Virus record (IMG/VR): IMGVR_UViG_3300033124_000584
Direction: 5' to 3' (one strand)
Source of the DNA: a virus
DNA length: 64,000 nt
Within the stretch, counting starts at the first letter, position 1. Every line of letters begins with the position of its first letter. The position numbers and the translations under genes were made by a program. This document shows positions 1-64,000 of this stretch, one piece after another. The notes under the pieces are model-generated. The model worked only from the letters and a program-made list of their open reading frames with translations. It searched no databases and was not told where the DNA came from.

Positions 1-1886
1 TCAATCAATTCGTCAATGAATAGTGTATTGATAGGAGCATACAAGTTCTCCCAAACATCACGGAAAGCAAAACTCAATCCTAAAATCAATCGATTGCGTT
101 CACCACGACTTAAGTTATCAAAGTCAAGTTCACGACCCAACTCTGTAATTTCAACTTGTAAATCATTCTTAAAGATAACATTATGTGGTAAACCAATCTT
201 ATCTAAGTAATGTGTCAATCGTGCGTTCAAGTAACTTAAGTTTTGGTCAATAATCTTTTTACGAACAAAACTATCTTTACTAGTTAACAAATCAAGCAAA
301 AACTTTTGATGTTCCATTGTCTTTGTTAATTTATTAATTGCTTCAAAGTCAATTGCTTGCAATGCTTGACTTTCCATATCAGCAACTTGTTCTGCATATG
401 GATCTGTTTCTTCCGCTTTGTTTTGAATCTGTTGTAGTATAGCACTTACCTTACCACGATGTTCAACTGCCTCACGTTCAGTATCATAATGAGTAACTGG
501 TTTAGTTCCTAAAACAATAGGTGTTAATTCACTTAGTTGTTCACTAAATGGATTAGACTCTTGTTTTTTGTCTTCCCAAACTTTCTTTAAGTTAGATACA
601 TCACCACCGTGACGAATAGCTTCTGCTTCAGTTTTGTATGATGGAGTGGGTTTAGTACCCAACGCACTAACCAATGATTTATTGATTGATAAACTAGTTT
701 CAAGTTGTAATAATTCGGCTCTAGCACTATCAAGTAGTGTAGTCTTTTCTTTTGTAACTTGCTCATGTTTTTCATCATGGAAGTCTTGACCACAAGCATA
801 ACACTTATGATCTTCTAGTTCTTTAACTTCCCGTTCCAATTTCTCAATTAATTTTTTTTCTTTTGTGATACTTTTGGATTGGGTGTCAATAGCACCTGCA
901 ATAGATTTTTGTTCTGACTCGGTTACTAGCCACTCTTTTAAATCATTCCATAACTTAAGTTCAGAATCAATATCATATTCATTTTTAAGTAAGTATGCTT
1001 TATGTGCTATTGAAACATCGGTATCGTGTTTCTGCTGCCAAGCAGTAGAACGAGCAACCAATGCATTATAAGTATCTTGTTCTTGCTTTTGTTTATTCCA
1101 AACAACTAACTCTTTATGTGCCAACAACTCAGTATCAATATCAATCTTTAATAATTCATCATACTCTAATGCATAATTAGCTAAATCCTCATCGTGTTTC
1201 TTAAGCCATAATGTTTGTCTACGCTTAATGGCATCAATCTGTTCTTTAACACGTTTGTTGGCTTCTTCAATTGCTTTAACTCGAAATTCTTCACTTTGAA
1301 TATTATCCTTGCTATTGCGAATTAATTCTTTAACAACTTCAGCCTTCTCTGATAACAAAGTAATACCCAACAGTTGTTCAATAATATCTTTTTGTTCGTT
1401 ATTCTTTAGTGCTAGAAATGGTGGACTGTATGTGTTTAGCACAACAATATGACGGAACATCTCAGGAGTCATATTCAATACACGCTCAATAGCCGCTTGT
1501 GTTTCCTTATTCTCCCCTTGTTGATCTTCCGAACCTTTTTCTTGTACATTGTTTACATAGAATCTCAGAATGTTTGGCTTACGACAACGCTCAATTTTAT
1601 ATTCAGTGCCATTGACATTGAATTCAAGCGTAACCATCATATTTTTGCCATTAGTACGATTAACTAAGTTATCTTTGCGAATATCATTAATCGGAACACC
1701 AAACAGTGCGTAGCTAAGACCCTGAATAAGGGTAGTTTTACCTGTACCATTACGAGCACCATCACCACCTAAGTCTAAGTTCTCACCTAGAATAAGTGTT
1801 AACTCTTTTTTGTCAAAATCAACTGCTTGTGTTACTGCGCCGATAGATAGAAAGTTTCGTAAAGTTATATTTTTAAGTGTAATCAT
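1..1886 (-). CDS. gp46: Recombination ATPase, T4 gp46 / Rad50-SbcC family (3' end truncated by the window)
   Basis: Absent from the ORF track because it has no in-window stop. Hand translation from ATG 1886: MITLKNITLRNFLSIG...GARNGTGKTT (Walker A), zinc hook CYACG at 792-803, ABC signature LSRGE at about 99-113, Walker B LFIDE at about 9-23. Lies downstream of an Mre11-like gene. Confidence 0.95.
   Translation of the reverse strand, partial: MITLKNITLRNFLSIGAVTQAVDFDKKELTLILGENLDLGGDGARNGTGKTTLIQGLSYALFGVPINDIRKDNLVNRTNGKNMMVTLEFNVNGTEYKIERCRKPNILRFYVNNVQEKGSEDQQGENKETQAAIERVLNMTPEMFRHIVVLNTYSPPFLALKNNEQKDIIEQLLGITLLSEKAEVVKELIRNSKDNIQSEEFRVKAIEEANKRVKEQIDAIKRRQTLWLKKHDEDLANYALEYDELLKIDIDTELLAHKELVVWNKQKQEQDTYNALVARSTAWQQKHDTDVSIAHKAYLLKNEYDIDSELKLWNDLKEWLVTESEQKSIAGAIDTQSKSITKEKKLIEKLEREVKELEDHKCYACGQDFHDEKHEQVTKEKTTLLDSARAELLQLETSLSINKSLVSALGTKPTPSYKTEAEAIRHGGDVSNLKKVWEDKKQESNPFSEQLSELTPIVLGTKPVTHYDTEREAVEHRGKVSAILQQIQNKAEETDPYAEQVADMESQALQAIDFEAINKLTKTMEHQKFLLDLLTSKDSFVRKKIIDQNLSYLNARLTHYLDKIGLPHNVIFKNDLQVEITELGRELDFDNLSRGERNRLILGLSFAFRDVWENLYAPINTLFIDELI
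363..662 (-). repeat. 2 x 50-aa (150-bp) degenerate tandem duplication in the C-terminal coiled-coil arm of gp46
   Basis: LGTKPTPSYKTEAEAIRHGGDVS...NPFSEQ (starts 662) versus LGTKPVTHYDTEREAVEHRGKVS...DPYAEQ (starts 512); period exactly 150 nt. Confidence 0.85.
888..1223 (-). repeat. 2 x 56-aa (168-bp) degenerate tandem duplication in the N-terminal coiled-coil arm of gp46
   Basis: RRQTLWLKKHDED...DIDTEL...W...EQ (starts 1223) versus ARSTAWQQKHDTD...DIDSEL...W...EQ (starts 1055); W6, KHD, D13, Y21, DID, EL, L39, W42 and EQ align without gaps. Confidence 0.85.
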
Positions 1887-2106
1887 AATATCCTAAATTC
1901 TTTGCGTATTCTTTTATTGTTGTTGCTCCGTTTAATCCATCTTCGTCAGTGAACACAGGATTTTCTAAAGTAGTGTATCCGTCATAGCATGAAATAAACC
2001 ATGCAGGATTGCCGTAACTAATACAAGGTGTTGCTTGTGCTATTTGTCGCCCGTCAACAAAAGGTGGCCTATTGATACTCATTAAGTAGTTGCTGACTTT
2101 GTTCAT
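1873..2106 (-). CDS. Small hypothetical protein (77 aa) between gp47 and gp46
   Basis: ORF track. ATGA overlap with the gp47 stop and a 14-nt overlap with the gp46 start suggest translational coupling. No recognisable motif. Confidence 0.6.
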   Translation of the reverse strand: MNKVSNYLMSINRPPFVDGRQIAQATPCISYGNPAWFISCYDGYTTLENPVFTDEDGLNGATTIKEYAKNLGYYDYT

Positions 2107-3119
2107 AGGGTATTGTAAATGTCCAATAGTATTTTCTTATCAAAACTATTTGATTCGATGGCGTTAATTTGGTCGATGATAATTTGGTCTACTGATTCAA
2201 ATCGTAGTCCATCACCGTTCTGACCTTGCTCAACAGCTTCGCCCTTCATTGGAATTAATGTCATTTCTCTTAACTTGTGTTCTGGAATTAATGTTTCTCT
2301 GATAAAGTTAGCTTCCTCATAACTAATATCAATGTCAAGATGTACTCTAACATGACTGTCAATCAAAAGATAGCCTTCTGGGTTTTCTAAAATATCACTT
2401 AGTTTATGTACACGATATATTGGTTGCCTTGGCCAACTATGAAAAACTGGTTCAGTTCCCCATTCTAAAATCATCATACCACGTGCGTCATCACCTGCAT
2501 CAGCATAGTTGTGCGGGAAAGCATTACCAATATACCAAATGTTCTTGCGTGATTGTCGTTTATGAAAGTGACCACTGAATACTTTCTCAAAGCCAGTCAT
2601 ATAATCTTCATTAATCTCACCGTGATCTGGCATCTCAACCATAGCATTCATATAGAAGCGAGGTAATTCTAAATGACCAAACATATATTTGCCACCTAGT
2701 TTTTTTAATTTCTTGTAATCATCTTGTACAAGCCACGGCGCTATGACTACATCTCCTTGTTGGAAAAAGTCGTTAATGATTTTAACGTTCGGTAAATGTT
2801 TAGCCCACTCAACACTATGAATGTCCCTGCGATCACGATAATAAAGATCGTGGTTGCCTGGGATAAAATATACAGTATCAAAGCTACCATTTAATTTCTC
2901 CAATGCTTGTAATCCAAACTGAAGTGTATGGATATTAATGCTTGCACGATGATGATTATAATCACCCAAAAAGAAACATGTTTCACATCCTTCTTTTTTT
3001 GCTTTTTCAATGAACCAATCTACAAAATTGGCACAGTCTTGATTATGTTGTAAGCTGTTTGACTTCAATCCAAAATGAATATCGGTGAACACAGCGGCTT
3101 TTTTAAATAGGTTACTCAT
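2103..3119 (-). CDS. gp47: Recombination nuclease, T4 gp47 / Mre11-SbcD metallophosphoesterase
   Basis: Phosphoesterase motifs DIHFG, GDYNH, GNHD, GHL and GHFH; adjacent to the Rad50-like gene. Confidence 0.95.
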   Translation of the reverse strand: MSNLFKKAAVFTDIHFGLKSNSLQHNQDCANFVDWFIEKAKKEGCETCFFLGDYNHHRASINIHTLQFGLQALEKLNGSFDTVYFIPGNHDLYYRDRRDIHSVEWAKHLPNVKIINDFFQQGDVVIAPWLVQDDYKKLKKLGGKYMFGHLELPRFYMNAMVEMPDHGEINEDYMTGFEKVFSGHFHKRQSRKNIWYIGNAFPHNYADAGDDARGMMILEWGTEPVFHSWPRQPIYRVHKLSDILENPEGYLLIDSHVRVHLDIDISYEEANFIRETLIPEHKLREMTLIPMKGEAVEQGQNGDGLRFESVDQIIIDQINAIESNSFDKKILLDIYNTL

Positions 3120-3125
3120 AGTGTT

Positions 3126-3155
3126 ATTGTATCAAATTGCATAGACAAAGTAAAC
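3126..3155 (-). promoter_or_regulatory. Sigma70-type (T4 early-like) promoter for gp47
   Basis: Minus strand GTTTACT (3155-3149), 17 nt, TACAAT (3131-3126). The ATG at 3119 lies 6 nt after the -10 and has no SD, implying a leaderless mRNA. Confidence 0.6.
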
Positions 3156-3162
3156 AAGTATG

Positions 3163-4227
3163 TTACCCTATCTTGTGAATATATTGGTTATTGTTTTTTC
3201 GTGTTAGATTTAAAAAATTGTGTAGAGTTATGGGCTTAACCATATCAATAAATGTTTCTACCTCTGTATCACTAAAGCTAGACAACCTTTCAACTTCTTT
3301 TAATATCATTTTTAAACGAACAACATCATTTTTTTCAGTATCATAACTTTCATCAATAAAAGGATGAAATGTTTTATACCCTAACTGGTGCAATATCTCT
3401 AAGCTATTTGGTTGTGACATTAATATAAAAGGATGCATATACGCAAAAGGTTTAAACGTTTTCTCAGAAAAGAATCTGCCGGGCCCGTCAAAGAAGAAAG
3501 TTTCACTAGCAACACTAAAATAAGTATTTTGGTATAATTTTAAAGTATCTTCATACGATACATCGGGTAAAATGATTTTATGTCGAGGGGTAAACAGGTC
3601 AGTAGTATCTAAATACATATCCGGTAAGTTACAAATTGATTCCTTATTAGAAACAAATAGTTTATAAAGGTCATCATCTTCTTTTAATAAATTTGAAATT
3701 TTATCAAAAACGCTATGCCAATTTAAATAATCATCTGCTCGACCTAAACTTACTAAACCCTTATCAAGTAAATTCATAGAGTGAAGTAGTCCAACAAAAC
3801 ACGGTCTATGAATTCTCCATCTCCTGTTTAGATTTAAAAAAGATTTATTATATTTTTTCTTTTCTAGTGTTGTCGGGGAATTTATCTTTTTCGCTTGCAT
3901 CGAAATACCTAGTTCCCCTAAGTGTGACCAATAATCAATATTTGGACAATCAACGTTTTCACTAATTAATACTATTTTATTTCTAGGAATTGATAGTTGG
4001 TCAATACGGGCGCTAATGTCAGTATCACCCTCAAATTCATTACAAACCAATAAGAAAAGATTTTCAGTCGAACATATCATTTCCACCACTTCATCTGAAA
4101 TGTTTAAATCAGTGGTGTACCAATAATCATGGTCACTCCAATCATGTACATTCCAGTATGGAGATTGATTATGTACACTATAATATGGAGACTTTTCTAA
4201 AAATTCTTTTCTATTGATAATACTCAT
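3163..4227 (-). CDS. Putative glycosyltransferase (GT10-like / GT-B-type C-terminal motif), paralog of five genes at 50-62 kb
   Basis: FLNLNRRWRIHRP and SVASETFF...FFSEKTFKPFAYMHPFIL...GYKTFHPFIDESYD motifs shared with the downstream paralogs. The E...(S/T)EK motif resembles the GT10 fucosyltransferase motif. Family assignment is by eye. Confidence 0.55.
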   Translation of the reverse strand: MSIINRKEFLEKSPYYSVHNQSPYWNVHDWSDHDYWYTTDLNISDEVVEMICSTENLFLLVCNEFEGDTDISARIDQLSIPRNKIVLISENVDCPNIDYWSHLGELGISMQAKKINSPTTLEKKKYNKSFLNLNRRWRIHRPCFVGLLHSMNLLDKGLVSLGRADDYLNWHSVFDKISNLLKEDDDLYKLFVSNKESICNLPDMYLDTTDLFTPRHKIILPDVSYEDTLKLYQNTYFSVASETFFFDGPGRFFSEKTFKPFAYMHPFILMSQPNSLEILHQLGYKTFHPFIDESYDTEKNDVVRLKMILKEVERLSSFSDTEVETFIDMVKPITLHNFLNLTRKNNNQYIHKIG

Positions 4228-5133
4228 TTATTCTTCGTATATTGTAGAACTTGATCCAGAACCCTGTCTAGACCAACTTGGGTTTAATCCATTAATTTCT
4301 AAAATATCATCTCTAATATTTTGATTGCGCTTTTCTGTATTTAATACACGGCAAAAACTATTTGTTATAGCGGCTGTGTAGTAAGCGAATGGGTTTGCTG
4401 ATTTAGATTCATTAAATCGTAAGCCAACATATGTTAACTGCAATATAGCTGAGTTACGCATTTCGTCATTATATGTATATCCACGCCAATTATATTTCAT
4501 TGCATATTTTTCACACATCATAATATACATACGGGCAAGTTTGTTTGTGATTGTACCGTGATCTTTATTGAATGATCCGGTTTCTAAATCACCTTCCCAA
4601 TGACTCTTGCCTACACAATAGAATGTGTTATTTGAATCAATCTTGTAATGTTGGAACGGAGGAAAATTCACTTTAACATGAACCATATCATCTACTTCGG
4701 CTTTGGTCGTATTATCTTCTAAGTCAGCAAAGATTGCGTCTGGATCTTCTTCATCAAATTCAAATATATCCTTTGCTGTTTTCTTTTTAACTGTTTTGCG
4801 AGGTTGTTTTGGGGCAACCGGAACATGATCCCAGGTCATTACACGAAATACTAAATCTTTAACATCTATTGATTCTGGAGTAACTGCATCTTTTGACCCC
4901 TGTTCTAAACTAAGACGTAATGCACGTGTTTCTTTTGCTTGCTGAATAGTTTCTGGTTTGAAAGCATATTCTAAACTCTCCTCAATACTTGATTGGGGCA
5001 TATCTACAATGAAGTCATAGCGATGATAGCTAGGATCTGTGAAGTAGCAATATGCGTTTTTACTTTCGTGTATCTCTTTTAAAATGTCTTTATTGTTCAA
5101 ATAGTTGACAGGTTTTCTTGATGGTAGGGACAT
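4228..5133 (-). CDS. gp55: Late-transcription sigma factor, T4 gp55-like, with a large internal insertion
   Basis: N-terminal NYLNNKDILKEI and C-terminal NWRGYTYNDEM...FNESKSANPFAYYTAAITNSFCRVLNTEKR match gp55-family motifs; synteny with gp47/gp46; SD GGAG upstream. Confidence 0.85.
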   Translation of the reverse strand: MSLPSRKPVNYLNNKDILKEIHESKNAYCYFTDPSYHRYDFIVDMPQSSIEESLEYAFKPETIQQAKETRALRLSLEQGSKDAVTPESIDVKDLVFRVMTWDHVPVAPKQPRKTVKKKTAKDIFEFDEEDPDAIFADLEDNTTKAEVDDMVHVKVNFPPFQHYKIDSNNTFYCVGKSHWEGDLETGSFNKDHGTITNKLARMYIMMCEKYAMKYNWRGYTYNDEMRNSAILQLTYVGLRFNESKSANPFAYYTAAITNSFCRVLNTEKRNQNIRDDILEINGLNPSWSRQGSGSSSTIYEE

Positions 5134-5158
5134 AGTTCTCCGTTATTATGTTGTAGTG

Positions 5159-5187
5159 ATTATAGCATGGGTGTTGCTGAAAAGCAA
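5159..5187 (-). promoter_or_regulatory. Sigma70-type promoter for the gp55 operon
   Basis: Minus strand TTGCTT (5187-5182), 17 nt, TATAAT (5164-5159), upstream of SD GGAG and ATG 5133. Confidence 0.7.
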
Positions 5188-5230
5188 CGATTTTTTGATG
5201 AAAAGGGTAAAAACAGCACTTTTATTTAAC

Positions 5231-5238
5231 GATAAATA
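5231..5238 (+). promoter_or_regulatory. Putative late promoter GATAAATA heading the structural block
   Basis: Variant of the T4 late consensus TATAAATA; the same octamer recurs at 14259, 37084 and 37873, each just upstream of a structural gene. Confidence 0.6.
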
Positions 5239-5260
5239 TAAGCAAGGATATTCATATATT

Positions 5261-7585
5261 ATGGCAACTACACCAATTCCCTATTCTAATTTGACAGCCG
5301 ACCAAAAAATACAATATGCAAAAAATGTTGCTATGTCAAACTACGGGGTTACACAACCAAATACCACGCAAATTAATGATGAAAAATTGAATAATCTAGT
5401 AAATATTCTAAAATCGGATCTTCAGCAGTTTAAACAATCATCATCTGGTATATCTCCTACTGAAGATATTCCGTTATCATCATTACCTGCTAGTTTACAA
5501 CAATATGTTTCACCCCCTAATGTTGTTCCTCCTACTACTATTACTATTAATGATATTGTTGGGCTTGAAACAGGGGTATTATCATCACTTAACGAACTAC
5601 AGACAAATCCAGCAACACTGCCAGCGGCTGGGGCGAGTGTATCCCCGCAGAGTGTGCCGCCGGCTGCACCAATCCCTCCGCTAGCGAGAAATACTACACC
5701 AACTACGATAACAGCGCCGGCCGAGCCTGCGCCGGCTTTAGCGAGAAATACTACATCAGCTACGATAACAGCGCCGGCCGAGCCAGCGCCGGCTTTAGCG
5801 AGAAATACTACATCAGCTACGATAACAGCACCGGCGGCGCCTGCGCCGGCTGTATTAAGAAACACTACACCAGCGACTATAACGGCATCAGCCCTTCCCG
5901 CACCAAACTTACCAAGAAATACTACTCCAGTACCCACAACAGCACCGTCGACTAATCCATCAAGTTCAATAATTTCTAATATATTAACTGCGGCAACAGT
6001 GATAGGAGGCGGAGCAATAGTGCTTAATGCACTAAACAATAGAGTACAAAATTCAACACCAACATCTGTTACAAATATTGATGAGTTTACCGGAATAGAT
6101 GAGAGAATAGAAGATCAAATAGAAATTAATGATGGAACATTGGGATTTGATGAACTAGGAGAACGAATAGAAGATCAAATAGAAATTGATGATGGAACAT
6201 TAGCATTTTCTGAATTAGATGAACGAATAGAAGATCAAATAGAAATTGATGATGGAACATTGGTATTTGATGAACTAGGAGAACGAATAGAAGATCAAAT
6301 AGAAATTGATGATGGAACATTGGGATTAGACGCCGCGCAAGATGAAACTATAAAAGAACAAAAAATACCTGATGAGTTTGATGGGATAGATGAACAAATT
6401 GCCAATAACGAAAATGCATTAAATGAACCATTACAAGAACCACCTGCTACTGAAGTAGATGAATTTACTGGAATAGACGAACAAGTAGAAAGACAACGAC
6501 AGTTAGAAGATGGATCATTAGAATTTGCAGGCATAGATGAACAAATTGCCGATAACGAAAATGCATTACAAGAACCTCCTCAATTATCAGATGAAGAAGT
6601 TGATGCATATCTGCAAACAGCCGGACAGCAAGATGAAACAATAACTTCACCTGACTCAATTACAGAAAATGTTTTTGATCCTTCAGGTAATAACGGTGCT
6701 TCAGTAGAAGAAAATGTTTTTGACCCTACAGGTAATAATGGTGCACCTGCATCTCGAGGACTATCAACTACGTTAAGAGATACACAAGGTCAGGCAACAA
6801 GCCAAGATGTAGCAAACTTTCAAGCAAAACCAGATTGGCGTGTACGATTAAGTTTGGCACCCGGGGCAACATATCTGTATAAAGATAAAGCCGCCGCCGG
6901 TATTTTAGCACCCTTAGCCGCAACAGATGGGGTTATATTCCCATATACTCCTGCTATATCTGTTCAATATGCCGCAAGCTACGATCCAACAGAATTAACA
7001 CATAGTAACTATAAGTTTTTTACTTATAGAGGAAGCTCAGTGGATAGTATAAGCATTACGTGTGATTTTACAGCACAGGATACGTTTGAAGCAAATTACT
7101 TATTAGCAGTAATTCATTTCTTTAGAAGTGTAACTAAGATGTTTTATGGACAGGATCAAAATCCAAAGATTGGAACACCTCCCCCATTATGTTATTTGAG
7201 TGGCTTAGGCGCATTTCAATTTGACGCACACCCATTAGCAATCACATCATTTAATTATACGCTACCAACAGATGTGGACTATATACGAGCAGGGGCTACA
7301 CCTACACAAGCAGGTATTACAAGGCCGGGACCAAAAGATAATAGTTTTAGTAGTTCAACGGTTAGAATGGGCGACTTGCAACCAGGCGGCGGCACGGCCC
7401 CTGCACAATTTAATACTCCACCCGGTTCAAGAGATGTAACATATGTACCAACAAAAATGTCAATATCAATATCAGCAGTACCAATCGTAACACGCAATGA
7501 TATTAGTAATAAGTTTAGTTTGAAAGAATATGGTACAGGTAAATTGTTAAGAGGAACACAACGTCAAGGCGGAGGAATTTGGTAA
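5261..7585 (+). CDS. Baseplate/tail-tube-initiator-like protein with a long repetitive N-terminal extension
   Basis: ORF track gives 5105 (TTG, overlapping gp55); ATG 5261 after GATAAATA is more plausible. The C-terminal about 250 aa (DWRVRLSL...GVIFPYTP...THSNY...FTAQD...PPPLCYLSGLG...FNYTLPTDVDY) resembles the tube-fold proteins of contractile systems. The N-terminal part is Pro/Ala/Thr-rich, then acidic. Confidence 0.6.
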   Translation: MATTPIPYSNLTADQKIQYAKNVAMSNYGVTQPNTTQINDEKLNNLVNILKSDLQQFKQSSSGISPTEDIPLSSLPASLQQYVSPPNVVPPTTITINDIVGLETGVLSSLNELQTNPATLPAAGASVSPQSVPPAAPIPPLARNTTPTTITAPAEPAPALARNTTSATITAPAEPAPALARNTTSATITAPAAPAPAVLRNTTPATITASALPAPNLPRNTTPVPTTAPSTNPSSSIISNILTAATVIGGGAIVLNALNNRVQNSTPTSVTNIDEFTGIDERIEDQIEINDGTLGFDELGERIEDQIEIDDGTLAFSELDERIEDQIEIDDGTLVFDELGERIEDQIEIDDGTLGLDAAQDETIKEQKIPDEFDGIDEQIANNENALNEPLQEPPATEVDEFTGIDEQVERQRQLEDGSLEFAGIDEQIADNENALQEPPQLSDEEVDAYLQTAGQQDETITSPDSITENVFDPSGNNGASVEENVFDPTGNNGAPASRGLSTTLRDTQGQATSQDVANFQAKPDWRVRLSLAPGATYLYKDKAAAGILAPLAATDGVIFPYTPAISVQYAASYDPTELTHSNYKFFTYRGSSVDSISITCDFTAQDTFEANYLLAVIHFFRSVTKMFYGQDQNPKIGTPPPLCYLSGLGAFQFDAHPLAITSFNYTLPTDVDYIRAGATPTQAGITRPGPKDNSFSSSTVRMGDLQPGGGTAPAQFNTPPGSRDVTYVPTKMSISISAVPIVTRNDISNKFSLKEYGTGKLLRGTQRQGGGIW
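5666..5945 (+). repeat. About 5 x 57-bp in-frame tandem repeat (PAPALARNTTSATITAPAE)
   Basis: gcgagaaatactac recurs at 5684, 5741 and 5798 (57-nt period), with two further degenerate copies; GC-rich relative to its surroundings. Confidence 0.9.
6095..6330 (+). repeat. 4 x 60-bp in-frame tandem repeat (ERIEDQIEIDDGTLxFxELx)
   Basis: gaatagaagatcaaatagaaatt recurs at 60-nt intervals (6105, 6165, 6225, 6285). Confidence 0.92.
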
Positions 7586-7896
7586 TGGCAAGTAATAATG
7601 TATACCCAGCAACAAGCCCATACAACACTACGGGTATTGTAAATAATAAATTTTTAGATGTAATGGTCAATAGAACTATCCCTATGCAACCGTCTGATAT
7701 CTATTGGGAAATAACAACTGTATATGAATATAGACCTGATTTGTTAGCATATGACTTATATAGTGATAGTAGACTATGGTGGGTGTTTGCACAAAGAAAC
7801 CCCAATAGATTAAAAGACCCCTATTTTGATTTTGTTGCTGGTGTAGGTATATACATACCTAAATTAGAATTATTAAAACAAACACTGGGAATATAA
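7585..7896 (+). CDS. Baseplate wedge protein, T4 gp53 / LysM-like
   Basis: YEYRPDLLAYDLYSDSRLWWVFAQRN motif; TAATG overlap with the upstream stop and SD GGAGGA at 7571 favour ATG 7585 over 7579. Confidence 0.75.
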   Translation: MASNNVYPATSPYNTTGIVNNKFLDVMVNRTIPMQPSDIYWEITTVYEYRPDLLAYDLYSDSRLWWVFAQRNPNRLKDPYFDFVAGVGIYIPKLELLKQTLGI

Positions 7897-10395
7897 ATGG
7901 CAACTACTGTTGATGAATTAGGTAATGTTATTGAAGTAACCACCGATGCGGAACAAACAGACCAGCAAAATCGTTCATACATATCGTCTGGGGGTATTGA
8001 TGATGATTCCGGATCAATTCAGCGATTTGATGACGGCTCAAGCATACAAGCATTTGATGACGGTTCGCAGTTAATTACAGACTCAGAAGGTGGAATATCT
8101 AGTACACCTGCAGTTGATTATGTTAATGCCGGCACTGCCCAAGCCGGAAAATCCGGAACATCCGCCGCAAAAACATCTAAAGCTAAACCCGGTAAACGAA
8201 CACAAAACCCTTTAGGCAATTTTAGTAGTTACACGTATCAATTATCATTGTATATGATAACACCTGATGCATATGATGCCTTTATACAATCAGGTAGAAA
8301 AAATATTAATGCATTTCAGGATGTTAATAATTCTGGTAACGGTGTATTCTTAATTGCACAAAGCGGGGGTATTAACAATACAACATCAAAACGTGCACCT
8401 GGCTTTGACCAAGATTTCTTTATTGATAATTTAAAAATAGTTCAAGCTATTAATGGCAAAGAAACTGGAGCATCAACTAATACAACTGAGATGAGTTTTA
8501 CTGTTACTGAACCATATGGTTTCTCGTTCATATCTAAATTAAAACGTGCATCAGAAGCATTGGCTAAAGTTAGTAGATCCAAAAACTATAAAGATTTACA
8601 AAATCCATCAAAACAATTTTTTATGTTGGGGATTCGTTTTCAGGGATATGATTTAAATGGAAACGTAATCAATTCAAAAGATATTCCCGGTACAGATGGA
8701 GACCCTCAAGGAAATGCATATGGTATATACGAACGATTCTATGATATACTCATTACTGGAATTAAATTCAAAATTGAAGGTAAAGCAGTAACATATAATA
8801 TAACCGCAACTTCTGTTGCTAGCGGAAGTGCGTTTGGTGTCAAGCGTGGAATTATTGACCAAGGTGCAAAAATTATTGCAGACACAGTTAACAATGCGTT
8901 AATAGGTGATGATGTAATGTATACCGGATTGTTGGGTAAATTGAACAACGACCAAAAGAAATTATTAGATGCAAAAAGTATAGAAATAGCAAATGAATGG
9001 GATGTCGTATTCATTGGGGATGCAGACCCTACAATTAAATTTGCAAGTATAGTTAATAAAGCTGATATTGATAAGCGTAAATGGGCCATGTCTAAAGTTT
9101 CTGATACAGCAAACGTTAATGTATCAACTGAAGTAGAAAGCTCTCCAAATAATACAATCAGAGAAATTACAGTACCCGGTGGAACACCTATATTACAAGC
9201 AGTAAATCAAATTATCTTACAAAGTGATTTTTTAACAAAAGCACTGACAAAAGTTTATACCACTGCAGAGGAACCTAATCCCAAAGGTGGTGATGATGAA
9301 ATCATCGACGATTCAAAGAATCAAATCAAGTGGTATACAATGACTGCTGAAGTTAAAAATTTGGGGTGGGATAAGTTGCAAAATGATTTTGCATATAAAA
9401 CAACTTATATTATTCAAACATACGACACACCAGTTGTAGTAAGTTCATATGCTAAGAAAACACCGGCATATTATGGCCCGCATAAACGATATGAATATTG
9501 GTTCACTGGAAAGAATTCTGAAATATTGAGATATGAACAAACTTTGGATAACACATTTTTTAATGTTGCAGTAGCCGCCACTGATAACCCAAATGCCTCT
9601 GGAGGTAATACAGATATAGCTGTTAAAGTTGGCAAGCCACAAGGTCAACCAGATCAAGGCGCATTGAATTTGGGATTAGAAGCACAGAATTCATATATGA
9701 CAAGTCTATATGACCCTGGCTCATTTGCTACTGCAAAGATTCAAATTTTAGGAGATCCAGATTTCCTAATGCAACCCTCACCTAGTAGTATTAATAATCT
9801 TTATAATAAATTTTACGGCACTGATGGCTATACTGTTAATCCAAACGGTGGTCAAGTGTTTATTGAAATTAATTTTAAAGAACCAATTGATTATAAAAAT
9901 AGTGATGGTTTATTAAGTATTAATGAATCTATACTATTTTGGAAATATCCGGCTGCGGTAACAAAAGAAATTAACAGTCGAGGTGGCGGAGTAAGTTATA
10001 TGGTTATTAGTTGCACAAGTTCATTTAAGTCAGGCAAATTTGAACAAGAATTAATGTGCAACATTAATACATTCCCTGATATAGCTGATTCTAAATCAGA
10101 TGAAGCCGACGCCGGGCGACAGTCTAACATACAAGAAAACGTATTTGATCCTACAGGCAATAATGGTAATCGTTCAGGAGCTGGTACTAGTGCAACTACA
10201 GAGAATGGATCAAGTACTACAGGTAACACAAGAGAATATGAACCGGATCCATCTGAAGATTTGGGCAATTATTCTGGCAATCTTCCAACTAACCAACAAA
10301 CAATACCTGACAAGAACGGACCAGTACAAGATGATGATGCGGCAAAAGATACTGAAAAACAGTTTACGGATGAAGGTGGAAGAGAAGAAGGTTAA
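7897..10395 (+). CDS. Putative baseplate hub protein (gp27-like position) with disordered acidic termini
   Basis: Lies between the gp53-like and spike genes; IQILGDPDFL and CTSSFKSGKFEQEL resemble hub-protein motifs; low-complexity N- and C-termini. Confidence 0.55.
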   Translation: MATTVDELGNVIEVTTDAEQTDQQNRSYISSGGIDDDSGSIQRFDDGSSIQAFDDGSQLITDSEGGISSTPAVDYVNAGTAQAGKSGTSAAKTSKAKPGKRTQNPLGNFSSYTYQLSLYMITPDAYDAFIQSGRKNINAFQDVNNSGNGVFLIAQSGGINNTTSKRAPGFDQDFFIDNLKIVQAINGKETGASTNTTEMSFTVTEPYGFSFISKLKRASEALAKVSRSKNYKDLQNPSKQFFMLGIRFQGYDLNGNVINSKDIPGTDGDPQGNAYGIYERFYDILITGIKFKIEGKAVTYNITATSVASGSAFGVKRGIIDQGAKIIADTVNNALIGDDVMYTGLLGKLNNDQKKLLDAKSIEIANEWDVVFIGDADPTIKFASIVNKADIDKRKWAMSKVSDTANVNVSTEVESSPNNTIREITVPGGTPILQAVNQIILQSDFLTKALTKVYTTAEEPNPKGGDDEIIDDSKNQIKWYTMTAEVKNLGWDKLQNDFAYKTTYIIQTYDTPVVVSSYAKKTPAYYGPHKRYEYWFTGKNSEILRYEQTLDNTFFNVAVAATDNPNASGGNTDIAVKVGKPQGQPDQGALNLGLEAQNSYMTSLYDPGSFATAKIQILGDPDFLMQPSPSSINNLYNKFYGTDGYTVNPNGGQVFIEINFKEPIDYKNSDGLLSINESILFWKYPAAVTKEINSRGGGVSYMVISCTSSFKSGKFEQELMCNINTFPDIADSKSDEADAGRQSNIQENVFDPTGNNGNRSGAGTSATTENGSSTTGNTREYEPDPSEDLGNYSGNLPTNQQTIPDKNGPVQDDDAAKDTEKQFTDEGGREEG

Positions 10396-10397
10396 TT

Positions 10398-13300
10398 ATG
10401 GCACAAGATTATTTCAAACCAAAAGGCAAAGCAAAAGCTAGCGAACCAGATGCTGGCGGTGGTGTCATACGTTCAGAACCAGCATTGGGCGTTGTTAAAA
10501 ACAATATAGACCCTACACGTGGCGGTAGAATTCAAGTATATATTGCTGATTTTGGAGCCCCTGATCCTGATGACAGTTCTAGTTGGGTTACTGTAGCATA
10601 TATGAGTCCGTTCTTTGGGGCTACCCCGGGTAGTGGAGGACAAGATACACTTGGTTCTTATTTACAAAATCCAAGTAGTTATGGTATGTGGTTTAGTCCA
10701 CCTGACATAGGTAGTACTGTAGTTTGTATATTTGTTAACGGAGATATGAATTATGGTTATTACATTGGCGGTGTACCATCACCGGAGTTATTGCAAATGG
10801 TTCCTGCAATAGGATCAAGTGAAAATGTAACATTGAATAAAGGTGAATCAGATAGTTACGGTGGTGCAACTAAATTGCCAGTAACTAATTTAAATACAAA
10901 TAATTCATCAGTAACAGATGGTTCAAACTTTTTAACAGAAGCTAAACCAGTACATAGTTATGTTGCTTCTATATTGTCACAGCAAGGATTAATTAGAGAT
11001 CCAATTAGAGGTCCTATTACTTCTAGTGCATTACGTGAAAGTCCAAGTCGGGTTGGTTGGGGAGTAAGCACTCCCGGTAGACCTATATTTCAAGGTGGCT
11101 ATTCAGATGATAATGTTGCTGATGCCGCTAACAATAGTGGTCAACAAAGTGCATTAGGTGTTGTGTCACGTAGAGGTGGACATAGTATTGTAATGGACGA
11201 CGGAGATTTAATTGGAAATGACCAATTAATTAGAATTCGCACAGCATTGGGTCATCAGATATTGATGAGTGATGACGGACAAACATTGTTTATCATTCAT
11301 AGCAATGGTCAAAGTTATATTGAGTTAGGTAAAGAAGGTACAATTGATATGTACGCTACTAACTCAGTTAATATCAGAACACAGGGTGATTTAAATTTAC
11401 ACGCAGATAACAATATCAATATTAACGCAAAAAAAGATTTAAACATTGCGGCTGATAATATTAATATCAATACAGAAACAGATATAAATTTTAGAGCAGG
11501 AGGAAACTTTAAAGGTTATACTTTAGGGACATATACAATTAAAGTAGATGGTACAATGAGCATGGGTGCAGGTGGTTCCGGCTCTTACGCATCATCAGGT
11601 GATATGTTTATCAATGGTAGTAAAGTTAATTTGAATTCAGGTGAAACATCAACTGCACCTGAAGTTGTTGCACCGTTGCCCACTGTAGCACATACTGATA
11701 CTCTTTTTGATGCAGTTAAAGGTTGGGCGGCAGCGCCGGCTAAGTTATTATCTATTGTAAGTCGTGCTCCTGCACATGCACCTTGGGCTAATGCAAATCA
11801 AGGTGTTGATGTAAAAGTAAGTAACAATGCTAGTGAAGAATTACCAAGCGCACCAACTGAAGCGGTAGAGTCAGCAAACAACTCAGCCGCATCAACACCG
11901 GATAACGTAACAAATCCAGCAGTATCATCTACTGTTCCAGCTACATCTAATACAAGTGAATCATTGACAAATTCAGTCACTTCATCTATGGTTAGCAGTG
12001 TTGCAACAAACGCGGCCAGTGTCGCTCCCAATGTTGTATCAACTGGCGCCGGAGTATTTGAAAATGCTAAAGGTACATTATCAGCCGGAGTAGGATCACT
12101 TGCTCAAACACCAAAACAGTTAGAAGCGGCTGGTATATTGAAACCGGGCGCAAGCGCATTGGTTGATAGTTTAGTTCAAGGCGGTTCAAATATACAATCT
12201 GCTATGACAAATAACTTGTTTACAGGCAAAGCAGGAGCAGAAAACTTAACAGCAATCGCACAAAACACAACTTCACAAGTTAAAGCTCAAGTAGAAAATT
12301 TCCAACAGGCACAAACTGGGTTACAGTTAGCTGGTATTATTACCGGTAAAGAAGCGCCAACTCAAATTGCTGGTCTTGTTGTAGCAGGTGCAACGGCAGG
12401 TCTTCCGGCAACAATAGACTTTGTTAAAAACTCAGCAGGTAATGTTGCCAATGCCATTGGAAGTATATCTTCAGGCGCAACCAGTGATGTTTCAAAATTA
12501 GTAGCGTCCGGTAATTTTGCGGCTAGTATGGCAACAAATGTTACTGGTGGTCTTTCATCTATTACTACATCATTGAGTGGTATGGGTACACCTGCAATAC
12601 AAGGTTTGTCTGGACTAGTAGATAGTGCTAAAGGGTTAGCGGGTTCAGCATTTGCCGCAATAACTAGTTCATTTAAAGCATTTACTCCCGGAATACCGCA
12701 AAATCTGAAAGCGATTGCAGAGAAAAATGCCGCTAACCAAGCCGCTAATGAAGCGCAAGCTAATTCTGGACCGCTAGCCCAATTAGCAGGTGCGGCAGGT
12801 GCAAGCATTCCATCATTAACAAATCCACTCAGTGGTCTTGCAAGTTCAGCAACCGGAGCACTGAGTTCAATTACAGGGGCGGCCGGGGCATTAGGTTCCA
12901 TTACAGGGACAGCCGGAGCACTGAGTTCAATTACAGGGGCGGCCGGGGCATTAGGTTCAATTACAGGGACTGCCGGAGCAATAAGTGCGGTGACCGGCGT
13001 TGCCGGATCGTTGATAAGTAAAACCTCAGTGTCATCATTAGCTAGTGGAGTTAATTCATTGCCTGGAGGCGCCGGGGCAATTGGTGCTATTATAGGAGCA
13101 ACTGGTTCATCTTTACCAAATTTACCAAGCATAACGCAAGCATCTAATTTAATTAAAAATACATCAGCCGCGGTTACAAATGGTATAACTACTGCCGCAT
13201 CTGCCCTAAGCGGAAATGTATCATTGAGCGCCGGACCACTTAGTGGTCTTGCAAACAATATTGAGAGTTTAAATATAAACTCATTGACTAAAGGTTTATC

Positions 13301-13772
13301 AGAAGGAACACAAAGTCTAACAGCATTAGCATCGGCTGGTTTGCCAGCCAGCGCAGCCGCATCATTGCAAGCAAGTCTAAGTTCATTAAGTTCATCTAGT
13401 CCTTTCCCTATCAAGCTACCAACTATTGGAGCGAATACGATAGATAGGGGAGAATTAACAGCACAATTAGGATCAGTATTGGGTGATAAGAGAATACCTA
13501 TTCCAAATTTTGGGGGTTCTGGACCATCAAGTTTAGCTAAGGCCGCGGGTGATAGATTAAATGAATTGCTCAAACAGCAACAAGCATTGGTTGTTGAACA
13601 AGAGGAACAAAGTAAAAAAATTGCTAAAGCACGTGCCGCTTATATAGAAGCAAGGGATAATTTACCTCAAGGTGATCCTGCACTAGATTCTGCTAAAGAA
13701 GCATATATAGCAGAAGTTACAGCATTAGGCGCCATTACAGACAAGATTAGAGACATAGCAAACCGAGCATAA
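10398..13772 (+). CDS. gp5: Baseplate central spike, gp5/VgrG-like, with a long C-terminal extension
   Basis: OB-fold motifs VKNNIDPTRGGRIQVYI and GMWFSPPDIGSTVVCIFVNGD; GHSIVMDD/GHQILMSD beta-helix repeats ending in GSKVNLNS; then about 700 aa that are Ala/Gly/Ser-rich. Confidence 0.8.
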   Translation: MAQDYFKPKGKAKASEPDAGGGVIRSEPALGVVKNNIDPTRGGRIQVYIADFGAPDPDDSSSWVTVAYMSPFFGATPGSGGQDTLGSYLQNPSSYGMWFSPPDIGSTVVCIFVNGDMNYGYYIGGVPSPELLQMVPAIGSSENVTLNKGESDSYGGATKLPVTNLNTNNSSVTDGSNFLTEAKPVHSYVASILSQQGLIRDPIRGPITSSALRESPSRVGWGVSTPGRPIFQGGYSDDNVADAANNSGQQSALGVVSRRGGHSIVMDDGDLIGNDQLIRIRTALGHQILMSDDGQTLFIIHSNGQSYIELGKEGTIDMYATNSVNIRTQGDLNLHADNNININAKKDLNIAADNININTETDINFRAGGNFKGYTLGTYTIKVDGTMSMGAGGSGSYASSGDMFINGSKVNLNSGETSTAPEVVAPLPTVAHTDTLFDAVKGWAAAPAKLLSIVSRAPAHAPWANANQGVDVKVSNNASEELPSAPTEAVESANNSAASTPDNVTNPAVSSTVPATSNTSESLTNSVTSSMVSSVATNAASVAPNVVSTGAGVFENAKGTLSAGVGSLAQTPKQLEAAGILKPGASALVDSLVQGGSNIQSAMTNNLFTGKAGAENLTAIAQNTTSQVKAQVENFQQAQTGLQLAGIITGKEAPTQIAGLVVAGATAGLPATIDFVKNSAGNVANAIGSISSGATSDVSKLVASGNFAASMATNVTGGLSSITTSLSGMGTPAIQGLSGLVDSAKGLAGSAFAAITSSFKAFTPGIPQNLKAIAEKNAANQAANEAQANSGPLAQLAGAAGASIPSLTNPLSGLASSATGALSSITGAAGALGSITGTAGALSSITGAAGALGSITGTAGAISAVTGVAGSLISKTSVSSLASGVNSLPGGAGAIGAIIGATGSSLPNLPSITQASNLIKNTSAAVTNGITTAASALSGNVSLSAGPLSGLANNIESLNINSLTKGLSEGTQSLTALASAGLPASAAASLQASLSSLSSSSPFPIKLPTIGANTIDRGELTAQLGSVLGDKRIPIPNFGGSGPSSLAKAAGDRLNELLKQQQALVVEQEEQSKKIAKARAAYIEARDNLPQGDPALDSAKEAYIAEVTALGAITDKIRDIANRA
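12853..13002 (+). repeat. 30-bp unit repeat (GALSSITGAA/GALGSITGTA): a near-perfect 60-bp duplication plus one degenerate unit
   Basis: ccggagcactgagttcaattacaggggcggccggggcattaggttc occurs at 12853 and 12913. Confidence 0.9.
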
Positions 13773-13775
13773 ATA
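13768..13775 (+). promoter_or_regulatory. Putative late promoter CATAAATA, 5 nt before the gp25 ATG (leaderless)
   Basis: Overlaps the gp5 stop codon; shares the ATAAATA core with the other upstream motifs; no SD. Confidence 0.5.
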
Positions 13776-13780
13776 TTATC

Positions 13781-14230
13781 ATGCCTAATTATATTGGATT
13801 CAGCACAATCAACGCTAATAAACCTAGATCCACCGATCTAAATGCAGGGGTCGACGGTGGCACCGGTTCTATTTTACAACCTGTCAGAGTGGGTAAAAAG
13901 TTTAGATTAGTAGATACCCCATTAGTCGTGCGTGACTTTATCAATGCACTAAATATTCAACAGGGTCAAAAAGTAGGCAAACCTGAATATGGAACTACTC
14001 TTTGGAGCTTTGTGTTCGAACCTAACACTCCCGATACTCAATTTCAATTAGAAAATGAGATACGCAGAATTGCTAATTTAGATCCTAGATTAGTACTAAA
14101 CTCAGTTAAGGCCTATCCGCAAGAGAACGGAATATTGATTGAACTTGAGATGGCTATAGCTCCATTCAATCAAGCATTTTTGTTAAATGTCTTTTTTGAC
14201 AATGCAACAAATAATGCAGTTTTACAATAA
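13781..14230 (+). CDS. gp25: Baseplate wedge subunit, T4 gp25-like
   Basis: GQKVGKPEYGTTLWSFVFEP...IRRIANLDPRL motif; 149 aa; between the spike and gp6. Confidence 0.88.
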   Translation: MPNYIGFSTINANKPRSTDLNAGVDGGTGSILQPVRVGKKFRLVDTPLVVRDFINALNIQQGQKVGKPEYGTTLWSFVFEPNTPDTQFQLENEIRRIANLDPRLVLNSVKAYPQENGILIELEMAIAPFNQAFLLNVFFDNATNNAVLQ

Positions 14231-14258
14231 ATTCTAAAAAACCGTTGTTTTCAGTTAA

Positions 14259-14266
14259 GATAAATA
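14259..14266 (+). promoter_or_regulatory. Putative late promoter GATAAATA
   Basis: Exact octamer in the gp25-gp6 intergenic region, 17 nt before ATG 14284. Confidence 0.6.
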
Positions 14267-14283
14267 CTTAAAAGAGAACAACT

Positions 14284-17200
14284 ATGGCCACAAGTTCAAG
14301 ACAATCAGCAATATTCGGGGTAAACGATTGGAAAGCAATTTACCAAACGTTTAGCCAAGCCGACTTTAAAAGTTACGACTATGAAACATTACGCAAAACT
14401 TTCATCGATTATTTGCGTGTATATTACCCTGAAACATATAATGATTATATTGAATCATCAGAATTCATTGCATTGTTAGACGTTATGGCGTTTATGGGTC
14501 AAGGTCTTGCCTTCCGCAATGACTTGAACACCCGTGAAAACTTTATTGATACAGCAGAGCGTAGAGATAGTGTTATTAAGTTAGCCAATTTAGTTAGTTA
14601 TACTCCAAAACGAAACTTAGCCGGACAAGGCTATCTAAAAGTAACAAGCATACAAACTACTCAAAATATTGTAGATTTAAATGGTTTTAACTTAAGCAAT
14701 ATTCCTATTCTTTGGAATGATCCTGCTAACTCTAATTGGTTAGAACAGTTCAACACTATAGTAAATGCTACATTAATTAATACACAAAAGGTAGGTCGCC
14801 CGGGCAATACCGCACAAATTATTGGTGTAAAGACGGATGAGTATACAATGCAAATTCCAGCTGGAACATTGCCAGTTGTACCATTATCAAGCCAAGTTGA
14901 TGGTATCAACATGAATTTTGAGTTGTGCAGTGTTACCACTGTAGATGAGGATTATGTTTATGAGATTCCTCCTGCCCCAACAAACAGATTTAATATGCTA
15001 TATCGTAACGATAAGTTAGGATATGGTAGTCCAAACACAGGTTTCTTCTTCTACTTTAAACAAGGTACATTACAGAACTTTGACTTTACTTTACAACAAA
15101 AAATTAGCAATCAAGTAGTTGACATTGATATTCAAGGTGTTAATAACACCGACACGTGGTTGTACCAATTAAGTACAAACAATGGCTCATTGGGATTATG
15201 GAAACAAGTAGATAACATTTATGCTGATGCGTATTTACAAACTGAATCTAGCTTTAAAGATATTTTTTCTGTTAACTCACGATTCAACGACCAAGTAAGT
15301 TATGTATTTGGTGACGGCGTATTTAGTACCATACCTGTCGGTAACTATAGGGCATATGTTCGTTCTGGTAATGCATTAACTTATACAATTGACCCAAATG
15401 AAATGCAAGGCATTTCTGTTACATTTAATTATGTAAGCAGAGTTGGTCGCCAAGAATCATTAACAGTTGGACTAGCACTACAAACGCCAGTATCAAACGC
15501 ACAGACACGTGAAAGTCTTGCTAATATTAAGCAACGTGCTCCAACTCGTTACTATACACAAAATCGTATGGTTAACGGTGAAGACTATACCAACTTCCCT
15601 TATACATTATATAGTTCTATTATCAAATCAAAAGCTATCAATCGTAGTAGTGTTGGGGTGTCAAAGAATTTAGATTTACTTGACCCAACAGGAAAATATA
15701 GTAGTACTAACAGTTTTGCCAATGACGGCGGTGTGTGGTTAAATAATGCTGAAGGTAGTTCATCATTAGTTATAAACAATTCTGGTGATATTATTACATT
15801 CTTAACAGATAATTTAGCTACTATCTTATCTGATAACCGTTCTACTCAATATTATATACAAAATTATACTAGATACAATATCAACAGTGCTTCTGGCGAT
15901 GGAACAATATATTGGCAATCAAGCACAGTAGATGCTAATAGTCAAACTGGTTATTTTTATAATATTCAAAATGGTGATGTAAGTCCTATTCCAGTTGCTA
16001 CATATTCAACTAACAATGTAAAGTATATTACAAAAGGCGCATTGATAAAATTTACAGCTCCTGCAGGTTTTTACTTTAATGCTAATAATCGTTTAGTCAG
16101 CGGAATTGTAACACCAACTGATAAAACATATATTTGGACAACTGTATTAAACGTAATAGGAGATGGCTATAACAATGGACAAGGTAGTTTTGCGAATGGC
16201 ACCGGCCCAATAACACTAAATGGTTATGTACCAACAGAAGCAATATTATCGGTTGTATTACCTGCGTTTGATAATATCTTACCAAATTCTATAATACAAG
16301 AATGTAGAGTTCGTATGGAGTTGCAACAAAACTTTAGTTTAGTTTTTAATAACTCATTGACAATAGCACAAAATCGTTGGAGCGTTCAAAACTTTGATGC
16401 TACCGGATATTTTGTTAATTTTCAAAGTACTGGGTATAACAGATATACAGTAACATATCGTTCACTTGCTTATTATTTTGGTAGTGTCGCAGATACTAGG
16501 TTTACATATGAAGCAGGTAAACTTGTGTATGATCCATTCAGTGGACAAATTTTACAAGATTTTGTAAACGTGCTGGCAACCAACACCCAGCCTGGTAGTA
16601 ATTATCCATTAATAAATAACGTATCTGCTAGTGTTGTTGGACAAACAGTACAAAGTGATGGGTATATTGATGACTTTGAAGTAGAAATAGCTAGTATTAA
16701 TGTTAATGATAGAACACTAATTGAAAATCCAGATTTCTTTAATCAAATTACTGGTTATGTAACCGGCAATACCAACATTGGAATATACACTTTCTTTGAA
16801 GAATTGCAAGATGCTATTAATTTAACACGATTACAATTAATACCATCAACTGATGTATCATATCAATATCCAACTAAAACTCAAGTTGAAGTTGTAAAAT
16901 ACGATTATCCTTTAGGTCAATTATTCTATGCGTATACAGATAATGTTTTTTACATATCGGTACAAGACCAGACAGTTACAACTCCATATTATATCTTAGT
17001 AGAACAACCACAATATAGCATGAGACCTGGCCGACAAGGTTTACAATTCCAATATCGTCATAATAGTAATAATACTACACGCATTGATCCAGCTACAACA
17101 AACATTATTGATTTGTATGTAGTAACTCAGGCTTACTATACCGCATATCAAAATTATATACAAGATAGTACAAATACTATTATTGAACCGTCACGCCCAA

Positions 17201-17655
17201 CAACTACTGAATTGTCAGCTTACTATCCACAAATTAATGATTTCAAAATGTTATCTGATAGTGCTATATTAAATAGTGTACTTTTTAAACCTTTGTTTGG
17301 TCCTAAGGCTGCTTCTGCATTGAGAGGAACAATTAAAGTTATTAAGAATTCTAATACTAACGCAAGCGACAGTGAGATTCGTAGTGCGGTATTAACACAG
17401 ATGAATAATTATTTTAATATTAACAATTGGAACTTTGGCGATACATTCTATTTCAGTGAATTGAGTGCATATATTCACGCTGAGATTGGTGAATTGGTAA
17501 GTTCTTGTGTATTAGTACCTAACGATCCTACAATGAGTTTTGGAGATTTATATGAAATTAAATGTTTGCCTTATGAGATATTCGTAAATGCCGCAACTGC
17601 GAATGACGTACTGGTCATTGCCGCACTCACACCCGCCGAATTACAAATAGCATAA
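14284..17655 (+). CDS. gp6: Baseplate wedge protein, T4 gp6-like (1123 aa)
   Basis: DFKSYDYETLRK...DYIESSEFIALLD...ENFIDTAERRDSVIKLANLVSYTPKR, RESLANIKQRAP...QNRMVNGEDY, and C-terminal NWNFGDTFYFSELSAYI. Confidence 0.88.
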   Translation: MATSSRQSAIFGVNDWKAIYQTFSQADFKSYDYETLRKTFIDYLRVYYPETYNDYIESSEFIALLDVMAFMGQGLAFRNDLNTRENFIDTAERRDSVIKLANLVSYTPKRNLAGQGYLKVTSIQTTQNIVDLNGFNLSNIPILWNDPANSNWLEQFNTIVNATLINTQKVGRPGNTAQIIGVKTDEYTMQIPAGTLPVVPLSSQVDGINMNFELCSVTTVDEDYVYEIPPAPTNRFNMLYRNDKLGYGSPNTGFFFYFKQGTLQNFDFTLQQKISNQVVDIDIQGVNNTDTWLYQLSTNNGSLGLWKQVDNIYADAYLQTESSFKDIFSVNSRFNDQVSYVFGDGVFSTIPVGNYRAYVRSGNALTYTIDPNEMQGISVTFNYVSRVGRQESLTVGLALQTPVSNAQTRESLANIKQRAPTRYYTQNRMVNGEDYTNFPYTLYSSIIKSKAINRSSVGVSKNLDLLDPTGKYSSTNSFANDGGVWLNNAEGSSSLVINNSGDIITFLTDNLATILSDNRSTQYYIQNYTRYNINSASGDGTIYWQSSTVDANSQTGYFYNIQNGDVSPIPVATYSTNNVKYITKGALIKFTAPAGFYFNANNRLVSGIVTPTDKTYIWTTVLNVIGDGYNNGQGSFANGTGPITLNGYVPTEAILSVVLPAFDNILPNSIIQECRVRMELQQNFSLVFNNSLTIAQNRWSVQNFDATGYFVNFQSTGYNRYTVTYRSLAYYFGSVADTRFTYEAGKLVYDPFSGQILQDFVNVLATNTQPGSNYPLINNVSASVVGQTVQSDGYIDDFEVEIASINVNDRTLIENPDFFNQITGYVTGNTNIGIYTFFEELQDAINLTRLQLIPSTDVSYQYPTKTQVEVVKYDYPLGQLFYAYTDNVFYISVQDQTVTTPYYILVEQPQYSMRPGRQGLQFQYRHNSNNTTRIDPATTNIIDLYVVTQAYYTAYQNYIQDSTNTIIEPSRPTTTELSAYYPQINDFKMLSDSAILNSVLFKPLFGPKAASALRGTIKVIKNSNTNASDSEIRSAVLTQMNNYFNINNWNFGDTFYFSELSAYIHAEIGELVSSCVLVPNDPTMSFGDLYEIKCLPYEIFVNAATANDVLVIAALTPAELQIA

Positions 17656-17658
17656 GTA
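17651..17658 (+). promoter_or_regulatory. Possible late promoter variant CATAAGTA
   Basis: One mismatch from CATAAATA; overlaps the gp6 stop, 25 nt before the giant ORF. Confidence 0.35.
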
Positions 17659-17683
17659 TAATATAACCATAGAGAATTTTATA

Positions 17684-20600
17684 ATGGCAACAAGAATTAG
17701 AACGCTGAATTTTTTACCTGAGATATTTCAAACAACAACTAATAGTCAATTTTTACAGGCTACATTAGATCAGTTGGTTGCCCAACCTAGTACGAAAAAG
17801 ATTGAGGGATATATAGGTAGTACATTTGGTTACGGTGTCAACGCTAACGACAAATATGTAATTGAACCTACTAAAGTTAGAACTGATTATCAGTTGGATC
17901 CCGGTGTTGTTTTCTTAAAAGAAAATGATACTACGGCTAATGATTTTATTAGCTATCCCGGTATACTTGATGCATTAAAACTCGAAGGTGCTATAACTGA
18001 TGACAACAGCAGACTATTTACTAGCCAATTTTATTCTTGGGATTCATTTACCGACTTAGATAAAATAATTAACTTTAATCAGTACTACTGGTTACCAGAA
18101 GGCCCTAATCGTGTAGTTATTTCTTCTGACATTGTTTACAATGCCGTAAACTTTACAGTAACAGATGAAGCAAATGATTATTTAATTTACTCAGATATTA
18201 ACCCTGTTGCAACACCAAACCCAACATTAACATTATTACGTGGTGGTACATATACTTTTAACGTAGACCAAGATACTCAATTTTGGATTCAAGGAATGCC
18301 CGGGGTTACTGGATATAGCCCGACAGAACCAAACGTACAAACACGTGACGTTTATGGTGTGACTAATAATGGCACAACACAGGGTGTTGTAACATTTACA
18401 GTTCCTGAAAAGAATGCACAAAGTGAATATAATTTTCCTTTAGGTCCCAGATGCGGAGTAGTATCTACTTTACCTTTTAGTGAAATTAACGGTGCTATTG
18501 TTTCTGCTATTGGTGGCATTGATGGTGTTACTGCATTAGATGGTCTAACTGTAATGTTTTATAATACCGGAGTAGCAGATGAATATGGTTTTATTCAAAA
18601 ATTCTATGACCAAACATTATATGATGAAGAAACAATAAATTCCGGTACACAAACAGTTAGTACAGATAGCGGCCCAGTTACATTTCCAGTAGGAGGCTCA
18701 CCTTATGTTTACCCTGGCACAGAACTAGATCAGGCAAATTTTGAAGGTGGTTACTATACTGAAGTAAATTCATATTTCTTCAATATAACTATATTGCCCG
18801 GAGATATTATACAACTTACTCCAGCCGGCATAATACCTACAAACCAGCAAATTATTCCTATATTTGGTAATGAGTATGCCAACAGGGGTTTTTATAGAAA
18901 CTCACTTGGGTCAATAGAATTAATTCCATATAACAGTGCTATTTTAGATCAACTATATTATCAGGACGGAACATCGGCTACTAAAGTTGGTGTAATTAGA
19001 TTAGTTGACAGCAACGTTACAAATGAAATTAATGTACCAACTGAAATATTAGGTAAAAAAACATATACAGCTCCCAATGGAGTAGTGTTTACTAATGGTT
19101 TAAAAATACTATTTCAAGGAAATGTATTTCCTAACTCTTATGATAATGTAGAATATTATGTTGAGGGTGTTGGCACTGCAATTGAATTAATTCCAGTCGC
19201 AACCTTAATAAGCCCGGGATTATTCTCAGCCGGAACATATATCCCGTTTGATACTACACCATATGACGTTGGTAATTATGATTCTGGATTATATATTCCA
19301 GTACAACAAGATTATATTACTATTGCGAGAAATGCAATTAATCGTAACGCATGGTCACGCAGTAATCGTTGGTTCCATATTGATGTTATTAATGCAACTG
19401 CAACATATAACAATGACCCTGCATTGGCAACGGAATGGGCTACTACTAATAATAAAGCCAAACGTCCTATTATAGAATTCTATCCTAACCTGCGATTGTT
19501 TAATTCAGGTGTACTAGGTAAAGATCCTATTGATTATATTGACACAAGAACAACAGATGCATTCACATTGGTTGCCGGTCAAGAAAGTTATTACCCGGAT
19601 GTGGCAGGATATACTACATACAATGCAACAATTGATCCTATAACCGGACCTATAACTAATCGAGTTATAACAAAAACAGCGGCATTGACCAATCAAATAA
19701 CATTAGATAGTACTGCTGGTTTATATATTAACGATACTATTACGGTTGATACTGATTTTGGTGGATTGTTAGCTCCTGATTTGGTTGCATTTCCACCAGA
19801 ACCTAACATATATTATATCATTGAAATTGCAGGAAATAATATAGTTGTATCAACAGAAAGACAAGGATCAGCAGTTACATTGACTACGGCTATTGGATCA
19901 GTCTCTACTGTTATTAAATCTTTTAGTACAATTGTTACTGTTCCTACAGATGATGTAAGTGGTTTGTTTGAAGTAGGACAATATATTATTGATTCTACTG
20001 GTTTATTACCTGCAGTAGCATATATAACAAATATTGTTACTAATACTACTGATACTATCATAACCGTTGGTTGGGATAACTATCAAACAATTGCTGGCAC
20101 ATCTGTTGCATCAGTTGTTACAGCCGATACTCCATTGAGCAATTATGCATTATTTGATGGTGCACGAATTGTGTTTGCTGTAGACACTAATTTATCCGTT
20201 AGAAATAAAATATATATTTCACGTTTTTCATCTATTACTGGAACATCAACACCTATCATTACCTTAACAGAAGCACCAAACGGTGATGTTCTACCTGACG
20301 AACAAACTGCGGTGTATCGAGGTTATAATAGTCAAGGTAAAGATTTTTACTTTGATGGTGTTGAATGGTATGCTGGTCAACAAAAGACTACTGTTAATCA
20401 ACCACCTTATTTTGATATATTTGATAATAACGGTGTAAGTTTTGGAGATCCAACTGTATATATTGGAACGTCATTTGTTGGTAGCACGTTATTTGCATAT
20501 GGTTTAGGTACAGGCCCCGATGATGCAATATTAGGATTTCCAATACGCTATAGTTCTGTTGATAATGTAGGTGATACTAGTTTTGATGTCACATTGAACT

Positions 20601-23600
20601 CACAGACATTTAATTATGTTAGTGGCACTGCACCAATTACACAAAATGTAAATACAGGTTATGTATATAATTATACAGATAGACTTAGTTATGTACGACA
20701 ATTAGGTTGGCAAACAGCCGTATCACCTAGTGTACAATATCAAATCTTTGAATTTGATTGGTCTCCTGCTGTTCAATCATTCACATTTACATGTGATGTT
20801 GCACCTGTAAGTAGTAACTCTACTAATTGGCCAGTGGTTCAAGTTTATATTAATAATGTATACCAAGATCCAGCAACGATGTATACGTATACGACAACTG
20901 ATACATCTACAACAGTAACAATGACTATTAATTCTTTGGTAGATACGGTCATTCAAGTACTGATATTAAGCGATCAAATAAGCAATACTGCATACTATGG
21001 TATACCAATTAACTTAAGTAATAATCCATTCAATGAAGATGTTACTACTGTTAACGTTGGTGACATTCGTGGCCAATATCAAAGTATTTTCTACAACAAT
21101 CCAAATACAGCCGGTGAAATCTTTGGACCTAATAATTATCGTGATTTAGGTAATATGGTTCCATGGGGCAATAGAATTATTCAAAATAGTGGTTCGTTAG
21201 CATTACCAGGAACTTTCTTACGTAAACAAAGCCACAATTTATTCAATTCATTATTATATAATAGCAGACAATATATTACTTTCAAAACATTGTTAGTAGA
21301 TACTATTAATAATACAAATTATACTAGTAGATTAACTCCAGCCGAAATGCTTGACGATGCAATGGATCAAATAACAGCAAGTAAGACTGATAGTCAGCCT
21401 TTCTTCTGGAGTGATATGTTGCCTTCCAAGTCAGCATATATCAGTAACACTTATAGTTTTGCTAACTCACTTGATGTTAGTATCTATCCATTAAGCAGAA
21501 TTTATAATTTTGCTACTGCAAATTATTATGGTGTACTAGTATATCTAGTACGTAATGGAGTTACAACTCAATTGATTACGGGTATTGACTATACAGTAAG
21601 TACTACAGCACCTTCATTGACTGTTACTACAGACTTGTTGCCTAATGACCAGATTATAATCAATGAGTACAATCAAACATACGGAAACTATGTTCCAAAC
21701 ACACCTACGAAATTAGGTTTGTTCCCAGCAACAGTACCCGCAGTAACATTAGATACAGCATACACAGAACCTACATATTTTATTGTAGGACATGATGGTT
21801 CATACACTAAGTTATATGGAGAATATTTTCCTGAAACCAATACACTAGAAGATTTCAGAGACCAAGTGTTATTGGAATACGAAACACGTGTATACAATAA
21901 TTTAAAATTAAGCAATGTTATTCCAATTGAATTATCTGAAATTCTACCTGGATTTTTTAGAACAACCGATTATTCATATGACGAATTTTTACAAATCTAT
22001 TCTGAATCTTTCTTAAATTGGGCCGGCGAAAATAGAATTAATTATAAGAAACAATTGTTTAATAAAAACAATCAATTTACTTTTAATTACGACAGCAACA
22101 GTAGCAAAATAGATGGCTCTGCAATTGAGCAAGGTTATTTCAGAGGATTGTATTTGTATTATTATGATACTTCTACACCAGATAAAACACCATGGCAAAT
22201 GATAGGTTATGAAAATGAACCCACATGGTGGACAAGTCGCTACGGCGCGGCACCCTATACTAGTGACAACTTAGTATTGTGGGGTGATATGTCTGAGGGT
22301 GTTGATTGGAATGACGGTAATCCAGTAATAATACCTAGATATATTCGTTCCGGTTTACTTGAAGTAATACCAGTAGATAGCAACGGTAATTTGTTAGCAC
22401 CGTTTGAGGCTATTCTAGGAAATTATAATCAAAATACATTTAACCGCGACTGGCAAGTAGGTGATGTGGGTCCTGCTGAATTTAGCTATAGACGTAGCAG
22501 TACATGGGCATTTGATTTAATGCGAATACTAGCACTGACACGACCAGCTGAATTCTTTAATTTAGCTGTTGATGTTGACAATTACAAATATAATGCAGAA
22601 TTTAATCAGTTCCTAGTCAATGATAGAAGTCATTTGGCAATTAGTGATATATTAATATACGGTGATGGAACTCCTGCAACTAGCTATATTAACTGGATAG
22701 TTGATTATGAAAAACAAGTTGGTATTGATGCAACAACTAACATCACTACCCTATTAGATAACCTAGATGTGCGTTTAGTTTATCGTATTGCTGGATATAG
22801 TGATAAAGATTTACTACAATTCTATGTTGAAAAGAGTTCAGCAAATAGTAATAATAGTTCATTGTTAATTCCTGATGAGAGTTATCAAGTTTTATTATAT
22901 GATAACCAGCCCTTTGACAGAATAGTATATTCTGGGGTAGTTGTTCAGATATCTGAAAATGGATACAAGATTTTTGGTAATTCACAGACAGATGCTTATT
23001 TTACTACAGTAGTTCCTAAAAATAATGGAGTTACTGAGTCAATTACAGTAGAAAATTTAACAGTCAAATTAGCTACTAGTTTCTATGATAAAACTGTTTT
23101 AATTCCATATGGTACTGAATTCTATTCAGTTCAGGAAGTAGCACAATTCTTAAATTGCTACGGCAAATATTTAGAAACTCAAGGACTAGTGTTTGACCAG
23201 ATAGAAAACGGTATACCGGTTACATGGCAACAAATGATTGCAGAGTATATGTATTGGTCACAAATGGGATGGGAATTAGGAAGCATCACTACTATAAATC
23301 CTGGAGCCACATTATTATCTATTAACCGTGATAGTTACATTGTACAACCATTAACATTGCGTCAACAAAACTTTGTATTAAATCAAAATTTATATCCAAT
23401 ACAATCTTCTGATTTGGCCATCGTGCGTGAAGGAACAGCGTTCACAGCCCAACCCTTGAATCAAGGTGATGCAATTAGTTATGGTCAATTCAATATCAGT
23501 AATTTTGAACATGGTATTGTTTTCAACAATGTTACATTGTTCAATGATATCATTTACAATTTAGTTACTGGTCTAAGACAAAATCGAATTTTTGTACGAG

Positions 23601-26600
23601 GTGCCAAAACAGCAGAGTGGAATGGTACAGTAGATGCATTCGGCTTTATTCTTAATCAAGACAACATTCAACAATGGAATAGTGAATTAAAATACACTAA
23701 AGGTGAAATTGTTCTTTATAAGAACAGATATTGGAGTGCTTTAACAATTGTTCAAGCTAAACAAGTTTTTGATGAGATGGATTGGAAAGAAGTCCCGTAT
23801 GAGCAAATTCAAAAGGGATTATTACCTAATAGTCAAACACGTTCGTATGAAAGCACATTGTACTATAATTCAAATACTACTAATTTAGAAAATGATGCGG
23901 ATTTATTAAGTTTTAGTTTAATTGGATATCGTCCAAGAGATTATTTGGCCACTGCAAATCTAACAGATATTACGCAAGTCAATGTTTACAAAAACATGAT
24001 TAAACAAAAAGGTACATTAAATGCCGCTAGTGCATTCAAGGGTGCCACACTGGCGCAAGGTGGTATTGATTATGACATTTATGAAAACTGGGCTATCAAG
24101 TCAGGTGAATATGGCGGTGTACTAAACAATAACTTTATTGAAGTTAGGTTGCAAGAGTCAGTGCTTACTGGTAATCCTAGTATTGTTGGATTGACTAGTG
24201 GCGTATATACTGATGGCGTACAACAAGAAATACCATTATACTCTATCTTTAATTACGGAAGACCAATTAATTCTCCGGACGTATTACCTACAATTAGTTC
24301 ATCAGAGCCATCTACGCTATTACCAACTGCAGGATATGTAAATTACAATGACGTTAAAATGTCAAGTTATTTCTATTCTGGATTAGCAAATGCACGTAAT
24401 GCGGCTAATGTCAGAGTTCCTATTAATCAATTCTATGTGCGTGATTATGTTTGGTTGGCAAATTATCTAGCCGATTGGCAAGTTTATACTCCTGTAAGTT
24501 TGGGATCAATAACTAATGCAAAAAATAATTTAAATGGTACAGTCACTATTACGTTTAGTCAAGCACACAATTTAACTAAGTATCAACTTTTTGCAATATT
24601 AAACTTTAATACACAAATTAATAATTATTATATTGTGGCAGCAGTAGTGGATCCATTTAGAGTTATTATCAACTTATCATTGCCATCAACTATAACTACA
24701 CTTACTGGTCAAGGCATTGGTTTCAAAATGCAAAGTCAGCGTGTTGCAACAGCACCGGAGATTGCAAATTTACCGTCATTATTAGATAATGAGTTTAATA
24801 AACTTAAAGTTTGGGTCGATACAAACAATGATGGTAGCTGGGCTGTATTCCGTAAGTCATTAAATTATCAATATGATAAAGAAATATTAAGAACAGATAG
24901 TCAAACATTTGGTAGTGCAGTAGCGTATACTCCGTTGATGGGATATCTGATTGGTGATGCAGACATAGGAAAAGTATATAGATATTCATTTGATATTAGT
25001 ACTGATTCATATATCGTTGACGAAATTATTACACAGGGTGCATCATTTGGCTCAACAATCACATATGTAGATGATATATTTGTAATATCAGAACCTACAG
25101 GAACACCTAAGGTATATGTTTATCAATTATTAACAACAACGTTGGTAAATGAAATTGATTTATACCAAACTATTACTGCACCCGGTGGCGTAACAAATTG
25201 GGGGAGTGCAACAGCACTATCTGGTGATAAGAATTGGTTATACATTTCTGCAACTGACTTGAATAGAGTATATGTATACAGATTGTCAGCATTAACTAAT
25301 GAATATGAATTGTCAACATACTTTACTGTAGCCGGTTTAACATCAGGAGATCAATTTGGATATTCAATTGCGACAGATTATTACGGTGATACAGTAGTAG
25401 TTGGCGCGCCATATCAAAATTATGATATTAATACTGAAAACTACGGCTACACTTATGCATTTGCCAGAACAGTTCAGAACTTTGAAGTACAGGCTACGAG
25501 CCAATCATATGTACCGCAGTCATTCCCGTTGACATGGACGCCCTCAACATTATCTACTACTGCTAATACTATATCAGGTAATGCTATTACTTTGGGAAGT
25601 GTGTCAGGATTGAGTGATGGAGTTAATGGAACACCAATAGTATTCACTGGTACACCATATGGTGGAATATCCGCTAATACTGTTTATTATGTAAAACAAA
25701 TTTCCGGATCAACTATTACAATTTCATTAACACGAAATGGTACTGCGCTTACGTTAACTAACAGTACAGGAACAATGACAGCTACTGGTCAAACAACACC
25801 GTTGTTTGTCAATGTTAACGGAACACCGTTAGAAGATAACACTTACGCTGTTATCAGTTCAACGTTGTACATCTATAGTGGTCAGACACCAACATTAAAT
25901 GCAGGTGATATTGTCAATGTAAGTGGCTCTAACTTTGTATTAGCACAAACATTAACTAATGAAGAACCTCCAAGAATAGGTGTACAATTTGGTACAAGCG
26001 TTGACACTAACAACTTTGCTAATGAAATATTAGTGGGTGCACCGTTTGAATTAAGTGATACTAACCAAGAAGGTGCAGTACATCGATATACAAATGGTGG
26101 TGAGAAATATGGTATCATTATTGGTACAGCAGATTGTAATATTACTACTCAACGAGTAATACTATTGAATGGATATTCAATTACATTACCTGTTGGCAAT
26201 GCAACAGTTGTATCCAATGCTATTAATTCTGCTGGTATTACTAATATCACATCAACTGCAATTGATGGAAAACTTATTATTCAATTGATAGATATAGCAA
26301 TTGGTGTACCAAGTAATAAATTATCATTGACTGTATTAAACAGCGCAACATTAGCTGAAATGGGTGTAAATCTTTATACTCAAACACAAAAAATATTATG
26401 TCCACATACTATTGGACCAACACAATTTGGTACTGTAGTTAAATTCAATGAGCAAGGTTCATTTGTAGCCAGCGCGCCTACAGGAATGCGTTACAGTTCA
26501 ACTACATTTGATTTTAGTGATGATGAATTAGATAACGATACAGTATTTGATAATAATGCTACTCAATGGGTAGACACATTTACAAATGCTGGTGCAGTTT

Positions 26601-29600
26601 ACATGTTTGATTACCTATCAACATATAATGAAAATTTAAATGTTCCGGGTAAGTTTGCATATGCTCAAAGTGTAAATGCACAAAACTTAGATTACGGTGC
26701 TCAACCAATGTATGGTCAAGCAATTGATTTTAACAATAATCATGTTATCATTGGTACACCTAATTTCAATCCAACATCAAACCCAGAAGACACAAATGGT
26801 CAGGTAATAAGCTATATAAGTTTAAGTAGTGAACCAGATTGGGCAGTATATAGAAGTTCAGCACCGGTTGTTGATATTAATAGCATAGGTCCAATACAAT
26901 TGTTCAGTGCGTCAACAAATAATACATTAGAAAACTTAGATTATTTTGATCCATTGCAAGGTAAGTTATTGGGAGCAGTACAAGAAAACATTGATGTTAT
27001 ATCAAATAATGATCCTGCCGCTTATAACAATCCTGGAAATACACAACGTGGTATTGTTTGGGGAGCAAGTCAAGTTGGACAAATTTGGTTTAATACTACC
27101 AATACACGCTTTGTTAACTATCATCAAAATGATGTAACATACAATAGTCAATATTGGGGTAGAGTATTTACGGGAAGTGACGTAGCTGTTTGCTCTTGGA
27201 TAGAAAGCGATGTTCCTCCTACGCAGTATATCGGACCCGGTACACCGTTTAACATAAACACTTATGCTATTCATGCTGTACTTAATACTGAAGGCACGGT
27301 AGTACCGGTTTATTACTATTGGGTAAGAAATACTAATATTGTTTTTACTCAAAGAGGAAAAACTTTAGCAGACTCAACTATTCAATCTTATATTGCACAA
27401 CCACAAAATACCGGTATAGGTTATTTTGCACCATTGCAATCTAATATTTTTGCACTTTATAATTCTGCATCATATATAAATGCAAACGATACAGTACTGC
27501 ATATTGGTTATGCGTCCGGTTCGAGTGACGATGTAGCACACAATCAATTTAGTTTAATTCGTGCCGGGTACGCCGATGATTTCTTAAATGGTATCCCTGG
27601 ATCAGGCGCGGCATATCAAAATCACGGTGCAGTTGGAATCGATCAACCAATTGGATTATACAATAGGATGCTAGATAGTTTAGCTGGGGTTGATAACTCC
27701 GGTGCAGTGGTTCCTAATCCATTCTTACCAAAACCTGTACAATCAGGTGTTCTTGCTAGACCAAGACAAAGTTTCTTCTATAATAGATATAACGCATTAA
27801 AGAATTATTTACAATATGCTAACGCTATAATGGCACAATTCCCTATTGTAGAAATAAGAAATCCTCAATTCTTATACAGAGTAGGTGAAATTAATCCAAC
27901 AACAGATCAACCATTCTTTGACACAACAAAGTATTGGAATTTAATTACCTGGTGGGCTCCTGGATATAACAATAACACACGTGCTTCATTGCAAGTACCA
28001 ATCTATGCTGATTTATCAACCTTAAATGTTGATACAGGTACCATCGTCACTGTTGCTACTAATGGTGCCGGAAATGCTGAAACTTATGTTCTAAGTGCAG
28101 ATGGCAATTGGACACGTATTGGTTTAGAAAACGGAACTATTGAGTTTAGTAATTATCTTTGGGATTATTCTGCGGCTAAATTGGGCTGGGGCGATAACTT
28201 TTTTGATACTACACCATACGATGAGTATCCAAGCGAAGAAACACGTTATATCGTTCGTGCATTAAATGAAGAAATATATACAAACGAATTATTAGTATAT
28301 AGAAATAAGAGTTTGATATTATTATTTGAATACATTCAAAGTGAAACTATTGAAAGTCAAAATTTCTTACCATGGTTAAATAAAACTTCATTTATTGATG
28401 TATCACACACTATTCGTGAACTACGTCCAATAGAAGTATTCCAATCAGACTATCAAGATTTCTTGACTGGCTATCTAAATGAGGTTAAACCATATCATGT
28501 GGTTATTAAAGAATTCTTGTTTAAATATACCGGTATTGATGTTTTTGAAGGTGATATTACTGACTTTGATTTACCGGCACAGTGGAGCCCATCAACACAA
28601 ACATTTATATCACCTGAATTGGTATATGCAAATCCAAATACCATTGATGAATTTTTACCAACAGATACAATTTGGCAATCACCTTCATATAGTCAATGGT
28701 ATCAACATTATGGTTTAAGTATCGTTGGTCAACCGGCATATCCTATATCAATACTAGAATCATTTATACCATTAAATTCTAATTCAATGTATGTTGATAA
28801 TGCTACTGGTTTCCCGGTAACCGGAGTAGTATTAATTGGTACCGAATTGATATCATATAACACAGTTAATTTAGCAACTAATCAATTATCAGGATTATCT
28901 CGAGGAGTGAATGGTACACCTATACAAATTCATGTACCTGGGGAACAAATTATTATAGATTTACCTGCGGTATTAGTTTTAAACTCAGGCCGTTCTTATG
29001 CTAATCCTCCGTTAATTACTGCAAGTATTGATACTACGTTATATCCGGCACCAAGAGTGCCTGCTCAATTAGAACCTATAATGAGCCTTGACAAGGTTAT
29101 AGGTGTGAATGTGATTAATCCAGGTGAAGGTTATGTTGTATTACCTACAATTAACATCGAACCTGCTTTTATAGTTAGTGTAAATAGTACCAGCGTGAAC
29201 TTAGTTAATAATACAATTGGATTAGTATCTGCTACATTGCAAACCGGAGATTTAGTTGTTTATAATCCTGGTAGTGGTTCTACTCAAATTGGTGGTTTAG
29301 ATGTTGGCCAACGTTACTATATTGGTTTGTTAGAATCTACACCATCACCAATTATTGCTATCTATAGTACATATAGTGACGCATTATATGATCGTGATAG
29401 AATTGTTTTAACCAGTACTGGTACTGGAACACAGAAATTCAGTGTTGGTGCGTATGCTTCTTGTGTAACAAGCGCAACACCAGTAAGAGAAAACAACATA
29501 ACATTACGATTTGATAGAACTTCATATACCTCTAAGGTAATAGATTGGGAACCAGCTGGATTCTACGGTTCATTCTATGCAGGTGATTATGCAGATGAAC

Positions 29601-32600
29601 AGATATTTTCTTCATCATCAATTAAACTATACAGCACGAATCCGCCGATTGGTGGTATTCTTGCAGGAGAAACATTTGGTATTACTGCATCCTCACAGGG
29701 TGGAGTATTTCAAATATTAGATGTTGAAAATTTACAGACACTAACATGGTCATCACGTACAAGAGATACAGTACAGACATATGGATCTGCATCACTATAT
29801 CCAAATGCTATTCGTATTAATCCTAGTACAGGTGGTGCTGAAGTAGCCGGAGAAATTGGTTCTACGATTGGTTTCTACATTGGTATGCCAATTAAATTTG
29901 TAGGTGCTGTCCCTGTAGGTAGCCCAATTATATCATCTAGCCCATCTGTGGATAACAAATATTATGTTAAATCATTGGTACAATTACCAAACCCTGACAC
30001 GGGTTTATTAGAAGATACTGGTTTCACTATATCAGATACAGTTGATGTTAATGGTAACCCAGGTTCTGTTTTAGTATTAAACACAGCACCGGTACCAACA
30101 GCAGGACTAACATTATATGTAGGTAATTTAACTAATACAGCATTACTGACTATTAATTATGATGGATTAAGAAATGCATCTGCAACATCCTCAACTAATA
30201 ATTCAGTAACAGTTGATTTAACTGTTACTGGTCAAGCTGGAACCAGTCTGTTCTATACGGGACTTCCTATATTCTTTGTTGGCACTGAATTTGGCGGCAT
30301 CAACGAAAATAAACGTTATTATGTAAATGCGGTAATAGATGAAACTACATTTACAATGACTGAAACTTCTACTCCTACAATTATTGATTGTACTGAAACT
30401 GTTGCCGCCGGCAATTTAGTTATATGCACAACAACAGTTGATTTAAGCGTAAATGATCCTGTCATTTTTAATAATATGGGTATTAACGGAAACGCAGTAG
30501 CCACATTTGGTAATATTGAAAGTGGAACATTATACTACATTAGAGAAATAGTATCAACTAGTACGTTTACATTAAGCACATCAATTAATGGTCCTGTATT
30601 CGTATTAGCAAATCAGTCGGCTAGTAATGATACAATTGCACCTATGTTGTTACAAACTGAGGTTGTTCAGTTAACAACTGCAACTGGTTCAATGCAATTA
30701 AATGTTAATAATGCAATAAGTCCTGGACAAATTAGTGGACAACAATTTACATTGTATGGTCAATCTGGACCATATATTGACCAGTCAGGAATTGCATCTG
30801 ATTTAATTGATAGAGTAATTACATCTACTATTGGTACTATTGCTTTTCCTTACAATAGAGTATGTTTATCAAATATTGGTGGAGGAATAACAAACATCTA
30901 TGCAAATATGTATTTTGATGTTTCAGATAGTATTGGTGGATTAACACCCGGAGGTGGATCGGGTGTGGATGATTCATATGAGATAACTGGTACTGGAACT
31001 ACTGCTATTAACGTTACTAGAGCAGACTCATCGGGTAATTGGTTAGCAATCACATATACAACAAATCCTGACTATCCTGATACCAGTGACGCTTTATACG
31101 TAGGCATGCCTATATATTTTAGCGGAGAATCATTGGGAGGTGTGTTATTAGATACAGTATATTATGTTTATGAAATCGAAGCACCATCTGGTCTTTATCC
31201 TGGTGGTAGATTTAAACTGTCAGAAGATGTGGCTGTTCCACGTGATGTGTTTGTCATTAATTTTACTCAAACTGGTATAATGTTGGGCACCGGAGAGTCT
31301 TATGTTGAGGTAAGTGAGACACTAAGTACCGATGTTGCACTGTCTGATACTACTACATTAACTCAGGTTGTTCAAACTATTGCCGAATTTAATGTTAGTT
31401 CAAAGTTGGGCGGTTACTCTATATCACCAACTATAAATGGTACCGGATATGCGGTTAACAATCTTATTACAATTTTGGGTACAAATTTAGGTGGAACAAC
31501 ACCTACAAACGACTTACTATTGACTGTATTGACAATCGATAGCAACGGCGGTGTATTAACTGCAATTGCAGGTGGAACACCATCCGGAGTAGAAAATCAA
31601 TACTACTTAAAAGTAGTCAATGAAGGTCAGGTAGAAGTGTATAGTAATCCTAATATGACAGTTGCAGTAAGCGGTCAAAACTTCCCTTATGTTGGGGCAA
31701 CAATTACAACAGCAACAATAGCTACTGCATCTAACAACAGATTTACAGTAACTAGTTCTACAGATTTTAACATCAATGAACCGGTGGTATTTACTGGTAC
31801 AGTATTTGGAGGTGTTGTTCCAGCGCAGACTTATTATATTTTAACTAAGCCAACGTCAACTACAGTAACTATTTCTGATACAATTGGCGGAACAGTTTTT
31901 GATATTACAACAGATGCTACGGGTTCAATGACAATGGCATCGGCCGGCGACTATGCTTTATTACCTCAGCCTTTCTACTTTGATGCAAGTCTTGTGCGAT
32001 ATAATAACAATGTGTATCAATGTATTATCAGTAACAACGATTCAGAATTTATTATTGGTAAATGGGAATTATTGCAATCAGGTAATAGAAAATTAAATGC
32101 ATTAGACAGAGTTGTTGGTTATTACAAACCAGATAAAACTAATGTTGAGGCATGGAACCAATATATTAATATGCCCGGAGATGATCTAACACAATTATTT
32201 ACTGGTATAACTTATCCAAATAGCACCTATCAGGGTAACGCATTCCCTCCATCAGAAGAATTTGTACTTGATACTATATTAACTGACCAACCATTCTATC
32301 CAACTGGTATTAATTTAAAATCTATAGTTTGGAATGGATTATTATATTTGGCAGTATCTGATACTTCTACTAATGCATTGGTTAATGCAAGTACAAATAG
32401 TATTGATTGGACAATAAAACAGTTGGCAAATTCTCCAATTGGTATTACTGATTTAATATATGCAGGTGGAAAATATGTTGTTACCACAACTAATAATGCT
32501 ACTCCGATATTAACAAGTACCAACGGAGCTGAATGGGATTCTACTATTTCGTACACTCCGGTAAGTACAGCAACAAGTCAATCTCTTTCAATGAATGGTG

Positions 32601-35600
32601 TTACTTACAATAACGGATTGTATGTCGCAGTTGGTGACAATGTTATTTCATCTACTGATTTAAATACTTGGACAAGTGTGTATGAATTTCCTAATAATGG
32701 ATTAGTAAATACACTTAATGATGTTGCATATGTAAGCAATGCAGGATTTACTGGTTTTGTTGGAGTTGGTTTAGGTCAACGTTATGTTGCAGGACAAGCT
32801 GTTTCTGCAGGTATTATATATGCAAGCCCGGGTAGTGCTACTGCATGGTCTATGACTTCATTTAATCAAACTGAATATGGATTAAATGCGGTTACATCAA
32901 ATGGTCAAACTATAGTGGCAGTGGGTGACAATGGTCTAGTATATACTAGTTTTAATACATATGATTGGTACTTACAAGCATCAGGTGTCTCTGAAAATTT
33001 AAACAATATTATTTGGGACAGTGTTAATAATATATTTGTTGCAGTAGGAAATAATGGTACAATTATTACTGCTCCTATTGACGGGGCAACTTGGAGTGAT
33101 TATACAGACACTGGAGTAACAAGTGAAGACCTTGAAAGTGTTTTATATAACAATGACTCTAGTGAATATATAATTGTAGGATTTAATAATACTGTATTAA
33201 CAAGTGTGGACGCAGAAACATGGACTTTATCTGCTAATTTTGAAACGATTCCTACTGTATACACTGTACAAGGTGACGCATTTACTGTTGGTTATGGTCC
33301 GGAAGAACTTGTAGCCGGTGTTGTTACGGATGCAATAACTATGATTACTGCTACCCGACCAGGTACAAACTGGGATGAAACTATATACCAACATGTTGGG
33401 TACAATGTAGTTTCATTAGAACTAACACCAACTAGTGGTACTCAAACTGAGTATAGTTTTTTATATGCAGTATCTACCCCAGCACAATTAACTGTGTCTG
33501 TGATTAATTATGTTACTGGGTTATCAACTACATTAGTAGGACCAAATACTGATGGAATTAATTCGGACTACACAGTTGATTGGGTTAATAAAGTTATTAT
33601 ATTAAATAATCCAATAGCATATGTGACCGCAGGTACATCAGACAAATTAAGAATAGATGTGTATGAAACCGGTAACGGAGATCAATTAGTTAAGGCTAAT
33701 ACAGAAACAGATCCTATTCGTGATAATACAGTAACTGGATTTCAAGAGATATATGTTAATGCAAATTATAGTGCCGGCATATATCAAGGTTCAGGTGTTA
33801 TTAGACCCACAACAGAACCACAACAAGCTACTGCTATTTCAACAAGTGATATAACAGATGCTATTACTTGTGTAAGCGTACAAGATTTTGTATTAAATGG
33901 TGCTATCACATTCAGTGGAGCAGTATTTGGTAATATTGTAGAAGATCAAGTTTACTATGTAAAATCTATAAGCTATGTTTCAAATAGAATTACTATTTCA
34001 GAAGTATATAATATTAGTACAGGTACTGCAGGAGCAACATTCCCCTTAAGTACTGCTACAGGTAGTATGGAAGTTATTATTCAAGTTGGAACAGGTACTG
34101 TTTGGACACCTCCTCTGGTATTTGATAATGGTTCTAAATTAGTATTAGGACATACCGCTACTGTAACAAGAACAAAAAGCATAACTAATACTATAACTTC
34201 TATTACAACTGGTGATTTAGTAATAGATCAGGCTATTAAATTTAGCAATACAATATTTGGTGGAATTGTACCTCTGCAAACATATTATGTAAAAGCTATT
34301 ATTGATGGAAATGAATTTACTATATCCGAAACTGTAGGTGGACCTACATTCGAATTGACAAATGCAACGGGCGGCGCAATATTTGTATCCGCTGACTATG
34401 CTATTGGTTTAGCAGATAATGGTATTAGTGCGGCATTGATATTAGCAAATGAACATAATGCGTCTGTTGACTATATAACATACACATTGTTTGGTGAAAC
34501 TCTACCAATACAGTATGGATATACAATACCCGAAGTTCAATACTTTAGTGGTAATGGATCAACTTCTGAATTCATTTTAACTAATTATGTTGGTGATAGT
34601 AATGTTACTAGTGCAATAGTTGAAATTGATGGTATTCGTCAAACAAGTTCAGCGTATACTATTAGTTCAACTACTAATTCAATAATATTCAATACACCAC
34701 CGGCGGTTGATACTGTAGTTTCTGTTACCTCATATAATTTAACCGATCGTCAGTATTTTAATACTCAATATGGTATCACTGGTTCTTCCGGATCAGCGTT
34801 AGGTACTATTGTAGTTAGTGACACTGTAAATCTTATTAGTACGTTTGACCAAGACACACCAACTGTAGATACCTTTGATGAAGACTCTCCTAATATTGTA
34901 TTGTTCGATCAGGAATTAAATTATTTAACTTTGGCTGCCCCTTATACGACAGCAGATTTAGAAATAAATTACCCCATCGTATTCAGTTCCCCTACACTAG
35001 GTGGATTAAATGCAGGTCAAGTATATTATGTTATTGAAATTTTAAATTCAACTGATTTTGTTATTTCAACTAGTGTTGGTGGTGTTGCTACTGTAGTTAC
35101 TACTGATAGCGGTACGATGAATGGTGTAGTTAATGGTTTAACTGTTGCAAATATTGTTGGTATAAATAATGCGATTACACAACCAAGTGCTACTGTAATT
35201 TGTACGGGCACACTAGCATCTCCTGACAATTTTGTTGTGTGTAGTAATACTTCACCTTTAATCGTAGATCAGGAAATTACATTTAAAGCACCCGTATCTG
35301 TAGCCGGAGCATTTAATCCTGGATCAGTATATACAATTACAGTTGTTGGTACAACAGATTTTACTTCATTGGGTGCATCTGCTAATGAAGTTGGAGTAAT
35401 ATTTACTTGCAACTCAAATCCGCAAACAGGTAATGGTCAAGCGTTACTATCTAATGTAGGCGGAGTAGATACTGCTGGTACTGTTTATTTTGTTGCATCT
35501 ATTGACAGCGCAACTGAATTTACAATTAAAGATCAATATGGTGTTACTGTGGAACTAACTACGTCAGGTGATGGTATGGTTGGCTTTATGGGTGGTAATG

Positions 35601-37081
35601 TTGCAATACGTGTAGAAACAGGTATTAATCATAATTTAACTGAAAATGCGCTAGTAAGACTTGACGGAATATTAGGTTCAGTTCAATTAAACAACAATAC
35701 GTATTATGCTAAAATAATAACTGATAAACAAATCTATTTGTACGCAGTACCTTATAATCCTGCATTGAATGCAGTTAATGATCCAATAACATTTGCGTCA
35801 TCTTACATATCTGGTGGATATGTTTGGATAGATCAATTGTTTACGGTGGCAGATACCTTTACTAAGTTTACTACTTCAGGTAGTAATAGAATTACAGTAA
35901 ATGATGCTACTGGAATAATTATAGGAACACCAATATATTTTACTGCTATAGGTGCAGTCACTGGAGAGAATATATTAGGTAATATTGAAGCTAATACTGA
36001 ATACTACGTTTTAAGTGCTCAACCAGAAACAACACCGGACAATTTCATTACTGGTAATCAATATGAAATCACTGCTTTAGGTAATACTAATTGGGCCGCT
36101 GTCGGTGCAACAACTATTGCAGTAGGGGCAACATTTACTGCAATTGGTTCAGGCTCAGGCACAGGTACAGCATTGTCATTACAAGAGTTTACTATTTCAT
36201 CACAACGATATCCAGATGAAGCAGAATTTGTATTAGCAAACGATGTTGGTGAGATTACAGTATCACAGTTCCAACAAGTAAATGTTGACAGATTGTGGGT
36301 AACAGTTAACGGATATAGAGTACCATCTAGTTTATTAAGAATCAATCCATACAATAATTTAAGTATACTAACAACTATTACAACTGGCGATGATGTAACT
36401 ATTACAAGCATGATGCCAACGGCTACTCCAAACGAAGAAGTATACTTATTAAATGTTTCAGCTTCAAGTCAAGCGGCTGTATACAGAGCCAACACTCAAA
36501 CAAGAACTTGGTTAGTACATCCTTTAAGTATTACAGACACTACAATTTACTTAAATGATGCCTCTCGAATAACTGATAGTATTATTCAAAATGTGACTAC
36601 TCCGGTGGCAGTGGACGGAACATACACTATTGGATTAACAGCCAATAAAAATACAATTTGTCACGTTCAGGTATACAATAATACCACAAACAGTTTAGTA
36701 GATCCTGAAAATTATAGTTTATCTACTTTTGATACTGCCCCGATTGTTGTGATTACAGGTGGTGTAACTGTAGGTGATTCATTAACAATCACAACGACTG
36801 AGGGTAGACTATTGTATATCAATGGAGAGCAAATTGGATTTGCTGAATGCGATTTAATAACTAATACTGTTACTGGACTAATTCGCGGTGCAAACGGAAC
36901 CGGTGCACAGACATATATTCCGTTATATTCGGAAGTGTTTGGTATTATTCCTAATAATAGAATGTCTAATGTTGATTATTCTGATACATGGAATTCATAC
37001 ATATATAATACAATCGACGGAGATCCACTACAGATTAGCCAAACTTCAGGGGCAAATTTCTTGAGAGTGGATAGAAATTAA
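17684..37081 (+). CDS. Giant multidomain baseplate wedge / fibre-like virion protein (6465 aa; gp7 position)
   Basis: Uninterrupted 19.4-kb ORF directly after gp6; contains EVKPYHVVIKEF; seven FG-GAP-like motifs (about 24900-26760), seven Asp-box-like blades (about 32315-33223), about 13 copies of a 'PI.F.G...GG....YYV..I....FTIS' module and two CBM5/12-like motifs. Confidence 0.8.
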   Translation: MATRIRTLNFLPEIFQTTTNSQFLQATLDQLVAQPSTKKIEGYIGSTFGYGVNANDKYVIEPTKVRTDYQLDPGVVFLKENDTTANDFISYPGILDALKLEGAITDDNSRLFTSQFYSWDSFTDLDKIINFNQYYWLPEGPNRVVISSDIVYNAVNFTVTDEANDYLIYSDINPVATPNPTLTLLRGGTYTFNVDQDTQFWIQGMPGVTGYSPTEPNVQTRDVYGVTNNGTTQGVVTFTVPEKNAQSEYNFPLGPRCGVVSTLPFSEINGAIVSAIGGIDGVTALDGLTVMFYNTGVADEYGFIQKFYDQTLYDEETINSGTQTVSTDSGPVTFPVGGSPYVYPGTELDQANFEGGYYTEVNSYFFNITILPGDIIQLTPAGIIPTNQQIIPIFGNEYANRGFYRNSLGSIELIPYNSAILDQLYYQDGTSATKVGVIRLVDSNVTNEINVPTEILGKKTYTAPNGVVFTNGLKILFQGNVFPNSYDNVEYYVEGVGTAIELIPVATLISPGLFSAGTYIPFDTTPYDVGNYDSGLYIPVQQDYITIARNAINRNAWSRSNRWFHIDVINATATYNNDPALATEWATTNNKAKRPIIEFYPNLRLFNSGVLGKDPIDYIDTRTTDAFTLVAGQESYYPDVAGYTTYNATIDPITGPITNRVITKTAALTNQITLDSTAGLYINDTITVDTDFGGLLAPDLVAFPPEPNIYYIIEIAGNNIVVSTERQGSAVTLTTAIGSVSTVIKSFSTIVTVPTDDVSGLFEVGQYIIDSTGLLPAVAYITNIVTNTTDTIITVGWDNYQTIAGTSVASVVTADTPLSNYALFDGARIVFAVDTNLSVRNKIYISRFSSITGTSTPIITLTEAPNGDVLPDEQTAVYRGYNSQGKDFYFDGVEWYAGQQKTTVNQPPYFDIFDNNGVSFGDPTVYIGTSFVGSTLFAYGLGTGPDDAILGFPIRYSSVDNVGDTSFDVTLNSQTFNYVSGTAPITQNVNTGYVYNYTDRLSYVRQLGWQTAVSPSVQYQIFEFDWSPAVQSFTFTCDVAPVSSNSTNWPVVQVYINNVYQDPATMYTYTTTDTSTTVTMTINSLVDTVIQVLILSDQISNTAYYGIPINLSNNPFNEDVTTVNVGDIRGQYQSIFYNNPNTAGEIFGPNNYRDLGNMVPWGNRIIQNSGSLALPGTFLRKQSHNLFNSLLYNSRQYITFKTLLVDTINNTNYTSRLTPAEMLDDAMDQITASKTDSQPFFWSDMLPSKSAYISNTYSFANSLDVSIYPLSRIYNFATANYYGVLVYLVRNGVTTQLITGIDYTVSTTAPSLTVTTDLLPNDQIIINEYNQTYGNYVPNTPTKLGLFPATVPAVTLDTAYTEPTYFIVGHDGSYTKLYGEYFPETNTLEDFRDQVLLEYETRVYNNLKLSNVIPIELSEILPGFFRTTDYSYDEFLQIYSESFLNWAGENRINYKKQLFNKNNQFTFNYDSNSSKIDGSAIEQGYFRGLYLYYYDTSTPDKTPWQMIGYENEPTWWTSRYGAAPYTSDNLVLWGDMSEGVDWNDGNPVIIPRYIRSGLLEVIPVDSNGNLLAPFEAILGNYNQNTFNRDWQVGDVGPAEFSYRRSSTWAFDLMRILALTRPAEFFNLAVDVDNYKYNAEFNQFLVNDRSHLAISDILIYGDGTPATSYINWIVDYEKQVGIDATTNITTLLDNLDVRLVYRIAGYSDKDLLQFYVEKSSANSNNSSLLIPDESYQVLLYDNQPFDRIVYSGVVVQISENGYKIFGNSQTDAYFTTVVPKNNGVTESITVENLTVKLATSFYDKTVLIPYGTEFYSVQEVAQFLNCYGKYLETQGLVFDQIENGIPVTWQQMIAEYMYWSQMGWELGSITTINPGATLLSINRDSYIVQPLTLRQQNFVLNQNLYPIQSSDLAIVREGTAFTAQPLNQGDAISYGQFNISNFEHGIVFNNVTLFNDIIYNLVTGLRQNRIFVRGAKTAEWNGTVDAFGFILNQDNIQQWNSELKYTKGEIVLYKNRYWSALTIVQAKQVFDEMDWKEVPYEQIQKGLLPNSQTRSYESTLYYNSNTTNLENDADLLSFSLIGYRPRDYLATANLTDITQVNVYKNMIKQKGTLNAASAFKGATLAQGGIDYDIYENWAIKSGEYGGVLNNNFIEVRLQESVLTGNPSIVGLTSGVYTDGVQQEIPLYSIFNYGRPINSPDVLPTISSSEPSTLLPTAGYVNYNDVKMSSYFYSGLANARNAANVRVPINQFYVRDYVWLANYLADWQVYTPVSLGSITNAKNNLNGTVTITFSQAHNLTKYQLFAILNFNTQINNYYIVAAVVDPFRVIINLSLPSTITTLTGQGIGFKMQSQRVATAPEIANLPSLLDNEFNKLKVWVDTNNDGSWAVFRKSLNYQYDKEILRTDSQTFGSAVAYTPLMGYLIGDADIGKVYRYSFDISTDSYIVDEIITQGASFGSTITYVDDIFVISEPTGTPKVYVYQLLTTTLVNEIDLYQTITAPGGVTNWGSATALSGDKNWLYISATDLNRVYVYRLSALTNEYELSTYFTVAGLTSGDQFGYSIATDYYGDTVVVGAPYQNYDINTENYGYTYAFARTVQNFEVQATSQSYVPQSFPLTWTPSTLSTTANTISGNAITLGSVSGLSDGVNGTPIVFTGTPYGGISANTVYYVKQISGSTITISLTRNGTALTLTNSTGTMTATGQTTPLFVNVNGTPLEDNTYAVISSTLYIYSGQTPTLNAGDIVNVSGSNFVLAQTLTNEEPPRIGVQFGTSVDTNNFANEILVGAPFELSDTNQEGAVHRYTNGGEKYGIIIGTADCNITTQRVILLNGYSITLPVGNATVVSNAINSAGITNITSTAIDGKLIIQLIDIAIGVPSNKLSLTVLNSATLAEMGVNLYTQTQKILCPHTIGPTQFGTVVKFNEQGSFVASAPTGMRYSSTTFDFSDDELDNDTVFDNNATQWVDTFTNAGAVYMFDYLSTYNENLNVPGKFAYAQSVNAQNLDYGAQPMYGQAIDFNNNHVIIGTPNFNPTSNPEDTNGQVISYISLSSEPDWAVYRSSAPVVDINSIGPIQLFSASTNNTLENLDYFDPLQGKLLGAVQENIDVISNNDPAAYNNPGNTQRGIVWGASQVGQIWFNTTNTRFVNYHQNDVTYNSQYWGRVFTGSDVAVCSWIESDVPPTQYIGPGTPFNINTYAIHAVLNTEGTVVPVYYYWVRNTNIVFTQRGKTLADSTIQSYIAQPQNTGIGYFAPLQSNIFALYNSASYINANDTVLHIGYASGSSDDVAHNQFSLIRAGYADDFLNGIPGSGAAYQNHGAVGIDQPIGLYNRMLDSLAGVDNSGAVVPNPFLPKPVQSGVLARPRQSFFYNRYNALKNYLQYANAIMAQFPIVEIRNPQFLYRVGEINPTTDQPFFDTTKYWNLITWWAPGYNNNTRASLQVPIYADLSTLNVDTGTIVTVATNGAGNAETYVLSADGNWTRIGLENGTIEFSNYLWDYSAAKLGWGDNFFDTTPYDEYPSEETRYIVRALNEEIYTNELLVYRNKSLILLFEYIQSETIESQNFLPWLNKTSFIDVSHTIRELRPIEVFQSDYQDFLTGYLNEVKPYHVVIKEFLFKYTGIDVFEGDITDFDLPAQWSPSTQTFISPELVYANPNTIDEFLPTDTIWQSPSYSQWYQHYGLSIVGQPAYPISILESFIPLNSNSMYVDNATGFPVTGVVLIGTELISYNTVNLATNQLSGLSRGVNGTPIQIHVPGEQIIIDLPAVLVLNSGRSYANPPLITASIDTTLYPAPRVPAQLEPIMSLDKVIGVNVINPGEGYVVLPTINIEPAFIVSVNSTSVNLVNNTIGLVSATLQTGDLVVYNPGSGSTQIGGLDVGQRYYIGLLESTPSPIIAIYSTYSDALYDRDRIVLTSTGTGTQKFSVGAYASCVTSATPVRENNITLRFDRTSYTSKVIDWEPAGFYGSFYAGDYADEQIFSSSSIKLYSTNPPIGGILAGETFGITASSQGGVFQILDVENLQTLTWSSRTRDTVQTYGSASLYPNAIRINPSTGGAEVAGEIGSTIGFYIGMPIKFVGAVPVGSPIISSSPSVDNKYYVKSLVQLPNPDTGLLEDTGFTISDTVDVNGNPGSVLVLNTAPVPTAGLTLYVGNLTNTALLTINYDGLRNASATSSTNNSVTVDLTVTGQAGTSLFYTGLPIFFVGTEFGGINENKRYYVNAVIDETTFTMTETSTPTIIDCTETVAAGNLVICTTTVDLSVNDPVIFNNMGINGNAVATFGNIESGTLYYIREIVSTSTFTLSTSINGPVFVLANQSASNDTIAPMLLQTEVVQLTTATGSMQLNVNNAISPGQISGQQFTLYGQSGPYIDQSGIASDLIDRVITSTIGTIAFPYNRVCLSNIGGGITNIYANMYFDVSDSIGGLTPGGGSGVDDSYEITGTGTTAINVTRADSSGNWLAITYTTNPDYPDTSDALYVGMPIYFSGESLGGVLLDTVYYVYEIEAPSGLYPGGRFKLSEDVAVPRDVFVINFTQTGIMLGTGESYVEVSETLSTDVALSDTTTLTQVVQTIAEFNVSSKLGGYSISPTINGTGYAVNNLITILGTNLGGTTPTNDLLLTVLTIDSNGGVLTAIAGGTPSGVENQYYLKVVNEGQVEVYSNPNMTVAVSGQNFPYVGATITTATIATASNNRFTVTSSTDFNINEPVVFTGTVFGGVVPAQTYYILTKPTSTTVTISDTIGGTVFDITTDATGSMTMASAGDYALLPQPFYFDASLVRYNNNVYQCIISNNDSEFIIGKWELLQSGNRKLNALDRVVGYYKPDKTNVEAWNQYINMPGDDLTQLFTGITYPNSTYQGNAFPPSEEFVLDTILTDQPFYPTGINLKSIVWNGLLYLAVSDTSTNALVNASTNSIDWTIKQLANSPIGITDLIYAGGKYVVTTTNNATPILTSTNGAEWDSTISYTPVSTATSQSLSMNGVTYNNGLYVAVGDNVISSTDLNTWTSVYEFPNNGLVNTLNDVAYVSNAGFTGFVGVGLGQRYVAGQAVSAGIIYASPGSATAWSMTSFNQTEYGLNAVTSNGQTIVAVGDNGLVYTSFNTYDWYLQASGVSENLNNIIWDSVNNIFVAVGNNGTIITAPIDGATWSDYTDTGVTSEDLESVLYNNDSSEYIIVGFNNTVLTSVDAETWTLSANFETIPTVYTVQGDAFTVGYGPEELVAGVVTDAITMITATRPGTNWDETIYQHVGYNVVSLELTPTSGTQTEYSFLYAVSTPAQLTVSVINYVTGLSTTLVGPNTDGINSDYTVDWVNKVIILNNPIAYVTAGTSDKLRIDVYETGNGDQLVKANTETDPIRDNTVTGFQEIYVNANYSAGIYQGSGVIRPTTEPQQATAISTSDITDAITCVSVQDFVLNGAITFSGAVFGNIVEDQVYYVKSISYVSNRITISEVYNISTGTAGATFPLSTATGSMEVIIQVGTGTVWTPPLVFDNGSKLVLGHTATVTRTKSITNTITSITTGDLVIDQAIKFSNTIFGGIVPLQTYYVKAIIDGNEFTISETVGGPTFELTNATGGAIFVSADYAIGLADNGISAALILANEHNASVDYITYTLFGETLPIQYGYTIPEVQYFSGNGSTSEFILTNYVGDSNVTSAIVEIDGIRQTSSAYTISSTTNSIIFNTPPAVDTVVSVTSYNLTDRQYFNTQYGITGSSGSALGTIVVSDTVNLISTFDQDTPTVDTFDEDSPNIVLFDQELNYLTLAAPYTTADLEINYPIVFSSPTLGGLNAGQVYYVIEILNSTDFVISTSVGGVATVVTTDSGTMNGVVNGLTVANIVGINNAITQPSATVICTGTLASPDNFVVCSNTSPLIVDQEITFKAPVSVAGAFNPGSVYTITVVGTTDFTSLGASANEVGVIFTCNSNPQTGNGQALLSNVGGVDTAGTVYFVASIDSATEFTIKDQYGVTVELTTSGDGMVGFMGGNVAIRVETGINHNLTENALVRLDGILGSVQLNNNTYYAKIITDKQIYLYAVPYNPALNAVNDPITFASSYISGGYVWIDQLFTVADTFTKFTTSGSNRITVNDATGIIIGTPIYFTAIGAVTGENILGNIEANTEYYVLSAQPETTPDNFITGNQYEITALGNTNWAAVGATTIAVGATFTAIGSGSGTGTALSLQEFTISSQRYPDEAEFVLANDVGEITVSQFQQVNVDRLWVTVNGYRVPSSLLRINPYNNLSILTTITTGDDVTITSMMPTATPNEEVYLLNVSASSQAAVYRANTQTRTWLVHPLSITDTTIYLNDASRITDSIIQNVTTPVAVDGTYTIGLTANKNTICHVQVYNNTTNSLVDPENYSLSTFDTAPIVVITGGVTVGDSLTITTTEGRLLYINGEQIGFAECDLITNTVTGLIRGANGTGAQTYIPLYSEVFGIIPNNRMSNVDYSDTWNSYIYNTIDGDPLQISQTSGANFLRVDRN

Positions 37082-37083
37082 AA

Positions 37084-37091
37084 GATAAATA
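37084..37091 (+). promoter_or_regulatory. Putative late promoter GATAAATA
   Basis: Exact octamer 2 nt after the giant-ORF stop and 8 nt before ATG 37100. Confidence 0.6.
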
Positions 37092-37099
37092 AGTATATT

Positions 37100-37252
37100 A
37101 TGAATGAAAAAGTGCAAGAATCCAAAAAATCAGAACCTGAACGTCCCGGGCCAAAGCCCAACGAACATGGTGGTTTTTATTTTTCTTCTACTGTTAAAAT
37201 AACAGATCCAAACACTAAAGAAATACTGGTCCAAATGCGAGGCGACAACTAA
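37100..37252 (+). CDS. Small 50-aa protein below the ORF-track cutoff
   Basis: Hand translation MNEKVQESKKSEPERPGPKPNEHGGFYFSSTVKITDPNTKEILVQMRGDN*; fills the gap after a late-promoter motif and ends in a TAATG overlap with the next gene. Confidence 0.7.
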   Translation: MNEKVQESKKSEPERPGPKPNEHGGFYFSSTVKITDPNTKEILVQMRGDN

Positions 37253-37872
37253 TGTCAATAATTAATTTATCATACAAAATAGAGGGATTTTTGAAGATTT
37301 ACGACCCTAACAACGGTGAAGTATTCGTAGATAAGAAAAATGCCATCAATTATGAAAATATGTCAGAAGCTATTGCTGACACATTAAGCAGTCGCGGATA
37401 CGGTGAAATATATCAAATGGCCTTTGGAAACGGCGGGGCAAGCGTTTCTGAGACCGGAGTTATTACATATTTGCCACCAAATACTACAGGCCAAAATGCG
37501 GCCCTTTATAATCAGACTTACGCTAAAATTGTTGACGATACTAGTGTTTTTAATCTAGACCCCACACGTAACAAAATGACAGTTTCACATACTACCGGTA
37601 AGGTTTATACTGACATTTTAGTACAATGTTTGTTAGATTACGGTGAACCTGCTGGACAAGCCGCATTTGATAATAGTACACAAACTGATTCTGCCTACAT
37701 CTTTGATGAATTAGGATTGCTTGCTAATTACGGGACAGATACTACGGGACAAGTAATCACTAGATTATTAACTCATGTGATTTTTCACCCAGTACAAAAG
37801 AGTTTAAATAGACAAATACAAATAGATTACACAGTCAGAATTCAAAGTTTGACTAATTTAGTAACAATTTAA
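37252..37872 (+). CDS. Putative baseplate/tail-fibre attachment protein (206 aa)
   Basis: MAFGNGG...FDELGLLA...LTHVIFHPVQKSLNRQIQIDYTVRI resembles fibre-anchoring domains; lies between the wedge and fibre genes. Confidence 0.5.
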   Translation: MSIINLSYKIEGFLKIYDPNNGEVFVDKKNAINYENMSEAIADTLSSRGYGEIYQMAFGNGGASVSETGVITYLPPNTTGQNAALYNQTYAKIVDDTSVFNLDPTRNKMTVSHTTGKVYTDILVQCLLDYGEPAGQAAFDNSTQTDSAYIFDELGLLANYGTDTTGQVITRLLTHVIFHPVQKSLNRQIQIDYTVRIQSLTNLVTI

Positions 37873-37880
37873 GATAAATA
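37873..37880 (+). promoter_or_regulatory. Putative late promoter GATAAATA
   Basis: Exact octamer immediately after the stop at 37872, 22 nt before ATG 37903. Confidence 0.6.
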
Positions 37881-37902
37881 GAATATCGGAGTAATTTCAA
37901 AA

Positions 37903-39135
37903 ATGGCATATACAATTGTAAAAAGCAATGGTCAAGTACTGACAACCATTCCTGATGGTACTATTAATACGTCAAGTACCTCATTAGCCCTACCAGGTAG
38001 AAACTATGCGGGTTATGGTCAATACGTTGACACAAATTTTGTTTGGCTAACTCAAAATTTTGCCAATACTAGTCCTCCAGCTAACCCATTAGCTGGCCAA
38101 CTATGGTATAATACAAATGCTAACCTTTTGTATGTTTGTCCAGCAGACGGTACAGCCAACGCAAATGCTTGGTTAGCGTTAACAACAACTGCTAGCGGCG
38201 GCACAACAACGTTTGGTGCAATAAATGTAACAGGTAACGTTACAGCAAATAACATGACTGTGCTTAATGGATTCTTTGGTGACTCCATTACTGTTGCTAA
38301 CGCAACAGTAACAGCAAATGCTTCAATTGCTGATGCAAATATTACAACATCTAATATTGGAACAATATTATCTAGAGTTATTACAACAGGTGCTCAAGGA
38401 ACAACTGGTAATTTGACAGGTTCTTGGACAATAAACGGCTCAAGTTCTGGAAATTCAGTAGCTATCACTGGTGGTAATTTATCAGTTTCAAATGCTTCAG
38501 GCAATATCTGGGGTATTAGATGTGACAACTATATGTATGCAAATGGATCCCCGTTTAACCCTGCTGGTACGTATAATAATGGTAATGTTTTTGATTACCT
38601 AACTGGATCTAATTCAGTTGCTAGATTCGGCGGAGGAATCTCGGTATCAAGTATTACCACAGCTAATATTACAACCGGCGCAAACACAATAGGTGGACAA
38701 CTAACAGGTAACTGGACATTAACATCCGGTTCAAGATTACAAGCAACATACGCTGACTTAGCTGAACGATTTGAGGCCGATGCATACTATGATGCCGGAA
38801 CCGTTGTTGAATTGGGTGGAGTAAAAGAAGTTACATCCGTTCAGTACGAATTAAGTGAAGATGTGTTTGGTGTGGTCTCTGATACAGCGGCATATTTAAT
38901 GAACTCTGGCGCAGGATCAGATGAAACACATCCCCCAATTGCAGTTTCGGGGCGAGTTAATGTAAAAGTTATTGGTCAGGTAGCAAAGGGTCAACGTTTA
39001 GTAAGTGCAGGTAAAGGTATTGCACGTGCGGCACTACCCGGCGAATCCACTGCGTTTAACACAATCGGTCGTTCATTAGTTGATAAATTAGATGACAACA
39101 TTGGAACTGTGTTGGCAATGGTAACAATTAAATAA
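37903..39135 (+). CDS. Tail fibre/spike protein with a C-terminal intramolecular-chaperone (peptidase G2-like) domain
   Basis: N-terminal GRNYAGYG...NFANTSPPANPLAGQLWYNT; beta-rich middle; C-terminal ATYADLAERFEAD...GTVVELGG...FGVVS...PIAVSGRVNVKV.G...KGQRLV typical of autocleaving chaperone domains. Confidence 0.7.
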   Translation: MAYTIVKSNGQVLTTIPDGTINTSSTSLALPGRNYAGYGQYVDTNFVWLTQNFANTSPPANPLAGQLWYNTNANLLYVCPADGTANANAWLALTTTASGGTTTFGAINVTGNVTANNMTVLNGFFGDSITVANATVTANASIADANITTSNIGTILSRVITTGAQGTTGNLTGSWTINGSSSGNSVAITGGNLSVSNASGNIWGIRCDNYMYANGSPFNPAGTYNNGNVFDYLTGSNSVARFGGGISVSSITTANITTGANTIGGQLTGNWTLTSGSRLQATYADLAERFEADAYYDAGTVVELGGVKEVTSVQYELSEDVFGVVSDTAAYLMNSGAGSDETHPPIAVSGRVNVKVIGQVAKGQRLVSAGKGIARAALPGESTAFNTIGRSLVDKLDDNIGTVLAMVTIK

Positions 39136-39145
39136 GGAATAAAGA

Positions 39146-40099
39146 ATGTCATACGCACAATTTGGTCTAATTCAGGCATCAGATTTCAATACACTAGTAG
39201 GCGGTAACCCCACAACTACATCAGGTACATTAAATGCAGTATGGGCTACTGGCGGAACTACTGCTGGTTATGGCCAAACTGCAATTGCTAACGTAGCAGT
39301 AGCACAGACGGTAGGATCCGCTGAGTGGTCAAATTTAGTTAATAAAACTTCTAACTCTGCATCACACCAGGGTACATCTATTACCGCAGTAACAGCCCCT
39401 GCAACCGGCGGCACTGTTACATATCTATCTGCTATTCCTACAAACTTAACAACAATTTTTAATAGTAAATTAAACGCCGCATCACAAGGAGCAACTACTG
39501 CTAATACAGCAACATATGCTAGCACTTGGTCAGCCGGTTTAACATTTACTCATACTGTTAGTTTTGCTAACGGAGATGCCGCACGATATTTCTTTAACTC
39601 AGGTGGACAACTAAAACTAACATGTTCTAATCCTAACTCTACAGCAGGTATTAATTTATTGTTTAATAACTTAGCAAGTAATGTAGGTACTGTTGCAATG
39701 TCTGCACCAAGTTCCGGTGCAGTAACTATTTCTGGTACTAGCTATAATGGTATTACTAAAGTTGGTGGTGGTGGTAACGCACCCTCAATTAGCACTAATG
39801 CAGGTTATTATGCAATGACTACTGCTAATGTTACAGTATTCACGCAGACAGCATCTACTGGCCCGTCTGGATATTTAAGCACATTCATTCGTGTAATTGC
39901 TAAATCAAATGGAACACAAGGTTCTAATGGTGATGCCGGAAGTGTTGTTACATTATATACAATTTGGGACGAAGTTCCGGATGGATTAGTAGTTGGTACT
40001 GGTTCTGCTGTAACTGTAACAGCACAAGCACCTGAAACAACATATCTAGCCAACAGTTGGGGTACAATTACTATTGCCGGCTCAGTTACTGGTGCATAA
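39146..40099 (+). CDS. Virion structural / fibre-like protein (Thr/Ala/Gly/Ser-rich), paralog 1
   Basis: ORF track; SD AAGGA; contains ARYFFNSGGQL; full-length paralog of the next locus. Confidence 0.65.
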   Translation: MSYAQFGLIQASDFNTLVGGNPTTTSGTLNAVWATGGTTAGYGQTAIANVAVAQTVGSAEWSNLVNKTSNSASHQGTSITAVTAPATGGTVTYLSAIPTNLTTIFNSKLNAASQGATTANTATYASTWSAGLTFTHTVSFANGDAARYFFNSGGQLKLTCSNPNSTAGINLLFNNLASNVGTVAMSAPSSGAVTISGTSYNGITKVGGGGNAPSISTNAGYYAMTTANVTVFTQTASTGPSGYLSTFIRVIAKSNGTQGSNGDAGSVVTLYTIWDEVPDGLVVGTGSAVTVTAQAPETTYLANSWGTITIAGSVTGA

Positions 40100-40120
40100 T
40101 TTTAACTAACAAATAACATA

Positions 40121-41079
40121 ATGTCTTATGCACTGTATGGCAATATTGCATCTTTTGATTATAATACTTTAGTCGGAAGCAATCCATCTACTAGTTCAGG
40201 GCATTAAATACTGTTTGGGCTATAGGTGGGAATAACGCAGGTTACGGACAAACAGCATTACCGCAGGTCCCATATCAGAGTAGAATTTATTCTTCTAGCT
40301 GGGCAAATCTAATAAACACTACTGGTACATGTGCGACACACCAAGGCACAGCTATTACTAGTATTACAGCACCTGTTCTTAATGGACCAATTCCATATTT
40401 GGCCGCACTTCCTACTAACTTAACATCTATATATGGTAGTAGACTGAACGCCGCTACTCAAGGGGCTACTACCGCTAATACAGCAACTTACAATAGTACA
40501 TGGAGTAATGTATTAATATTCACTCACACTATTTCTTTTGCAAATGGAGATGCCGCACGATATTTCTTTAACTCAGGTGGACAACTAAAAGTAACATGTT
40601 CACACGCCAATACAACTGCGGGTATTAATTTGTTAATGCATAATCTAGCAAGTAATATAGGAACGGTTGTTATGAGTTCTACTATATCAGATCCAATAAC
40701 AGTGTCCGGTTCTAGTTATAACGGTGTTACTAAAGTAGGCGGTGGATTACCAGAACCTGTTATACAGCCTAATAAGGGCTACTATGCAATGACTACTAGT
40801 AACACTAACATATTTACACAAACGGCAAACACCGGACCAGCTAACTATGTAAATACAAACATCTCAATAATTGCTAAATCAAATGGAACACAGGGTTTGA
40901 ATGCAGATGCAGGCAACGTAGTTACACTATATACAGTTTGGGATGAAATCACATTAGGCTACGGAGCAACAGTAGGCGCTGGGTCAAGTACAACAGTTAC
41001 TATACAAGTACCCGAAACAACATATTTGGCTAATTCTTGGGGTTCAATTGGTATTACCGGTACTGTATTCGGATCATAA
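40121..41079 (+). pseudogene. Paralog 2 of the fibre-like protein, interrupted by a one-base frameshift near 40199-40201
   Basis: ATG 40121 gives MSYALYGNIASFDYNTLVGSNPSTSSGH* (TAA 40205-40207). The -1 frame resumes ALNTVWAIGGNNAGYGQT..., matching SGTLNAVWATGGTTAGYGQT in paralog 1, and is open to 41079. One extra G in GGG restores a 319-aa protein. Confidence 0.85.
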
Positions 41080-41104
41080 TTTTTTAACATCACCTTTGTA
41101 TCTA

Positions 41105-41112
41105 TCTAAATA
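41105..41112 (+). promoter_or_regulatory. Possible late promoter TCTAAATA heading the enzyme cluster
   Basis: TAAATA core 15 nt before ATG 41128, followed by SD AGGAG; weaker match than GATAAATA. Confidence 0.35.
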
Positions 41113-41127
41113 CTCGTAGGAGCCTAT

Positions 41128-41433
41128 ATGGATACAAAGAAACTAATAGCAGAAGCTAAAGCCCGCTTCAATCACAATTCTACAAAAGCCTATTTAAAAG
41201 ACAAATACGATAGTAAATTTATCGTTGCCGTTCAAAACGGATTATGGCGCGCCAATTTAGAAACTATCAATTTCTTAAATTCATCAACTGATACTGAAAT
41301 CATTCTAATTGATACTTTTAATAATCCAGTTAAAGTTATCAGACAAGAATTGTTAGATAAACTCAATACAGTTTATACAACAACTATGGAAGAATGGTAT
41401 AATGAATGGTCTGAATTAGAGAAAAAAAGATGA
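41128..41433 (+). CDS. Hypothetical protein (101 aa), possibly a fibre assembly factor
   Basis: ORF track; good SD; ATGA overlap with the next gene; function guessed from position only. Confidence 0.65.
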   Translation: MDTKKLIAEAKARFNHNSTKAYLKDKYDSKFIVAVQNGLWRANLETINFLNSSTDTEIILIDTFNNPVKVIRQELLDKLNTVYTTTMEEWYNEWSELEKKR

Positions 41434-42233
41434 GTAAAGGCGCATTATTATTTGCGTTTAACTCGCCCAAGTACAACTACTATGAAATGGCAGTTGCTAC
41501 GGCTAAACGTATTAACCATTTTTTAGATTTACCTGTCACTATAGTGACCGATAAAAAGTCGTTACCCGACATTATTGATTACACATTTGACAAAACTATT
41601 TTTACTGTAGCAGATGCGTCCAATAAACGTGATTGGGGAGTTTGGATCAACAAGGGAAGATTCCAAGCCTACGATTTAAGCCCCTATGATGAAACATTAT
41701 TGTTAGATACTGATTATATGGTAAATTCTGACAAGTTGCTAAAAACGTTTGAACTACCTACTGATTTTTGTTGTCACGATACTACTAGTTTTTTAATGCA
41801 TCCGGGTGTCCCGCAAGAAGTACTCAGTGTATATAGTTTCAAAACACTTTGGGCTACGGCTGTTAATTTTAAGAAAACTAAACGTGCTGAATCAATATTT
41901 GGTTCGTTAAAAATGATTCAAAATAATTTTAATCATTACGCAGATATACATGGATTTATATCAGCTACTTTTCGTAATGATTATGCATTGACTTTAGCAA
42001 CACGCATTGTTAACGGTCACACAACATTACCGCAAGATGTGATACCTTGGAATCTAGTTCATGTTGGTAAAAATACAACAATATATAGAAATAGTGATGA
42101 TCCATTAAACACTGAATATACTGTTATGTTTGATAATTGGATCAGGGGTAAAATTCGTAAAGAATATACTATTATTAAAAATATGGATTTTCATGTTATG
42201 AATAAAGAAAACTTTATGGAGTTAATTAAATGA
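41430..42233 (+). CDS. Putative GT-A-fold glycosyltransferase
   Basis: GALLFAFN...YYEMAVATAKRI and YDLSPYDETLLLDTDYMV (DxD motif). Confidence 0.65.
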   Translation: MSKGALLFAFNSPKYNYYEMAVATAKRINHFLDLPVTIVTDKKSLPDIIDYTFDKTIFTVADASNKRDWGVWINKGRFQAYDLSPYDETLLLDTDYMVNSDKLLKTFELPTDFCCHDTTSFLMHPGVPQEVLSVYSFKTLWATAVNFKKTKRAESIFGSLKMIQNNFNHYADIHGFISATFRNDYALTLATRIVNGHTTLPQDVIPWNLVHVGKNTTIYRNSDDPLNTEYTVMFDNWIRGKIRKEYTIIKNMDFHVMNKENFMELIK

Positions 42234-42985
42234 CAAGAGGATTCGTTATTATGGCTCAGGGAGATGATTATGTCAAATGTGCCAATACGCTTAAAGCAAG
42301 TATCAAACGAGTAATGCCCAAAGCTAATGTAACCATTGTTACTACAGAAATGTTACCACATGGAGATCAGGCACCTAATACTAATTGGAAACTTCAAAAT
42401 GATTGGCAAGTATATGAAGCAAGCCCATATGATGAAACTATCAAGTTAGAAGCAGATATGTATATACCTCGCAATATTGACCATTGGTGGGAGGTACTGT
42501 CAAACCAAGATGTTGTGGTGTCTAGTTTAATAAGAAACTTTAAACAAGAAATATCAGATGTTAGAATGTATCGTAGATTTATTGATGATAATAATTTACC
42601 CGATGTGTATAATGCAATTACATATTTTAAAAAATCAGACACAGCAAAACATTTTTTTGATATAGTAAGAGATGTTTTTGAAAATTGGAATGAATACAAG
42701 ACAATATTAAAATGTAACCCACAGGAAATAGCAACCACTGATTGGGCGTATTCTATTGCTTGTCATATTATCGGAATTGAAAAGACAATGCTACCAACGT
42801 TTACTGAAATGTCAATGATACACATGAAACAATATATTAATGGAACTGCTACTGAGAATTGGACTGATACCTTTATATATGAATGTTTACCAAATCAAAT
42901 TAGAGTACAAACTATTCCACAACAGTATCCATTTCACTATCATGTTAAGAACTTCTGTGATAAAATAGCTGAAAGTATAAAATGA
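42230..42985 (+). CDS. Putative GT-A-fold glycosyltransferase, paralog of the upstream gene with DxD altered to EAD
   Basis: RGFVIMAQ...YVKCA and YEASPYDETIKLEADMYI align with the upstream gene. Confidence 0.6.
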   Translation: MTRGFVIMAQGDDYVKCANTLKASIKRVMPKANVTIVTTEMLPHGDQAPNTNWKLQNDWQVYEASPYDETIKLEADMYIPRNIDHWWEVLSNQDVVVSSLIRNFKQEISDVRMYRRFIDDNNLPDVYNAITYFKKSDTAKHFFDIVRDVFENWNEYKTILKCNPQEIATTDWAYSIACHIIGIEKTMLPTFTEMSMIHMKQYINGTATENWTDTFIYECLPNQIRVQTIPQQYPFHYHVKNFCDKIAESIK

Positions 42986-43338
42986 GCATTGAAAACAACG
43001 AAGAAGAATACATTATATTATGGCAACCACCTAAATTAGAGCCTCCAGAATTTAGATTGTACTATGATGAACACGGTGCGGTAATATGTTATACCGGGGA
43101 TAAATCTGTAACTGGTAATTATATTGTTATTGACTCACTTACCTTTGCACAAGCAAGGCCTGATGTAAGAGTTATTAATGGTAAAATATCTACTGTTGCA
43201 CCTAATGCAGTCGTGCATAAATTAATGCCAAAAACTAGTGAGGGAATAGATTGTCACATGGAAGATATAAGTATACTTGTTGATAAAAAACATTACAAGA
43301 AAACACAAAAATGGAAATTAACTACCTATGAACTCTGA
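42982..43338 (+). CDS. Hypothetical protein (118 aa)
   Basis: ORF track; overlaps both neighbours; no recognised motif. Confidence 0.65.
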   Translation: MSIENNEEEYIILWQPPKLEPPEFRLYYDEHGAVICYTGDKSVTGNYIVIDSLTFAQARPDVRVINGKISTVAPNAVVHKLMPKTSEGIDCHMEDISILVDKKHYKKTQKWKLTTYEL

Positions 43339-44281
43339 TGATATTATTGATGTAGCAGACTTGGATTGTATATATTTAAGTTACGATGAACCACAGAAAG
43401 AAGAATTTTGGCTAAAGATTAAAAACATGGTGCCTTGGGCAAAACGTGTTGATGGTGTTAAAGGCAGTGATGCCGCACACAAAGCCGCAGGCGAAGCGAG
43501 TGATACTGAACGATTTATTTTAATCGACGGTGATAATATGCCTGACGAAAAATTTTTCAACATTCAGTTAAACTTCACTGGCAAAGACCCGTCATTTAAA
43601 AAAGCACAGTTTCGTTGGAAAGCACTAAACATTGTCAACGGTTTGCTTTACGGTAACGGTGGAATGAGTAGTTGGACAAAAGAATACGTTGCTAAAATGA
43701 AAACACACGAACATCAAACAGATGGTGATGTATCACGTATTGCTGATTTCTGTATGGGTGGTAATGATAATTTATATTGGGCCATGTATAATTGCTATAG
43801 CACAACATTTCCTAACTACACACCTTTTCAAGCATGGCGTGCCGGCTTCCGTGAGGGTGTTAAGATGAGTTTAGATAGAGGCGCAAAGCCAACAGTTAAT
43901 GCATTTAAAGAAATTGTTGCAAGTCGCAATTTAAATAATCTTACTATTTGGCACAATGTAGGAATGGATGTAGATAACGGACAATGGGCAATTATGGGAG
44001 CACGAATGGGAACTCATATGACTATGCTTACTGATTGGGATCATACCAACGTACAGTGGTTTGATAATTACATTGAGATGTGGGAAAAAATTAAAAACGA
44101 AGATCCTATTGAATTATCAGAATCATATGGAATTGAACTAAACACAAAGTTGGGTTTGCCTATGTGTGCGTTAGACAGCGAACAAAGTAAATTTTTTAAA
44201 CGTCACTATAAATCAGATTACCACAACTTAGACCCATTAGTAACGGAGATGGATGTTATTCGAAAAATCGAAGGATGGTAA
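43328..44281 (+). CDS. Putative GT-A-fold glycosyltransferase
   Basis: CIYLSYDEP, RVDGVKGSDAAHKAA and FILIDGDN (DxD); TPFQAWRAGFREGVKM. Confidence 0.6.
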   Translation: MNSDDIIDVADLDCIYLSYDEPQKEEFWLKIKNMVPWAKRVDGVKGSDAAHKAAGEASDTERFILIDGDNMPDEKFFNIQLNFTGKDPSFKKAQFRWKALNIVNGLLYGNGGMSSWTKEYVAKMKTHEHQTDGDVSRIADFCMGGNDNLYWAMYNCYSTTFPNYTPFQAWRAGFREGVKMSLDRGAKPTVNAFKEIVASRNLNNLTIWHNVGMDVDNGQWAIMGARMGTHMTMLTDWDHTNVQWFDNYIEMWEKIKNEDPIELSESYGIELNTKLGLPMCALDSEQSKFFKRHYKSDYHNLDPLVTEMDVIRKIEGW

Positions 44282-45675
44282 TGAGTAACGAACAACAACG
44301 AATTAAAGACATTAAGATCAAGATTGAGAATGAGGTAGGTCCCACATTCTGTCTTGCCAAATGGCACCATGTAACTATGTACTTGCAATCAGGCGAGACA
44401 CATAGTTGTTATCACCCGCAACCTCATAAGATTCCTCTAGAAGAACTAAAAGATAACCCATCAGCATTACATAATACGCAACAGAAAAAAGAAGAACGTA
44501 AACTAATGCTTGATGGTGGCAAACCAACTGGTTGTCAGTATTGCTGGAATATTGAAGCAATGGGGCCTGACTATATAAGCGACAGGCATATACGTAACGC
44601 TAGTATTTTTACTGAAGAACGATATGAACAAACTGTTAAGGGTCCCTGGAATCAAAACATAAATCCAGAATACTTAGAAATTAATTTTGGTAACGAATGT
44701 AACTTTAAGTGTGGTTACTGTCACCCTAAGTATTCTACTAGTTTTTATAATGAGATTAAAAAACACGGCCCAGTAACTTCCGTGAAGAATCATAGATGTG
44801 ATATTGACTGGATGACATTGTATCAACGTGAAGAAGAAAATCCATATGTTGATGCATTTTGGGAGTGGTGGCCTGAACTACGCAAGACATTGAATATTAT
44901 GCGTGTAACTGGTGGTGAACCTACAATGCACACTAGCACTTGGAAATTATTAAAAGAAATTGAAACAAATCCAATGCCCTGGTTAGAATTAAACATAAAC
45001 AGCAACTTAGGTACAAAGACAGCATTAGTTGAAAAACTAGCACATAGTGTTAAGAAATTAGTAGATGATAAAAAGATTCGCGGGTTCAAACTATTTACTA
45101 GTTTAGATACATGGGGACCTAAGGCTGAATATATTCGTACAGGTTTAGATTTGGAATTGTGGGAAACAAATTTTCATACGTATCTACAGAATACTAATAG
45201 TCCAATCACATTTATGATTACTTTCAATATTTTTAGCGTTACTACATTTAAAGAGTTCTTGGGTAAGTTTTTAGAATGGCGTAAACAATATGGTTGGTAT
45301 GAAAGTCATAAAGAACATCGTGTGCGTTTTGATACACCATATCTACGTGACCCTATTCAATATGATATGAACATTTTACCTAAAGATGAATTCATGCCCT
45401 ATATGCATGATGCATTGACATTCATGGAAGCAAACGTAGACGATAATCGTGCTGATGCTTTTACTACTATTGAGTTTGAGAAATTTAAACGTGTAGTAGA
45501 TTACATGGCTGACACTAAATACGCAGAGTCAAAATTAATTGAAGGTCGTAGAGACTTTTACAATTGGTTTAATGAATTAGATGAGCGCAGAGATACAGAT
45601 ATGTTAGCTATCTTTCCAGAATATTTAAATTTTTATAGACTATGCCAAGAAGTTAATCAAATGAATCCAAAATGA
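44281..45675 (+). CDS. Radical SAM protein with an N-terminal twitch/SPASM-like domain (rSAM-1)
   Basis: CNFKCGYC (CxxxCxxC), VTGGEPT, N-terminal FCLAKW...SCYH...GCQYC; start set at the TAATG overlap (track gives 44275). Confidence 0.9.
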   Translation: MSNEQQRIKDIKIKIENEVGPTFCLAKWHHVTMYLQSGETHSCYHPQPHKIPLEELKDNPSALHNTQQKKEERKLMLDGGKPTGCQYCWNIEAMGPDYISDRHIRNASIFTEERYEQTVKGPWNQNINPEYLEINFGNECNFKCGYCHPKYSTSFYNEIKKHGPVTSVKNHRCDIDWMTLYQREEENPYVDAFWEWWPELRKTLNIMRVTGGEPTMHTSTWKLLKEIETNPMPWLELNINSNLGTKTALVEKLAHSVKKLVDDKKIRGFKLFTSLDTWGPKAEYIRTGLDLELWETNFHTYLQNTNSPITFMITFNIFSVTTFKEFLGKFLEWRKQYGWYESHKEHRVRFDTPYLRDPIQYDMNILPKDEFMPYMHDALTFMEANVDDNRADAFTTIEFEKFKRVVDYMADTKYAESKLIEGRRDFYNWFNELDERRDTDMLAIFPEYLNFYRLCQEVNQMNPK

Positions 45676-46949
45676 GTAAGAAAAAATCTAATAAAATCTC
45701 AGTTGAAGATTTAAATAATAGCAAGACACTATGTGTTGTGCCTTGGATTCATATTCATACTAACCCTAGTGGAATTGCCGCACCCTGTTGTATTGCAGAA
45801 TCTTGTGCAACTGAAGACGGTGTAGGTAATTCTCGAACTCAAGGGTTACAGGAGATCATCAATTCTGAAAAAATGAAAAGTTTGCGGTTAGATATGATGG
45901 CAGGAGTTAAAAATCCAGAATGTATTAAATGTCATCAGCATGAAGATCAAGGTGTAAAAAGTTTTCGCAATATGATTAATGATGAGTTTGCACATTATTA
46001 TGATGAAATAAATTCAACTAACAAAGACGGATCAATTAATAACTTTAAAATGAGATACTTTGACATTCGTTTTAGTAATATATGTAATTTTAAATGTAGA
46101 ACATGTGGATCAGGTTTTAGTACGCAATGGGAACAAGAAGATTTAAAAAATAACGTTTGGTATTCAAAAGTAATACCTAAAAATGATAATAAAGAATTTT
46201 TACGTCAAGTTGTAGAACAGACAGAGTTTATGGAGACCGCATACTTTGCAGGGGGTGAACCATTAATTACGGAAGAACATTACATCTTATTGGAAGAAAT
46301 GATTCGCAGTAAAAGAACTAAAATTAAATTGCGCTATAATACTAACTTAAGTAATCTCAAGTTTAAAGATAAAGATTTAATTTCACTTTGGAAACACTTT
46401 GACCATAAGGTAAACATTTATGCCAGCATTGACCATTATGGTGATCGTGCTGAATATATTCGTCATGGTACTGACTGGGGTGTAGTTGAATCTAATTTTA
46501 AATTAGTAAAAAAGACTCCCTTTATTTCATTACAAATGAACACCGTATTAAGTGTGTTTAACATATTAACTATACATGAATTTTATCAGTATCTATATGA
46601 TAAGAAAATGTATTCAAATAAAGACTCAGCTTATACGTTATACAATATGTCAACTCCTGAATATTTAGCTTGTCATATTCTTCCACCGGATATGAAACAA
46701 AAAGCTAAAGACAGTTTAGAAAAAACAGTTAATTTTTTAAAATCTAAAAAATTTAAGGTACAACAGGTGCAACAAGTATCTGATGCTATTCCTTGGGTTA
46801 TGTCAAAAGATTCATGGGACCAACACAAAATGCAATTTAGAAATGAAATTAAAAGATTAGATAAAATTAGAGATGAAAACTTTAAACAGACATTCCCTGA
46901 GTTGGCTATTTTATTAGAACCCGAATATAAAAGATTGTGGCCAGTATGA
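45672..46949 (+). CDS. Radical SAM protein with an N-terminal twitch domain (rSAM-2)
   Basis: LCVVPWIH...APCC...CIKC, CNFKCRTC, YFAGGEP, YNTN. Confidence 0.92.
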   Translation: MSKKKSNKISVEDLNNSKTLCVVPWIHIHTNPSGIAAPCCIAESCATEDGVGNSRTQGLQEIINSEKMKSLRLDMMAGVKNPECIKCHQHEDQGVKSFRNMINDEFAHYYDEINSTNKDGSINNFKMRYFDIRFSNICNFKCRTCGSGFSTQWEQEDLKNNVWYSKVIPKNDNKEFLRQVVEQTEFMETAYFAGGEPLITEEHYILLEEMIRSKRTKIKLRYNTNLSNLKFKDKDLISLWKHFDHKVNIYASIDHYGDRAEYIRHGTDWGVVESNFKLVKKTPFISLQMNTVLSVFNILTIHEFYQYLYDKKMYSNKDSAYTLYNMSTPEYLACHILPPDMKQKAKDSLEKTVNFLKSKKFKVQQVQQVSDAIPWVMSKDSWDQHKMQFRNEIKRLDKIRDENFKQTFPELAILLEPEYKRLWPV

Positions 46950-48172
46950 ACAAAAATTATTTATTAAACGAGAGCAAAACTTTTTGCATGTTCCCCTGGG
47001 TACACTTAAACGTAACACCAAAAGGTGATATCTATCCTTGCTGTAGTAATGACTATACCAAACCTTTTGGTAATACAAAAGAAACTACATTAAAAGAAGC
47101 ATTTAACAGCCCACCAATGAAACAATTGCGTTTGGATATGTTAGCTGATAAGAAAAATGATATCTGTAACTTTTGTTATAAGCACGAAGAAGCAGGTCCG
47201 CATAGCTTTAGAAATTATAGCAAAGAACATTTTGGTAAGCACTTTGATGGAACAGTTCCCACTACATTGGAAGATGGAACTGTTCCTGAATTTAAAATGC
47301 ATTACTTTGACATTCGTTTTAGTAACATTTGCAATTTTAAATGTAGAACATGTGGGTCGGAGTTTAGTAGTCAATGGGGAGCAGAGATGCGAGCCAATCA
47401 CGATCCAAAACATCCTATTGTGATTCATGCCGATGAAAAGGGTAATCTATTACGTGAAGTATTAGAACAAGTTGAACATATTGATTTGGCATACTTTGCA
47501 GGTGGTGAACCTACCTTAACTGAAGAACATTATATAATGTTGGAAGAAATGATTCGTAAAGGTCGCAGTGATATTGTACTACGATACAACACAAACGCTA
47601 GTAACATCAAATTCAAAGACTATGATTTATTAGATATGTGGAAATACTTTAAGAAGATTGAATTGAGTTGTAGTATTGACCATTACGGGGAACGTGCTGA
47701 ATGGTTACGTCATGGAACTGATTGGGGTGTAGTTGAAAGCAATTTACTCAAGTTCCGTGAGTTAGACTATGTTAGTTTTCAAATGAATACTGTATTCAGT
47801 ATCTTTAATTACAGTACAATTGGTGAGTTCTATCAGTACTTAAAAGATAAGAATATCGTTCGTAAAGAGGACTGGTACCATAGTTTGTACCTAGCAGTAC
47901 ATCCTAGTTACTATTCGGGTAAAAGTTTACCTAAAGAATTAAAAGTCGAAGCCGCAGAAAAAGCATTAGCTTGGGCAAAGTCTAACGAAGGTGACGGTAC
48001 ATCATTAAGTAGATTGGTAACTGATGCTGTAAACTTTGCGGCAGATGATGATACCTGGACTGAAAATAAAGAAACATTCTTTTTACATACAGGTTCAGGT
48101 GATAGGATTAGAGGTGAAAGTTTCTGGAAAACTTTCCCTGAATTAAATAAATTACGTGATTTGACGGAGTAA
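46946..48172 (+). CDS. Radical SAM protein with an N-terminal twitch domain (rSAM-3), close paralog of rSAM-2
   Basis: FCMFPWVH...YPCC...CNFC, CNFKCRTC, YFAGGEP; ATGA overlap supports start 46946 (track gives 46937). Confidence 0.92.
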   Translation: MNKNYLLNESKTFCMFPWVHLNVTPKGDIYPCCSNDYTKPFGNTKETTLKEAFNSPPMKQLRLDMLADKKNDICNFCYKHEEAGPHSFRNYSKEHFGKHFDGTVPTTLEDGTVPEFKMHYFDIRFSNICNFKCRTCGSEFSSQWGAEMRANHDPKHPIVIHADEKGNLLREVLEQVEHIDLAYFAGGEPTLTEEHYIMLEEMIRKGRSDIVLRYNTNASNIKFKDYDLLDMWKYFKKIELSCSIDHYGERAEWLRHGTDWGVVESNLLKFRELDYVSFQMNTVFSIFNYSTIGEFYQYLKDKNIVRKEDWYHSLYLAVHPSYYSGKSLPKELKVEAAEKALAWAKSNEGDGTSLSRLVTDAVNFAADDDTWTENKETFFLHTGSGDRIRGESFWKTFPELNKLRDLTE

Positions 48173-48174
48173 CA

Positions 48175-49446
48175 ATGCAAGATACAATAGTAGTAGAAAA
48201 TTTAGTAAAACATGGCAAACACTTTTGCGTTTTGCCCTGGGTACATTTTCACTCATGGCCTGACGGACGAGTGATGCCATGTTGCGTCGCCGATAGCGGC
48301 ATGCCTGTTGCTGAACTAAAAGAAGATGAATCAATCATTCAAATGATGAATAGTGATGACTTTAAAAAGATTCGTTCAGCAATGTTGAATGACGAACCAG
48401 TTGAAGCATGTAAGCGTTGCTATGACTTAGAATTAATGGGTACATGGACAATGCGTCAAAGTCACAATAAGCGTAAAGGCTTAGAGTATGTCAAGGAAAT
48501 TAGTGAAATAACTAGTGATGACGGTACCATCAGTGATTTTAAAATGAAATATATGGACCTGCGTTTTAGCAACATGTGTAATATGAAATGTCGCAGTTGC
48601 GGTCCCGGATGCTCAAGTTTATGGGCACAAGAATTTATGGATGAGCGTGGCGCTGAAGTGTTTGACCAATACTTTAAGACAAAAAAGATTGTTATCAATA
48701 AGGCAGAAGAAGTTGGCTTTATGAACAAACTGAAACCATACTTGAAAGATGTAACTGAAGTGTATTTTGCCGGTGGTGAGATTATCATTACTCCTGAACA
48801 CTACGAATGCTTAGACTATTGGATTGAGAATGGATTGAATGAACAGATTGAGTTAACATATACAACTAACTTTAGTTCATTAAAGTACAAAGATAAGGAC
48901 TTAATTGGTTATTGGAAAAAGTTTCCCAAGTTAAAAATTTGGGCTAGCTTAGATGGTATGGGTGAAACAGCAGAATTGATTCGTAAAGGCACTGATTGGG
49001 ACCGTATCGTTAAGAATATCAAAGCAGTCAAAGAACAAGTACCACATGCAGAGTTTCAGATTACTCCCACAATTAGTATTTGGAATATATTTCACTTTCC
49101 TGACTTCTTTGACTATATGATTGACAATAAATTCATTGATACCAAGAGTAGTCCACGATTTAATCTAGCAACTAACCCATGGTATGCAAATATTATGATT
49201 CTTCCGGTTCATGTTAAACGTAGACTTGCAGAATTGTATCGGGTGTACCAAAACAAATATAAAGATAATGTCGATATCTACAACGGCTTTAAGATGATTA
49301 TCTACAACTTGACTGTTGGCGACGAGAACAAAGGTGGCATACTAGAATTCAAACAATTCAATGATGAGTTAGATCAGTTTAGAGATGAAAAATTTGAGGA
49401 CATTTGTCCAGAAATTAAAGAGGTATATGAATGGGCAAAAAGCTAA
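48175..49446 (+). CDS. Radical SAM protein with an N-terminal twitch domain (rSAM-4)
   Basis: FCVLPWVH...MPCC...CKRC, CNMKCRSC, YFAGGE. Confidence 0.92.
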   Translation: MQDTIVVENLVKHGKHFCVLPWVHFHSWPDGRVMPCCVADSGMPVAELKEDESIIQMMNSDDFKKIRSAMLNDEPVEACKRCYDLELMGTWTMRQSHNKRKGLEYVKEISEITSDDGTISDFKMKYMDLRFSNMCNMKCRSCGPGCSSLWAQEFMDERGAEVFDQYFKTKKIVINKAEEVGFMNKLKPYLKDVTEVYFAGGEIIITPEHYECLDYWIENGLNEQIELTYTTNFSSLKYKDKDLIGYWKKFPKLKIWASLDGMGETAELIRKGTDWDRIVKNIKAVKEQVPHAEFQITPTISIWNIFHFPDFFDYMIDNKFIDTKSSPRFNLATNPWYANIMILPVHVKRRLAELYRVYQNKYKDNVDIYNGFKMIIYNLTVGDENKGGILEFKQFNDELDQFRDEKFEDICPEIKEVYEWAKS

Positions 49447-50408
49447 TAGCAATTGAGGCTCCACAGCCCTACTTAGCAATTACATGGCAAGTTAACAACT
49501 ATTGTAACTTTAAATGTAGTTATTGCAACCCCGGTAACTGGGGAGGTACTGATATTAACGATGGTAATTTAGATTTGTATATCAACAATCTATCTACTAT
49601 GATTACTAAGTACAAAGCCGCAGGATATAAGAACTTTAAGTTTTTCTTCAGTGGCGGTGAACCTACAGCATGGAAAAACTTTATCCCAATATGTGAATGG
49701 ATTTATAAAGAACTACCCCGTGCCACACTAGCAGTTAATACAAACTTGAGTCGTCCATTAGCTTGGTGGGAAAAGCATTATCACTTATTCGATGACGTAG
49801 TTGCAAGTTTCCACGTTGAATTTAGTGATAAGAAAAGATATGAAGAAAATAGCATGTTTTTGTGCGACAAAGTTAACTATCTTTCTACAAAAATGTTGAT
49901 GCATGAAGAAAGATTTTGGGAAGTAGTTGATTACGGTAACTATTTAAAAACAGTTATGCCAAATTATTTCTTAGAATGGACTCCACTATTTGATGAGATG
50001 AGTGTTAATGCTGGCCCTTGGCAGTATAAAGATCCGGTAAAAGAACAATGGTTGCGTGAACACACAACAGAGATTCAGCAAACTAAACGCAAACCAATGA
50101 AACGTACAACACTTACGGTTAGTTACAATAAATATGAAGATGGTACAAGTGAAGTATGTAATAGTAACGAAGTTATAGTTGCAGGTAATAACTTCTTCAG
50201 TGGTTGGAATTGTAATGTAGGTGATGCTATTTTTATTAACCCAGTAGGAGAAATGAGTTTAGCTAGTTGTGGTCAGGGTGGATATGTAGGTCACATATTA
50301 ACAGATATTAATAGGGTAGGCCCAAAACAAATTGTATGTGAAAAAGAGCATTGTCATTGTGGTACCGATATTATTATACCCAAATTTATAGAAGAACAAT
50401 ATGAGTGA
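49431..50408 (+). CDS. Radical SAM protein with a C-terminal Cys-rich (twitch-like) domain (rSAM-5)
   Basis: CNFKCSYC, FFSGGEPT, VNTN; C-terminal WNCNVG...SCGQ...CEKEHCHC. Confidence 0.9.
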   Translation: MGKKLIAIEAPQPYLAITWQVNNYCNFKCSYCNPGNWGGTDINDGNLDLYINNLSTMITKYKAAGYKNFKFFFSGGEPTAWKNFIPICEWIYKELPRATLAVNTNLSRPLAWWEKHYHLFDDVVASFHVEFSDKKRYEENSMFLCDKVNYLSTKMLMHEERFWEVVDYGNYLKTVMPNYFLEWTPLFDEMSVNAGPWQYKDPVKEQWLREHTTEIQQTKRKPMKRTTLTVSYNKYEDGTSEVCNSNEVIVAGNNFFSGWNCNVGDAIFINPVGEMSLASCGQGGYVGHILTDINRVGPKQIVCEKEHCHCGTDIIIPKFIEEQYE

Positions 50409-51714
50409 TAAGATTAAAATAGCATATAATTGGATAGGGCCTCGAGGCCCTATCCCCAATACCGAAGTTCCTAATATTCTTAATCTAGCTTCTGTTGCAC
50501 AATCAGCATCTACTAATAGTCATAGATTTTGGAGTGATAGCATATGGCATTTGTTATTTTGTAATAACTATGGTTATGATTTAAGTTCAACTAATTTTTT
50601 AACACAAGATGATATATTCATATATCCAATGGCTCTTACGTGGAGATTAAGTTTTACAACATATTTTTATCAAACTTGTGGAATTTTAGAATATTCAGAT
50701 ACTAGCGAACAAACACTATATCATATTAGACACCTTAAGGGATTTATATTAATTGAGGATAGCGCGGAAGCACATATTTTACCTAATCATTTAGAACAAA
50801 TGCATGAATATTTTAAAATAAATAATATTCCTATGAATAAGGTGATATATCTTACTGGTTGTATGAATGCCCAACTATTATATGAACAATGGTGTTTTGA
50901 ACGCGGACATCATAGACCCGAAGATAAAATGAATATTTTCTCTTATCCAATTTCTCAAGATAGTTTAGCTATATATTTTACTACGCATAACCCACAAGTA
51001 CCTGAATATGATACCGAACGAGTTCCTGAAAAATTGTTTTTATCATGGAATCGCAGATTTAGAACACATAGGGTAGCAATTGGGTTTGGTTTAGACAAAT
51101 TAAAATTAATAGAGCGTTCGTATATAAGTATGGGTTTGACGGATCCTGAAAATACTCATATGCATATAACACAATCATACAATGATTGGTTACTAATGGA
51201 CATGCATATTACACCGGAAGACAAAAATAATTTTGTAAATAAACTACCATTGGTGTTAGATGGAGAAACTAATATTAATCAAATGTGTCAAGATTTTAAT
51301 GATGCAACTAGGCCTTATTATCAAAATAGCTTAGTTAGTATAGTAAGTGAAACAAACTTTGATGCACAAGAGGTAACATTAACTGAAAAATCATTTAAAC
51401 CAGCAAAAGAAAAACATCCATTTATCACCGTTGGTGCACCGGGAACATTAAGAGCATTAAGAGATATGGGATTCAAAACTTTTAATACATTCTGGGATGA
51501 AGGGTACGATGATGAAGTTGAGCCAAGAGAAAGAATGAAAAAAATTTTAGATATATGCCAACACATTTCTACATGGAATAATCATCAAATAATTGACTTT
51601 AGACGTAGAGTTAAACCAATATTAGATCATAACTATGAAATATTAAAAACAAGATATTCGGTTATAGTTGCGACTAAAATAAGAGAAAGAATATTAGAAG
51701 TAACAAATAAATAA
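50401..51714 (+). CDS. Putative glycosyltransferase (GT10-like family paralog)
   Basis: FLSWNRRFRTHR; SIVSETNF...TEKSFKP...HPFI...GFKTF...DEGYD. Confidence 0.55.
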   Translation: MSDKIKIAYNWIGPRGPIPNTEVPNILNLASVAQSASTNSHRFWSDSIWHLLFCNNYGYDLSSTNFLTQDDIFIYPMALTWRLSFTTYFYQTCGILEYSDTSEQTLYHIRHLKGFILIEDSAEAHILPNHLEQMHEYFKINNIPMNKVIYLTGCMNAQLLYEQWCFERGHHRPEDKMNIFSYPISQDSLAIYFTTHNPQVPEYDTERVPEKLFLSWNRRFRTHRVAIGFGLDKLKLIERSYISMGLTDPENTHMHITQSYNDWLLMDMHITPEDKNNFVNKLPLVLDGETNINQMCQDFNDATRPYYQNSLVSIVSETNFDAQEVTLTEKSFKPAKEKHPFITVGAPGTLRALRDMGFKTFNTFWDEGYDDEVEPRERMKKILDICQHISTWNNHQIIDFRRRVKPILDHNYEILKTRYSVIVATKIRERILEVTNK

Positions 51715-51717
51715 ATT

Positions 51718-52695
51718 ATGAAAAAAATATTAGTATGCGGTGCAGGCGGATTCATAGGATCACATTTAGTAGAAAAACTAAAAGAACAAGGACATTATGT
51801 CATTGGAACAGACCTTCATTATCCATTATATAATGAAACACTTGCAGATGAGTTTTACATTATGGATTTGCGTGAACAAGATAATGTTCGTAAATTAATT
51901 ACAAATGAGATAGACGAAATATATCAACTAGCCGCCGATATGGGAGGAGCAGGTTATATCTTTACGGGGGAACATGATGCTGATATTATGCACAATAGTT
52001 GCCAAATTAATTTAAACATATTAGACGCAATGGTAAAAAAGGGTGTAAAAAAAGTATTCTACAGTTCAAGTGCATGTATGTACCCGGCACATAATCAAAC
52101 TGATCCTGATAATCCTTTACTATCTGAAGATTCTGCATACCCTGCAAATCCAGATAGTGAGTATGGTTGGGAAAAACTATTCAGTGAACGATTGTATATG
52201 ACATACGCTAAGAATTATAACTTAGATGTTCGTATTGCACGTTTTCATAACATCTTTGGCCCAAAAGGTTCTTGGGATAATGGTAAAGAAAAGGCTCCGG
52301 CAGCACTGTGTCGTAAAGTAGCACTGTGTAAAGATGGTGGTGTTATTGACGTTTGGGGCCCGGGCAACCAAACACGTTCATTCTTATTTATTGATGAGTG
52401 TGTTGAAGGCATGCAACGTATCATGGCTAGTAATTATACACAGCCAGTTAATCTAGGAAGCACTAGAATGATTAGCATTAATAACTTAGTGTTGTTAATC
52501 GCAAAATTGAATGGAAAACATATTAGCATTCGCAACGTCAACGGCCCATTAGGTGTTATGGGACGTAACAGTGATAACAAACTAATTAAAGAAGTTATCA
52601 ACTGGGCACCTGATGAAGATTTAGAGTCAGGCTTAATCAAAACATATAACTGGATTGATGAACAAATACAATTAGGCTTGAAGGATGCCGCATGA
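51718..52695 (+). CDS. NAD-dependent epimerase, GDP-mannose 3,5-epimerase-like
   Basis: GAGGFIG, LAADMGG, YSSSACMYP, YGWEK (YxxxK) and ARFHNIFGP.G.W..GKEKAPAALCRK follow the GME signature, including the catalytic Cys and Lys positions. Confidence 0.85.
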   Translation: MKKILVCGAGGFIGSHLVEKLKEQGHYVIGTDLHYPLYNETLADEFYIMDLREQDNVRKLITNEIDEIYQLAADMGGAGYIFTGEHDADIMHNSCQINLNILDAMVKKGVKKVFYSSSACMYPAHNQTDPDNPLLSEDSAYPANPDSEYGWEKLFSERLYMTYAKNYNLDVRIARFHNIFGPKGSWDNGKEKAPAALCRKVALCKDGGVIDVWGPGNQTRSFLFIDECVEGMQRIMASNYTQPVNLGSTRMISINNLVLLIAKLNGKHISIRNVNGPLGVMGRNSDNKLIKEVINWAPDEDLESGLIKTYNWIDEQIQLGLKDAA

Positions 52696-53579
52696 AAAAA
52701 TATATTATTGGATTAGGATGTAGTTGGACTCAAGGTGAGGGCGGTTACCCTGATTCAGTTTGGCAATCACACGGTGGAAGAGTACAAGTAAGAGGTAAAA
52801 GTGATTACTATCTACGAGAAATTGAACACGAAAATAGTTGGGTTAATGTATTATGTCGGGATCACTTTCCAGAATATGAACCCGTTAATCTAGGCGTGAG
52901 GGGTATAGGCAACAAAGCCGCAGTAGGACAATTACATTTTTGTGATAAAGTAGATTTTAATAATAGTACTGGTATAATTGTATTAATGCTAAGTGGGTTT
53001 GAAAGGTTTGATGTATTTCAACAACATCCACTACAACATCCACTTGGTAGTACTAGTCAGAATGATTTCTATTCTAAGAATAAATATCGTCACTATAAAT
53101 GGAGAACAGCATGGCCAATACCCGGACATGACACCGGTGATGCGGCATTTTGGGATGTATATGGTCGAGAATTATGGAGTGAACAATTTGTCTCTGCACA
53201 TCAAATGAGCAATCTGTTAGACTTGCAAACATTTGCAAAAGCATACGGGTATAAAGTTGTTGTCGCTAATGCATTCAATAACCGACAAGAGGGTATAAAA
53301 ACATATTTGCGAAATAATGCAGATTATTTGGTTGATAAGTTTGATTGGTCTACTTATATACATGAAACAACACCTTATTCCGCATTTGTTCAAAAATTAG
53401 TAGAGTTAGATGGACTTATGCCTGCACAGAATTGGGGAGGATTCCATCAGTATTATCATAAGCGTGAATGGCCCGCTAAATATCTTACAAACTGTGAAGG
53501 AGCACACCCTACATTAGAAGGGTATAAAGTGATCGGTGCTGAATTAGCACAGTTTATAAGATCAAAAGGCTATGTCTAA
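52692..53579 (+). CDS. SGNH/GDSL-like hydrolase or acyltransferase
   Basis: Block I GLGCSWTQG, block II NLGVRGIGN, block V EGAHPTLEGY. Confidence 0.6.
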   Translation: MKKYIIGLGCSWTQGEGGYPDSVWQSHGGRVQVRGKSDYYLREIEHENSWVNVLCRDHFPEYEPVNLGVRGIGNKAAVGQLHFCDKVDFNNSTGIIVLMLSGFERFDVFQQHPLQHPLGSTSQNDFYSKNKYRHYKWRTAWPIPGHDTGDAAFWDVYGRELWSEQFVSAHQMSNLLDLQTFAKAYGYKVVVANAFNNRQEGIKTYLRNNADYLVDKFDWSTYIHETTPYSAFVQKLVELDGLMPAQNWGGFHQYYHKREWPAKYLTNCEGAHPTLEGYKVIGAELAQFIRSKGYV

Positions 53580-55503
53580 AAAAATCGTTAGTTTTGTCAA
53601 TCCAAACTTTCAGCAGGGTCCAAAAGAATTTAATGCATATTATCTTCCATATAGCCCTGCTGTATTATGGAGCTATGCCTCACAATTTAGTGAAATCTCG
53701 GACAGTTATGAATTAGGTGAATTCATTTGGCGCAGAGATTTAATTGAAGATGTAGTAGAACGATTAAAAACTCACGATGTAATTGGATTTAGTACTTATA
53801 TTTGGAACCGTAGCTATAACACAGTACTTGCACGTGAACTTAAAAAAGCCAATCCAAACATTCTTATACTAGGCGGCGGACCGGAGTATCCTATTGAAAA
53901 ACCAAATTTCTTTAAAAAATATCCATTTATTGATATCTGTGCAAAGTTAGAGGGTGAAAAGTCATTCAAACAAATATTAGAAACATATTTAACTAGTAAA
54001 GACTTTACTAAGATTCCAGGATTAATTATTAATGACAATGGTAAAACAATTGACACCGGAGATGCAATTCGCATCGATGACTTGGATGTAATTCCTAGCC
54101 CGTATCTAACTGATGTATTTAAGTCACTCATGGAAAAACATCCTGAAATACGTTGGAATGCCACACTAGAATCAAACAGAGGTTGTCCATATGCTTGTAC
54201 CTTTTGTGATTGGGGCTCATTAACGTATAATAAAGTAAAAACATTTGCGCTTGAACGGGTGTATGCCGAATTAGAATGGGTGGGTCGTAACAAATGTGAC
54301 TTTGTTAGTTTAACTGATGCTAACTTTGGTATCTTTGCGGAACGTGACAGTTTGATTGCAGATAAACTAATTGCTGTCCAAAAAGAATATGACAATCCAA
54401 AAGCATACACTATTAGTTGGGCAAAGAATCAAAAACGAGAAGTTGTTGATATTGTTCGTAAGTTAATTTATGAAGGTGGCGCAAAGATTGGATTGAACCT
54501 AAGTGTGCAAACAATGGATGACAACGTGCTTGATATTATTAAACGTAGCAACCTTGAAATGAATAAGATTGAAGAAGTGTTTGATATGTGCGAAGAACAT
54601 AATATCCCATTATATACAGAATTAATTTTAGGTCTACCCGGGGAAACACTTGAAACGTGGAAACAAAACTTCTATAAACTATATAGAGCCGGCAATCATA
54701 CAGGAGTTACTGTATATCAAGCACAACTATTAGAAAATGCTGAAATGAATTTGCTACAGCGTAAACTTTATCAGCTTGAAGGTAAAGTAGTTTATGATTA
54801 TCTTGTGGGAACGTACAACGAACATGAACTACAAGAGGGTGTTGAAGTTATTGTGTCAACAAAAGATATGCCACGTGAAAAAATGATTGATGCACAAGTA
54901 TTCAGTTGGTTTATGAATACGTTTCACATTAATGGTATTACTAATTATATCAGTAGATTTTTGTTTAGATATTCTGATATATCATATGAAGATTTCTATG
55001 AAAAACTACTAGAATATATTAAGCAAGATCCATGGTTTGCTAGTGAAATTGAACGAATCAAAGAACACTACACTCGATGGACTACAGTGGGTAGAATTGA
55101 CCACGACCCTATTCAAGGTATTGAGATTCACGGTTGGAACTTAATTAACAGTACATTGATTAACTTACATAGTCAAGATAAACACGAACATGCATTCAGT
55201 CTTATATATGATTTTACAACACAATTTAATCTGCCTCAGGATATATTTGAAGAACTAATGAAGTTTCAAAGTACTTTCTTAGTCGACCACAAAAAGACAC
55301 ATCAGTACCCACAGGTTTTACATTTTAAACATGATATTTTGGGTTATATTCAAACAGATATGGAACTTAATAATCCAGCTAGTTATGAATTTGATTTCCC
55401 TGAAGATAAAGACATGAGTTTACAGCGATTTTGCGAACAAATATTCTTTGCTAGAAGAAGAAATTTTGGTAAATCATGGGTAACTAAACATGGCATTAAT
55501 TAA
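53572..55503 (+). CDS. Cobalamin-binding (class B-type) radical SAM enzyme 1
   Basis: N-terminal B12-binding region (YLPYS...VIGFSTYIWN...ILGGGP), ESNRGCPYACTFCDWG, DANFG, ELILGLPGET. Confidence 0.9.
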   Translation: MSKKIVSFVNPNFQQGPKEFNAYYLPYSPAVLWSYASQFSEISDSYELGEFIWRRDLIEDVVERLKTHDVIGFSTYIWNRSYNTVLARELKKANPNILILGGGPEYPIEKPNFFKKYPFIDICAKLEGEKSFKQILETYLTSKDFTKIPGLIINDNGKTIDTGDAIRIDDLDVIPSPYLTDVFKSLMEKHPEIRWNATLESNRGCPYACTFCDWGSLTYNKVKTFALERVYAELEWVGRNKCDFVSLTDANFGIFAERDSLIADKLIAVQKEYDNPKAYTISWAKNQKREVVDIVRKLIYEGGAKIGLNLSVQTMDDNVLDIIKRSNLEMNKIEEVFDMCEEHNIPLYTELILGLPGETLETWKQNFYKLYRAGNHTGVTVYQAQLLENAEMNLLQRKLYQLEGKVVYDYLVGTYNEHELQEGVEVIVSTKDMPREKMIDAQVFSWFMNTFHINGITNYISRFLFRYSDISYEDFYEKLLEYIKQDPWFASEIERIKEHYTRWTTVGRIDHDPIQGIEIHGWNLINSTLINLHSQDKHEHAFSLIYDFTTQFNLPQDIFEELMKFQSTFLVDHKKTHQYPQVLHFKHDILGYIQTDMELNNPASYEFDFPEDKDMSLQRFCEQIFFARRRNFGKSWVTKHGIN

Positions 55504-56623
55504 CAAAGATAACACCTTGTTTTTAGGAGGACAAGAGTATTACTTGCGACCATTATCCTACACTAAAGATATTCATAATTTTGAGGATACTGATTACTGG
55601 TATGCTGAATTTTTTAACCACGATTCAATTCATCATTTGACTAATCCAGATGTATTGTCACCTGATACGTTAGAAAGATTGCAGAACAAAACATGTGTAT
55701 TAATGCTTAACAATGCACATGAAGCATTTCATACAGTAGTAAAACCAATATATGATATTGCAATTAAACAATTAAACATTCCACCAGAACAGATTGTATT
55801 AATTAGTGAATCAGCAGTAATAAACAAAGAAGTAGAAAAAGTAGCAAATGAATATACTCTAGCAAAGATTAAAACAGAATGGATGCGATTGTTTGAACAC
55901 GACACTATGGTAGTTGAACACAATCCAATAGCTACATTAGAACATAAACAATATACTAAAAAGTTTATTAGTTTGAATAGACGATGGAGATTACATCGAC
56001 CTGCATTAGTTGCATTATTAGAATTAAATGGATTAATTGATAATGGTTATGTCAGTCTTGCTAGAGCAGATGACGGGAAAGATTGGGATGTGTTTTTTGA
56101 TGAAATGACTTGGACATTAAGACACAATAGTGATTTTGTCAATATCTTTGTACACAATAAAGACAGAGTTAAGAATATACCGGAAATGAAATTGGATCAA
56201 TCAGACATGACCATTAACCATGCACATGTGCTTACTGATTCAACTGACATGTATTATGAGAACACGTATTTTAGTGTAATATCAGAAACCAATTTCTTTA
56301 AAGAAACAGGTGAGGGTTTGTTTGTTAGCGAAAAGATTTTTAGACCAATATTAAAAAAACACCCATTTATACTTTTATCTAGACCACACACGCTAAATAC
56401 GATGCAAAACATAGGGTACAAAACATTTGGATCTATCATCAATGAAGAATATGATAGTGAAGAAGATGATTGCAAACGAATGTTAATGATAATTGATGAA
56501 ATAAAAAGATTATGTAATTTATCCGATATTGAACTACAATTATTTTTAAATGAAGCCAAACATATCACAGAATACAATTATCAGGTACTTTTAAATAAAC
56601 GAGAATTTTTAACAAAATTATGA
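55490..56623 (+). CDS. Putative glycosyltransferase (GT10-like family paralog, closest to 3163-4227)
   Basis: FISLNRRWRLHRP, VSLARADD, SVISETNFF...VSEKIFRP..KKHPFIL...GYKTF...EEYD. Confidence 0.55.
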   Translation: MALINKDNTLFLGGQEYYLRPLSYTKDIHNFEDTDYWYAEFFNHDSIHHLTNPDVLSPDTLERLQNKTCVLMLNNAHEAFHTVVKPIYDIAIKQLNIPPEQIVLISESAVINKEVEKVANEYTLAKIKTEWMRLFEHDTMVVEHNPIATLEHKQYTKKFISLNRRWRLHRPALVALLELNGLIDNGYVSLARADDGKDWDVFFDEMTWTLRHNSDFVNIFVHNKDRVKNIPEMKLDQSDMTINHAHVLTDSTDMYYENTYFSVISETNFFKETGEGLFVSEKIFRPILKKHPFILLSRPHTLNTMQNIGYKTFGSIINEEYDSEEDDCKRMLMIIDEIKRLCNLSDIELQLFLNEAKHITEYNYQVLLNKREFLTKL

Positions 56624-57417
56624 TTACAGATTTAAAAAAATATAAAAGAGTGTTTGCATTTGGGTGTAGTTTTACATGCTATCTATATCCTACTTGGGCA
56701 GACATAATTTATAAATCTATGAGCCCTAATGTAGAATTTTATAATTTAGGTCAATCCGGCGGCGGAAATCTTTTTATATCACATAGAATAGTAGAAGCAA
56801 ATAGAAAATATAAATTTAATGAAGATGATTTAATTATACTAATGTGGTCGACCTATGCTAGAATTGATTTTTATAGAACTGATTGGGGTTGGATAACACC
56901 CGGTAATATATATACTCAAAATCAACTAAGTGAATCCACTGTCAAGGAGATAGAGGATTTAAATTGGTTTTTAATGCGTGATTTATCAACTATAGATTTA
57001 ACGACTAATTATCTCAATAATCTACCATGTGATACTATTAAACTTATGTCAGTTCCATTTGATTATGAACAATTAGAAAGATTTAATGAATTAAATAAAA
57101 TTACAAAATCTATATTTGATTTATATTCAGACTTGAATACTGATTATCCAAAATCATTATTTGACTATTTGGGTAGAAAATGGAACTCAATAATTAGATA
57201 CACTGATTCAGATATGCCAATCGACTATCACCCTACACCAGTGGATTATAAAAATTATTTAATTGACTGTGGTGTACCTATATCACAAGAAGCAATTGAT
57301 TATGCACACGAATCATTAAACAAACTATTAACCCCTAATATATCTAAATTAGACGCAATTAATATGTTTCCTGATTGTGATGACAGAGTTTCTAAATCTC
57401 GAAAACATTTATGGTAA
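56620..57417 (+). CDS. SGNH/GDSL-like hydrolase or acyltransferase
   Basis: AFGCSFT, NLGQSGGGN, DYHPTP. Confidence 0.55.
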   Translation: MITDLKKYKRVFAFGCSFTCYLYPTWADIIYKSMSPNVEFYNLGQSGGGNLFISHRIVEANRKYKFNEDDLIILMWSTYARIDFYRTDWGWITPGNIYTQNQLSESTVKEIEDLNWFLMRDLSTIDLTTNYLNNLPCDTIKLMSVPFDYEQLERFNELNKITKSIFDLYSDLNTDYPKSLFDYLGRKWNSIIRYTDSDMPIDYHPTPVDYKNYLIDCGVPISQEAIDYAHESLNKLLTPNISKLDAINMFPDCDDRVSKSRKHLW

Positions 57418-58412
57418 CTCTGTATTATAATTTAATTGATGGTATTGATATTGATAAGATTACAAACGATGTTATTAACAAAATTCCAGACAAGGTTGTT
57501 ATCTTTAATGAATTAGAATGGGAATTAAAACAACTCACAATTCAATTTATTCAATTTTTAAAAGATAGAAATGTTCAAATAGAAATTATATTTGGAAGTT
57601 TTCACACCAAATACTACGATGATTATTGTGACCGTTTAGGATTAAATTATAATAGTCTAACGTTTTGGCCTACTTATTGGATGCCGTGGACTGAAATGTG
57701 CTTGAATAGTGTAATAGACCACACTACTTATCAAGTTAATACTGATTTTAAATACCCTTTTATTTGCTTAAACAATAAAAATCATACACATCGTTGTGCT
57801 TTAATTGACCATTTGTCAAAGTATAATCTTATTGACAGTGGGGTAGTTACTTGGCATAAGTTTCCTAACTCTACGTATGAATATGATTTTAAATATTATG
57901 ATGATAGTATTAGATTAATAGATGATGATTTTGTTATTAAACTAGATTCATTTTTGTTACCTCATCAATGGCATGAATCTTTTTTACATGTTATTGGTGA
58001 GGCAACAATTAATGCAGATTTTATTACAGAAAAAACAGTAATCCCGTTATTACTGAAAAAACCCTTTGTCTGTATTTCTACTAAAAATTGGAATAAAAGG
58101 TTAAAGGATTTAGGGTTTGTGTTATATGATGAAATAATTGACTACTCATATGATTCCCATGATAATGTTGAAGTAAGAGCAGATAAGTTATGTGAAAGCA
58201 TTAGCAAACTATCAACTAATTACAGTGAGTTATATAAAATAATTGAACCTAAAATTCAACATAATTATAATAGATGTTTAGAAATTATTAAGGATAAAAC
58301 ATTTATCCCTTCAACTGTTATTGATAGAGTTACGCAAATGTCAAATAGTAATTATATGTCAATGCACACAGATCCTCGATATGAAAATATAGTGAGAAAT
58401 TGCAATGATTAA
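57411..58412 (+). CDS. Putative glycosyltransferase (GT10-like family paralog)
   Basis: YPFICLNNKNHTHR; HVIGEAT...FITEKTVIP..LKKPF...GFVLYDEIIDYSYD. Confidence 0.5.
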   Translation: MVTLYYNLIDGIDIDKITNDVINKIPDKVVIFNELEWELKQLTIQFIQFLKDRNVQIEIIFGSFHTKYYDDYCDRLGLNYNSLTFWPTYWMPWTEMCLNSVIDHTTYQVNTDFKYPFICLNNKNHTHRCALIDHLSKYNLIDSGVVTWHKFPNSTYEYDFKYYDDSIRLIDDDFVIKLDSFLLPHQWHESFLHVIGEATINADFITEKTVIPLLLKKPFVCISTKNWNKRLKDLGFVLYDEIIDYSYDSHDNVEVRADKLCESISKLSTNYSELYKIIEPKIQHNYNRCLEIIKDKTFIPSTVIDRVTQMSNSNYMSMHTDPRYENIVRNCND

Positions 58413-59442
58413 AATTACAGATGTTTGGACTCTCAATTTTAATTTATTCGTAGATGACATTATTAATAACATTCAGTATGTTAAAATGGTTATACTTGAT
58501 TGTTTGCATGAAGTTGACCACTACGATAAAGTTTTTAATAAACACGACATAGATAGATTATTAAATGTTACTCAGTATTATAACGTTCCGGTAAAAATTT
58601 TAACTTCAAACAATAATAAAAATTTGGCTCTTGCAAGATTTTTAAACGTTTCAATTATTTGTTGGGATACATTCTGGTTTGAAAGAACATATCGAATATG
58701 GTTACTGCACGATGAATATAATCAAACAAAGGGCATTGACATAAAAGATGATAATGTTTGTAAGGATTTTGAATTAAACTATCCATTCATATGCCTCAAT
58801 AATGTTGTAAAACTTCATAGAAGTATAATGATGGACTTACTTGCTAAACATGAATTGTTGAATCAAGGTGCAATAACATGGCGCGGGGTATCTCATAGTG
58901 GGATCAATAATTATAAGTATAAACACTGGGATCCCAAAATATTAATTTTAGATCAAAATTTGGATGTAAAATTTAATCAAGAAACAATGCCAATAGAATT
59001 TAATCATTCATTTATGCAATTGGTTACGGAAACAGAAGAAAACGAATCATTTTTTAGTGAAAAAACAACAACTCCTATTCTTTTGAATAAACCTTTCTTA
59101 GTTGCATCTAATGTTGGTTTCCATCGTACATTGGAACAACTAGGCTTTCAATTATATACTGAACTATTTGATTATTCATTTGACGATGAAACGGATATTG
59201 TTATCCGATATGAAAAAATAGCTGAGAATGTAAAGCGTTATGTAGGGATAAGCCCATCTGAGTTAAAACAGCAATACAATAAAGTAATTGATAAAATTAC
59301 CTACAACAGAAAACTTGCAATGAAATATGCAACTACTGTTCCGGATGAAGTTAGACAACTACATTTGTTGGTCGAAAAAAATAACATAGATTACAATGGC
59401 CCACTAAATAAAATCAAATACTTAATAAACGGAAATCTATGA
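58405..59442 (+). CDS. Putative glycosyltransferase (GT10-like family paralog, sister of the upstream gene)
   Basis: YPFICLNNVVKLHR; QLVTETE...FFSEKTTTP..LNKPF...GFQLYTELFDYSFD. Confidence 0.5.
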   Translation: MIKITDVWTLNFNLFVDDIINNIQYVKMVILDCLHEVDHYDKVFNKHDIDRLLNVTQYYNVPVKILTSNNNKNLALARFLNVSIICWDTFWFERTYRIWLLHDEYNQTKGIDIKDDNVCKDFELNYPFICLNNVVKLHRSIMMDLLAKHELLNQGAITWRGVSHSGINNYKYKHWDPKILILDQNLDVKFNQETMPIEFNHSFMQLVTETEENESFFSEKTTTPILLNKPFLVASNVGFHRTLEQLGFQLYTELFDYSFDDETDIVIRYEKIAENVKRYVGISPSELKQQYNKVIDKITYNRKLAMKYATTVPDEVRQLHLLVEKNNIDYNGPLNKIKYLINGNL

Positions 59443-60632
59443 AAAAAGTAGCAATGATTGGTGTGGGTAAATTGGGCCAAGACTGTGCAGAAGTAATGGC
59501 AGAAGCAGGAAATAATGTAGTTGGATATGATGTTGAACCTAGACTTCCAATGTTCCCTATGAAGGATACGATTGAGGAAGCAGTTAAAGACAGAGACTTA
59601 ATTTTTATTGCGGCCCCTACCCCGCATGACCCAATATATGGAGGTGAGACCCCTACTAGTCATTTACCTAATAAAGATTTTGACTATACAATAGTTACTA
59701 ACATTTTAAAAGAAGTCAATAAGCATGTTAATAAAAGTCAATTGGTTGTCCTCATTAGTACCGTGCTACCCGGAACAGTTCGCAACATCTTAGAACCTTG
59801 TATCACTAATGCAAGATTCATTTACAACCCTTACTTAATCGCTATGGGTACCGTAAAATGGGATATGGTTAACCCAGAAATGGTAATCATAGGTACAGAA
59901 GATGGTAGCATTACTGGTGACGCTAGTGAACTAATTGACTTTTATAAACAATTTATGCAGAACGACCCTCGATATGAAATTGGTACTTGGGACGAAGCAG
60001 AAGCAATTAAAATATTTTATAACACTTTTATTAGTACAAAAATTGCGTTAGTTAATATGATACAAGATGTTGCTGAAACAAACGGCAATATGAATGTTGA
60101 TGTTGTCACTAACGCATTAGCAAAATCAACACATAGGATAATGGGCCCTGCATATATGATAGCGGGATTAGGGGATGCAGGAGCATGTCATCCTAGAGAT
60201 AATATTGCACTACGTTACCTAGCAGACAGATTAGATTTGGGTTATGATTTGTTTGATGCAATTATGACAGCCAGAGAAAAACAAGCAGAACGTATGGCAT
60301 TAAAATGTTTAACGTATGGTAAAAATGTTACTATAGTGGGTAAAGCATACAAACCAAAAGTTCCATATATCAATGGTTCTGCTAGCATGTTAGTAGGGTA
60401 CTATGTTGAAAAACATGGTGGCACAGTTAACTACTATGATATACATACAGGTGATTTGGATTTAAAATCAGAATGGACTAATGTATATCTAATAGGGTAT
60501 TGGGAAGAATACGTGTCTAACTTATTATTTAATATAAATTCAACTGTAATTGATCCGTGGAGAAAACTCACAAGTAAACAATTCATGGGTAACATCGTAC
60601 ATTATGGAAATACCAGACGTAATACAATTTAA
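59439..60632 (+). CDS. Nucleotide-sugar 6-dehydrogenase (UDP-glucose/GDP-mannose dehydrogenase family)
   Basis: MIGVGKLG, IAAPTP, STVLPGT, YNPY, EAEAIKIFYNTFISTKI, and GDAGACHPRD (catalytic Cys), GKAYKP. Confidence 0.92.
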   Translation: MKKVAMIGVGKLGQDCAEVMAEAGNNVVGYDVEPRLPMFPMKDTIEEAVKDRDLIFIAAPTPHDPIYGGETPTSHLPNKDFDYTIVTNILKEVNKHVNKSQLVVLISTVLPGTVRNILEPCITNARFIYNPYLIAMGTVKWDMVNPEMVIIGTEDGSITGDASELIDFYKQFMQNDPRYEIGTWDEAEAIKIFYNTFISTKIALVNMIQDVAETNGNMNVDVVTNALAKSTHRIMGPAYMIAGLGDAGACHPRDNIALRYLADRLDLGYDLFDAIMTAREKQAERMALKCLTYGKNVTIVGKAYKPKVPYINGSASMLVGYYVEKHGGTVNYYDIHTGDLDLKSEWTNVYLIGYWEEYVSNLLFNINSTVIDPWRKLTSKQFMGNIVHYGNTRRNTI

Positions 60633-61785
60633 ATACGGTGAAGTATATCCATCTGAACATGTATTGTATTCGATGCGTGAACAAACGTTTAATATTTGGA
60701 CTGATCTAAGAAATCATGCTAAATCTATTCATGTAATATACGCCGGCGCCAACTCAGACTATGCATTTTTTCGCCGATCTAAATTTGGGGTAGAAGCAGA
60801 AATCAGAGAAGAATACAATAAAGGCAAACGAAACTTTGTGTTTCAATGTCTTGCAGAAGGAATGATGGTAGATAATATACTACTGATTGATGATGTTATG
60901 GATTCATTATCAGATATTTTATCTAATATTGCGGTCTTCTATGTTACATCAGATCATTGTGGAGATCAATCATATATAAACATATGTAATAAACATTACA
61001 GATTAAATCGAATTAATATATTAGCAGGTGCTGGATTTGAATTTGGTTCTAAAAGTTTTTTAAGTTTTGCTAAAGAATATGTACCAGGACATAGATTAAA
61101 AAAGTTTTTATGTTTTAATAAAGTTACTAGGCAACATAGAATTAATCTGTTAGAAAAACTACTGAGACTTAATTTGGTTGATACAGCATATTATTCCTTT
61201 AATATTGAACCTGACAACTTGAATGTATTAAAGAATGATAGTAGAGGAACATTTGATGAAATTATAAAAATAGAAAATAAACTCCCATTAACGTTAAACA
61301 TGACACTGGAAAGAAACAATCCGGTAGATGTGAGATTGGATGATTTATCATATTTTGATAATTCTTATTTTTCTGTAGTAACAGAAACTTTATTTTATAA
61401 CCTAGATAATAGGAAATCGAATGAACTCTATATGAACGTAATTGATACGTATCCGGGTGTATTTTTTAGTGAAAAGATATATAAGTGTTTGGCTTTAAAG
61501 CATCCTTTTGTGTTGGTATCTACTTATGGGTCTTTGGCTGAATTAAGAAAACGTGGATATAAAACATTTTATCCATATATTGATGAATCATATGATGATA
61601 TCAAGGATGATGATTCCCGATTAAATACAATTACTAATGAAATAAATAGACTGTGTAAGTTGTCTTCGGAAGAATGGATTCAATTTACATCTAATATAAA
61701 AGAAATTGTAGACCATAATTTCATTCATTTTAGTAACACTACTGACTTTCGAATAACCAAAAACGTAGTAAGTATGCTTAAATGA
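60604..61785 (+). CDS. Putative glycosyltransferase (GT10-like family paralog)
   Basis: FLCFNKVTRQHR; SVVTETLFY...FFSEKIYK..ALKHPFV...GYKTFYPYIDESYD; first ATG 60604 preferred over the track start 60550. Confidence 0.55.
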   Translation: MEIPDVIQFKYGEVYPSEHVLYSMREQTFNIWTDLRNHAKSIHVIYAGANSDYAFFRRSKFGVEAEIREEYNKGKRNFVFQCLAEGMMVDNILLIDDVMDSLSDILSNIAVFYVTSDHCGDQSYINICNKHYRLNRINILAGAGFEFGSKSFLSFAKEYVPGHRLKKFLCFNKVTRQHRINLLEKLLRLNLVDTAYYSFNIEPDNLNVLKNDSRGTFDEIIKIENKLPLTLNMTLERNNPVDVRLDDLSYFDNSYFSVVTETLFYNLDNRKSNELYMNVIDTYPGVFFSEKIYKCLALKHPFVLVSTYGSLAELRKRGYKTFYPYIDESYDDIKDDDSRLNTITNEINRLCKLSSEEWIQFTSNIKEIVDHNFIHFSNTTDFRITKNVVSMLK

Positions 61786-61817
61786 GTGTATAATTATAAA
61801 AATAAAGGAGTTACCCG

Positions 61818-64000
61818 TTGGAATCTAACATCACGCTATCAGATGCGGATCAAGTAATTAAAGGAAAAGTTGTTTTAAAAGAAAGACCTACCTCTGATAT
61901 TGCAGACGAACGACACAAAGCAATGATGGATGCTATTGCTCCTTACGCAAAAAAATCTGTACAAAAAAACTTAACTCCTGTTTATGTAGATTACAAAACA
62001 CGCAACACTAAGATGGTATTAGTATTGTGCCCTGAATGGTCCCCGTACATGCCGCCTTTCTCATTGGCAAAATTATCTGGCATTGCTAAGGCATCAGGAT
62101 ATGAAACAACAATCATGGATTTAAATGTTAGAGCTTTTAATGCTCATAAAAATGATTGGATTCCAAATAAAAAACTCCCGTTTAGACTATGGGATCCTGC
62201 CGCATCATGGCATTGGTTAGGTGATACTTACGCCAAAGATATTCACCCGGTACTTGAACCTTTATTATCACAAGCAATTGATGAAATCGTAGCATTAAAA
62301 CCTGATGTTGTTGGCTTTAGTGTTTATTATATTAGTGAAGAACCAACTAAATGGATGTGCCAAGAATTAAAACGTAGATTACCTAACGTAAAAATTGCAG
62401 TAGGTGGACCTAATGTACACAAACACTGGTTTGCAATTCACGAATACTATGATTATGTTATTGTGGGTGAAGGGGAAAATAATCTATTAGTCATGCTTGA
62501 CGAAATTGAAGAAAAGACAGAAGTTCAGTATCCACGTGTATTAACTCAACCTGAAGACCAGCGTATTAATATTAATAATCTGCCTATGCCGGATTATGAA
62601 AGTATTGACTTTTCACAGTATGAAATTCCAAACGGGATCAATAGTGAAATTAGTCGAGGATGTACTGCTAAATGCACATTCTGTGAAGAAACACATTTCT
62701 GGAAGTATCGGCAACGTCAAGCAGTTGACTTGATTACTGAAGTCGAATGGCTTTATTATAATAAAGGTACTAATATTATTTGGTTCATCGATAGTCTTAT
62801 TAATGGTAATATAAATGAGTTAAGAGCCTTTGCATTAGCACTTAAAGAAAAGAAATTGAAAGTTAAATTTGCAGGGTATGCACGACATGATGGTCGTATG
62901 GATAGGGCATACTTACAAGATTTAGCGGACGGCGGTGCCCTGCGATTTAACTTTGGTAGTGAGTCCGGAAGCCAAAAAGTATTAGATGATATGGCTAAAG
63001 GTGTTACTATCAAAGAGATGGAACAAAACTTTATTGATTGTAAAGAGCTTAATATTGGTTGCGACACTAATTGGATTGTGGGTTTTTCTACAGAAGAATT
63101 ACAAGACTATTCAGATACAATGACACTACAATGGCGTATGCGTGACAGCATTCATAATATGGGGTTAGGTGTTGGATTTGCAGTTGGCCCAGAAACTATT
63201 GCCGGACAGAATCCACATAAGTTTAATGTTAGTTATCAAAAATATCAAGGTCATTGGATTACACAGGATTTGAGTAAGGGAGGCACACACTTAATGGTGC
63301 GTGTAAAAAATATTCATATTTGGGCAGATAATATGGCACATTGTAAAGATGGCCCGCCTATCACTTATCCTATTCGTTTTTCATTGGCTAAAGACCACTA
63401 TAAAATTAAATTCAATAATCCTGAATGTCGTAAAGAAATGAATTATGAAAAGTTTGATTATAATATCATACCACCAGTTGATCCTAACAATAAATTTGCA
63501 AATCAGTTAGTTAACGAAGTTTGGCCATTACTAAGAAATTTATGGAGAGCAAGAGGCGGATATGAAACAGAAATACATTATAATCCTGAGATTGATTTAA
63601 AAGAATTTGGTACACAATTTGGCCCGGGAATGTTTACTGCTGTTTATAAATTTAAAATTGATGATGATGGTAAGTGGGAAGCAGATTTTGATATGCATTT
63701 TAATCAAAATGTAGATAACCCAGAAGATAATAGATTGCCTCCGCCGGAAGGTCGTAAAGGTCCATTCTACGCACAGGATTATTCAAGGGCGCAGTCAAAC
63801 ACTGTTAAACGTGCAAGAAAATTAGCAAAGCCAAAGTGGTCAGATGAAGAAGGTCGTAGTGGGCAGGACTTTACTGATTTATTAAATGAAGAAGAATATT
63901 TGAATAAAAATGTTGACTTCTCATTCAATTTACATTATCAAGGAACGGGTGATTGGAGTAACTATAGAGATTACGAGATAAGAGTATCTGATAAAAAACG
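61818..64000 (+). CDS. Cobalamin-binding (class B-type) radical SAM enzyme 2 (3' end truncated by the window)
   Basis: Not in the ORF track (no in-window stop). TTG start 7 nt after SD AAGGAG; hand translation gives MPPFSLAKL...PDVVGFSVYY...IAVGGP...GEGE, EISRGCTAKCTFCEE (Cys at 62661), WFIDSLING, FGSESGSQKVL; open to 64000. Confidence 0.9.
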   Translation, partial: MESNITLSDADQVIKGKVVLKERPTSDIADERHKAMMDAIAPYAKKSVQKNLTPVYVDYKTRNTKMVLVLCPEWSPYMPPFSLAKLSGIAKASGYETTIMDLNVRAFNAHKNDWIPNKKLPFRLWDPAASWHWLGDTYAKDIHPVLEPLLSQAIDEIVALKPDVVGFSVYYISEEPTKWMCQELKRRLPNVKIAVGGPNVHKHWFAIHEYYDYVIVGEGENNLLVMLDEIEEKTEVQYPRVLTQPEDQRININNLPMPDYESIDFSQYEIPNGINSEISRGCTAKCTFCEETHFWKYRQRQAVDLITEVEWLYYNKGTNIIWFIDSLINGNINELRAFALALKEKKLKVKFAGYARHDGRMDRAYLQDLADGGALRFNFGSESGSQKVLDDMAKGVTIKEMEQNFIDCKELNIGCDTNWIVGFSTEELQDYSDTMTLQWRMRDSIHNMGLGVGFAVGPETIAGQNPHKFNVSYQKYQGHWITQDLSKGGTHLMVRVKNIHIWADNMAHCKDGPPITYPIRFSLAKDHYKIKFNNPECRKEMNYEKFDYNIIPPVDPNNKFANQLVNEVWPLLRNLWRARGGYETEIHYNPEIDLKEFGTQFGPGMFTAVYKFKIDDDGKWEADFDMHFNQNVDNPEDNRLPPPEGRKGPFYAQDYSRAQSNTVKRARKLAKPKWSDEEGRSGQDFTDLLNEEEYLNKNVDFSFNLHYQGTGDWSNYRDYEIRVSDKK

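Follow-up and report, generated by a model that had tools for sequence, protein, structure and literature searches.

The window analysed here, a 64,000-nucleotide stretch, is a fragment of a freshwater jumbo myovirus, distantly Rak2-like, and its final 23 kb hold the first part of an operon that extends over at least 27 kb and whose products are, at family or fold level, soluble enzymes making, tailoring and transferring activated sugars. Our preferred reading, to which we give about an even chance, is a late cytoplasmic line for glycan assembly and tailoring whose presumed acceptors are virion (fibre) proteins. Recomputing the open reading frames reproduced the predicted 21 genes in one orientation on the + strand from 41128 to the window end, and a check of position placed them directly after the fibre genes, as had been proposed. 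The genes are:

g01, 41128..41433, + strand, 101-aa conserved protein, role unassigned, not precursor-like
g02, 41430..42233, + strand, GT-A-like (GT8/glycogenin-like), DTD motif
g03, 42230..42985, + strand, g02 paralogue with EAD replacing DxD; phrog_1903
g04, 42982..43338, + strand, 118-aa conserved protein, role unassigned
g05, 43328..44281, + strand, GT-A fold, invariant DGD; highly conserved core member
g06, 44275..45675, + strand, N-terminal-twitch radical SAM, NF033640
g07, 45672..46949, + strand, N-terminal-twitch radical SAM, NF033640
g08, 46937..48172, + strand, N-terminal-twitch radical SAM, NF033640
g09, 48175..49446, + strand, N-terminal-twitch radical SAM, NF033640
g10, 49431..50408, + strand, radical SAM, Cys-rich C-terminal region
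g11, 50401..51714, + strand, putative GT-B paralogue, variable N-terminus
g12, 51718..52695, + strand, GDP-mannose 3,5-epimerase (GME)
g13, 52692..53579, + strand, SGNH-like, GCSWT...N...HP
g14, 53572..55503, + strand, cobalamin-binding radical SAM; KedN5-like, under the family cut-off
g15, 55490..56623, + strand, GT-B fold (modelled)
g16, 56620..57417, + strand, SGNH-like
g17, 57411..58412, + strand, putative GT-B paralogue
g18, 58405..59442, + strand, putative GT-B paralogue
g19, 59439..60632, + strand, NDP-sugar 6-dehydrogenase
g20, 60550..61785, + strand, putative GT-B paralogue; likely start ATG 60604
g21, 61818..64000 (runs off the window), + strand, cobalamin-binding radical SAM; full gene 759 aa

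Spacing is -4, -4, -4, -11, -7, -4, -13, +2, -16 and -8 nt at junctions 1-10 (g01 to g11) and +3, -4, -8, -14, -4, -7, -8, -4 and -83 nt at junctions 11-19 (g11 to g20), the last (g19/g20) becoming approximately -29 nt if g20 starts at ATG 60604. The largest gap among g01-g20 is thus 3 nt and 17 of the 19 junctions overlap, in agreement with the tight packing originally described. The start and layout of the operon had also been placed correctly, but its end does not lie at the window edge: outside the window g21 is completed and at least three further genes follow, namely a third SGNH-like gene, a NodU-type carbamoyltransferase gene and a 1697-aa ORF.

Immediately upstream lie a group of virion genes and a late-promoter-like box:

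37252..37872, + strand, 206-aa conserved virion-module protein, phrog_11259
37903..39135, + strand, tail-fibre-like protein (S+T 21%), C-terminus weakly matching Peptidase_G2 (intramolecular chaperone)
39146..40099, + strand, Ser/Thr-rich (28%) fibre-module protein, found before the operon in almost every related locus
40121..41079, + strand, frameshifted second copy of the 39146 gene, 65% identity
41104..41113, + strand, late-promoter-like box ATCTAAATAC, approximately 15 nt upstream of the g01 ribosome site TAGGAG

The gene at 37252..37872 is the most conserved of the neighbourhood (median 92% identity across 42 related loci). The suggestion of a promoter-like motif before the operon was upheld, as ATCTAAATAC is kept in approximately 45 distinct related loci with variable flanks. 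A AGATAAATA box is present at 37872 before the fibre-like gene, related GATAAATA boxes were found 5' of structural genes, and related TAAATA boxes precede baseplate, fibre and head genes and are absent before gp46/47/55, DNA polymerase and ThyA. The conserved ATCTAAATAC box and the distribution of TAAATA boxes, together with an encoded gp55-type late sigma factor, suggest by analogy of motif that the operon is probably transcribed late.

Assignment of g12 as a GME-like epimerase was strongly confirmed by a match to PDB 2c59 (E 3e-93), and g12 aligns with plant and algal GME over 316 residues, keeping the equivalents of the catalytic Cys145, Tyr174, Lys178 and Lys217, but is phage-encoded. Profile searches likewise bore out g19 as a sugar-nucleotide dehydrogenase. 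A g19-type dehydrogenase forms an in-frame fusion with a g20-like GT-B in the relatives L017 and L010 and in a 235-kb contig. The downstream part of the operon varies among relatives, in which this region carries GMD-like, RmlC, NDP-hexose C-methyltransferase, NeuB, DegT, FkbM and 2OG oxygenase genes; these sugar enzymes and the in-frame fusions support a glycan reading. The two predicted SGNH proteins, g13 and g16, have conserved GCSxT, N and HP motifs, and stand on that motif basis.

The prediction of eight glycosyltransferases (GTs) of two types holds at the level of fold (GT-B and GT-A) and not of family, as Pfam searches relaxed to E<=10 placed none of the eight candidates in a GT family. 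Structural models cover g15 and g05, the other six being placed by paralogy or a weak profile match, and in both models the GT-like calls survived structure comparison. The g15 model (pLDDT 93) supports a GT-B fold, with all Foldseek matches and the best 50 VIA-align matches (Z 7-10) being GT-B, and the paralogues g11, g17, g18 and g20 are supported by sequence as putative GT-B enzymes. The g05 model (pLDDT 83) has a GT-A fold with an invariant DGD and resembles in fold the capsid glycosyltransferase of PBCV-1 (2p72/2p73), whilst the g02/g03 profile weakly matches glycogenin GT8 (E 0.005) with the DxD aligned. An earlier 'GT10-like' label, and the GDP-L-galactose-to-GT10 logic built on it, found no family-level support, fucosyltransferases scoring no better than numerous other GT-B enzymes.

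The nominal best structural match of g15 is T4 beta-glucosyltransferase (Z 10.1), a score tied with protein O-glycosyltransferases and others, and T4 alpha-glucosyltransferase is also among the best (Z 9.0). These matches would fit DNA hypermodification, with GTs glycosylating phage bases and radical SAM enzymes making or altering either the sugar on the DNA or the site where it is attached. We consider this distinctly unlikely, since T4 DNA glucosylation requires hydroxymethylcytosine and no hydroxymethyl-pyrimidine route was recognisable in a relative that shares the operon and is 100% complete; its sole ThyA-family gene encodes a canonical thymidylate synthase with the PFN motif. A Tet/JBP search gave no hit in this relative either, a weak negative because the search matched no control genome. 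Furthermore, the operon is located in the late structural module away from replication genes, eight GTs plus acyl/carbamoyl tailoring go well beyond known DNA glycans, and we know of no GME or uronic-acid donors serving DNA.

All seven predicted radical SAM enzymes (g06-g09, g10, g14 and g21) were recovered in profile searches. Of five described as twitch-type, four (g06-g09) have an N-terminal twitch and match NCBIfam NF033640 (N_Twi_rSAM) at 314-380 bits, against a cut-off of 170 bits, with CX3CX2C and four invariant N-terminal cysteines; g10 is a separate radical SAM. Membership of NF033640 denotes fold, not function; no literature naming the family was found, and no sequence match to any solved radical SAM structure was detectable. 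In g14 and g21, as expected for cobalamin-binding enzymes, B12-binding and Radical_SAM domains scored above Pfam cut-offs. Homologues of g08 fall in 4319 database clusters (E<=1e-10), and in cellular genomes N-twitch homologues have further radical SAM genes and genes for GT2, GMD and carbamoyltransferase as neighbours.

RiPP maturases are often SPASM/twitch or B12 radical SAMs, g21 and g14 weakly match RiPP C-methyltransferase models, and large repetitive virion proteins adjoin the operon, all consistent with a scheme in which the radical SAMs directly modify a polypeptide, be it the fibre proteins or some other, by RiPP-like crosslinking, epimerisation or C-methylation, with the sugar enzymes serving a separate function. 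That scheme appears highly improbable: the RiPP model scores are all far under cut-offs, no precursor-like gene is present (the g01 and g04 proteins look folded, contain little Cys and are conserved evenly along their length), and the bacterial co-occurrence with GT2, GMD and carbamoyltransferase argues against it, as does the interleaving of GT-B and radical SAM genes in relatives (L096/L116). This interleaving and the dehydrogenase/GT-B fusion point to functional coupling.

The same core was found in more than 100 related uncultured phage contigs, with g01-g10 directly behind tail-fibre genes in approximately 50 related IMG/VR contigs, synteny behind fibre genes kept in 80 IMG/VR loci and a shorter core in a distant clade. 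Conservation is highest for the radical SAMs and g05 (median 74-81%) and lowest for the GT-B paralogues (41-49%), and in the cultured Ralstonia phage RsoM2USA a g06-like radical SAM is accompanied by a carbamoyltransferase and two SGNH-like genes. Very strong conservation of core enzymes would be expected for a fixed small substrate, and the pathways to aminoglycoside and nucleoside antibiotics typically combine twitch and B12 radical SAMs, sugar tailoring and a carbamoyltransferase of the TobZ/NodU kind. A free small molecule (a soluble oligosaccharide or an aminoglycoside-like or nucleoside-like metabolite with an anti-competitor, anti-defence or signalling role) is nevertheless very unlikely as the product: no exporter, resistance or scaffold-forming gene (inosose/cyclitol synthase) was found, the link to fibre genes is conserved, and the fast-varying GT repertoire better fits an exposed surface structure under selection.

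No membrane helix was predicted in any of 26 products. Peripheral-membrane GTs need no transmembrane helix and cytoplasmic ones can work on lipid-linked intermediates, so lipid-linked acceptors are compatible with this set, which resembles O-antigen or capsule clusters. Building or altering a host LPS, capsule or glycoprotein (e.g. flagellin) glycan during infection, for example for superinfection block or changed lysis or progeny adsorption, is on balance unlikely. In a Pseudobdellovibrionaceae MAG a g06-like radical SAM does have a flagellin gene on either side, but of four g06-like bacterial loci only this one shows such a link; the operon products include no initiating phosphoglycosyl transferase, flippase, polymerase, exporter or membrane protein, and envelope remodelling sits poorly with the late-type promoter box and with a location that is constantly behind the fibre genes.

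Of the original prediction of a glycan-building phage operon, building and tailoring are well supported by the GME, the NDP-sugar dehydrogenase, the NodU-type carbamoyltransferase and the GT-A and GT-B folds. Virion decoration is the most economical and most likely target given the fixed position behind fibre genes, the late-type box, soluble enzymes and lack of a recognisable hydroxymethyl-pyrimidine route in the complete relative. In such a pathway g12 would convert host GDP-mannose to GDP-L-galactose or GDP-L-gulose and g19 an NDP-sugar to a uronic acid, presumably used by the GT-B fused to the dehydrogenase in relatives. The radical SAMs g06-g09 and g10 would act by C-H radical chemistry on intermediates that are sugars or nucleotide sugars, for instance oxidising, deoxygenating or epimerising them or forming C-C bonds. 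C-methylation would fall to g14 and g21, whilst O-acyl and O-carbamoyl groups may be put on or trimmed off by the SGNH-like proteins and the carbamoyltransferase. Assembly of the oligosaccharide would be the task of the eight GTs (three GT-A-like, five GT-B), with core genes g02, g03, g05, g06 and g08-g10 producing a conserved inner structure and the downstream set serving as a fast-changing decoration kit. As acceptor we would expect a soluble product made late, the most likely candidates being the virion proteins encoded just upstream, tail fibres among them.

Phage GTs glycosylate virion proteins in the host cytoplasm of mycobacteriophage-infected cells, at capsid and tail tube C-termini, as summarised in PMC12619734 (Freeman et al. 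2023). Virion glycosylation is demonstrated experimentally in those phages, whereas we infer the acceptor here. Those systems reportedly comprise few GTs, without radical SAM or cobalamin enzymes, GME or carbamoyltransferase. For the capsid glycans of chlorovirus PBCV-1 (A64R) and the fibril glycans of Mimivirus, the virus supplies from its own genes both the GTs and the sugar-nucleotide synthesis that decorate its particle; these giant viruses are eukaryotic viruses, their likeness to the phage operon is at fold level only, and to our knowledge their machineries are without radical SAM tailoring. In antibiotic pathways, BtrN, DesII, AprD4, NeoN and the GenK/Fom3-type class B methylases carry out radical C-H chemistry and C-methylation on sugars and likewise have auxiliary Fe-S (twitch) or cobalamin domains, but in g06-g09 the auxiliary domain is N-terminal and the context is viral rather than a secondary-metabolite cluster. 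The T4 alpha- and beta-glucosyltransferases are, as predicted for g15, phage GT-B enzymes, but they are single early enzymes, whereas the operon described here encodes a 27-kb pathway that is probably transcribed late.

The window corresponds to bases 5024–69023 of an 86,269-bp IMG/VR viral contig (CheckV completeness approximately 17%). The first ORF of the operon begins at 41128 and 21 ORFs lie in one orientation; among the first 20, 17 of 19 junctions overlap and the widest gap is 3 nt. ORF layout and junction measurement agree with the original prediction of 21 co-oriented genes with gaps of at most 3 nt among the first 20. The extent then proposed for the operon, 41128–64000, is borne out for its start and close packing but not for its end, as at least three further genes lie past the window. 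The features flanking and completing the operon are as follows.

Upstream of the operon, minus strand: gp46/gp47-like SbcCD genes and a gp55-type late sigma factor gene
Upstream of the operon: homologues of baseplate hub, gp25 and gp6
17684–37081: single ORF of 6465 aa (Ser plus Thr 19%), located after the gp6-like baseplate gene and before the fibre module
Upstream of the operon: several Ser/Thr-rich fibre-module genes
Running past the window end: g21, 759 aa at full length
Outside the window, after g21: g22, a third SGNH-like gene, 249 aa, weak DUF6071 match
Outside the window, after g22: NodU/CmcH-type carbamoyltransferase, 498 aa, phrog_1601, Pfam E 5e-49
Outside the window, L008:5184–10277 (contig 71483–76576): g24, an ORF of 1697 aa

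The gp6 homologue shares 31–33% identity with gp6 of Rak2-like and other jumbo myoviruses. At the nucleotide level, a megablast search of 50,697 phage records with the region as query gave zero matches. Freshwater metagenome runs (rivers, lakes and others) from eight studies contained near-identical DNA, and some of these runs possibly represent the source sample. A complete 364-kb relative (G001) encodes a 6067-aa counterpart of the 6465-aa protein. The fibre-module gene at 39146–40099 is duplicated at 40121–41079 (65% identity); a frameshift near codon 28 divides the second copy, with residues 1–27 in one frame and 29–317 in another. The database holds 1238 relatives of g24, up to 2866 aa long; the protein is conserved at 46–65% identity in the majority of the best 120, and a few relatives carry DUF4185. 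The C-terminal part of g24 resembles g05 but lacks the DxD motif of that protein, and a multi-enzyme role for g24 was unsupported. Further along the phage contig, past the operon, lie genes for a porin-like protein of Gram-negative type (PF13609, E 7e-23), for a MoxR-like AAA ATPase and for a DUF2201 metallopeptidase/VWA protein (L008:13816–14733, 15954–17057 and 17307–18590).

Conservation of the operon was examined from the radical SAM protein g08, for which 4319 database clusters reach E≤1e-10; the 120 best-matching clusters share 75–98% identity and lie on contigs of up to 363 kb. A relative is present on at least 124 IMG/VR viral contigs; 80 loci were fetched from this set and compared for synteny. 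Approximately 50 of the 80 keep the window order, with fibre genes like those starting at 37252, 37903 and 39146 followed by g01–g10, and a distant clade (g08 53–61% identity) retains g02, g03, g05, g06, g08, g09 and g10 behind 37903-like fibre genes. This order is in accord with the position next to the tail genes that was first noted. Within the near clade, median identity was 74–81% for g05, g06, g08, g09 and g10, 63–73% for the fibre genes and 41–49% for the GT-B paralogues g11, g15, g17, g18 and g20. After g10 the content is reshuffled among relatives and comprises GT-B paralogues, SGNH-like genes, B12 radical SAM genes, the dehydrogenase and the epimerase. Relatives also carry ORFs without a counterpart here, assigned by Pfam to GMD-like proteins (two), dTDP-4-dehydrorhamnose 3,5-epimerase, NDP-hexose C-methyltransferase domains, NeuB, DegT aminotransferase, FkbM methyltransferases (two), 2OG-Fe(II) oxygenases (two) and SDRs; one HNH endonuclease is also among the unmatched ORFs. 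Such a pattern is the hallmark of a glycan locus whose inner part is fixed and whose outer part varies.

Eight glycosyltransferases of two folds had been proposed. Pfam searches at E≤10 over ten unassigned proteins returned nothing, leaving none of the eight candidates with a GT family; PHROGs matched only g03, to phrog_1903 (unknown function); and profiles of the GT-B family and of g05 found nothing among PDB sequences. In the ESM Atlas g02, g05 and g24 matched viral dark-matter clusters only, save for one PF11051 cluster near g02. The five proteins g11, g15, g17, g18 and g20 are paralogous across their C-terminal approximately 200 residues (BLAST E 1e-5 to 1e-35) and are part of a family numbering at least 383 proteins in the database, none with a Pfam domain. 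An AlphaFold model of g15, built from 37 sequences (pLDDT 93), gave 27 Foldseek matches in the PDB at E≤1e-3, every one a GT-B enzyme, with SdgB, TarM, glycogen synthase, T4 BGT, MurG, OtsA and PimA as strong matches, and it matched GT1-family clusters in the AlphaFold database. In an exhaustive VIA-align comparison all of the top 50 chains were GT-B (Z 7.2–10.1), including T4 BGT (10.1), POGLUT2 (9.6), Gtf3 (9.5), the fucosyltransferase 5zoi (8.9), FUT9 (8.8) and FUT11 (8.6). As judged from its model, g15 is a GT-B glycosyltransferase fold of two Rossmann-like domains. The five proteins had also been labelled GT10-like, a label without support at family level: none matches Pfam Glyco_transf_10 at E≤10, and the fucosyltransferases (Z 8.3–8.9) rank equally with GT-B enzymes directed at DNA, at lipids and at protein O-glycosylation. 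What the comparison upholds is the fold, not this family.

The g05 model (pLDDT 83) adopts a GT-A nucleotide-diphospho-sugar transferase fold, with structural matches to hyaluronan synthase (HAS), HddC, the PBCV-1 A64R capsid glycosyltransferase, TarP and SunS (E 5e-4 to 1e-2) and an invariant D67-G-D69. As this fold is common to nucleotidyltransferases, g05 is best described as a putative transferase. A joint g02/g03 profile matched glycogenins (GT8) in 16 of 17 PDB hits, albeit weakly (best glycogenin-2, E 0.005); DTD of g02 aligns with the glycogenin DAD and g03 has EAD, and neither protein has a Pfam match. Structure comparison, on which the original calls were to stand or fall, upheld the GT-B fold for g15 and the GT-A fold for g05; the proposed set of eight is thereby backed for these two and the g15 paralogues, but not by any Pfam GT family.

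Sugar-nucleotide enzymes of the operon were more readily assigned. The g12 protein aligns with Arabidopsis GDP-mannose 3,5-epimerase (PDB 2c59) over 316 residues at 316 bits (E 3e-93), compared with 99 bits for the next-best SDR epimerase family. Its SSAC, YGWEK and EKAPAA motifs align with, and retain, Arabidopsis Cys145, Tyr174/Lys178 and Lys217. In this enzyme Cys145 and Lys217 act as the catalytic acid-base pair, and Tyr174 and Lys178 form a dyad. In line with the GME-like epimerase first suggested, g12 is a predicted GDP-mannose 3,5-epimerase that would convert GDP-mannose to GDP-L-galactose/L-gulose. The postulated sugar-nucleotide dehydrogenase was likewise recovered in profile matches as g19, an NDP-sugar 6-dehydrogenase (UGDH E 5e-19, GDP-mannose dehydrogenase E 2e-15) with no readable nucleotide preference. 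In relatives a g19-like dehydrogenase and a g20-like GT-B protein form one in-frame fusion of 780–785 aa, a Rosetta-stone arrangement which suggests that the dehydrogenase is coupled to the transferase family. Here g19 and g20 are separate, frame-shifted ORFs (59439–61785); fused versions lie at L017:17049–19319 and L010:7326–8942. The g13, g16 and g22 proteins share SGNH-pattern motifs, with G-C-S-x-T, N74 and H272-P273 invariant in an alignment of 21 sequences, and their profile matched PDB GDSL acylhydrolases weakly (E 0.5–4.5 only).

Of five twitch-type and two cobalamin-binding radical SAM enzymes originally counted, g06, g07, g08 and g09 scored 313.7, 379.8, 366.5 and 368.5 bits, respectively, against NCBIfam NF033640 (N_Twi_rSAM), all above its curated cut-off of 170 bits. 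With only 27.6 bits g10 falls outside this family and is a distinct radical SAM protein with C-terminal cysteines. Both cobalamin enzymes were confirmed: in each, a B12-binding domain precedes the radical SAM domain, and the two score over their Pfam cut-offs (34.6 and 48.6 bits in g14, 46 and 49 bits in g21); g14 is nearest to KedN5-type C-methyltransferases, yet far under the cut-off for that type. In proteins of the g06–g09 type a Pfam SPASM match at approximately residues 17–88 precedes Radical_SAM, and across 18 diverse sequences C17, C36, C77 and C80 at the N-terminus and C132, C136 and C139 of the CX3CX2C motif are invariant. A phmmer search with g08 matched no solved structure in the PDB, and no paper on the NF033640 reaction or on N-terminal twitch enzymes was found in the literature. 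The array varies from approximately four to six genes among relatives, as some have g08-like extras and others lack g07. The extra divergent g08-like copy (40–54% identity) occurs at locus positions of approximately 8800–10000 in L020, L022, L026, L029, L046, L054 and other loci, and six relatives carry an additional ORF of approximately 224 aa that separates g08 from g09 (L053:11224–11898 and five similar loci).

The timing of expression was addressed through promoter motifs. The T4 late promoter TATAAATA was discarded as a candidate (one occurrence in the window against approximately 16 expected), and a generic sigma-70 and terminator scan was uninformative. Exact AGATAAATA has three copies in the window, all on the plus strand directly upstream of structural genes. 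In the complete 364-kb relative, 12 of 13 copies of GATAAATAC fall no more than 60 nt ahead of an ORF start; baseplate and fibre-module genes are among those so preceded, and gp46, gp47, gp55, DNA polymerase and ThyA are not. The head module has variants of the box, GCTAAATAC among them. Across the window and this relative, structural genes are marked by GATAAATA(C/T/A), which shows 11–24-fold enrichment over the 60 nt ahead of ORFs and is therefore likely the late promoter of the lineage. Approximately 45 distinct loci with differing flanks share ATCTAAATAC and a following TAGGAG ahead of g01, supporting at motif level the late-promoter-like element noted before. Given the box pattern at structural genes and the conserved ATCTAAATAC, the operon is most likely driven by a late-class promoter of its own.

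Taken as a whole, the operon is well supported as one for sugar activation, radical tailoring and glycosyl transfer. Virion proteins, above all the adjacent fibres, are the best-fitting candidate target of the product, a reading to which we give an even chance. Remodelling of the host envelope appears unlikely: components of a lipid-linked surface-polysaccharide cluster are missing, with no Pfam family for an initiating phosphoglycosyl transferase, flippase/transporter, polymerase or exporter among operon products, and no membrane helix in 26 products (19-residue windows, Kyte-Doolittle mean at least 1.6). Hypermodification of phage DNA is distinctly unlikely, since known anchors for DNA glycosylation are not evident in the complete relative: its sole ThyA-family gene keeps the thymidylate-synthase PFN motif rather than indicating a hydroxymethyl-pyrimidine, and Tet/JBP gave no match, the Tet search having run without a positive control. 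A free metabolite as end product is very unlikely. Direct modification of proteins by the radical SAM enzymes is likewise very unlikely, the small proteins g01 (101 aa) and g04 (118 aa) being evenly conserved, Cys-poor and without the variable core of RiPP precursors.

Relatives of the radical SAM enzymes are also found in cultured phages and in bacteria. Ralstonia jumbo phage RsoM2USA encodes a g06-like protein (34% identity, E 2e-82) whose gene is flanked by two SGNH-like genes and adjoins a carbamoyltransferase gene (44% identity), and this mini-cluster, spanning genes 199–203, offers a culturable entry point; in Vibrio phage K566 weaker relatives form an array. Cellular N-twitch homologues (21–57% identity) occur mainly in Bdellovibrionota MAGs. 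Among 89 ORFs adjoining cellular homologues the commonest were other radical SAMs (8), GT2 (4) and SPASM (4), with GMD, carbamoyltransferase, B12-binding and flagellin at two each. Two flagellin genes flank a g06-like gene (53% identity to the phage protein) in a Pseudobdellovibrionaceae MAG (L123:6102–12359); a flagellin link was not repeated at other checked loci. The phage operon itself was present on contigs binned as Haliscomenobacter EUL_031 (L096, L116), where radical SAM genes alternate with GT-B genes, and as Rickettsiales MED657 (L108, L110), which additionally bear fibre-like genes; such contigs probably represent phage DNA binned in error.

In the literature we found no account of this operon, nor of jumbo-phage operons combining radical SAM and glycosyltransferase genes: radical SAM genes were merely counted in marine T4-like genomes (Nishimura 2017), and the 'moraphage' paper concerns a different lineage without radical SAMs. 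Tentatively, we propose a large freshwater jumbo-phage clade whose tail fibres are coated with a complex oligosaccharide, its inner sugars made by uncharacterised N-terminal-twitch radical SAM enzymes and its outer kit rapidly swapped. The twitch enzymes would perform new radical chemistry on the conserved inner sugars (C–C branching, deoxygenation or epimerisation), cobalamin-dependent C-methylation would be added to this, and the quickly exchanged outer kit would supply glycosyltransferase, acyl and carbamoyl functions. If so, this would be the first virus-made glycan with radical-SAM tailoring, would give a function and substrate class to NF033640, a radical SAM family without a known reaction, and would place new sugars on phage particles (L-galactose or L-gulose, uronic, C-methyl and carbamoyl). 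It would also provide a testable case of conserved core and variable decoration, which may bear on host recognition or on evasion of host and grazer recognition.

Glycosylation of particles by virus-encoded enzymes is known in giant eukaryotic viruses and, reportedly, was extended to phages by mycobacteriophage work in 2023. Those systems employ a handful of ordinary glycosyltransferases, whereas the pathway described here, as predicted from its genes, comprises at least 24 genes with seven radical SAMs and is a conserved trait of an abundant uncultured phage lineage.
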